A stretch of DNA of 64,000 nucleotides from Podarcis muralis. Its lineage: Eukaryota. The stretch spans positions 30,814,001 through 30,878,000 of the forward strand of contig NC_135660.1 of the NCBI RefSeq assembly GCF_964188315.1, written 5' to 3'. How positions within the stretch are numbered: the first letter of the stretch is position 1; each line of letters starts with the position of its first letter. Shown here one piece after another: positions 1-64,000 of the stretch. The notes beneath the pieces are model-generated. The model was not told the DNA's origin. It worked only from the letters and a program-made list of their open reading frames with translations, and ran no database searches. The position numbers and the translations under genes were made by a program.

Positions 1-611
1 AACTGAAGATTGAAAACTGAACTGAAGTAGGAGGCATTGGCAGCACTGCTCTCTAATTCCTGAAAAACATAAGCTGCACTTAGATGCCAGTTTCCTTCCT
101 CGAGTAATTCAAAACGATGATTTTTACCTTGACAGCCCCAAATAGTCTGGGCCCAGAAAACCTTGGGGGAAAGGCCTTCTCCCATATATAACCCCACCCC
201 CAAATTAGGATCTAAGACACTTTCCTGGGCTGTTCTTCATAGCTACGGGTGGTTGGGATCTTTAAGTGTAGTCACCTGAACATTGAACCAACATTTCTCT
301 CTCCTTCCTACTGTTCAGCTCATACCACCCTCTGAGGCTGATCCAACTTCCAATGGCTGCTGCCCATATAACGAAAAACCTGCGCATTAATTGAATTCAC
401 ACACTTACCACTGCATGGAGTTTGACCATCAGCTGGTTTTGTTTTGAATGAATTTTTAAATTCTATTGAATTGAACAGCCTTCTTTCTGTAACACTTTAT
501 TGCTTTATAAATGAAAAATTTTCAATAAGGTATCAGTCTTTAGAAATTAAAAAGAGAATTGAATAGCCTTTACAATAGCACTGAATACCTTTAGATTTTT
601 TATTTTATTTT

Positions 612-841
612 TACAATGGTACCTCGGGTTAAGTACTTAATTCATTGCGGAGGTCCGTTCTTAACCTGAAACTGTTCTTAACCTGAAGCACCACTTTCGC
701 TAATGGGGCCTCCTGCTGCCGCCGCGCCACCCGAGCACGATTTCTGTTCTCATCCTGAAGCAAAGTTCTTAACCTGAGGTACTATTCCTGGGTTAGCGGA
801 GTCTGTAACCTGAAGTGTATATAACCCGAGGTACCACTGTA
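612..841 (-). mobile_element. Tc1/mariner-pogo (Tigger-like) MITE, family 1
   Basis: TA-flanked TIRs tacaatggtacctcgggtt ... aacccgaggtaccactgta; no ORF; reverse orientation relative to the copies at 12174, 37363 and 60303. Confidence 0.9.
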
Positions 842-1049
842 TTTTGCAGGTATAACAAAAGGGGGAAAGAATGCAGGATTATCAGCTCACATTTATTTAT
901 TTCATAAAATTAACATACCGCTTGAATTTTAAAATGAACAGACATGTCAGAGGGGTTAAAACCTTCAGAGAGGTCTATCAGCAATAAAAAGACCATCTGT
1001 CCTGACTTAAACATATAAATTAGTCTAAGCAGTCCATTCTTCCAAATAG

Positions 1050-1340
1050 GTACCCTAATGTGGCTGAGCTTTATAAGATATGAAGTCCAACACTGAAAGG
1101 ACAGTGAGTTTGTTGAGGATAAAGCTACCAATGGATGTAAATCGTGATGGCTATGTTCTACCTCCACCGTCACAGGGAGGATGCCTCTGATCACCAGTTG
1201 CCGGGAGTTGCAAGTGAGTGCTGTTGCAGTTACGTCCTCCTTATTATGGGCTTCCTATAGGCATCTGGTTGGATACTGTGAGAACAGGATGCTGGACCCA
1301 GACAGGCCATTGGCCTAATGAAGCAGGTTTGTTCTTAATA
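1050..1340 (+). mobile_element. CR1 LINE 3' end fragment
   Basis: ggcatctggttggatactgtgagaacaggatgctggac...ttcttaatat resembles the reptile CR1 3' terminus; similar sequence at 45662 (-) and 55317 (+); 5' boundary approximate. Confidence 0.7.
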
Positions 1341-1381
1341 TGCCCCCACAATCTTAAATGCAGAAGCCTAATGCTGAAAAA

Positions 1382-1740
1382 GGGGACGCGGGTGGCGCTG
1401 TGGGTAAAACCTCAGCGCCTAGGACTTTCCGATCGCATGGTCGGCGGTTCGAATCCTCGCGGCGGGGTGAGCTCCCGTCATTCGGTCCCAGCTCCTGCCC
1501 ACCTAGCAGTTCGAAAGCACCCTTAAGTGCAAGTAGATAAATAGGTACCGCTTTATAGCGGGAAGGTAAACGGCGTTTCCGTGTGCTGCTCTGGTGCCGG
1601 TTTGCCAGAGCAGCTTCGTCATGCTGGCCACGTGACCCGGAAGTGTCTGCGGACAGCGCTGGCTCCCGGCCTCTAGAGTGAGATGAGCGCACAACCCTAG
1701 AGTCTGTCAAGACTTGCCCGTATGGGCAGGGGTACCTTTA
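1382..1740 (+). mobile_element. Sauria SINE (Squam1), full length, subfamily A
   Basis: tRNA-derived head gggacgcgggtggcgctgtggg with B box ggttcgaatcc; BovB-like tail ending acctttac; perfect 15-bp TSD cctaatgctgaaaaa (1367-1381 / 1741-1755); many intact CpGs. Confidence 0.97.
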
Positions 1741-2519
1741 CCTAATGCTGAAAAAAGCAGTTTGAGGATTGGGGGCAAGAGCTTTAAAAGTGAGGAATGA
1801 GGGGGAAATAGCATCTCTTCAGTGGAATCATTTTCCCTTTAAAGTGCTCTTGAACTATGTCCAAAAAAGAAGATTATCTTATGTGCTTGCCAGACCTGCC
1901 TAAAGATTCAAACCTCTTGGCAGCATATCTCTGTGTAACTTTTGAAAACAAACAAACTAGCCACCAGATCCCAGACAGACTCGCCATTGACTGCAGAGTG
2001 TTTTGAATGACTTGATCTTCAGAAATCACATGGCAGGCAATATGACTTGCATCCTTCTTGCTTTTAAATCTCCATTACCTACCATGAAGGAGTGGTTGTT
2101 AAAGCCATTTGAAGTTGCAGGAATGGATAACTGAATGGACATGGTTTATAGAAGACACAAGAAAGACATACAGTTCTTCCCTGCCCTCCCCCTTTTAATG
2201 ATACAGCAGTACACATTTTTTAAAAAATAAATAAATAAATAATGTATAAATAAACACAATGCCTCCAGCCGCCACCCCAAAATGACAGCCATTTGCAAAA
2301 TATAAATTTTGGTCCAGAGAAACTAGACACTTTTGTCTTTTTATGCTAATGTTGTATTTGTTCTCAATAAAATTCTCAATACAGCTAATTAATGAATTAA
2401 ATGATTAATAAAAATATTCTAAAAGCTGCACAGAAGTCAAGAAAACAGGGTACTGTGGTGACACTGACCTCTATTGGCCAGATGTGCTAACACCTGGTTG
2501 TCACTTAATGGAGGACTCA

Positions 2520-2648
2520 CCAACTTAATGTTCTCAATATGTTTTGGACTACAACTCCCATCCACCCCGGTCAGAATAGTCAGTGGTAGAGGATCTTGGG
2601 AGCACTAGTCCAAAACATCTGGAAGGCACCACGTTGGCTACACCTGTT
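2520..2648. mobile_element. degenerate palindromic hAT-type MITE
   Basis: tgttttggactacaactcccatc ... gggagcactagtccaaaaca inverted arms, same family as 8455 and 10696. Confidence 0.6.
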
Positions 2649-2902
2649 TTAAGAAACAAGACTCCATTTGCAGATTCCTCAAGTGTCCCAATTTTTTGGG
2701 GACATCACAAATTGGGAGAAGCCATCTCGACTTCCAATCCCAGATTTCGCTGCCCTGTGCTCGTTGCGCCAGAGCGAGGGAGAAAAAGATGGGTGTTTTT
2801 TGGTTCTGCTGTGGCATAAGTCCACAAAGAGGACCAAAAACCAGAAGAAACACTTACCATGACCTCCTCTTCCAGAACTTCGTCTGCGGCACCAGAGCAT
2901 GT

Positions 2903-3140
2903 CCAGTGTGGTGTAGTGGTTAAGAGCGATAGTCTCGTAATCTGGGGAACCGGGTTCGCGTCTCCGCTCCTCCACATGCAGCTGCTGGGTGACCTTGGGC
3001 CAGTCACACTTCAGAGAAGTCTCTCAGCCCCACTCACCTCACAGAGTGTTTGTTGTGGGGGAGGAAGGGAAAGGAGAATGTTAGCCGCTTTGAGACTCCT
3101 TCAGGTAGTGATAAAGCAGGATATCAAATCCAAACTCTTC
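2903..3140 (+). mobile_element. Squam3 (Ther1/MIR-related) SINE
   Basis: head ccagtgtggtgtagtggttaagag, core gggtgaccttgggccagtcac, 3' end gccgctttgagactcc...caaactcttc. Confidence 0.9.
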
Positions 3141-3538
3141 AGTCTGCGCTGCATCAGGAGATGTGGCACAGACCACACCCAACTGCCTGCTTCTTCAGAT
3201 GCGGTGGAGGCTAACCAGCCTTCGGAAGGCTGTGCCAGGCCACCCACTTCTCTGTGTCTCCCAATGTTCCCTTGACGCTGTGGAGGAGGAAGAAAACTGC
3301 AAAGGTAAAATGGTGGAAGGGGGCGAGTGGGTGGGTGGAAAAGGCATTGGCGACAGAGATGGGGTGAGGGATGAGGTGGGGTGGGATGCCCCAAACTGCC
3401 CTTCCAAAATGTTGGAGGGTATGCATTTGGGGACTCATTAAAGTTAATCTGTAAACACACTTCATGTGTGTTTCCTTATATGTATGTTGTTGAAAGTTAA
3501 CAGCAAGCGCTCCATCTTTTCCTGTCCTATCCAAGTCA

Positions 3539-3953
3539 TTCTTCTTTCTTTCTTTGGTGATCACTCGTAGCTGGGTAAGATTGTCTTCCATAAACACGGT
3601 TTTAACAATGAGTCTGTAGGTGACTGTGAAAGCCAATTCTGGATCCACACATCTTTCCACAGTGGGGACATTGGTTTCCGGGCTGGAGTTGATCTCGGTG
3701 TGGATTTGCCAAGCGTGCCTTCCTCTTAGAACGTTTCCGCCTTGCATCCTGAGTTTGAGTGTCTTCAAAGCCCATTACACCGTTGGTAAAGGCTGTTCTC
3801 CAATTGGAGCGCTTGCAGGCCAGTGCTTCCCAGTTGTTGGTGTTTATACTACATTTTAAAAAATTTGCCTTGAGACAGTCTTTAAACCTCTTTTGTTGAC
3901 CACCAGCATTACGCTTTCCATTTTTAAGTTCGGAATAGAGTAGTTGCTTTTGA
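3539..3953 (-). mobile_element. RTE-clade LINE 3' end (5'-truncated)
   Basis: minus-strand translation QLLYSELKNGKRNAGGQQKRFKDCLK...CPHCGKMCGSRIGFHSHLQTHC (RTE ORF2 C-terminus with C2H2-like motif); 3' UTR and aagaa-type tail. Confidence 0.88.
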
Positions 3954-4510
3954 TGATTCCTTAATAAATTAGGTATCTTGAAATAACCACATAGGAGTTT
4001 CTAGTCCCAGGCCAGACTAGTTCTAGGGTATATTAAAAAATTCAATCTATCCTGGATGAACTTGTGGTTCAGTGTTTAGAGTACTTCAAATTAGCTTTCC
4101 TTAGCATGGAGAATGGACACTTCAAGCTTCCCTGATTGTGTCCTCAAATGCCCTGCCTCTTATAGTCTTTAATAGTTAGTAAGATACTGTTTGGTGCAAG
4201 TCACAAGGGTTTTGTGGTCCAGTCTCAAATATTTGTCTGGAGATTCTGCTGCTATGAATTCTGATTTATTACTTTGTTTTGACAATATGTACAACATGAA
4301 GACAGTGGAGGCTGTCTCCTGGCCCCTTGGATTTATAGAATGGATTTTGACATTTGGTACCTTGCAACTAATGCAAGGATAACACGTTCCTTTTAAGTTT
4401 AAAATTCCAAGTACTACAATTTCTGAACAATAAATCTATCAGTCACACTTATTGGCCACTGGATTCAACCTTTATGTGCTTTATGTGCTTTATGTGCTAT
4501 TTCTTATGCT

Positions 4511-4888
4511 CGTGGGTGAGCTGTGGGTTAAACCACTGTGCCGCTTGGGCTTGCTGATTGAAAGGTCAGCGGTTTGAATCCCCACGTATCACCCCACAAT
4601 GGGGTGAGCTCCTGTTGCTCGGTCCCTGCTCCTGCCAACCTAGCAGTTCGAAAGCACGTCAAAGTGCAAGTAGATAAATAGGTACCACTCCAGTGGGAAG
4701 GTAAACAGTGTTTCTGTGCGCTGCTCTGGTTTCGCCAGAAGTGGCTTAGTCATGCTTGCCATGTGACCCTGAAAAACTGTCTGCAGAAGCGGACAAATGC
4801 CTCGGCCTGTAAAGCGAGATGAGCACCGTAATCCCAAAGTCATTTGTGACTGGACTTAATTGTCAGGGCGTCCCTTTACCTTTACCTT
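4511..4888 (+). mobile_element. Sauria SINE, subfamily C (older, slightly 5'-degraded)
   Basis: conserved cctagcagttcgaaagcacgtcaaagtgcaagtagataaataggtacc core and (ccttta)n tail. Confidence 0.95.
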
Positions 4889-5675
4889 TATGCACCTCTC
4901 TTGTACTATACAGTACGGGTACATGGACATTCGGTTTTCCGCAAGAAACTGAGCCACCAAGAAATGTCTTGTTTTAAGTGCCCATTGGGGCACCTAAAGG
5001 ACTTCTAAAGCATTTGTGCTTAAAAGAAAACAAACAAACAAACAAACAAACACAAACTATCAGAAGATTCAAGGTCGATAAAAACAAGCAAAGCTCTATT
5101 TGGGCTGAACCTTGCCTTATTCACTCTCTTTAAAAAAATTATTATTATTATTATTATTACTAATAGGGAGGCTAAGCGCTCTATAAATTGTCATTCGGGT
5201 GAGATTGCACCCACCATCTTAATTCCTCCAAATGCCTCTTTATGTAAATACAAACTAGCATATGCAAAATTTATGCAAATTAGAGCCCCATGTCACCCCT
5301 GTTTCTCATGGATATTACAGAGGTGCAGTTAAGAGCTTTGTGAGGAATTGGTCTGTGGATCTGGATTCAAAAGTCAAGGAACTGCTGCAGTCAAATGAAC
5401 TGGGAGTCATTTCAGCCATTTTTGTGCTTTCCATGTTTGGTTCTTATGAGATCCAAAATGCCAATAGGCAAGATGTTCTTTGGTAGGTGTATTCACCATT
5501 TGCATACAACTCTGATATAAATGACTTGCCTCCTCAAATCAGTCTGCGCTACGTCTCTTCCCAAACCTTGAAGAAAGTGGCCGAAGACTTCACATTATTT
5601 TTTTTATGAGTTGGTGGGTGCAAGACACCCTAAATTTTGGATCAAGTTAGTGTTAGAATTTAATTAAGGCTTGTG

Positions 5676-6435
5676 TGTTAAATCTGGTTGTGTGTATTTG
5701 AGCTGTGTGCTGGAGACTTCTAATCTTCTGGAATCAACATGTGTAAAAGCTAATTAAGCCAGGACTAGCCTCCTGCATGAGACAATAGTCTGGGGTTAGT
5801 GAGCAATTAGGACAATAAAGGATCTCATTTGCAAATAAGTGGGCTCCTTCCCTCCCTCAACTGAGTAGCTTTAAAAGATAATGCCAGTGTTTTAGGTCAG
5901 AGTTTAGGATTGCAAGTAGGAGTTATGCAATGGAGATAGTAAGCAGCAGGATGGAGAGAGTGTCAGAGAACAATGTTTGAGAGCAATGCTTTGGGTCTGC
6001 TTAAATCCAAGGATACTGTGGCCTCTTGGGGTGTGAATGTTGTGTGAATCCCTCCATCATAGGCTCAGGTTGTATATTAGTGTATATCAGGCATGTCCAA
6101 AGTCCATTTCGGGGGCCTAATCTGGCCCACTGGTCGATTTAATCCGGTCCTCGTGGCAGTATATGTCCTGGGGTTAAATTGTAAAAAAAAACCTCAACAA
6201 CTTCAGTCCTTAAAAAAGCCTAACAACTTTGGTAAGCCATCACACATGTTCACTTTATCAAATCTGACCCTCTTTGAAAAAAGTCTGGGCACCCCTGGTG
6301 TAAATAAACCATATGTCATAAAGACACCACAGTTCCCACTGTGCCTCATTCCCAAAAGAAAACACAGACCCTGGATAAATGTGCCTGGAATCCCTGGAAT
6401 CTTGTGCTGCTCAGATATTGGAGTGACATGTAACA
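5676..6435 (+). mobile_element. solo LTR, family A, interrupted by a hAT MITE
   Basis: homologous to 36601-37135 (catcataggctcagg, cataaagacaccaca, gtgcctcatt.ccaaa); ends tgtaaca; aataaa at about 6303; 5' boundary approximate, TSD not resolved. Confidence 0.7.
6088..6297. mobile_element. hAT-type MITE nested in the LTR
   Basis: cagg...cctg termini; 8-bp TSD gtgtatat (6080-6087) / gtgtaaat (6298-6305); absent from the paralogous LTR at about 37002. Confidence 0.85.
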
Positions 6436-7066
6436 ATACAATCCTGTTGCAATAAGATTACAGTTTGCAGGGAAAAAACCCTTGTGCTGTTTCCAATTCC
6501 CACCAGTTCTCGACCTTGCTTGATCTCTTCATTTTTTGACTTGGCCCAAGTATCAGAACTTCACTGGGATGGCAAGATGAGAAATTCCTCCCAATGCATA
6601 TCTGAAGATGAAGAAAAACAACTTCAACTCAAGTTTTGCAAGATCTGCTGAGGAGAAAAGAATATTTGAGCTCCTAGTGCCATCTAGTGTTTACACTGGA
6701 ATAGAACTGCGATTATGAGTGATAAGCATGATATTCCTGCAAGCACTAGGGCGGCTGATGGTCAGGGGAATGACCTTGTTGTGGGAGGATGGGATTGGGG
6801 TTGACATATTTTTCTTTGCCCTGTCCTTTCATTCTGTGAGGACTTCTGTGTGCTTCAGGGTGCACTAGTGGGGCTATGTCACTGTGTTCTCAAGTCATGC
6901 ATATTTAGAGCACATGGTGGAAAGGCGTTTTGAACAAACCAAGAGCCCTTGCCATGAACAGAAAATAAAAATAGGAAGGGCAGGTTGCAATGTGGGAAGA
7001 GCAGTTTGAGTCTATATCCCAAAGCACTCAAGAGGTATTTCTACTCCACTATCCTAATTGGGAAAA

Positions 7067-7420
7067 GGGACGTGGGTGGCGCTGTGGGTTAAACCACAGA
7101 GCCTAGGACTTGCCGATCAGAAGGTTGGCGGTTCAAATCCCCGTTATGGGGTGAGCTCCCGTTGCTCGGTCCCTGCTCCTGCCCACCTAGCAGTTCGAAA
7201 TCACCTCAAAGTGCAAGTAGATAAATAGGTACCGCTCCGGCAGGAAGGTAAACGGCATTTCCGTGCGCTGTCTGGTTCGCCAGAAGCAGCTTAGTCATGC
7301 TGGCCACATGACCCGGAAGCTGTACGCCAGCTCCCTCAGCCAATAAAGCGAGATGAGCGCCACAACTCCAGAGTCAGTCACAACTGGACCTAATGGTCAG
7401 TGGTCCCTTTACCTTTACCT
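7067..7420 (+). mobile_element. Sauria SINE, full length, subfamily B
   Basis: head, core and tail intact; 17-bp TSD tatcctaattgggaaaa (7050-7066) / tatcctaattggggaaa (7421-7437). Confidence 0.97.
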
Positions 7421-7785
7421 TATCCTAATTGGGGAAAGCCAAGTCAATACACATGACAATAACCCCATGCCACTTAATTTCCCCCTCCCTGGGTTTTCTC
7501 CCCATCCCTCCAGAGCAGATTTAGGGAGGGCACAGGACACTCTTATAGGAAGGAGAGGGGGAAATTTTCCATTTCCACAAGTGAAAATCCTGACAGAACA
7601 AGTTAGCTGGATATCACCACCTGCTTCCAAGGATGGGGAAAGATGTGTCTCCCATATTTATCCACCACCACCAGAAAGAAGACTTAGTTTAAGCATGCAC
7701 TGTGAAGATTGAGGGGCAGAAAGGCTTTCAGATACAGTATACTCTTGAGGTTCTAAATTATATAGATATGGGTTAAAAATCGAAA

Positions 7786-8100
7786 TCTTATCCCAATGAG
7801 ACAGAAGTGCTCTTGGTCAGGAAGACTGTGTACCTGTTATGGATGCAGTTGAAAGAGGTTCTAAATTTTGGGGGTGTTGCTGGAACTGGTTTTTTTGCCC
7901 AGCTGTGGCTGGTGTGCTGACTGGGCCTGTTTCTGTGGAACACGCACCTGGCCTGAGCCACACAAGCCTTAGTTACATCAAGGTCGGAGTAATGTAATGT
8001 TCTGTATTTGGGATTGCCTTTTGGAACAACCTGGAAGCTACACTTAGGTTCCTGACTGCAGCTAGGTTCCTGACTGGAATCAGTATTGTTACATGCATAA
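7786..8100 (+). mobile_element. L2 LINE ORF2 C-terminal fragment, degenerate
   Basis: interrupted translation ...QALVTSRSE*CNVLYLGLPFGTTWKL...TAARFLTG resembles the L2 motif ALVTSRLDYCNxLYxGLP..TxKLQLVQNAAAR and the better copy at 19001. Confidence 0.7.
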
Positions 8101-8454
8101 TTTCCCATGCTCAAAGTGTCTTACAACATGAATATATATATATAATTACTACATAACAACAGTAGTCATAAACAATAAAACAAAACATTAAAAACACACA
8201 ACCCAATTGGACAATTTCCACATAAATTGTAATAAGAACTAAAATAAAGATACAGAAAATTAATATCAACAGAAACAACCACCCTAACAATACCCCAGCT
8301 GAAGAGTTTGTTCAGTTGTCTCAGCTTATGTAGCTGGAGTCAGTCAGCGTCCTGTCCTCCCAGGCTAGGTGAGAAAGGGCCTGTGGGACAGGGAGCAGGT
8401 ATTTTAAGACTCTCAGCTGAAATTTTAACATGACTCTGTTGTCTTTGTCTAGAC

Positions 8455-8592
8455 CAGCGGTTCTCAACCTGTGGGTCCCCAGATGTTGTTGGACTACAAC
8501 TCCCATCATCCCTGAGCTCTGGCCTTGCTAGCTAGGGGTGATGGGAGTTGTAGTTCAACCTCATCTGGGGACCCACAGGTTGAGAAAGGCTG
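8455..8592. mobile_element. palindromic hAT MITE
   Basis: long inverted arms ttctcaacctgtgggtccccagatg / catctggggacccacaggttgagaa; 8-bp TSD gtctagac / ttctagac. Confidence 0.92.
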
Positions 8593-8777
8593 TTCTAGAC
8601 AGTCTGCATTGTAACTGCTCATAAGGGCCACACATGTGGCTGTGTATGTGCCCTGGTCCTCCACAACACTTGTAGTAGTCAAGAAAGCTCTTCCCTCTGA
8701 AGGACTCTCCATCCTTGGAGGTTTTTAAGCATTGGTTGGATGGCCATCCATCATGGATGCTTCAGTTGAGATTTGTG

Positions 8778-9128
8778 ATGGCCTGGGATTCCGATTCGGA
8801 GGATGAAACAGAGGAATCCCAGCCTGCACAGGAGTCCCCGCCTCCAGGGCCGGCTGAACTGGGGCAAGGCCTAGATGCTGAAGAGCCTGCACCTGTGGCA
8901 GTGCATCAGGAGCTGGCCCCAGGTGAAGCCCTTCTGGCCCCAGAGAGGCTTGACGACTCAGTGGCCACAGGTGAGCCTCCTCCAGGGCCCAGTAACCCTT
9001 CGGCCTCTCCTGATCTGCAGAGGCTTAGAGCAGAGAGGCGAAGGGAACTGGTTGCCCCCAGGAGGAGTGCTCGCCTTAAGGCCAGAGGAGGCGGGGCTCC
9101 TGGGGGCCGGGACCGCCCCTGGCCTTAG
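8778..9128 (+). CDS. putative LTR(U3)-encoded 116-aa acidic/Pro-rich peptide with a basic RRSARL-containing C-terminus
   Basis: uninterrupted ATG (4 nt inside the LTR) to TAG: MAWDSDSEDETEE...PSASPDLQRLRAERRRELVAPRRSARLKAR...; analogous decayed ORFs in three other LTRs; expression unproven. Confidence 0.45.
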   Translation: MAWDSDSEDETEESQPAQESPPPGPAELGQGLDAEEPAPVAVHQELAPGEALLAPERLDDSVATGEPPPGPSNPSASPDLQRLRAERRRELVAPRRSARLKARGGGAPGGRDRPWP

Positions 9129-9211
9129 AAGAGGATAAAAGCCCAGTCAGCCCGGCCCCAGGTTGCGGGAGCAACGTCGTTGTTGGCTTCGGACCTTCCT
9201 GCGTGCCTGAT

Positions 9212-9340
9212 CCCTGCTCGGCCTCCTGTTCCTGACTATCCGGTACTCCTGTTCCCTGCTCGGCTTCCTGTTCCTGACTATCCGGTACTCCTGTTCCCTG
9301 CTCGGCCTCCTGTTCCCGACCATCCGGTGTTCCTGTTCCC
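9212..9340 (+). repeat. 42-bp tandem repeat, about 3 copies, inside LTR B
   Basis: unit ccctgctcggcctcctgttcctgactatccggtactcctgtt, near-identical copies with no spacers. Confidence 0.92.
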
Positions 9341-10695
9341 TGCACAGCCTCCTGTTCCAGCGTTCCTGTTCACCGCCCGGCTCTCTGCCTCGGACCTTGC
9401 CCCTCTTCGTGTGGACTTTGCTACACCCAAGGTACCTTACCCCCGGGACCAGCACAAGATTCCTGCATTGCAGGGGATTGGACTAGATGATTCTTTGGGT
9501 CCCTACGAACTCTTCAGTTCTATGATTCCATGGTTGGTCATCAAGATTGGTTGGATGTGATAGAGGCATATAAGGTGATGCATTGCGTCGAGATGGGACT
9601 CTTCTTCCATGCAGGTTCATATGTCATGACCATGGCAGAGGAAGATAGAATAGGGCAGGGCATTGCACTTGGACAAGAATCACATTTTTGGGGGAGTAAC
9701 ATAGAAAAAGGAGATTAATGACAATTTGTGCATATACAATATTCCTTCTCTATCCACATGCAGAAATTTAAATATGGGGAAATTATTCTTAATGCTATTC
9801 CAAACTGAGGAGTGACTGAAATAATAGCATTGTGGTTTCCATGCTTGTTGGAGCTAATGACATGCTGAGCCTCTCTAGAGGTGGGAATGGTTCAATTAAG
9901 ATGTCAGTCTTTCAGCCTACACAAATACCCTCTCCCTGAGCTTTGCTTTTCACCCATCGTTTTTGGTAACAGACAACTAAAAACAATTACACAATCTGTC
10001 CAAGGCAAGAAAAAACAGTGGACAAGTTTCTGCAATGTGGTTTCAGAGCAGGTGGCTTAATCTTACACATAAATAATCATTTCAGCATATACTTCTGATT
10101 ACAGATAATAGGCCTTCTGGTAACTTTAGCTCACTCAGGTGTGGCATCTTGTTCTATGTGTCATAACCTGCCACTTATTCACACTTGCTGGATAATTACT
10201 TCATTGAAAATCAGATTACATGTTGTTTAGATGTCAGAAATTAAAGTGCCAAAAACCCAGGTGAGAGTCAGTTGTGGGTCGCCCGCCAATACTCCCAAGC
10301 TGCAATTATAATTTCTTCTCCTTCGTGTGAAGATCCAGCATGTTTTCTGACAATGCCTTGGTGTATGTGAAACAATAAAGGATTGGGTGAAGATCATCCA
10401 GTTCTAGCAGTCAGTATTTTTAGGATACCCTAAATCTGCCTCAGATTGAATATACTGCAGACAAGCTAAGTTTAGAGAAGTGATGGGCACTCCAGCTCCC
10501 ATCAACCCAAGCCAGCACGGCCAAAGCTCATGTAGTTGTAGGGAAGCAACATCTGGAGGAACACATGTTCCCCATGCCTGGTTTAGAAAGTGGTAACAAG
10601 TTCATGATGTTGTAAGAATGTGAATACAAAAATAAAATGGGAGGGGGGAGTAAGAGAGTTGAAGGAAAAAGGATATCACTTGCAGTTCTATAGAG

Positions 10696-10826
10696 CAGGC
10701 ATAGGCAAACTCGGCCCTCCAGATGTTTTGAGACTACAATTCCCATCATCCCTGACCACTGGTCCTCCTAGGATGATAGGAGTTGTAGTCCCAAAACATC
10801 TGGAGGGCTGAGTTTACCTATGCCTG
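10696..10826. mobile_element. palindromic hAT MITE
   Basis: TIR caggcataggcaaactc / gagtttacctatgcctg; perfect 8-bp TSD ctatagag (10688-10695 / 10827-10834). Confidence 0.95.
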
Positions 10827-12173
10827 CTATAGAGTAAAAATTAGATAATATTTTTCTAAATTTAATTAAAATTTTCTTGTTTTTGCAAGGGTTTTTGATA
10901 GGCCACAGTTTGGCGTGTCCTTGAAACCTGGCAAGCTGGGGTTGATAACTATGGTTTGTTTAAAATAGGTCCATTTCAAATGATGGTTCACGAAGTTGGC
11001 TTGTTCCCACAAACCAGAGTTACAATTAACCACCATTTATGGTTCAGATGTTTAACACTGACCTCTGGTTAATCAAAATGGAAAGCGCAAGTTTACAATC
11101 CATTCCTTGCCACTATGCCAGAGGAGGAGAGTGGAGTGGGCAGGGCACAAGCCCATGGGATGTCTGAACACAATATATTCCAGATCTAGAGGAAGAGAAT
11201 GGGAGCCTCTCTGACTTGCATTGTGGTTACCAGCAGAAGAAGGCTACAAGGAAGTAGCTCTAGAGAACTTGGAGCACCTCAAACTCTGTTGCAGTACTAA
11301 ATTAAATCCACCCAATCATTGCAATTAGATAAGGAACAATTTGCCTGTCGTCCTAACAAAGGTCCAAGGCACCCAAAGACTTTTAAAACAAACACTTGAA
11401 CTATTTGTAACAGTGGTAGAAAGATAAAGTCTCTGAAGACACATCCATCTAACCCACTGATGTTCTGACTAGAGTTTTGCTGAAAACTCTCATCTAATTT
11501 CTGAAACATTTTCTTTACCTGCAGAAAAAGAGATTTCAATCTTTCTGCCTCTTTCTGCTTTAGACTATCTTTATAGTTTTGGTGGATGCAGGTTCGACCT
11601 TAATTTATCATTATGAAATAGCTGTGTGTGGGGGTGTGGGGGGGTGTTTTCCCCCATTAAACATTTATCCAGCATTCTGCAGCCTTCCCAACTGCCCATA
11701 CTTCCTGATCTCAAAAAGCCCCATGGGAAGAGTTCAGACATCTTTCCTTGGGTGTTAATTTAACACTTTTAATGGAAGCCAAATGAGTGGCTACTGAGCA
11801 CCTGAAGTCACAGTGCTTGCTGATTTTCCTTACTTTCCCATTTTTTAACAATACAAAATCACTGATTTAATTAAAAGGTAACAATGAACAATAGGCAGAC
11901 AAACAATAGGCAACATGCCTACCTTCTGCACTTATGGGGGAGGGCAACTGAGGTTATTATGGGGTTTTCAGGAAGTGTAGGCACCCAGGAAGGCTGCAGA
12001 GGGCAGACCATCAGAGGGATAATTTGTGGAATTAAAGAAACGACACCATCAAACATCCATTGGTCATCTCAATCTGAGGCAGGTGCAACAGAAACCCCGC
12101 ACCCCAGCTATCAAAATTTATTTGAAATTCCCTTTTCTCTTTGATAATTGTCAAATTCAATTTATTTTCTCGG

Positions 12174-12419
12174 TACAGTGGTACCTCGGGTTACATACGC
12201 TTCAGGTTACATACGCTTCAGGTTACAGACTCCGCTAACCCAGAAATAGTGCTTCAGGTTAAGAACTTTGCTTCAGGATGAGAACAGAAATCGTGCTCTA
12301 GCGGCACGGCAGCAGCAGAAGGCCCCATTAGCTAAAGTGGTGCTTCAGGTTAAGAACAGTTTCAGGTTAAGTACGGACCTCTGGAACGAATTAAGTACTT
12401 AACCCAAGGTACCACTGTA
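12174..12419 (+). mobile_element. Tigger-like MITE, family 1
   Basis: tacagtggtacctcgggtt ... aacccaaggtaccactgta; TA TSD; very similar to 60303-60548. Confidence 0.95.
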
Positions 12420-13216
12420 CTTGATTGAGAACAGTAAAAAAAATGCAAAAGAATTTTTTGTAACAGCACTAGATCTGAATGTCTAAAATGGTTGCATTTC
12501 ACTTGGAAAGGTTAGAGATACTGTAAGTGTTGTTGAGAAATTCAAGATAAGGTATTGCTTCATCCAAACGCAAGGAAAGATCTTGCTTGATAACCCTAAA
12601 TCCTACAGTAATTGGATCACATAAACTACATAGCAAAGCTTAATGTTGTGCAAATGCTTGTTGTAATTTGATCAGATGAGAACACACACATGCTGGTCAT
12701 CTAGATACAGGGCATGTAGAAGGCAACGGCCACAGTCAAGACTTCGAAGTGGAAAATGTTTGTTGACACAATTAAATGTAAGAAAAATGCCATCCTCCCT
12801 AATCCTGTTATGAGCTGGATTAATTTTGAATATTTTTCTTTAAGCGTTCATATGATCATGGCAGAAAACAGGCTATTTCAAGCAGGGTGTTGAAAGCAGG
12901 AGTGATACATTCCACTGAAGTTGCTACCCCAGTTTTTCCCCGGAACAAGCTGTTGCAATGCACCCTGGATCTCTTTTGCCTGGAAAGGTGAATCATCTAC
13001 CTTGGAACTGTTCTAAAAATATACAGGCCTGGGGAATTTCATTGTCAGTTGATTTCTGCATTTTTTGGGAGACTATGGATGTTTTCAGGCATGACGAGAA
13101 AAAAGCTCATGACCCTTTCCGTCTCACGCTTTCTGCGTCTGTGTTGATGTTGCTAACGCAGGAGAAAAACCTGCAGGGAAGCCTCCTAAAGCAGAATGTA
13201 ACTACATTGTATGAGA

Positions 13217-13456
13217 AATGGACCCAAATTACAAGAAAGAAGATTCCACCTAAACATTAGGAGGAACTTCCTGACAGTAGGAGCTGTTCGACAGTGGAAT
13301 TTGCTGCCAATGAGTGTGGTGGAGTCTCCTTCTTTGGAGGTCTTTAAGCAGAGGCTTGACAACCATATGCCAGGAGTGCTCTGATGGTGTTTCCTGCTTG
13401 GCAGGGGGTTGGACTCGATGGCCCTTGTGGTCTCTTCCAACTCTATGATTCTATGA
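13217..13456 (+). mobile_element. CR1 LINE 3' end
   Basis: aggaacttcctgacagtaggagctgttcgacagtggaa...ggactcgatggcccttgtggtctcttccaactctatgattctatga with the (attctatg) octamer tail. Confidence 0.92.
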
Positions 13457-14184
13457 AATGGAAATGCTGATTTAAATGGCATATTGACTGTCCTGAGGCA
13501 TTTGGTCATGTGTTGCCCATCAGAGGGTGCTACCCACACCCAAAACACATTCCTCCATCAGTTCAGCAACTAATGCCCCATCCTCTGTTGCACAAATGTT
13601 GCACAAAAGCACACGGCTCCATTTTTCTGTCATGCACTTTCCCTCTCTAGAATACATTCTAAGCAGACAGCCTCTCATCCCCGAGATATGGGTGAACACT
13701 GCAAGAGGAATTCAACATTCACAGGCCAGACTTACAGTCAGGGCCAGCTGAGATCTTGCCGAAATCTGAATGAGAACATGAAATCTTGTGGGAGCCCACT
13801 GTTGTAGACACTGCTTGACCCAACCCACGTAAGTGAGGCTCTGACAGGGCATAGGGGCTAGGTGGACATGGCAAGGCGGGCAGCACCTTCCCGTTTTGCC
13901 TCATGAGGTGAAATGGGATACGCCGCCCCTGTTTACACCGCAACCCTATGTGTCTTGCTGAGTTCAATGTAGCATTATCCAAAGTGAGTGCAAAGAGGAC
14001 CACAGCCTTGACCTTTCCTGTCATTTACGCCATGTCTAGACACAGTTAATGCAGGACAAAGCTTGAAAGGAAAATGAGACATACATACTAACCATTTAAG
14101 TTTTACATTTCCGGGTTCAGGGTGCTGAATCAGTGGCTCTGCAGGCCTTCTGGCCCCTGGAATCTCCCCAGGCTAAACTCTTTC

Positions 14185-14383
14185 CACTGGCAGAGGAAGG
14201 GCGCTGCGGTGGGGGCAGTCCGCCCCGGGTGTCATCCCTGTGGGGGGTAACATCACCGTCCTGCCCCCCTGGAATGCTCACTGCAGGCAGCGCCCACCCA
14301 GGATGCTGGGATGCGGGCGGCTAGCCCCGCCCCCAGGTGCACAATATGTGCACCACTCCGGGTGCTGGAGCAACTAGCCACTG
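14185..14383. mobile_element. GC-rich MITE-like element
   Basis: cactggcagagg...ctagccactg termini and isolated high GC/CpG content; TSD not resolved. Confidence 0.45.
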
Positions 14384-16766
14384 CTCTGACTCTTCCTTGG
14401 CTCTTCTTGAGTGTTTTTGCCTGGCTGGAATGTGTCCTTGAACTCTCACAATGCCTCTTTCTTGCCTGGTAGGGGGATGAGGGATGAGGGAGGAGTGTGT
14501 GAGTGTGTGTAGAAATTAGCTTCCTATACAAGCTGGGTTCTTCTGCCCCACCTACCACCAAAGTGCCCCCCCCTCCCACCTCAAGAGGGTTGCTCATAAA
14601 GGAATCCAGCCATTAGGCTGAAGAAGGTTCCTCACCTTACTTTATACATTGATCTATGCATAAGAGAACCTTGGACTTCCCTTGAAGGCCATCGGCCGTC
14701 TCAGAAAGGTTAGGATGTTATTGGTGTAACTCGTTGCCACAAGTCAATGGCAGTACTGATAAGCAGGGATTAGACATGTAATGGTGTTATTTCATGTTCA
14801 TTTTTTAAATGTGTGTTTTATGGGCATTTGTATGAAAAAAACTTAATGAAGAGTGAGTTATGTCCCTACTAAGTGATGACAAAAGGACCTTTACAAAAGT
14901 TAACCATGTTGCAGTTGTAAAAATAAATATGAAACTTCTCTAATGTGTTAATGTTTCGCACTGTTTTTTTCAGTAAGCAAATGGTTCAGAAAGTGAGAGG
15001 AGGAAAGAGCCATTAAATATATTACAATTTAGAGGGTTTTTGCTTTTCCTACATTTTCTTTGTGCCATTTTTATCTTCCCTTTCCACATTTCAAACCTTA
15101 AAAAAGAGACACATTACTTTATACTTATGTGTGAATGATTTCTCTTATAATAATTTGCTAAAATTATGTAAATTAGACACAAGCTTTCTTTTCCAGTCTC
15201 TTTGTATGCTGAGAAATTAGGAATACGGATGTCTCAACAGTTTTGTAACTTTCTTTTTAACAAGACGTGCTACAAGGACTCTGAAATCAGCTCTTAGTTT
15301 ATCTGAGACACATACCGTGTTTTTCCAGTACAGCCTCTCTGCAGGACATTGTTTTATAGTTTAACATGTAACATTTCAATTAGAGATGATCCCAGCTCAG
15401 TCCAGATTGGACATGCTCAATCTCAAGTAAACAAAAGATCTTTGGTCCTATGTTGTGCTTGTGGTTTGTGTTTTAAGAATCAAACTTTTCACTGAAAGCC
15501 ATACTGCCTATTTGGGAACTCTGCAGCCGATTCTTAATATACTGCATTTGAAAGAACTGCTGTGTAACAAGGTTTGTTGAGCCTTGACAATGGTGCTCCT
15601 TCAACTTGCCTGAGCAACAATATGGAAGATCTGCTACCTTTGGGCTGTATCTGCTTTGCCTACAGTTTTGTGATTATCCATCTCAAACCTGCTCCTTCAT
15701 TGACGCGTTCCTAGATACTGGATACCTTGGGCAAAGACTGAGGGTGCAATCCAAACTTCTACACCACGGGGGCTGTGCAGAATGGCAAGGCCAGCGCAAC
15801 ACTCTGCTGTTCATGGCAGCTGGGACAGAAGGTGGTGGACAGGAAATTGTTGTGCCAGGCTGGAGGTAGGGTGGTGATTGGGCCCTTATTGGACAGCAAT
15901 GAGACAGGCTCAGGGTTCAATGGATCTCAGCTTAGCTCTGGCTGTTCCCCACCTTTGGGGCCACTTCCACTGACTGCTGCAGATGACACTGTTAGAGTTG
16001 TTCAGTGGAATCCCTGATCTAGACCTTGTGTAGAAATAATGAGCTTTCCACTCCAAGAATCAGTTTCAAAGCTTCGCTGCAGAACAGTCTTAAAACCTAA
16101 CTTAAACATTGCAAAATAACAAAGTAACATATTGCAAACAAGCAACATGGCTCAGTCGCGTATGTCTTTTATGCAGTTCAGCAAACTTTCCTCTCTCGGG
16201 TCCCAGAGACAGAGCCTAAGATTGTTCATCACTGCAGAGATTCTTTGCTACTGCTGCTGCTAGACATCTCTGACTTCTGAGTCATCAGGAAGTTTAGCTC
16301 ACTGAAATGGGGAAAAACACCACTTTCGCCCAGAGTGGAACCTCTTGCTTAAGGTAAATGTCTCTTTACAGCATTCCAAGTACAATGCATTCCAAGACAG
16401 CTTTCTATACATTAAACTTATAACTTTAACAGGCAGTCCCACCCACACATTTGGTGGGTGTAGGGGGATGTGCCACCCAATTGGAGCCCCAAAACCTGGT
16501 ACAAGGTGGTGGTAGATTTCTTGGTTAATCAAATAGCTGCCTGATCTGCATATGCAACTTCAAACTTGGAGCTATTTCAGTTCATTCGTTCCTTCCTTCC
16601 ATGGCTTGAATTCTCTGCAAATGTTAAAAATGCCCAGATCTTGTCAAGGGAGGGCACAATTCCTTTGTAATTCTGCTTTTCATTCAATACAAAACAAATG
16701 TCCAAGAGTAACAAATGGGTATGAATGAAGTTTGTTCTCATTACATAATTCTTTCATCCACTCATT

Positions 16767-17320
16767 TGTTGCAGAGTGGGCGGGTGAAGTGAAGGACATG
16801 AGGCAGGAGTTGATAATGCAGGTGAGCTGCACACAGGTGAGCTGCAAGCAAGCTGCCGGCCAGCTCTGTGGAGGCTCATTTTATTGACACAATATGCAAA
16901 CTCAGGCAGATAGATTTTGGGCTGTGACCTTTACACATCTTCCAGTCCCAAGATCGGGGGGTGGTACAAAGTTATTTTGGCACCTGTTTCCACCGCGCCA
17001 TTTCCCCCTTGCACAGTGTATGACGAAGGAGACAAAGGTTACAGACAGGACACCGCAGACTACTTGAGACCGCAAAAGGTTAGACAGAGGGCATGATGTT
17101 CAGACAGCTGTGACTTTATCTGTGAGGGGGAGTGTGCTCTGCACTCCAAGGTCACACGTGCAGGCAGGCTGAAGCTGCCTGCGGGTGGGGAGTGTGCTCT
17201 AGACCCAGCGATCATTCCTACAGGCGGGATTACCTTTGTCTTGCCAGCAGCAGAGGTTCTTGGTGTGTCTACCATTTAGAGGATGCCACTGTCTTCTTCT
17301 ACCCAGGATGTCATGAATGT
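16767..17320 (-). mobile_element. probable ERV-like solo LTR
   Basis: minus strand ends ...ctctgcaaca; AATAAA on minus at 16880-16885; duplicated motifs caggtgagctgca and ggggagtgtgctct; right boundary and TSD not resolved. Confidence 0.35.
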
Positions 17321-17377
17321 CCAGGGTGCCCTGCCACTATGAGGGGATAATCATCCTTCTCTCTCTCTCCCCCTCTA

Positions 17378-17413
17378 TCTTCTTCTTCTTCTTCTTCTTC
17401 TTCTTCTTCTTCT

Positions 17414-17448
<35 letters not shown>

Positions 17449-17457
17449 TTCTTCTTC
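17378..17457. repeat. (TTC)n microsatellite
   Basis: direct read, one interruption. Confidence 0.98.
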
Positions 17458-19000
17458 CACCATTTACATGTCTCTGTGCCCTGGAACAGCACAGCATCTA
17501 GGGCCTTATAGAGAAAGAACAGTTGCTTCAAGTAGTCAAAGGTACCAGAAAAATAGCTTCAAAGATAGGATTCTGTCTACATAAGTCAAGTAACTTTGCT
17601 AACACTTTGACAGCCCTTCTCCAAGTGAGGTGCAACAAACAGCTATGGGAGAGAGGGCCTTTTTGGTGGTGGTGACCTGGCTGTTGAATGCTCTCCTCAG
17701 AGATGGTGGCCTGGTGCCTAATTTGGTACCAGGCAACCTTTTTCATTTCCTAGGCCTTTTAATCCAATTTAGCTTTAAGCTGCTTTTGTTCTGTGACTTG
17801 CGTTGTTACATATATGGATGCTACTGTTTTATTTTTATTGAACTGCAGATTGTTTTATTTCTTATCATGAGGCACGCTGAGAGCTTTGCTATAAGATGGC
17901 CTAAGAATACTGTAAATAAATTAATATATAATTAAATTGAAAGGTTACATAAGTTCAAACATTTAATTGGATTTTTGTGTCGTATTTCCCGTAACAGACT
18001 AACACAGTCAGCCTTCTCAAAGAAGGTTTATATTTCCTAATTAAGACGTAAGATATTGAATAGGTGTGTGCTCTATACCATAATGTGGAAGAAGACTGCC
18101 CTCTGGTGTCTATATGCACAACAACTATGGAAATGAGCACACCCAAGGTTTGTACGTAGAGAACTTTCTCTTTAAAGAAGAGCTGATTTGTTTTACTCCA
18201 TATTTTTCCAGATTACATGTTGGACATGTTGGATTGTTGTTTTATGCCATGGTATTTTACAGATTTTCCCTGCAGATCTTATCCTAATGAGTTAGTTTTT
18301 TTAATACTCTACCACACCCAGGTATTTTGTTTCATATGGGGGTGTATTTTCCTCTGGGTTGAAGAAGGATTGCTAAAATTTGCCTGGGTCTATGATTGCT
18401 GCAATATAGCAAGGTGAGAATACATTACTTTTGGGGGCGGGTCAGCACTTTGATTTAAACAGCAAATTTAAATAAACTTTTATATATGTCATAAAAAGCA
18501 AAACCCGCACTTAAGTTATTAAGAGCCCTGAGCTAATGAGTGAAATTAATTTTAGCTGCGTTTTCAGTTCTCAAAAAAGTAATTTGTGCACAAATAAAAT
18601 CCTGCTGTGAGCTCACATTTCTGAGCGATTTGAAATACACCGCTGTGGAAAAATATGTTATTGGCACATTCATCATAGATCTGAGCTCATTATTTCAAGG
18701 TTTGACAAGCTCCTGGTTGCTAGTTTAACAGGAAGCAGAGCCTTAATCATGTCAGTAGTGTTAAGGGTCCTTGTCCTGTTAGATTTGTGATGGTTTAATG
18801 TGCAGGTTAATTTTCAAAGGCCATAAAAATACATATAATTTTTACAGAGATTTAAAACTGCCCTGAGATTTAATAGTGCAAAACCTAGTTAATGTGTATG
18901 TTAAAATAGTGAGGGTTGTATAAACAGATGAAGTATAGGAGTCCTAATCACTCCCTATATTAGCAAAATTCATCTGCATGTGATGACTATGAAATAAAAC

Positions 19001-19782
19001 TAATAATAATAATAATAATTTATTATTTATACCCTGCTCATTTGGCTAGGCTCCCAGCAGAATATTAAAAACACGATAAAACAACAAACATTAAAACTTC
19101 CCTAAACAGGGCTGCCTTCAGATGTCTTCTAAAAATCAGATAGTCGTTTATTTCCTTGACATCTGATGGGAGGGTGCCACTACTGAGAAGGCTCTCTGCC
19201 TGGTTCCCTATAGCTTCACTTGTCGCAAGGAGGGAACCACCAAAAGGCCCTCGGAGCTGGATCTCAATGTCCGGACAGAATGATGGGGGTGGAGAAGCTC
19301 CTTCAGGTATACTGGGCCGAGGCTATTTAGGGCTTTAAAGGTCAGCACCAACACTTTGAATTGTGCTCAGAAACATACTGGGAGCCAATGTAGGTCTTTC
19401 AGGACTGGTGTTATATGGTCTTGTTGGCCACTTGTTGACCAGTCTAGCTGCCGCATTCTGGATTAGTTGTAGTTTCCACGTTACCTTCAAAGGTAGCCCC
19501 ACACAGAGTGCATTGCAGTAATGCAAGCGGGAATTAACCAGAGCATGCACCACTCTGGTGATACAGTTCACGGGCAGGTAGGGTCTCAGCCTGCGTACCA
19601 GGTGGAGTTGGTAGACAGCTGCCCTGGATACAGAATTGACCTGCGCCTCCATGGACAGCTGTGAGTCCAAAATGACTCCCAGGCTGCACACCTGGTCCTT
19701 CAGGGGCACAGTTACCCCATTCTGGACCAGGGAGTCCTCCACACCTGCCCACCCCCTGTCGCCCCAAAACAGTACTTCTGTA
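19001..19782 (-). mobile_element. L2 LINE 3' portion (5'-truncated) with (att)n tail
   Basis: ORF 19335-19817 contains LGVILDSQLSMEAQVNSVSRAAVYQLHLVRRLRPYL...HALVNSRLHYCNALCVGLPLKVTWKLQLIQNAAARLV, typical L2 ORF2 C-terminus. Confidence 0.95.
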
Positions 19783-20116
19783 CATCCAGTGTGCCCACAC
19801 CAACAGTTACTAGCCATGATGGTTAGGTTCTACCTTCACTGTCAGAGACATTATACCTCTGAATACCAGGTGGGCAGTGCCTTTGTGCTCATGTCTTGCT
19901 TGTGGGCTTTGGGTAGCCACAGTGAGAACATTGTCCTGATCCATCAGCCTTGTTCAATGCTATTATATTCTGAGGTAAAGGAAGCAGGGTGGGCTAAATT
20001 ATCTGTCAATGGCTAGGAATTTGCAGGGAAATGGTGTGCAATAATATTTTGGTACGCACTCTGTTCTTCTGATTATGAATTCTTCTAACTTATTTTAATA
20101 TTACATTTTAAAGGTG

Positions 20117-20118
<2 letters not shown>

Positions 20119-20164
<46 letters not shown>
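20119..20164. repeat. (AAT)n microsatellite
   Basis: direct read. Confidence 0.98.
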
Positions 20165-20165
<1 letters not shown>

Positions 20166-21109
20166 CACATTCATTCATCCATGGCATGTGCACAGCCCAA
20201 ATTTGTCCTAGATGTCTGTATATTCTATGCCTTGTGTCTGTGCTGGAAACAGTCTTTCTATTTGTCCATTCCCCCCCTTCTTATACCAGGTGCCACAGCT
20301 TAACTGAACTAACTTTATGCCCCCCTTTTCTATTGCTTCTTGTCTACATTGATTCCTGATTTGAAAAAAGGCAATGTTCCTGGGTGCCCTCAACTATATA
20401 TGTCACTGTGCTACACTTGCACAGAAAAGCATGTGTTTGGATCTTTAACCAAGAGTCACAGCCCTACACCATGGAATCCTGGTGCACAAGCCAAAGGCAG
20501 AGTGATCAAACATACATGCGCATAGTTTGCTACAAGATTTGAGAATGGTAGGTACATGCATGGCATTAGACTGGACCAGCAACTCTGCAGTAAAATCTAT
20601 AGAAGCCCTTGAGGAGAAAGAAAGAGGTGAGGGAGAAAGAAAGTGTCTTAGCAAATGGTTGGAGTTAGTGGGAAAGGAAAGCCACATAAGGAAGTAGAGA
20701 ATTAGGAAGAGAAAGCGTTCTAGATAACACCTAGTAGAGGTGACATGGGAAGTTTCTTTAACAAAGTACGCCAAGAGGAAAAGAATAGGCCAGGAAGTGG
20801 GAGAGAGAGGACCCTTCTGCCCTGATATTACCCATCCCACAGTGAAGGGATTATGTCAGTATTTTCCTTCAGAGTCTCATTGAAGGCAGGCTATACTTCT
20901 GAGACACAGTGGGTAGAGAGAAGGGTTCCTTTGTGATCTTTCTGAGGGCTTGGCAGCAAAAAACATGCCAGGATTAGCCTGACTTCCAACCAAAAATATT
21001 GATTATTGCCTCATAAGAAAAGGTTTTAAATAGAGGGTGAATTGAAGGGGGGTTGGGGGTTGGAGGAGAGGCGGAAAGAAGAGCTAATTTGGCAGTCGCT
21101 AATTTGGCA

Positions 21110-21472
21110 GGGACGTGGGTGGCGCTGTGGGTAAAAGCCTCAGCGCCTAGGGCTTGCCGATCGAAAGGTCGGCGGTTCGAATCCCCGCGGCGGGGTGCGC
21201 TCCCGCTGCTCGGTCCCAGCGCCTGCCAACCTAGCAGTTCGAAAGCACTCCCAAGTGCAAGTAGATAAATAGGGACCGCTTACCAGCGGGAAGGTAAACG
21301 GCGTTTCGGTGTGCGGCTCTGGCTTGCCAGAGCAGCTTTGTCACGCTGGCCACGTGACCCGGAAGTGTCTCCGGACAGCGCTGGCCCCCGGCCTCTTGAG
21401 TGAGATGGGCGCACAACCCTAGAGTCTGTCAAGACTGGCCCGTACGGGCAGGGGTACCTTTACCTTTACCTT
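21110..21472 (+). mobile_element. Sauria SINE, full length, subfamily A
   Basis: shares diagnostic 3' end acaaccctagagtctgtcaagact.gcccgta.gggcaggggtacc with 1382; CpG-rich; no flanking TSD found. Confidence 0.97.
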
Positions 21473-22228
21473 AGGGGGCGCGATCTGGACAGTTCTGCCA
21501 GGGGCGCAAGGTCACCTAGCTACGGCTCTGCTTCCCACCCTAGGATATTCCTCAAAGCAAAACAATTGCTTTCCTTCAAAACTTGCGAGGAAAGGGAGGC
21601 CAGTGAATGTCCCTTTGCCATTTCCCCCAGAGCTGCAATTGATCAAGTGTAAAAATAATAAAACAGAGATGGGAAAGGAGAACTGAGGGACAAGGGTTGG
21701 ACAGTGAGGAAGACTAATTAACCTGCCTGTGATCCCAAAGGACTGAGCACACTTTTAAGTTTTGACCTCATTCTTAAAGGTTCAGCTACGGAAGAGTTTT
21801 CCTAGATCACACGGGGACAAAGGGACTTGGTTCTAAGTTTTCCTACCATGGGTGATGACTGCAAAATTTTGTGATATACATGTGCATAAATTGTGTGGAG
21901 AACCTTAAAGTTGCCAACACAAATGGATGTGTTTATTGGTATTTTATTTTCCAGTTTTTATTAATTTAAATCATTTATATAGCGCTTTGCTGCTGTCGTC
22001 TCTAAGTGGTGTAAAAGAAATACAATACAGAAAAGGTTAAAACTAGAAAATCAGGCTTCGATTAACATAACTGCTGGAATACTGAAAAAAATAATTCAGT
22101 AGGCATCAGGGTTTGGGGTCCCGGTTTTTTTCTTGTGTTACCAGAAAGTTTAGTGATGCCTTTCTTGCCAACCATTGTGTTATCTGCTTACTTTCTAAAG
22201 ATAGCTTAGCATCTCCATTTCCTATTTC

Positions 22229-22447
22229 CCATGGACTGCAAGAAGATCAAACCATTTCTTAAGGAAATCAGCCCTGAGTGCTCACTGAAAGGACAGATTC
22301 TGAAGCTGAGGCTCAAATACTTTGGTCACCTCATGAGAAGAGAAGACTCCCTGGAAAAGACCCTGATGTTGGGAAAGATGGAGGGCACAAGGAGAAGGGG
22401 ACGACAGAGGACGAGATGGTTGGATAGTGTTCTCGAAACTACTAACA
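22229..22447 (+). mobile_element. BovB (RTE) LINE fragment
   Basis: EISPECSLKGQILKLRLKYFGHLMRREDSLEKTLMLGKMEGTRRRGRQRTRWLDSV is the BovB ORF C-terminus. Confidence 0.95.
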
Positions 22448-23485
22448 TTTGCTGGAATCCCTGGCACTGCCCCCCAACCCCACTAGTCTTCTATGAAGCT
22501 ACATTCTTCTTCACTTTTGCATCACAGAAGACTATTCTGCGTGAATGAAGTGAGACCTCAGAAAGCAAGTGCCACAAATTATTTGGAAGTAAAGTACCTT
22601 TGAAATTAGCAGGAGTTGCTTTCAAGTAAAATGCACTCAGGATTTGGGTGCCGGCGAGTTTCATATCATAACATCCATTTAGCCATCCCATTAAGATAAT
22701 AGGGCTCTTCCTTCTAAACTGTCTGTTGTTGTTTAGTGAATTCTTTGGCTCATTTTGTCAGTGAAAAGGGCTGGATAACTTAAACAAGCTCCTAAAATGC
22801 TAGTTATTGAATATGCCTTTAATATCTGGTGCTTAGGAGCTTTGAAAGGCATTTACAACAGCAGAAGCACCTTCCTGTCCCCCTTAAATTACAGAGTGCT
22901 GTGTTTTTAGCTTTTCTGTGTTAGAAGGAGAAAGAGAAAGAGATCACTGTCTCCAGCAATTGGGACTGGTTGAATTAGATGTTTCCCGGATGGGCCACTT
23001 TCCCTCTAAAACCTCAAAGATAAAATGCAGGGGTTTGTGTTTTTTTGCTTTTTTTAAAAAAATGTATTCAACAGAACATTTTTATAGGAGAAGCGTGTGT
23101 GGTCTTTAAGACAACTGAGGAAATCTAAAGTGTGTTTTTAAAAAAACAAACGGAAGCGCTTGGCAGTGTTAGGCCTCCCCCTTCTTTTTCTTTTCTTTTG
23201 AAAGCTCGCTGTTTAAGTTTTAAGAGGATTAAGGCTGAACCCACTTTAATGAACACCTGTGAAGAGGTTACACCTGTTAATGAACAGATGAAGCACTCTG
23301 CATCCAGTTTAAACACATGGAGTCTGCATATAGCAGTGCTATGCTGGAACCTGTCCTCTGATTGCTTGAAAGTTTCCATCTGCTGCAAAAAGGCCCTCCA
23401 TTTTTTTCTGTGTTATTCTTGGGGAGCCTCAGAAGGTCTTTAGCATTTCAGTGAGTGAAGGGATTTGAGCCTGCTATATCACTGC

Positions 23486-23700
23486 AAGAAGTAATGCAGG
23501 AGAAATTCAATTCAGTTTGCATTTAAAGGTGAATCTACCAAATTTGCACTTTATGAAACAATATGCAAAGTGAAACATAAGCATCACTTGAAGTTTTCAG
23601 TTTTCTGAATCTGGCAATGCAGTGATGTGCAGAAAAATGCATACACTAACGTAAAGTGTACATAAAAATGCATATATTAGCAGCAATAATGCAGCAGCAA
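23486..23700 (+). repeat. unclassified interspersed repeat
   Basis: gagaaattc...tttgcatttaaaggtgaatctaccaaatttgcacttt matches the reverse complement of about 37780-37845. Confidence 0.55.
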
Positions 23701-36600: not shown

Positions 36601-37135
36601 TATTATGAGTTTGGGCTGTTACGCTGTATGCCGAGACACTTCTGATCCCTTCTAAGTGTTGAAAGTTAATCAAAACTTCTAATTCTTGGAATAGCCAGAC
36701 TGGCCTCCCGGTGAGGTGACAGCCTAGGTGATGGGCCATTAAGGAGAACAAAGGAAGGGGCTCTTTGGGAGATGGCAAATGAGTGAGGGCCCTCCCTCAT
36801 CTAGTGGATAGTTAGGAAGACAGAGCAAGCGTTTAGAGTGGATAGTTGCAGCGATGTGGGCCAGAAGTAAAGCAGCAAGCTGGGAGAAGGCAGAGAGACA
36901 GAGCAATGTTTGATGTCTGTTTGAGTCCAAGGATGTGGCTCTGTGAGAAACAAGACAGTGTTGGTGCTGTGAACCATCCATCATAGGCTCAGGTTTTATA
37001 CATGTGTAAATAAGCCATATATCATAAAGACACCACAATCTTTGTTGTGCCTCATTTCCAAAGGAAACACGAACCTCGGGTAAGTGTCTGGAATCCTTGG
37101 AATCTTGCATCGCTCAGATTGAGTGGTGTGCAACA
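36601..37135 (+). mobile_element. solo LTR, family A
   Basis: tattatga (decayed tgtt) ... gtgcaaca with 4-bp TSD atac (36597-36600 / 37136-37139); homologous to 5676-6435. Confidence 0.78.
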
Positions 37136-37362
37136 ATACCATTTAATTGCTTAAAATAACAGTGCAGTAGGTGTTTTGCCCTTACATAGCGTTCTTTTGA
37201 GACCTTTGAAAGATAAGACCTATCTACATGTCTTTCGTGGGGAAATCTGCCTATTTTGTCCTTTCTCCATTTCTTGCTTTTCCAGTCTCCATTTCAGTTC
37301 TCCATATTTCCACATCAGTTTGCAGTATTTTTCATCAGCATTCTAGCGTCAATTCTCATTTA

Positions 37363-37610
37363 AACAGTGGAACCCGGGGATACAAACGCTCCGGGTTACA
37401 AACACTTCAGGTTACAAACTCCGCTAACCCAGAAGTAGTACCTTGGGTTGAGAACTTTGCCCCAGGATGAGAACCGAAATCACACACTGGCGACACAGCA
37501 GCAGCAGAAGGCCCCAAGGCAGAAGGCCCCACGCCTCAGGTTAAGAACTGTTTCGGGTTAAGAACGGACCTCCGGAACGAATTAAGTTTGTAACCCGAGA
37601 TACCACTGTA
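37363..37610 (+). mobile_element. Tigger-like MITE, family 1 (diverged)
   Basis: cagtggaacccggg ... aacccgagataccactgta; internal sequence colinear with 12174. Confidence 0.9.
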
Positions 37611-39866
37611 TACACATTTTTGCATGCAACTGTCTCTAATATATACATTTTCTTTGACAATAGTTGCATTTTTATGCAGTACATGCATTTTTGTGTATGT
37701 TACTTGGTTGAAGAACGTGCCTGAAAAATTGGAAGAATTTCAAATTTTGAAGGATGCTTGCATTTTGGTCTGCATTCCCCCTCACCCCATGAAGTGCAAA
37801 TTAGGTGGGTTTGCCTTTAAATGAAACTAATTTCTCCCATTCCTAAATGCACAAAGCTCTCCTTCTGGACTATTTACAGCTTGCTGTGTGTAGGTATTTT
37901 CTTAAAAATGCTAATTCTGTTGAATAAGTGATTTTGCTGCTTATGCTGTGATAATCTTTAAGCTCTAAACTGATGATCAGATCCTTCCCTTTCTGCTAAT
38001 TTCTGCGCTACCCTGAAGGGTTAATGTAACAAGAGCTTTAATGCAATAAAAGGCAAGCGCTCCTGCGATTCCGCTCCCATGCAGCGAAATGTCACAGTCC
38101 ATTGGCCTTCCCTATGAACACTGCACAAAATTACACCTATTTTCATTACTGTGTTTCAACTACAATATTGTTAAGTAAATATTTGCACAAAACTGTGACC
38201 GTTTTAAGGTTTCCTGAGGTGTGAGCTATCCCACCCGGTAAATAATTAAAGGATGCGCTTTCTCTCGTAGCACAAACCAGTGCTTGATATAGGTTTGATC
38301 ATTTCACATCTCTTTGATAATCCATAACTGTCGCCTGCAATCATTTTCATCGTTCAGCCAAGCAAAGATAAAAGGTAGAACATGCTTCTTTCACCTACTC
38401 CCAAGGAAACTCCATTATCCTTGAAAGGCCATGTGACTGCACGAGAGCCAATCGGGGCAGAGAACAGCCTCCCACAAGGACAAGCTCTGTGTGAGCAGAA
38501 AATGAAGTTGTTACCAGACAGCAAACTGCAGCCCTCGGTTCTTATGAATATTTGAATGAGTAACTAAAAACAGCCCAGTGAACTCTAAGCAACTGTGACA
38601 GCTGAAACTGCCTGGGAAACTAGCAGTCTACAAGGACCATGATGAAAAGATCACCAGTCAGGCTCCTTCCAACACCATTTCCTACCTCGCAATATTGTAA
38701 AACATTATTGTTCTCAAAATATTAGTTAGAGGAGAGAGGGGGCGGGAGGAAAGCCTGCTTGCCTCCTATAAATTTTCATAAGGAACCTCTCCAGAAATGT
38801 TCATTCCATTAAAATTCAATGGTTTCTAAGCATCGACTCAAGGCAGGAGAATCGTCACATTTTTTGAGACATTGAAATATTGATGTGGCTTTTGCTTATA
38901 CTCCTAGAAAAATTGGCCCTGGTGAATCTTTCATGAATATCTCTCAGCTAGCTCCGCTTGGAAAGAAAGACGATGAGAACACTTTCCCCTGAAGCAACAA
39001 TGTTCTGAATAATTTGCACAAGCACTGAAATCCCCCCAAATAAGCCAAGTAACTGGGAATTCGGCTTTTATATTTATCATAATGATATGATGTACTGCAT
39101 CCTTGTATAAACACACTAGTCATCTTCCCCCTCCCAGTTTCCCTTCCTTTAAATGTCTATGATGTCATTTCTTACTGAATTCCTTCTCCCCTGCCTATTG
39201 CGTGCAATTTCTACTGCTGCAGGACCGCATGTATACACTGCAAACTTTGTCCATAAGCTGAAAATATATCAGCCTCCTTGCACATGTGCCTATAAGCATT
39301 TCCATCATCAGCCGCTTGTTTTCACATGGGACCCAGGGACTTTGAAGATGTGCCCAGGTGGCATCTCCACCCAGTTCTATTTGCATCCCATAGTGTGGAA
39401 CTGAGAACACAGGAAGTCTTTTTTTCCCAGGCAACCTCCTTATGTTTCCCATGGGAAGCTAACTGTGTGATGGATATGTTTGCTGGTCCTCACTAAATTC
39501 AGCCAAAGGAACCCAGATGCACCCAGAAAGGGAAAACTGTTCAGCAGTTATGCACAGCTTTTGCTATTTCATGTTGTCAGCTATTTGCTTTACACCCTTA
39601 GGATTCCTGAGTGCTTAACAACAATCATAATGACCAATAATTTCACCAGCTGTAATGCTTCTTTGTGGCATCTAGCAGTTGTCAAGTGAAAATGGACAGG
39701 CTCGTCCTGCATTACATGTGAGAGCGCACCAAAGTGATAAGCAAGGGCTGTGATCAGACAGCTTCCATAGAAGCCACAGACTGCCACATGTTGCTAGATA
39801 GGTTTGGAAGTCGTCACTATTTCTCTAAGATTCAGCCCCAAACTGAGGCAGTGGAGCCACCACATA

Positions 39867-40509
39867 CACAAGGTGTGACCGGAAAGTTCAGTGAATGGTC
39901 ACAGAAATCGGACAGCGAGAAATATTCAAACATACATACCTTACAGGCCTTCAAAGTAGGCCCTCTCTGATACAATGCTCCATTGGCACCGTTGACAACG
40001 TTCGTAGAACTGTTGGAAACCTCCGGAGAAGTCCTCTTTTTCTACTGCTTTCAGTTCCCTCATCACAGCAGCTTGGACGTGTGAAATGTTGGGAAATCTG
40101 TGCCCTTTCAGGGCAGATTTCAGTTTTGGAAAAAGAAAGAAGGCCAGTGGGGCAGATTGGGAGAATATGGAGGGTGGGACAACTCAGTAACCTCAGTAAC
40201 GATTTCATGCAGAATATGCAATTCTTCTGCCATCATTTGGACGGACAAACGATGATCCCACATCAATAACTCACAAACTCTGTCAACAGTTGCCGCCGTT
40301 TGGTTCATCGGCGGTCTGCCAGACCAAGGGTCATCTTCCATGGTTTGCTGCCCTTCACATAAATGCTTAAACCACTCATACACTGCCTTTCGAGTTACAG
40401 CTTCATCTCCGTACACAATTGTGAGCATTTCATGGGATTCCAATGCCAATGTACTTCTCACTGTCTGATTTCTGTGACCATTCACCAGACTTTCTGGTCA
40501 CACCTTGTA
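39867..40509 (-). mobile_element. internally deleted mariner transposon
   Basis: about 50-bp TIRs caaggtgtgacc.gaaagt...gtgaatggtcacagaaatc.gacag.gagaa; minus strand encodes an HTH (EMLTIVYGDEAVTRKAVYEWFK...EDDPWSGRP), HPPYSPNL, and a C-terminus ending YFEGL*; catalytic DD core missing. Confidence 0.92.
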
Positions 40510-41574
40510 TTTTACATTTTCACACACAGACCTTCTTTTTGAATGTCTTGACAACTCATAGTTTGGTGATAACAGCATAGCTCATCATAGTCTATAATTT
40601 TTTTGCAAAGTGGAATGAGACCGTGTTAAACTTTGGGTCAGCCAGTGTGCAGGCTGTCGTGAAGGCACAGGGATGTGGGGCATTTGTGTAAAAAAAAAAT
40701 GTGTTGCAGTTTCTGTCTCACAGCTGTCCATTGGAATCCACTCTGCATGATGTAGTGGGCTTGGGACCTCAGCCAAGTAGCTTTTGACAGCTGACTTTAT
40801 GAGGCCCCATGACTCACGTCAAGGCCTGGGTAAAGAAACTCATCACCGTTGTCATCATTTAATAGTCGCCCAAGAACAAAAACAAAAAAACCCTCTAGAT
40901 GCTCTGCAACATGCAAAAAGCAATGAGGGTCCTGTACTTAAGCTAAACGTACAGAAAAGACACAATAAAAAGGGAAACTAGAGAGAGGTATTTATTTCAA
41001 GTATTTTCATACCCCTCAGAATTTCTAAGTAGTTTGTTTTACATACTATTTATTTTAAGAAGCTTTATTTTTGTATAACAATGCAGAATAATATAATGTC
41101 CCATTATGAATAAGGCCTTCTCTATGGCAGAACCTAAGCTGTAGTATTCCCTCCCTACAACATATGTCTGGTACATTCGTTATGCAGTTTTCACTGTATG
41201 CGGGAGACAAACCTCTTTACCATGGCCTTTGGCAGTTGAGGTGTATACTTTAGGAACCATCCTATTTTCTTCAGTGTAATTGGCAAGGCTTAAAGTCAAA
41301 GACCGATATAAGAGATACATGTTTTATTGTGGGTAGGGCAGATGAAGGTGTCTGGTTTTGCTGCTACAGGTAAACTGTGGCATTTCTTCTCTCTGCACTC
41401 CTTGTCTGGTCACTGCTTTGTATACTACTACTACTACTTCTACTACAATAACAATAACAGCATATTCATGTCATAAGTAAATGACAGCACAAACCAAACC
41501 TGCCTGGATGAAAGAGTCTGCATCTGGCGGATTTTCAGCTTTCCCAGCTAAACCTGGGCTCAATGAGGACTACA

Positions 41575-41958
41575 GGGACGTGGTTGGTTCTGTGGTCTAA
41601 ACCACAGAGCCTCTTGGGCTTGCTGATCAGAAGGTTGGCGGTTCGAATCCCCGTGACAGGGTAAGCTCCCATTGCTCTGTCTCAGCTCCTGCCAACCTAG
41701 CAGTTCAAAAGCACAACAATGCAAGTAGATAGATAGGTACCACTGCGGCAGGAAGGTAAATGGTGTTTCCATGGCTGCTCTGGTTTCTGTCATGGTGTTC
41801 TGTTGCGCCAGAAGCAGTTTAGTCATGCTGGCCACATGACCTGGAAAGCTGTCTGTGGACATATGTTGGCTCCTTCAGTCTGAAGCGAGATGAGCACCAC
41901 AACTCCATAGTTACCTTTGACTGGACTTAACCATCCAGGGGTCCTTTACCTTTACCTT
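41575..41958 (+). mobile_element. Sauria SINE, subfamily C
   Basis: head gggacgtggttgg, core, and ctggacttaaccatccaggggtcctttacctttacc tail. Confidence 0.95.
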
Positions 41959-41976
41959 TTTTTTACACTAGCATAA

Positions 41977-42312
41977 GTGGGTTAAACCAGAGAGCCTAGG
42001 ACTTGCCGATCAGAAGGTCGGCGGTTCGAATCCCTGCGACGGGGTGAGCTCCCATTGCTCGGTCCCTGCTCCTGCCAACCTGGCAGTTCGAAAGCACGTC
42101 AAAGTGCAAGTAGATAAATAGGTGTCGCTCCAGCGGGAAGGTAAACGCAATTTCCGTGTGCTGCTCTGGTTCACCAGAAGTGGCTTAGTCATGCTGGCCA
42201 CATGACCCGGAAACAGTACACCGGCTCCCTCGGCCAATAAAGCGAGATGAACACTGCAACCCCAGAGTCGGCCACGACTGGACCTAATGGTCAGGGGTCC
42301 CTTTACCTTTAC
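41977..42312 (+). mobile_element. Sauria SINE, subfamily B, lacking the first about 15-20 nt
   Basis: gtgggttaaaccagagagcctagg ... ctggacctaatggtcaggggtccctttacctttac. Confidence 0.95.
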
Positions 42313-45300
42313 TTTTTTAAGTCCCTCATCTCATCTTAGCTAGAGTTTCACTGGCATAAGTCCCTTGCCCCAGCTCATCCAGGGCTCTGCTGGGCCTCTG
42401 CTAGTGGAACTTTAGCTGATGTAATCGATGCTGACATTAAGTCACAAAGTAGGATGTTCTGAGGCACAGTGGAGCAAGGAAAGTCTTTCCAAACTCAGTC
42501 ATGTAACCTAGAGCCAAATGCTCAAAATCAGACCCACACTCACCTGCTGCATTAGCTGGCAACAGCCCCTCCCAGAGGCTCCTGAACAGAATTTGAAATG
42601 CAGCAGCTTCTTATAGTTAGGATTGCTCTCTTAATGACTAAAATCAAACAAAAGGTGAAGAAAAGCTTGGATGATAAAGAGCTAGATGCACACCAAAGGA
42701 CTGAGTATGGAAGCAATTATTTTTAATCTGCTTTTAATATACAGAAAACAAGCCTAAACATTGCTTCAGCAGAGTAGGCTTGACAACAATCTATCCAGAC
42801 ATCTGTTTGTTTGTTAATTAACATATTTATAATCTGCACTTTCATAGACATATATATCAAGATGGTATACAACATATAAGAATAAAACCACCAAAAAGCA
42901 TTCACAAAATCATAATTTAAAGCACCCATAGACCACAGACTAATACTGATTAGTCAAAAACAGAAAATTCATATTGCAAAGGCCCTTCTAAACTATAGTT
43001 TTCCAAAGATGTCTGAAAGAAGGAAGGGGTGTTTCCTGCTGAACTTCTGCTGGTCTGGAATTCCACAGGCTCGGTCCATAGTAATAGCCAACTAAACCTC
43101 AGAGGTGCAAGGAACCACCAGAAGTACCCCATCAGATCATCTGTGATTGAGGTGGAGCAAAAGGAATTAAATGCTGCAACAGAAATTAGTTGAATACCAC
43201 TTATCATTTATTATTGGGACAAGGCTAAAGAAAGATATGTGTCTTCTGCCAACCCTTGGAGTTTAGACCAACTGCATATATTGCATACAATGTAGCACTA
43301 AGTTAAAGTCACTTAGCAGTAGACTTGTTCTACTGGTGAAATATTTTGCTCTAGCACAAGGTTGTTGCACAAGAGAATACACAAGCAGGTTGCTGGTAAT
43401 TCTGTTGCACAATAGATTCTACAATCTGTTGTGCAACTTGTTTCTGCTAGTGCAACTGTTACACTGAATTCTTTTATTGCGCAAGAGTCTTGTTCTGGTG
43501 GATAGAGAACATTGGATACAGTCTTCTCCCTTTTCTGTTTCCATTGAAAACCTAAGTTTTATGGCTGGCCTTCAAATTTTCCCAAAGAGTTTAAGATAAA
43601 TCAAGAAGGAGAATATCAGGAAGCCTGTTTAGGAATCACTGCTAATAGTCATGCCAGCTCATTCTTTCACCTGCTGTTTTATTATACTTTCTTTTGACTG
43701 GGGTTGGGGGATGTTTACCAGCTTGCAATTAAATGAAATTGTTTAGTTCTGTTCATTTTAAAGAAATTGGCTGTTGAGGGGGATGTTATTTCAAAGTCAT
43801 CTCTCTGACTCAAAAGTTCACAAAACTTTTCACTTGCACTGTGAGGGAGTCTTGCAGGTGGAATATTTCATTTGTCAGAACCTGTCAGAATACGCTGAGC
43901 ATGACCAAGGGTGATTTACCCATGGAAGGGAAAACAAAAGTTAACAAAAGATATCATATCTGTTATACAGATTAACAGATCTCTGCTAGCTAGCTTCCGT
44001 GGTCCTGCTGGAACTATTTCAACTTTCTGTTATGCTTCTCTATTGGAAGAATGATGGACTAGGCATTAATACAATTAACCACCAATATTTGAGGAAATGC
44101 ACCCCTATTCATCTGGATTTGTTGGTGTCACTGGCCCAAATCAAGACAAGAGATTCCCCCCACCCCCTGATTTTTCCTGGGCAGACAGTTCTCAAAGTGT
44201 GAGAAGAGATATTATTTAGCAGTCATGCAACCTTTTCTCCAATTTCTGTCCCTTGGTTAGAGTAGGGTGCACAAGTCCTCTTCAGGTGATCGCATCAAGA
44301 ATTACATAAACATAAGTTGGTGTAGGGATGAGTGGACTAGCTCTACACCCTTCTGTACTAATGGAGGTTCCCTGAATCAGACAAAGACTTTAGTCTTGCA
44401 AATTTCAGTGGCACCAATGTAAGGCCCTATTCCATGGGTGGGGCAGAAATTGCCTGTAAGGGTGGCATAGAAATATTGTTTTGAATCCCATGTTATGCCA
44501 GCAGGGTTCCTCTGGTGCAATGGGGCTTCTGTCTCCTCTCCTTCCTCTGTGTGTCCCCATATCTGGTCCGGAGGGTGCACCAAGCCTCCAGAACTTATTT
44601 TGACTGTGTGCAATAGGCTGAAGGGAATAGGAGAGGAAGCAGAAGTTCTGCTGCCTGCATGAAACTCCCTTTTGCCAGCGGAACTGAAGCATTAGCCATA
44701 ACCCACAGGAAATTAATACATACATAGAACAATATTTGGGCTTTGCAACCCTCAAATATTATTAATGCTGTTTCAGTAAATCCTTCCCAAGGCGTATGTT
44801 CGAAGTTACATACAGCACTTGTTTTAATCTCAGAAACTTGATTCTCTGTGCATCCCCATTGTCAACTTTCCATTATTGCTATTCAGCTTCACACTGGGAG
44901 GCTGCAAGGGATAATGATTAAGACTTCATGATACCACATATTGCAGCAGCAGCAACAGGAAACCATCTCTAAAAATAGCCTTTAGTGCTCGCATTCCCTT
45001 CCCCCCCATAACATGTGCTCTGAGTTGCACTTAATAAATGCACCAGACCAGAAGAATCGGCTGTAATCCACAGATTTCCAATTCTGTACCTGACAAGCCG
45101 TTTGCTTCCATAGTTGACTTCAATTTATCTGTGGGCAGGGGGAAAGTTCACTTTATTGAAACTATTCATGATTTTCTCCCCTAGTAGACTGAGGAGTGTC
45201 TGTTTGGGCTCACAGTTGCAACCTCTTCACCTACAAAGAAATAGAATAATGGTTTGTATCCAGCTCCGCCGAAGAGAAAATGCTTTTGCACTTTCCACTG

Positions 45301-45661
45301 ATTCTGGAAGTTATTTCCTTGGAGATTCAGTTGACATAAAAACATGGTTTGAAAACTGGCTCAATACGACATTTCCCCTCACATGAGAAAATACTAAGCT
45401 TCCTAGGAAATAACATCAAGCTCACTTTTTTGAGGGGCGGGGGATTTGTTCTGATATACTTTCAGTCTGATCTTTCAACTGCTGCTCCAGTAAAAAAAAT
45501 AAAAATGTTTAGCATTAGAGGCAAAGGGGTACTGTGCCATTTATTTGTTGAAAATGGCAAAGCACTCTCAGTGCTGTGAGGTTACATGAGATGTTGTGCC
45601 AATATGTGGGAAACCTCTGTTGTGTCTGCACAAAAAAGAAAAAGAAAAAAAAAACACGCAG

Positions 45662-46890
45662 TAAGAATATAAGAAGTGTGTGCTGGATCAGATCAATGGC
45701 CCATCTAGTCCAGCATCCTGTTCTCACAGTTGCCAACCAGATGCATGTGGGAAACCGACAAGCAGACCTGAACAGCAGAGCTTTCTCCTCTCTTGTGGAT
45801 TCCAGCAACTGGAATTCAGAAGCATTACTGCTTCTGACCATAGAGACAGAGCATAGCCTTCATGGCTAGTAGCCATCGGTAGTTTTCTGCTCCATGATTT
45901 TCTCTAATCCACTTTTAAAGCCATCCAAATTGGTGGCTATCACTGCCTCCTGTGGGAGATTGTGTCCTCCCTCAAAGAGGGCATGTGTTGCGGTGAGACC
46001 TGGAGACTGACCTCCTGTGTTGTGGGTGGGTTGGATTGGTTTGCCACAACACCCAATTGGTAGGTCTTTCGATGTTGGGTTCAATCTGACCAATGGGGCA
46101 CAGTCCAAATGGATCAAGGGACCTATTTATACCCATGTATGTGACCCAGAGCTTCCTCTTTCAGTATGTGCATTCAGAACACCCGCCCACCTCTCCCTAT
46201 ATTTAGGGCAATTTTGCGATTGACCTTGCTATGCCGCCGTGTGTCATCTGTCATTGGGACAGGGGCACGGCAGGAATTTTCCCCACTTGGCTGATTGGCT
46301 GTTGCCATTTGGGTTTCCCCTGCCACGTAGCAAATTGTCACAACTTGTAAGGTTGTGGATAGGCTCTGGTTCATGTGATTGGGATGGGAGAATGGTCTCG
46401 CCATCCCTATGTGAAGGGTATTCCATTAAAGGAATCCAGGGACTCAGTGGTTTGATCAACCCCTGAGAGAGGGTTGTGCCCATACCTGAGTCCAGGGGGG
46501 CATGTGGGTGGTGAACAGAGTCTGTTCCCAGCTTTTCACCTTCCCAGGTGTTCACCCTTGGCTGACCTATGCTGGTGCCCTGGATCAGTGCTGCCTGCAA
46601 GAGTGCAGAGAGCTTGTCAAACCAGAGCCTATGCAACCAGTCACTTTCTGTAATCAATAAAGTTGTGGCCTAAATTCTGCCAAAAACCAAAAGTAAAATT
46701 TGAGTCATGCATGAATTTATTTAGGGGGGAGGTCTCTGGTTCTGAACACGCAACCAGTTCCATAGTTCAACTATGCGTTTAATGCTTTCTTTTATCTGTC
46801 CTGGATCTTCAGCTTCATTGGATGCCCATGAGTTCTGTTGTTATGAGGGGCGTGGGGACATTTCTCCATCCACTTTCTCCATGCCCTGTA
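45662..46890 (-). mobile_element. CR1 LINE 3' portion, split by an LTR (45662-45960 + 46757-about 46890)
   Basis: taagaatataagaag...ctagtccagcatcctgttctcacag is the CR1 3' end on minus; cactgcctcctgtgggaga | gttccatagttcaactatgc continues across the LTR. Confidence 0.85.
45961..46756 (+). mobile_element. solo LTR, family C
   Basis: tg...ca ends, aataaa near 46657, homologous to 48992-49735 over about 700 bp; inserted in CR1; TSD not resolved. Confidence 0.8.
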
Positions 46891-46903
46891 TAATCTATAA
46901 ATT

Positions 46904-47039
46904 TCATAGATCATAGAATCATAGAGCTGGAAGGGGCCACGGGGATCATCTCGTCCACCCCCCTGCAATGTAGGAATCTTTCACCCAATGTGGGGCTCAA
47001 ACCCATGATTAAGAGTCTCATGCTCTACCATATGAGCTA
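46904..47039 (-). mobile_element. Squam2-like tRNA/CR1-tail SINE
   Basis: minus strand tagctcatatggtagagcatgagactcttaatc head, and CR1 tail ...ctctatgattctatga. Confidence 0.8.
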
Positions 47040-47349
47040 ATTTCTCTCATGTCATCTCTTACCTGTCTTTTCTCTGGAGCAAAAAGTCCCAAACAGAGGT
47101 ACCTTTCCTTGATGATTTTGATTGCTTTCTGCAACTCTATGATATCCTTGTTGAGGTGAGGTAACCATTACATCAACACTTGTATCTCACAGAATACATT
47201 GAACATGCAAGTATTCAAATCATAAACCCCGTATACAAGTCCACTAAGATGGGGAGACCAATGTGGCACCTTCAAGTTGCTATTGGGCTCCATCTCCCAT
47301 ATTTTCCAGGCAGCACGACCAATGATCAGGGAAGACAGAACTTGCAATT

Positions 47350-47487
47350 CAGGTGCAGGGAACCTTTGGCCCTCCATATGTTGCTGAACTACAAATCCCA
47401 TCAGCTCCAGCTAGCAAGGGCAATGGCCAAGGATGATGGGAGTTGTAGTTCAGCAACATATGGAAGGCCAAAGGTTCCTGACACTTG
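47350..47487. mobile_element. palindromic hAT MITE
   Basis: inverted arms agggaacctttggccctccatatgttgctgaactaca / tgtagttcagcaacatatggaaggccaaaggttcct. Confidence 0.85.
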
Positions 47488-48991
47488 TTGTAATGCTACA
47501 AACATCTGGACTATTGGTCATGCTTGCTGGTGCAATGGGAGTTGTAGCCCACAAAACCCAGAGAGTACCATGTTGGCTTTCCCTACTCTACATTATACAT
47601 CTTTCATAAAGGGTTGCTCTTTTCAATACACTCGTGTCATTAAAATGTCCATAGCTGCTGTTTCAATGGGTTTCACTAAGGCTGAACATTTTCAGAAGGG
47701 GGAAATAAATGCAACAAATATGAAAAGTAAATGACAAATTGATTTATAGGAAGCCTTGATGAACTTATTAAGCATGCCACAAAAAAATTATTACACATTA
47801 TTAATGTCTGGTTTTTCTTCTAAAAAAAACTTTATGCCATATGACTAATATCTGTTTAGAATACCAAAATAGTGTGACTAATTTTTTTTTAAAGACTTGT
47901 ATCTCATGAAATATATCTGCTTAATTTCCCCCCACTTCCCAGTTTCTTTGTTTGGGATTACTGCATTAGTATTTATCACACAGAGAGCAAATTCCATTCC
48001 ATGCAAAGCTTTCCTCTGTAACAGAAGAAAATAAAGTAACACGTGGCAAAAAATAAAATAATAAAGTAAAAAAGGAATGATGAAAATCAAAACAGGTTTA
48101 TCTCTAGGGGTTGTTACTTGGGAATCAAGCAAGGAAAAAACAGGCTATTTGTTTTGATTTATATTGTTGTGAATTTGCTGTCTGATTACTGTTGAATGGG
48201 TGTATCATTATGGTTTTGCCTAAAGTGATTCTGGGTGGAAGGCAGAGATCTGATACAAAATAAACTTCACGTTCTTTAATAGCCATGGCCTCAACAGGCA
48301 ATTTGTCTGCAGGGCTGTGGGGTGGGGTCTGAGACTAGTGCTTGGCAGATCCTGCAAGAAAAACAGCTGGAAAAGACTGGGAGAAGTTGCTCCCATACTG
48401 TCCACTTTGTGTGGAAGTGACATCCTTCATTCCCTCAGTTTTTGCAAAGAATCCAGATGAGGTCATTGCCAACCCATTACATTTCACTGTTGTCTATGTG
48501 TGTTTTGTTGCAATTTCGCCCAATTTGAAACACAATTGCAGTGCCAGCCAGCCCACTACAGAATGACAAAATATAAGTGAGGCTTTCAGGGCTATTGTGT
48601 CTTCATAAGTTTTCTCTTTGTCACTTTTGCCCCTGTCGTTGCTTCCTGTTCATTGGGGACACAGCATTACTGAATTGCCCCTTAATTAATTAGTTCCTGT
48701 TCCCCCCAATATTATTTTGGGGGGTGCTTTAATTACTGTTTCCTCTTTAATGTCTACTCTTTATTTTATTTCTAATTCAAATAAAACTATTTTGCACTAA
48801 GCAGAAAATAATAGAATAGGAAATTATCTTCCTCCTCCACTGGCCCAATCTAGACTACAAGGAACTGATGGATTTAGGGGCAATTCAGATTAACATTGTG
48901 GGCATGCTCAGTAGAAAGCAATAAGAGACAGAAACCCAGTAAACATTATGGAAATATATTTTTTCACTGAGATGGGTAGTGCTGAGCAACA

Positions 48992-49735
48992 TGTAACATT
49001 ATAAGAAGTGGGTAAGATTGGACAGCCACAACACCCAATTGGTAGGTCCCTCGATGCTGGGTTCAATCTGGCCAATGGGGCACAGTCCAAATGGATTGAG
49101 GGACCTTTATATATCCATGCACAGGACCTAGAGCTTCCTCTTTCGGCTCGTGCATTCGGAACACCTGCCCACCTCTCCCTACTTTTAGGACAATTTTGCG
49201 ATTGAGCTTGCTATGCCGTCGTGTGTCGTCTGTTGTTGGGACAGGGGCACGGCAGGAATTTTCTCCACTTGGCTGATTGGCTGTTGCCATTTGGGTTTTC
49301 ATCTGCCATGTAGCAAATCGTCACAACTTGTAAGGTTGCAGATAGGCTCTGGTTCAGGTGACAAGGCTGGGAGAATGGTCTCGCAATCCCTATGTGAAGG
49401 GTATTCCGTTAAAGGAATCCAGGGTCTCAACTTGATTAGGTCAACCCCTGAGAAGGGGTTGTGCCCATGCCGAGTCCAGGGGGGCATCTGGGTGGCGAAC
49501 ATAGTCTGTTCCCGGCTGTTTGCCTACCCAGGTGTTCACTCTTGGCTGACCTATGCTGGTGCCCTGGGTCAGCGCTGCCTGCAAGGGTGTAGGGAGCTAG
49601 TCAAACCAGAGCCTATGCAACTACTCACCTTCTGTAAAGTTGTGGCCTAAATTCTGTCAAAAACCAAAACTAAAATTTGAGTCAAGTGTGTCTTTATTTA
49701 GGGGGGAGGTCTCTGGGTCTGAACATGCAATAACA
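48992..49735 (+). mobile_element. solo LTR, family C
   Basis: colinear with 45961-46756 (gccacaacacccaattggtagg ... tttatttaggggggaggtctctgg); ends ataaca; 5' boundary approximate. Confidence 0.8.
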
Positions 49736-52294
49736 GCCCAGGAATAACCACCTCCTTAGCAGATTTTCTGCTAAGTAAAGCACGGAGCCATTTAGCTCAC
49801 ATCAGACTGGCAACTTCTTTCTGGCACAGATCATTCCTAGCCCTGCATCCTGATCATTTTTAATGGAAGGTACTAGGTTTTACATGCAGCTCCTATGCTA
49901 CAGCTTGTTAAAAGCGAGCAAGCCCCTTTTGAAAATAATAGTGTTCCATTATAAATACAGCGATACATTTAACTTAAGCATGTGATGTTGTGATCAAAGC
50001 TTTCTTAACCTGTGTTATCTGAAATATCCCAAATTTTCAGGCCTGGGTTATATCCTATGTGGAGTGGCATGGCTGCCATTGCCCTGTGGTTGTTTCCATG
50101 CCACTTCCGCTGTCCATACAGATAAAAAAGAGCAACAAAAGGTTTTGTATTCTATAGCACTATCCTGTTGCGTGTCGATTGCACATTGCCCAGACCTCAT
50201 CATTAGGAACAAAATTACTTAGTGGTTGCTGTTAACTGGATAGTCTCTTGGTCATTTTATGCAGTGATGACAGGCTTTTGCAAAGTAGGCTTCCATTTTG
50301 TTTAATTTTTATTCTTCCCCATCAGAGGCGACAAAAATAATAACTGTGCATATGTGTGTGCACACAAGTGCACCTGGAAACCAGGTAAGTCAACAGCTCT
50401 AATCAGTCCACACCTGAAAGCTTCACAAAGAAACTGCAAAGAAGCACTTTTAGAAGTAGGAAGAAAGCAGGGAAAACATCAGAGTATACAGTGCGCTGGG
50501 AGGAATGGTGTCAGCTTCTCTGGAATAAATGAGAGTGCAAATGGTGTTCCTAGTGGAGAGCGTTCCTAATGTTGAAGCCGCCATGATTAAGACGGATTGT
50601 GTGGTTATGTACCACAGTAGTACTGATAAGCCCCTGATACAGTAAGCAGGGAGGAATGAGGGGATGCTGGCAAATGCATGTAAATGAGGCTTAATAGTAT
50701 CACCAGACTCAGAACTGGAAAAACTTCATCTGAAGCACAGTAAGCAGCATTTCAGAGCCGGGTTTCAAAATGTTCTGGGAAGTATTTACAGGATTACTAT
50801 ATAGCAGCAATAAGTTTCTGGAAGTATTTGGAGCAGAGCCATAAGAATAATAAAAGATCCAGAAAGCATCTCATATATGTAAATTCTGCATGGAAATATT
50901 TGGAGAGGAAAACATCAAGAGAGAATGTACTGCTCCTTATAAATATTTAAAGGGTGTTGAAAAGAGAGAAGAGAACCATTGTTCAAAATATCTCCTGGGG
51001 ATAGGCAAGTAACAGTGGGTTTTAAATATGTGAAGGTCAGTTTAGGAAAATTGCATAACTATAGCACTATTGTAATAGTGGAAGGAGACGGCTGAACTTT
51101 CTTCCTTGGAAGTTTTCAATAGAGCAATGTGAACAGGTATATCTTGAGGATGCTTTCGATCAGGGTTAAGCAACATGATTTCCTCCTGATGCTGTTGAAC
51201 TACTACTTTCATCATCCCCAGCCAGCATGGCCAGCAATCAGGCATGATCATAAGCTGTAGTTGAACTCGGATCTGGGAGATCAGTGCCAGAGGAACCCCC
51301 ACTTCCTGGTTGCTAAAGATTCTTTCTACCACTAAGTCACTGATAGGCTGAGATACGGCAATCTTACTGCTCTTGTTACTTGCCTTAACCAGAACTCTGA
51401 TATTTCAAATAATGCTCCTCCCATTCCCCACTTTGTTTTTTTTTTTTTTTTTTTTTTGCAGGGAGAGTATCCAGTGGGAAACTGTTCAGAATTGTTTCAT
51501 ACATTCCAATAAGCATTAAAACCTGCTCGTGCAAATGGCAAGCTCACATGAGCAAAGTTATGATGGATTTGTTTTGATGGTTTTGACTCTGTGGCGAATC
51601 AACAAAAGATAACCAGGATAATTAGATTGCTACAGTATGTTGTATTTAGAGCTGCCTAGGAACATACTCCGTAAGTTGAATTGATTCAAAATGCAGCTGC
51701 CAGCCATATGTTAACTGGAGCCCACAGGCCTGATCGGGTATTATGCCACCTTTATTGGCTACGTAAAAGTTTCATTTATTTGTTCATTTTTTTAAAGAAA
51801 AGCAAAGAAAATCACCTTGCAATTCTAGACATAGTTACTAGTAAATAAGCTCAATTGAACCCATTAGGACTTACTTTTGACTTAAAATACATAGGATCAA
51901 GCTGTAATACAGGATCATGCTGTTAACTTGATTGCACTATTGTGAGGTTGATTTATATTCTGACAGTCACTTTGGGGCATTCCCTCCCCCCCCCCAATGG
52001 AAAATGTAGGATAAAAATACTTTGAAATAAATGAACTGCAGAAAGTAGCATTGGGAGATTTTTGTTTGCTAGAACATGCTTGAAACCTATTATAATAAGG
52101 ATCTGTTTTAAGTGTATTTTAAGCACAAAATCTGTTTATTTTATTTTATAATAGCAATAGTAATTAAAGAAAGAAACACCAATGTAATGAAAATGACTAG
52201 AATGCAATCATAGAACGTCTTTTGGGATTAGAAAATAAAGCCACAAGTTGCTTTTTTCTCACTGCAGAAGTCAAGCTGCACTACGTCACACAAA

Positions 52295-52557
52295 TACCGT
52301 ATTTTTCTCTCTATAAGACACACCAGACCATAAGACACACCTAGTTTTTGGAGGAGGAAAACAAGAAAAGAATTATTCTGAATCCCAGAAGCCAGAACAG
52401 CAAGAGGGATCACTGTGCAGAGAAAGCAGCGATCCCTCTTGCTGTTCTGGCTTCTGGGATAGCTGCGCAGCCTGCATTTGCTCCATAAGACGCACACACA
52501 TTTCCACTTACTTTTTAGGAGGGAAAAAGTGAGACTTATAGAGCAAAAAATACGGTA
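52295..52557 (+). mobile_element. Tc1/mariner-pogo MITE (CCGTA-type TIR) with internal hairpin
   Basis: taccgtatttttctctctataag ... cttatagagcaaaaaatacggta; TA TSD; perfect 30-bp internal inverted repeat 52382-52411 / 52431-52460. Confidence 0.93.
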
Positions 52558-53634
52558 CTTCCTCTGACTTTGCACAGCCCACCTGAGTGGACCATTTGCA
52601 TGAGAAGACTTGAACAGTGCAGTCATGTGCACTGTTGTGTTCAATGGAAGCTGCTCCCAAATAAATGTGTTTAGGATTGCAGCCCCACGCTCATTAGGAT
52701 GCAGGTACTAGCAGCCAATTACAATCCCTTCATGCACACATTCTGCTAAGTTTGCAAAGATAATAGATTGTTTCTGTTGCCACATTGATTAATTCAGAGT
52801 TTTCCTCACACCCACACAAACACTGGATCTAGTGACTAACAACCTGATTGTCATCTTAATTTTATTAACTCTCTCCTATCTAGCAGAATATCACCTTTGA
52901 CAGATTTGTTTAGCAGAGTATTACCTCTTCCCTGCTTTCCTTTTAGACCAGCTATTTAATTCTTCTTTAGCTAAGCCAAAAATGGAAGGCTGACGTGCCG
53001 GCCAGTATGCCACAAATTGATCCATAACTCTGCATCTGGCCTCTGCTAGTTCCACATCTTCATTCCACAGATTCCTAACCTTTGTGAAGAAGAACAAGAT
53101 CGATTCCTTGATACTTTCATGCACAGCTGGAGATGGTAGCATTTCTTACTGTTTGTCATTGGCTGCAGAATAAGCTAGCTGGCTGTAGAGACATTGGGCT
53201 TTTATTTATCATTTATTTCAAATATTTATATCCTGCTTTTCCAGTTCATGGGATACTCAAAGCACCTTACCACGAAATGCTGAAAACAATAATCAGGTCA
53301 GATAACTAAAAAGCCATTCATAAAAAGGGCACAGCAGATTCAAGGAGCTAGATCAGGTGGTTATTCTTCAAAGCACTCTTGTGCAAAGAATATAACGACA
53401 GCAAAGCCTAATAATTTTCATTTGTTAAATGACCCGCTATATGACACTGACGTTTGTGATGGATTTTAATGCTCCTTGCTTGTCGTTTGCAGACTTGGAT
53501 CAATAAAAAGGTTTCTAGCCTTTTGATAGCAGCAGATGTAATCTTGAACAACCATAAACAATGCCTGGTCAAATAAGTGGTGACATCAGGGGGTGGGGAA
53601 TACTTGGAAGACAAAGAGAAAATAAAGCAGGTTC

Positions 53635-54044
53635 TACCGTATTTTTCGCTCTATAAGACGCACCTGGCCATAAGATGCACTTAGTTTTAGAGGAGGAGAA
53701 CAAGAAAAGAAAATTCTCTCCCTCTCTGCACAGTGCCCCTTCAGCGAAGTGGCAGGAGAAACGGAGCCCCTTCCATTTCTCCTCCCGCTTCGCTGAAGGG
53801 GCGCTGTGCAGAGAGGGAAAGCTGTGCAGTGCCTCTCCAGCAAAGCAAAGCCAGGAGAGCAAGAGGGGTTGGTGCGCACTGATCCCTCTTGCTTTTCTGG
53901 CTTCAGCAAAAGCAACATAAAGCCTCCAGAGCATTGCTTTTCGCTGAAGCCATGGAGCCTGCATTCGCTCCATAAGACGCACACACATTTCCCCTTACAT
54001 TTTAGGAGGGGGAAAGTGCGTCTTATAGAGTGAAAAATACGGTA
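53635..54044 (+). mobile_element. Tc1/mariner-pogo MITE, longer relative of 52295
   Basis: taccgtatttttcgctctataagacg ... cgtcttatagagtgaaaaatacggta; shared subterminal blocks; two internal hairpins. Confidence 0.93.
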
Positions 54045-54929
54045 TATCAGTCTTCTCTAAGCTGGTGCCCTCCAAATGTGTTAGACTCCAACTCTTATCT
54101 TCCTTACCTAACGTGGGCAATGACCAGGGAAGTTGAGAGCTGAAGTTCAACAAAATCTGGAGAGCAACAGTTATGTACCTCTTGTATAAACTGTAAAGAT
54201 CAACAGATGATATTCTAGCTATATCTACTGATGAGTGTATGATAGCTGCAAGATATGATTTGTACCCAGCTTTGGGAAGTAGCCCATTTCAGAGCCACTC
54301 TGAGTCTTTCCAATTTGACTCATTATTTGGGACTAAATTATATATGTTAAGAATATTCACTATAATAGAGTCTAAAATTGCTGTATTCCCACCCCCACCC
54401 CCTTTTGCTGAAGTGGATAATATTTGCATGCATCAATTAAGCTTGTCAGTTTGTAGGCAGATACATCATGAGGTACTTATACAGGGCATCTTCAAAACTT
54501 TGCCTTGTTTTTCTACAAAATAAAAAGTCTGTTATAGTTTATACCATAATTGGATGCAATTTGCAGGGGATGAAGCCTGCCAAATTTCCGAATAATAGTT
54601 GAAAAGCTCATCCACCTCTCCAGCCCCTCTCTGCATATTCCCTTTGTCAGTTTGGTTTCACTTTTCTATAGAAGACTAAGGAGCAACCTTGATCCTACTT
54701 GAGATTCTTTGTTAATGGCGCAATCCAACTCAGGCATGCCAAAAACTGCCCCCAAAGCACCCCTATCCACCTTGAAACCTGGGAGATACACAGAGCTGAT
54801 GCACACCCCTACCGAATACCCTTTGGTTTGCTTCAAAGCCATTTGGTTGGGGGTTTTTTAAAGCTAGTCTTCCCTCCCTTAAGAGTTCATTTTGTAATAC
54901 TCCTGAGGAAAGCTAGAATAAAAGCTAAG

Positions 54930-54992
54930 CAGCTGACAATGGCTACTAGCCATTATGGTTATGTTCTATCTCCGCTGTCAGAGGTGGCAATA

Positions 54993-55043
<51 letters not shown>

Positions 55044-55470
55044 TTTTATTTATATCCCGCCCTCCCCGGCCAAGACCAGGCTCAGGGGTGGCTAACATCA
55101 AATATATAATACATTAAAACATAAGATCAAACAATTGATTGAAATACAGCTTAAAATCACATTAAAATCAGAATAAAATCAGATGGCAACCCACGAATTA
55201 TAGCTGTAACTATGGAGTTGGGAACATTAAGTGCTCACCAGGCCCAGCTATTTGTGCTGGTCTCATATGAGCCGGCTGGAGGAGCCCCTTACATGCAAGG
55301 TCTTGTAAAAACCTCTGTATGCCTCTGACTTTTAGCTGATGGGAAAGACAGGTAGGCAGAGGGCTGTTGTGCTCATATGCAGTTTGCAGGCTTCCCACAG
55401 GGATCTGTTTGACCACTGTGAGAACAGGATGCCATTGGCTCGATCCAGGAAGCTTGTCTTATGTTCTTAC
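54930..55470 (+). mobile_element. CR1 3' end (54930-54988 + 55317-55470), split by an L2 3' fragment
   Basis: aatggctactagccattatggttatg...gtcagaggtggca | gtatgcctctga...gaccactgtgagaacaggatgc...tcttatgttctta. Confidence 0.7.
54989..55316 (-). mobile_element. L2-type 3' end with expanded (AAT)n tail (54989-55043)
   Basis: tttatatcccgccctccccggcc...ggctcagggg tail signature next to the microsatellite. Confidence 0.65.
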
Positions 55471-55707
55471 GATGCATGCACATCTCCCACAGCCTCCTCA
55501 AGCAAGAAAGTAAAACAAAGCAACCTCTAATATTTAAGAAGGGAAAAGGTGGCAACTGATGATGAGGTGGACTCTGCTGAGATGTCTTTCTAACCAAGTT
55601 GGAAACGATGTTCTTAAGTGTGCTGAAAAGAAGAACGAGGTGTAGTTCCATCTGCCTCACAAATTGAATTGAGCAGAGGGAAATACCAGTGCCATGCTCC
55701 CAAAGTC

Positions 55708-55956
55708 CTGGGTAGGCAAACTAAGGCCCAGGGGCTGGATCCGGCCCAATCGCCTTCTAAATCTGGCCCAGGGACGGTCAGGGAATCAACGTGTTTTTAC
55801 ATGAGTAGAATGTGTCCTTTTATTTAAAATGCATCTCTGGGTTATTTTGGGGGCATAGGAATTTGTTCATTTCCCCCCAAAAAATATAGTCCAGCCCCCC
55901 ACAAGGTCTGAGGGACAGTGGACCGGTCCCCTGCTGAAAAAGTTTGCTGACCACTG
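55708..55956. mobile_element. hAT-type MITE
   Basis: ctgggtaggcaaactaaggccc ... aaaagtttgctgaccactg termini; TSD not resolved. Confidence 0.7.
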
Positions 55957-57205
55957 TGGCCCAAGTCATCATTTCCTTCTGGGAAATATGCACATAGTAT
56001 TCTCTGGCTCTCCCAGTTCTGTTCGGGAAGCAGAGAAAACTACAAATCTCATGTTCCCTGGCAGGAAGCGATGGCACCTGAGCAAGCTCTAGAGCATAAT
56101 GTTTGGTTAAGGAGAAGCCCGTGTGCTGTCTCTGTACCAAACGTTTTCCATTGCTTGTTGTTTCCTCACATATTCTTAAAGTAGGGTTTTTGTTTTTGCT
56201 GGACACAGGTTTTTCAGGAAAGGTCAACTGCAGAAGGGGTGAAAACCATTTGTAGCTACTATTTATCTGCATTAAAAGTTCGCTGGTTTTTAAAAATGTA
56301 ATTCATGCACAAGGTGAAAGACAGGTGATTAGTCTACTGAACTGCTTTAATTGGTGAACTACCTTAGCCCATAATGCAAAACTAACAACACTTAAATTGG
56401 AAATGAAAGTGTACACCATTGTAAATACTATATACAGTGCATAATTAAAACTGTAAAGGGTGTAGTGACATTCACATTTATTTTACAGAACTGTGGAGAA
56501 GGCTAGTATTGTACTATTTTTCTCAAATAAATATTTCAGAGATCATTTTGCAGTTTTCTTTTAAAACTGCTATCTTTCTTTTTCTATATTTTATAGTTTG
56601 ACCAACTTTCTCTTTGTGCATCATGTGAAGAGCCATGATGTTATCATCTGTGCATTTTAATAATAAAAACCCATCAAGCAAACATAAGTAATGACTGAAG
56701 ATGCGACCCAATATTCCACATGAAGTTTCAATATGAGTTGCTTCGTTTCTAACATTCAATTTAAAAAATAAATAAATTCATACGTGTGGCCATGGTGCAA
56801 TATCTTTTTCTATTCTCACTCATGCATCTGACTGCTGAGCCAGTACCAACCGCATTTCTTGGAATTCTTAATCTACTGTATTTTAGTATACACTGATCTG
56901 CTTCTTGCTATGACTACAAATCAGAACCTCTATTTTTATCTGAACAGATTGTGATGGAGATACATAAATATGCTTTGTTGGATACTGTCAGCATCTCGAG
57001 TGCTACGATTTGTTATGCCATTGTACACTGGGTTACAAGTTGATCCCACTAACCCCTCAAATATTTCTCAGTGGTGGTTGGTGGACTCTGGATCTGGTAG
57101 GGCAACTAGGCAGCACCTAACAGGCAGGGCCAGAGGAGAGTAGTTACAAGGTGCCAAACAGAACTGTTCATAAACAACCAGACCTAACCCAAGCCCAAAT
57201 TTGTC

Positions 57206-57402
57206 TACCTAGGTTCCACCATATTCATCAGTGTCCCCATTGATGCTGAGCTGGACAAGTGCATTGGCAAGGCAGCTAGGGCAATGGCTTGCCTCTCTAA
57301 AAAGGATATGGCACAATGCAATGCTAATGTCCAATACCTATATGAAAGTCTACCAGGCTTGCAAACTAAGCACACTGCTTTATGGAAGTGAGCTGTGGGC
57401 AA
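57206..57402 (+). mobile_element. RTE-clade LINE RT fragment
   Basis: YLGSTI..IDAELDKCIGKAARAMACLSK / VYQACKLSTLLYGSELWA (one frameshift), the RTE RT C-terminal motifs. Confidence 0.82.
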
Positions 57403-57557
57403 TGTCCTGAACCACAGGGTACCTGGCAAGGTGTACACAATTCCATAGCAGATTCTCATGCTTGGTCTGGCAGGCCAACTGGTCCAAAGTCCAGTCAGAA
57501 CAGGTTCCCGCCTCTGCCTGATTCAGGGGTCAGGGCATCCGGAGGTCAGGTCCACAC

Positions 57558-58066
57558 TGTCAGGGGCTGGACTGAGGAGGAATGGTGGGGACTGCCCTCC
57601 CTTCTCCTGAACCTTCCTGAGAACAGGAGGGCAGTATAGATTTAGAACAGTGGTTTGCAGAAGGGCATAGTTCAGAGGCTGCAGAGGGCAGAAGCTGGGA
57701 AATATTGGAAGAGGGACAGCAGGAAGAAAGAGCACCAGGGGAGAGACAGAGGACAGACTCATTGTCCTTGGAAAGCATTCCTGACCCCCCTTCACCCAGG
57801 ACCAGACAGGCATTGAGGATAGTAGAACAGAGAGCTCAGTGGCAGAAGGCTCAGATTAGCCAATGCAGGACTGACATGGAATAGGGGAGATGAAGGGGAG
57901 GTGGGACTTTACAAGGAGCAAGGCTATTTCTATAGAGAGATCGCACTCCTTTGTCTCTCGCTCTGATTATTGACTGAACTAATTGGTAAGAACTCTTCCT
58001 TTTTGTATCTGCTTCTTTGCTGCCACCAGGGGAGGGATCTGATTCCCTGAAGCCTGAAGCCTGACA
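57558..58066 (+). mobile_element. solo LTR, family E (509 bp)
   Basis: perfect 7-bp TIR tgtcagg / cctgaca; decayed 5-bp TSD cacac / cgcat; homologous to 30867. Confidence 0.88.
57559..57884 (+). pseudogene. decayed LTR-encoded acidic ORF (family E)
   Basis: VRGWTEEEWWG / EPS*EQEGSIDLEQWFAEGHSSEAAEGRSWEILEEGQQEE...IPDPPSPRTRQALRIVEQRAQ; one frameshift; the TGA is TGG (Trp) in the 30867 copy. Confidence 0.45.
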
Positions 58067-58290
58067 CGCATTAGCACAGACCAGAAGAGCTCCTGGAACA
58101 TCCAAGCTGTGGCCCAACAAGGGCAGAAGTTGACCAGACACAGAACCTCAGCCCTGCTTCCCTTTTATATCTTGCATGCAGATTGCAGCATCTGAGCTTG
58201 ATGAGGCATGGGACCCTTACCTTTCCTGAGCCTACTCCAGCTGAGGAATCACACACCTCCTCCCAGAGCTAGCAAGCCCCACCTGGCCAG

Positions 58291-58481
58291 CTAGGGAGCT
58301 GGGCTGTGAGCTCTTGCCTGCCTCAGCCTCCTACAGCACCGCTCCTGCTGCTCCCTATACCTCAGAGCCCACTGTGTTTGTGGAGACAGGGGCCCCTCTG
58401 GCTCTGATGATAGGTCCTGCTGCTCTGGTTCCTGTGCACTGACCCCATTTCCTCGCCATCCTCCATTGCCCAGTTGCAACA
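58291..58481 (-). pseudogene. decayed LTR-encoded ORF (family D)
   Basis: NWAMEDGEEM / QEPEQQDLSSEPEGPLSPQTQWALRYREQQERCCRRLRQAR*, one apparent frameshift; upstream of the TATA box. Confidence 0.42.
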
Positions 58482-60302
58482 AAACACGCATCTTCAGTTT
58501 TGGTCTCTACTGCCACAGCAGGCACTGCAACCTTCCAACTGTTTGATTTTCCCTTCAAATGTGCACTCCTACATTCTCTCCCGAAACAGACAAGATGCCA
58601 ACAACAATGGGAAATATGTGTATTTACACCACAGAAAATGCTGCCTTTCTCAAACCATTTCATTAGGAACCTTAGCCTACTCTTACTTGAGACAGCAGTG
58701 GCATTTAGGAGTGGAGTTGTGTACAGAAAGTACACAAACAAGCTGATTCTGTATGATACAAACATTTTAGAAACATTTTCAGTCCGCCCATTGTCTTCTT
58801 ACTCAAATTTTTATATATACAAGCCTCACAAACCCCAAGCTGTGTCCTTTGCAAATGCAGGACACAGTAGTGATGCTGTTAGCTCTGGTGCCATAGCTAA
58901 AAGCAAGCAAACAGAAAACTGGTCGTACGTCAGCCAAATACGTTCAGCCGGAGGATGTGCTCCTGTTTTAAGTATTGATTCAGTACACTTTTACAACAGG
59001 CACACACAGTGGGGAAACAGCGGGTAAGATTGGAGAGTATGAAAAAGGCAGAGTGATATAAGACATTGTGTGCAAGTATGTGTTGGGGGAATCAGCTACA
59101 GGAAGCCGCTTTTTTAAAAAAACACCAATTTGTTTCCTTCATATCTGTCAAGAACTGCACAGAAAGAACCAGGGAGAAGATAGATTTTCAGCTATTTGCC
59201 AGGCTTTTTTGGGGGTGGGGGGGATACATACCTGCAGGCCTTATTCAGATCAGAATGATGTTTTGTAAAGATTCACAGGAAGCTGGAAACTACAGCAAGA
59301 GGACAAAAGACCACAGGATCCATGGTGTTCCTTGACTAGATGAAAAGACACTTCAAAGTCTATTTGTTTTTAAGCAATGTCTCCCCTTTCATCTTCGTTA
59401 ATTGTTTTGGAAGATGAACAGTAGGTGCACAATAATATCTCTGTGGAAAGAGAAACCTTTTCAAATGTAGGTGTTTATATTAGTCTAAATTCATATAAAA
59501 CCAAGCATAATTATGAGTGTTTAGCAGCATGCCTTTAAAATTACTGTCTATAACAAAGGCATATGAAAGTTACCTTTAAAAGAGTAGAAGAAGAATGTTG
59601 GCAATTGCTGCAACATCTCATTTTCAGAGTATTTGTTTTGTCCCGGCCTATTATAAGACAATACATATCTGTTTAAGCAATGAAAAACATATTAAGAAGT
59701 ATAATAGTTCATTTGGCAACAATTTCATCTTCAGTTGTTCTTTTGTTTCTCTGTACTGATAAGGGAAAAAGAAAAGGCACTTATTCACAAATAAGTCTTC
59801 TGCCTTTATTGCTGCAGTTATCATTTTTTAATTTCATATAATTAAGAATATTTGGATTCCAAGTCCTTTTGTGCAAACTGAGCCTATTGATTAAAATGTC
59901 TTGCAGCTTCAAAACATTAAGGACTAGAGGCTCTTTCTTCCCATGAACTGCATTGTGTAAGGGCTCCAGAATGATCACCTCTAGGGCCTGAATCTGAGAA
60001 AAGTAAACACAGTATACATACTGAAGCATGTTAGACATATATACAAGCTCTAGCCCATGGACCTCTAGCGACAAACAACAATGGAAAGGTCTAATATTGA
60101 TGCGTGGTTGTCATGACCTGGAACCCAGGTGGGTGTCGTGGCCCAGGGAGTATGTCAGAACCCATAGCAAACACACGTATGCTCACACCTTCTGTCACAG
60201 AACACATTTCTGATACACAATTGACCTCAGCTTGCTTAGTGCGGAGTTTGCATAAGCACGCTATCACAGTCACAACCAAAATGCATCTGTGCCATTATCC
60301 TG

Positions 60303-60548
60303 TACAGTGGTACCTCAGGTTACATATGCTTCAGGTTACATACGCTTCAGGTTACAGACTCCGCTAACCCAGAAATAGTGCTTCAGGTTAAGAACTTTGC
60401 TTCAGGATAAGAACAGAAATTGTGTTCTAGTGGCGTGGCGCCAGCAGGAGGCCCCATTAGGTAGAGTGGTGCTTCAGGTCAAGAACAGTTTCAGGTTAAG
60501 AACGGACCTCCGGAACGAATTAAGTACTTAACCCGAGGTACCACTGTA
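60303..60548 (+). mobile_element. Tigger-like MITE, family 1
   Basis: tacagtggtacctcaggtt ... aacccgaggtaccactgta; TA TSD. Confidence 0.95.
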
Positions 60549-63149
60549 TTGGAAATAGAGTCCTCTCTCTCCTGTCTGCTTATTTTGCAAGCAATTCAGT
60601 GCTGCCTTGGCCTTGAGGTCCTGACAGCTCGTTAGTTTGAAGTTGCTTTCTGATCTGAACGATTCTTCTCTTCTCCCAACAGAAGCTGCATTTCTGCCAT
60701 CTGCTAGCACAAGACCCACCATGGGCCTCTCCCTTCACCTTATCAGGTTAGTAAAGGATGCCAAGAGCCTGCTGGCCTTCTGCAGAAGACTGGGGGCTGG
60801 CATCAAAGCTAGGAGAGCAACAAATTCTCCTAACCCAGATGAGGCTTCATGTAACAGATACCAGAAAGGCAACATTTTGTGTGAACTTTGCTTAAAGGTA
60901 CCTGTTGCCGTAGTAATTAGGGGCAGGCTGTTTTGACCAAGGAAATCAGTTTTGGGGGTTCACGAGCTGTCCATGCATTCTGTTATCCAATCACATTGCT
61001 GAAAAGGTGATCACGCATGTAAATGTAATAAAAGTAATAAATAATAAATGTAATAAAAGTATCTTGAATTTTGTATTCAGGGTTCCGGGTTTTCAGAAAT
61101 ATCCACTGAGGCCTCTAAATATATGTTGCAGCAATAAATATAAACTCTTTCCATGTGCTGAGTCTTCTTTTGGCTGAAGGGTCAGCCTGAAGGCAGCCTG
61201 GCCAGTTTTGGGGCTCGGCACGTGTGTGACATTATGCATGCGTGATGCATCCCCCCCCTCAATGTTGGGGGCAATTCAACACATCTGATCTACCCTGACT
61301 GGCAGCAGTTTCCAAGGTTCTAGGCAGGGGACTGTCCTAGCCTTAACTGGAGATGCTGGATCTGACGCTTTCTGCAGATGCTTCAGTTAGATAAGGAAGT
61401 GGTAGGCCATGAGGCTTCACTAGATCCCATTCAGACTTCTAACATTCCTGCAAATCTCCAACGTTGTGTTTCTCAACAAAGTTGTAGCCCGAGTTTTCCC
61501 AATGCACTCTTTGTTCTAGGCAGGGGTGTAATCATTCACTCCCTACTAGCTGTCTCTTGACCATCTAAACCTCATTTGTCAGAAACATTTTTATGCTTCC
61601 TTTCCCAGCTAAAACACTGTCTTCATGTTGCCTCTTGAGGAAAGGTTGGAGATTTTGTTATGGCTCTTCAGGTTTCAGGTCCTTTTCCCAAGCCTCTCAA
61701 AGTGATACTTTGACTTACTGCAAAGTACTTACTGTTACATCGACTGTCTACAAGGCATATTTACCTTTGATTTCAATGGGGCAGTTAAGCACCTGCTGAA
61801 AACTGGGAGATTTCAAACTGTTTCTATTGTACCCGGAGTGAGTGGATGCTAGCAGGATGACAGATATCAGCAGTGCAGCAAAAATGTCCAAAAGAAAAGC
61901 GATTTAAAAGGACACAGAAGGGGGTGGGGAGGAAAAGCAGTAGCCTATGAAGACCCCAAAGCAATTAATTAGAAAGGATACACCAGTTGGAACAAAATGA
62001 TTAGTATGATATTATTTTTATAGATTTCTGTCCCGCCTTTAATGATCCCCAGCCTGACAAGGTGGCATAAAACAATAAAATAGCAAAGAGTGTTAACATT
62101 AAAGTATCAACATTAAAATAAGAGCAGCAGATACATATATGATAAAACAGAGCGCCATAAAATTATCCAAATTCAGACTGGAATGTAAACAGCTATATGC
62201 ATCTCCCTGGGGAAGGCAGGTATTCCAAAGATATATTCTGTGCATAAATCTGGGAAAATATTGCACATTTCTAAATATCAGCAAAAAGTATTTTTCAAGC
62301 AAGCCTTTATTATTGGACTTCTGCTCTGAAACAATCCTTTATTTATAAATATTTCAGACAGCAGTGGAGCAATGTCACATTTCTGGCTTTATGCACAACT
62401 AGGTGCCATTAATATATAGATATGATATTTCCTGACAGAAAGGTGGAATGACCAGTCTAGGAAAAGAGGTCGGAGCTCACCGTGAACTTCTTCCTTGTTC
62501 TTTTAGAATGGCAGTGGAGCCCACCTGAGAGGTACCAGAGCTGAGCTCCTGTGAGCTAACAAACACCTAATTAAACATTAGCCCTACTTCCCAAATTGAT
62601 TAGGGGCTGGATCTGGGTCAGAGGATTGGGACAGCTCAGGTCAGGGTACCATCTTCTGTTGTTGAAGTTGAGAGCCAGTACTCTTTTGACATTCTGAGTT
62701 TTCATATGTCTTCTCTGGTGTCAAATAAGGGTTCCTTTTCAACTGAAGCTTTCACTGCAACCTCAGCATTTGTGAGGTTTCTCTCCCAAGTGGATCTTTT
62801 CATGTCTCTAAAGAGTTGAGCAGTTGTGGCTTTTACGTCATGTGAAAGATGAAATAAAACATGAAAATTAACATAAACATCAGGAAAATGGAATAAAGTG
62901 CTGTCTGAATGCAGCCGCTGAGTAGATCCATTGAAATTAAGGTACATGACTAACTTAGGTCTGTTATAGGTTTGTAGGATACAACTTGAGCTTTTCTGGT
63001 TTTTGCCAGAATGGGATGCAAATTGCAGGCATGGTTCTGCTTCTGAGTAGGATGAAATCTGACAAATTCCAGAAATTCAGAGGTGCAAGTCTGGGCAGTG
63101 TGTATGGAGATCCTGGGTTGCCCAGACAACAAGACTCCTTCTTGGTCTC

Positions 63150-63670
63150 GCTGATGTGGTCCACAGGAAAGCAGAGCAGTATGTTTGACTTAGTTGTAAG
63201 AGTTGCCAGAAGGAAGCGCGCATACAAGGTGCCATCCAACCATCTTAGGGACTCCACTCCAGATTTGTGTAGAGTTTCACAAGGTTGATTGCAAGGTCAG
63301 CAGTTTGAATCCACACAATGGGGTGACCTCCTATTGCTCTGTTCCAGCTCCTGCCAACCTAGCAGTTCGAAAGCATACCAGCACAAGTAGATAAATAGGG
63401 GCTGCTATGGCAGGAAGTTAATGGCATTTCTGTGCACTCTGGCTTCCACCACAGTGTCCCATTGCACCAGAAGTGATTTAGTTATGCGGGCCACATGACC
63501 CGGACAAGCTGTCTGTGGAAAAACACTGGTTCCCTCAGCCTGAAAGCAGAGATTAAGCTGCACCCCATAGTTGGATTTGACTGGACTTAACCATCCAGGG
63601 ATCCTTTACTTTTACCTTAGAGTTTACTTCTTAGCCTTTTCTTCTCCTCAAGATGTCCCACAAGGTAGAT
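63150..63670. repeat. unclassified interspersed repeat split by a Sauria SINE
   Basis: cttagggactccactccagatttgtgtagagttt | acttcttagccttttcttctcctcaagatgtcccacaagg reads continuously across the SINE TSD; classification uncertain. Confidence 0.45.
63278..63617 (+). mobile_element. Sauria SINE, subfamily C, 5'-truncated
   Basis: core ctagcagttcgaaagc...agtagataaatagg and tail ctggacttaaccatccagggatcctttacttttacct; 8-bp TSD tagagttt (63270-63277 / 63618-63625). Confidence 0.92.
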
Positions 63671-64000
63671 GGTATGTATTTTTCCATGGGGGTTCACTTC
63701 CAAATCCTTTAAACAACTGGGCAACAAACAAATCCAGCAAGTAAAAATTACCCAGCTATCTAGCTTCAGTGCTGTGAGCGTCTGCTTCCAGACAGCAGTT
63801 AAAGGTTCAGGAGTCCTGCCAGGAACAATGTTAGCCATCTTAGCTACTGCCTGTGGAAGATATTACTTCTGGGAAGAAACATCTGGACCAACAGGCTTTT
63901 TGATGTACAATACTGTAGAAATAACCAGAGGAACATCTGTAGCAACATTTGTTTGTTTTCTTCAAAGGTAATAAATAGTTTCATAAAACATAGCAACAGT

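Follow-up and report, generated by a model that had tools for sequence, protein, structure and literature searches.

The open reading frame with which a family B LTR of Podarcis muralis begins encodes the 116 C-terminal residues of the Pol polyprotein, namely the tail of the integrase, and family B itself is a very young Ty3/Gypsy chromovirus. Frames at the corresponding place in two further LTR families, D and E, likely encode integrase tails of the same kind. Probably, the tail is a disordered chromatin tether that would aid the integration complex in holding on to nucleosomes. The window analyzed is a stretch of 64,000 nt of the forward strand (assembly GCF_964188315.1, contig NC_135660.1, positions 30,814,001–30,878,000); all coordinates given below are positions within this window, of which the region 8,778–58,481 is discussed.

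The family B element of the window is a solo LTR of 683 bp (8774–9456, plus strand) bounded by TG and CA and flanked at both ends by the 5-bp target duplication AGATT. Matches to this family are scattered across many contigs of the genome, and full-length relatives are known. An earlier note on this DNA had let the LTR begin at 8778; this position is the ATG of the frame, and the LTR starts at 8774. The intact U3 frame described in the same note was confirmed, comprising 116 codons (8778–9128, plus strand) with the stop codon at 9126–9128. A TATA-like box (9134–9140, plus strand) lies directly 3' of the stop codon, followed by the self-primer, which represents the start of R (9165–9174, plus strand) and can pair through 10 nt with the primer binding site that follows the 5' LTRs. 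Since the frame is located upstream of the TATA-like box and of the self-primer marking the RNA start, it belongs to U3, and 42-nt tandem repeats occupy R/U5 (9192–9358, plus strand). Within the frame, an SP cap and the subsequent predicted basic helix, SPDLQRLRAERRREL (9006–9053, plus strand), resemble the C-terminal peptide of MLV p12. The HMGN-like arginine motif RRSARL (9060–9077, plus strand) is retained in both B subfamilies, the second of which features an in-frame gap of six residues.

Full-length B copies encode gag followed by pol with PR, RT, RNase H, integrase and chromodomain. Pfam domains for RT, RNase H, integrase, SH3 and Chromo (PF00385, E=4.7e-15) were all identified in the frame leading to the tail. 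In all 13 3' LTRs examined, chromodomain, polypurine tract and LTR tail follow one another in frame without a stop, the frame upstream of the LTR being open over 381 to more than 500 codons at these 13 loci and over 694–1452 codons in all eight two-LTR copies. Translation by read-through from the 3' LTR, as proposed earlier, is therefore in line with the structure of these elements, as the B frame is continuous with pol and no stop follows the chromodomain. Gag-pol order, chromodomain and self-priming (10-nt match of the binding site to the RNA 5' end; 9–11 nt in sister elements, n=11) identify the full-length elements as Ty3/Gypsy chromoviruses. In a phylogenetic tree calculated without the named members sushi-ichi and Amn-san, B grouped with frog and other chromoviruses (support 92/88). 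Furthermore, the Podarcis Pol entries P0001, P0033 and P0038 in UniRef terminate in the B tail, and UniRef100_A0A670IJD3 ('Gypsy retrotransposon integrase-like protein 1', Podarcis muralis) is 99% identical over chromodomain and tail. With regard to previous annotation, the tail is thus already present as the predicted C-terminus of this entry and its relatives, but the automatic annotation assigns neither a domain nor a function to it. Searches of the B tail against Pfam, PDB and Atlas yielded no match.

Sister families of B read into the LTR in the same way: of 43 distinct chromodomain–LTR junctions, 34 are in B's phase and 27 of those also open into the LTR. Nine unsaturated of 11 pairs of sister-family tails showed dN/dS values of 0.25–0.48, as determined for related pairs by a simple method with no transition correction, and the sister-family tails are under purifying selection. 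A single clade of the tail-bearing families had a tree support of 63/54, a level that neither establishes nor rejects such a grouping. One chromovirus family in this genome features no LTR-encoded tail, and the tail is therefore dispensable for the group. Since the self-primer of the sister families is located inside the frame or adjoins its end, constraint at the DNA level overlaps their coding sequence.

Family E is represented in the window by a solo LTR nested in the D element (57558–58066, plus strand), in which a frameshift and a stop interrupt the frame, and by a second LTR with several breaks and deletions that runs into an assembly gap (30867–31221, plus strand). The peptide pieces formerly quoted for E do exist, among them PPSPRTRQALRIVEQR, the start of the predicted basic helix (57786–57833, plus strand), but in neither window copy do they share a frame, and both copies contain stops. 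Based on the commonest codons of 81 aligned rows, the phase shared with B contains one stop within the first 109 codons, compared to seven and six in the other frames; at this position, codon 21, 33% of the rows carry a stop. Among subfamily-linked variants, 37 of 74 were synonymous vs. 19.0 expected (p<1e-5), and this excess is limited to the one frame, the counts for the two alternative frames being 6 vs. 17.7 and 12 vs. 18.2. The check on selection called for earlier thus turned out positive for E, its frame being under frame-specific purifying selection. A C run of variable length near codon 13 is one base short in 22 rows and equal to the reference in 19; in 87 tests (best p=0.003), the short state showed no association with the subfamily variants. 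Moreover, E features attachment motifs of the Sushi type (TGTYANR...CNTNACA) at both ends as judged by eye, the self-primer-like motif RGAGCAAY in 45 of 81 rows, and a 5-bp target duplication, exact or with one mismatch, in 16 of the 22 copies for which an end was found. The primer binding site that would correspond to the self-primer-like motif was seen in neither E nor D.

The D element is an old solo LTR on the minus strand (57403–58481) that is split by the E copy and, compared with related copies, has lost an internal segment near its 5' end. Its segment PLSPQTQWALRYREQQ (58345–58392, minus strand) is homologous to the E segment. Here too, the quoted pieces are present but distributed over different frames of the window copy. 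Considering the commonest codons of 108 rows, no stop occurs within the first 100 codons of the phase shared with B, the other frames containing five each, and an ATG is present at B's start position in 29 of 48 rows. The consensus frame of D is thus open, but no signal of selection accompanies it: 6 of 21 variants were synonymous vs. 5.5 expected (p=0.48, 108 rows). This controlled test was uninformative at 49 rows and negative at 108; a looser test favoring D (36:61 vs. 51:279) was set aside, as transitions were uncontrolled in it, and the controlled tests were relied on. Shared indels were in frame in two of two cases at 49 rows and in three of nine at 108, with the two commonest in frame. 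Furthermore, the self-primer motif of E and B was found in only one of 49 D rows, the Sushi attachment motif was matched at the 5' end only (by eye), and 8 of 11 copies with an identified end showed a 5-bp target duplication, exact or with one mismatch.

According to the earlier note, a single peptide recurs in B, D and E. This applies to D and E, which have an 18-column SP...ALR..EQ segment in common (hhalign E=2e-4; score matched by none of 1000 shuffles in either direction), but B could be aligned to neither of them (probability <1%; 622 and 491 of 1000 shuffles scored as well). What B has in common with D and E is limited to the phase, a Trp at codon 4 (31 of 40 D rows, 67 of 74 E rows), the order of charges from acidic to basic, and an SP-capped helix. 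Likewise, the motif RRSxRL, also reported as recurrent, holds for B but not for the other families: it was complete in none of 49 D rows, where the S, R and L of its S-x-R-L part are common (37, 45 and 46 of 49) and Arg occupies the first two positions in just four and six rows, and R.S.RL appeared in one of 81 E rows.

The nucleosome-binding cores of HMGN, Dot5 and Dsup read RRSARLSA, RRSARIAT and RRSSRLTS, respectively, and all three motif arginines matter in Dot5, according to PMC13347269. Family B reads RRSARLKA in both subfamilies and thereby contains the first six residues of the HMGN core, which bears out the HMGN-like motif noted before. Exact RRSARL appeared in 11 of 100,000 residue shuffles of B (a post hoc count) and the pattern SPxxxRLR in 172 of 100,000. 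One helix following SP was predicted in B (model residues 152–166) and also in E. The predicted shape of the tail comprises a flexible acidic spacer, a region rich in Pro, the SP cap and a single basic helix, and the tail would stay attached to the integrase after proteolysis. In B, RRSARL may insert as an arginine anchor into the H2A–H2B acidic patch, beside the contact of the chromodomain with the histone tail, and the SP site could be a target of regulatory phosphorylation, as has been reported for MLV p12.

It is possible, at a rather low probability, that the tail is part of the integrase but serves as NLS or as a general nucleic-acid-binding or solubility spacer, RRSARL and the likeness to p12 being convergent outcomes of an arginine-rich composition. 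Consistent with such a role, the tails of the families are similar in charge order and mostly not in sequence, dN/dS is just moderately low, and the overlap of the sister self-primer with the frame end imposes constraint on the DNA itself; basic integrase segments of plant chromoviruses have also been read as possible NLS (PMC3605345). However, RRSARL is rare in the shuffles, retained in both subfamilies and keeps all three arginines important in Dot5 (PMC13347269), and the synonymous excess of E is confined to one frame. The tether therefore remains the preferred function for the integrase tail.

It appears unlikely that D and E belong to another class (ERV or non-chromovirus Gypsy), with a U3 frame that is a gene of its own or the terminal part of some other gene, and that B alone possesses an integrase tail. 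In favor of this, gag or pol adjoined none of the 81 E and 108 D copies, all of which appear solo, and the class of both families is inferred only, because no internal genes were located. Four junction patterns retrieved no full-length D or E element. Searches for polypurine-tract and binding-site patterns led to chance neighbors, unrelated repeats and another chromovirus family; a chromodomain near one E copy was part of another element, which has LTRs of its own, and the long open frames obtained in D/E protein searches had no internal genes behind them. Moreover, no Pol-fused relative of E was found among seven matches from 1.84 billion representatives, nor among longer proteins, and the missing alignment of B to D and E and the one-sided attachment motif of D point in the same direction. 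Against it stand the phase from the terminal TG and the 5-bp duplication, which D and E share with B, as well as the self-primer-like motif, the attachment motifs and the lack of a start codon in E. Assignment of D and E to the integrase-tail type is accordingly favored.

Retroviral U3 accessory genes such as MMTV sag and HIV nef possess their own start, occupy a stop-bounded frame apart from pol and are expressed from spliced subgenomic RNA. A separate microprotein of this sort, starting from the ATG at LTR position 5 via a spliced or internally started RNA, had been suggested for these families; it is now highly unlikely. The ATG is present in B and in the D rows mentioned above, and one database gene model (P0002, a prediction) starts at it. 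However, no stop separates pol from the B frame; in 67 of 77 E rows, Arg instead of Met is encoded at the position of the ATG of B and D, and AGG replaces ATG in E and most sister families. In E, this codon falls within the integrase attachment motif TGTYANR, and the B ATG likewise overlaps the attachment site (PMC3601003). Among 189, 171 and 56 RNA reads, at a depth mostly below 5 and hence with low power, no splice joint into U3 was detected.

It is hardly credible that the frames arose by chance from LTR DNA rich in purines and in GC: 577 of 20,000 resampled U3 sequences (2.9%) were open over the length of B's frame and D lacks a selection signal, but pol continuity, a phase that is constant among the families, dN/dS values <0.5 and the frame-specific synonymous excess of E refute this origin in the case of B, of E and of the sister families, leaving room for it in D only.

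Since U3 is part of every LTR, solo LTRs hold the tail code as a passenger. The frame of a solo LTR is located upstream of the LTR's own RNA start and would therefore, in our interpretation, not form the expression cassette suggested earlier unless a host promoter reads it. A solo LTR can hence begin with an open reading frame that is an orphaned integrase end, which is a trap for the reader of such sequences, and coding constraint would then shape thousands of genomic LTRs. To our knowledge, insertion-site choice of vertebrate Gypsy elements is largely untested; the tails offer short candidate motifs that can be synthesized and whose host partners are known (acidic patch; LEDGF/HRP2), in young and abundant families, which makes binding and insertion bias accessible to direct tests.

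The second of these partners is suggested by the sister families, which lie outside the window and feature a helix, an acidic Ser/Thr linker and FxGF motifs between chromodomain and LTR (two copies in 10 of 13 representatives, one in three of 13). Their chromodomain is degenerate, with two of three cage aromatics lost. FxGF is absent from the 19-residue linker of B and from the open D and E frames, and the sister linker matched no PDB or Atlas entry. Tentatively, the partly LTR-coded integrase end of lizard chromoviruses may be regarded as a swappable platform for host mimicry, with an acidic-patch anchor in B and FxGF for LEDGF/HRP2 in the sister clade. If so, B, whose chromodomain is intact, would use an HMGN-type arginine anchor to dock on the acidic patch, and the sister families would follow an HIV-like path to transcribed genes by direct mimicry of a host ligand.

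The layout of these motifs resembles the TND-interacting FxGF ligands of LEDGF/HRP2 (PMC9987994, bioRxiv 10.1101/624023). The known ligands, however, are host proteins, and the accessible parts of these sources do not describe lentiviral integrase with the motif; here it is located upstream of the LTR, occurs only in the sister families and is predicted from sequence. Like HMGN, Dsup and Dot5 (PMC13347269), B presents the three acidic-patch arginines in a segment predicted to be disordered, but it continues with KA instead of SA, sits on a retrotransposon integrase and has no counterpart in D and E. With the C-terminal tether of MLV p12, DPSPMASRLRGRREPPY, B shares SPxxxRLR and a proposed function, namely anchoring the integration complex on nucleosomes (PMC6021111, PMC9040877); p12, however, is a cleavage product of gammaretrovirus Gag, and its resemblance to the B tail is one of pattern, without demonstrated homology. 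In the literature as far as accessible, no HMGN-like or FxGF motif in a retrotransposon integrase and no LTR-encoded integrase tail of a reptile were found; Repbase, Dfam, Butler 2001 and Kordis 2005 were outside this search and may note overlap. Tf1/sushi elements (sushi-ichi, Amn-san) share with B the chromodomain integrase, self-priming, and gag and pol in different overlapping frames, but an LTR-encoded integrase tail is not described for them in the available text of bioRxiv 10.1101/2022.12.06.519325 and PMC4131045, in agreement with the tail-less family found here. In plant CRM elements of group A, the pol frame runs into the 3' LTR as in B, and the LTR-encoded integrase C-terminus was proposed to guide integration; in Beta, the chromodomain-containing Bingo elements also have a pol reaching into the LTR (PMC3059260, PMC3605345). 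CRM differs in that a CR motif replaces the chromodomain and priming relies on tRNA-Met, whereas in the self-priming lizard B the chromodomain precedes the polypurine tract and is followed by the tail. The putative LTR-encoded targeting domain of plant CRM elements is the precedent for the B tail.

The B LTR occupies positions 8774-9456 on the forward strand and is flanked at both ends by the target duplication AGATT. The peptide quoted from it in the earlier note is real and open, starting with the ATG at 8778 and extending over 116 codons to a stop at 9126-9128. Since a TATA-like box (9134, forward strand) and, 3' of it, a self-primer (9165, forward strand) both come after the frame, its proposed placement in U3 was confirmed. 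Screening of the genome with the B U3 yielded 1562 first-look candidates, and all matches scored (40/40) were identical to it. Many identical matches were paired, with approximately 5 kb between partners, and LTR pairs differed by 0-1 base in 6/6 copies compared. One natural copy carries gag, protease, RT, RNase H, integrase, SH3 and chromodomain. Furthermore, the 5' LTR adjoins a binding site complementary to the RNA start of the LTR itself; the available text of 10.1101/2022.12.06.519325 gives self-priming as a mark of the Tf1/sushi group.

The pol frame of B has no stop after the chromodomain and runs through the polypurine tract into the supposed U3 ORF. This continuity was observed in 13/13 3' LTR loci and 8/8 two-LTR copies (two partly overlapping sets), and the tail represents the existing C-terminus of Podarcis muralis proteins in UniRef. 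Moreover, a second B subfamily retains RRSARL despite an in-frame six-residue gap. The frame is a genuine coding feature, namely an in-frame integrase tail, and its reading as a separate microprotein was dropped. Splicing into U3, also suggested previously, was not seen in the sparse RNA reads of a related sample. Two read runs, X23 and X24, covered the internal region of a full-length B element (L033:648-5710) sparsely and nearly all in one orientation, as would be expected if B is transcribed at a low level in sense orientation in the related sample. Two UniRef gene models of P. muralis, P0002, fusing a B-type LTR frame with gag, and P0026, a SPARC model including a piece of the E frame, are likely prediction artefacts or exonised LTRs.

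The analysis of tails was extended to the 30 best chromovirus SH3 matches, to another 17 elements, chosen partly for long open frames and thus biased to open copies, and to a few others. Among 43 distinct chromodomain-LTR junctions, 34 were in the same phase and 27 were open into the LTR; four loci yielded no junction. Complete tails are about 63-118 residues long, reaching 210 in one family, and are net acidic at the start and basic in the last third. The dN/dS check proposed in the earlier note gave, for LTR-coded tails of sister families, 0.25-0.48 in 9/11 pairs, the other two being saturated (simple method, related pairs). At the end of the tails of L136, L141, L121, L125, L117, L139, L119 and L167, an Arg-rich block precedes a hydrophobic pair and CW or SW, and two groups of Arg-rich-ended 3' LTR tails align at 94.6% probability. 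In one family (L256, L257; also L101, L114) pol ends directly behind the chromodomain and does not reach the polypurine tract, providing a natural tail-less control. The LTR-entering pol tail is a feature of a clade, with tree support for a single group of tail-bearing families (63/54) too low to decide for or against one origin of the tail. Predicted frog Pol proteins in UniRef (P0003, P0004) likewise extend well beyond the chromodomain. The 30-Mb contig C20, which may be a sex chromosome, holds 22 of the 30 best SH3 matches.

For families D and E, tail status is inferred, more firmly for E than for D, because internal genes were looked for beside their copies and found at none, and none of E's seven database relatives (short fragments or one gene model) is Pol-fused. 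An E LTR (57558-58066, forward strand) splits the D LTR (57403-58481, reverse strand) and is therefore the younger insertion; identities to the window copies (E about 89%, D 83%) agree with this order. Both families show 5-bp duplications. The D copy has an internal deletion close to its 5' end, and a run of N (31222-31441) truncates the second E copy. The D and E peptides could not be upheld as quoted, their pieces sitting in different frames of the window copies. Both family frames start in the same phase as B, with Trp at codon 4, and column counts gave no stop-majority column in the first 100 codons of D and one in the first 109 of E. In E, 37/74 subfamily-shared variants were synonymous (19.0 expected), an excess confined to this frame; the same test was negative for D at 108 rows (6/21 vs 5.5). 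The idea of one peptide recurring in all three families holds for D and E, which share an 18-residue SP-helix segment exceeding shuffles in likeness, but not for B, which matches neither. The ATG at the start of the B and D frames is probably incidental, since E has Arg at this position and the position falls within TGTYANR, the attachment motif (PMC3601003, available text).

In the sister clade, 10/13 representatives carry, between chromodomain and LTR, two motifs composed of a helix, an acidic Ser/Thr linker and FxGF (L139:5568-5849, L141:5466-5744, L136:2004-2276 on the reverse strand; also L121, L125, L108, L119, L116, L113 and L106), and L117, L102 and L167 carry one. Shuffle p values for the tandem motifs were 0.0005-0.0125; one copy reads MEGF. 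Judged by sequence, they fit the definition of LEDGF and HRP2 ligands in the consulted portions of PMC9987994 and 10.1101/624023 and represent candidate binders. Since the FxGF-bearing families form one clade (support 100/99), the motifs have one evolutionary origin, not ten. Compared by eye with the chromodomain of L033, which retains the Y-W-Y cage (described in the text available from PMC3605345), those of L117, L139, L141, L136, L121, L119 and L167 are without the first and third residue; the FxGF clade thus appears to have lost cage aromatics.

Regarding function, the tail on the integrase likely acts as a chromatin tether. As the earlier note proposed, RRSARL of B is HMGN-like, matching the motif by which HMGN, Dsup and Dot5 contact the acidic patch (PMC13347269, in part), and SPxxxRLR resembles the MLV p12 tether as presented in the accessible text of PMC6021111 and PMC9040877. 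Shuffles of B reached these motifs, picked post hoc, in 11/100000 and 172/100000 cases, respectively. In predicted structures, B and E are disordered with a single helix directly after SP, at low overall confidence (pTM about 0.3). An acidic-patch step is putative for B, with the chances for and against roughly balanced. The main rival explanation is that the tail serves nuclear localisation. If tethering applies, D and E, in which the claimed RRSxRL motif is absent, would bind via the basic helix, if at all.

An LTR-encoded integrase end is an already known arrangement, because the targeting domain of plant CRM elements is encoded in the 3' LTR (available text of PMC3059260 and PMC3605345). 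For reptiles, no description of such a tail was found in the freely readable main texts searched. In contrast to plant CRM elements, the Podarcis tail is added on top of the chromodomain, in a vertebrate host and a self-priming lineage, and comes with candidate host-mimic motifs open to testing.
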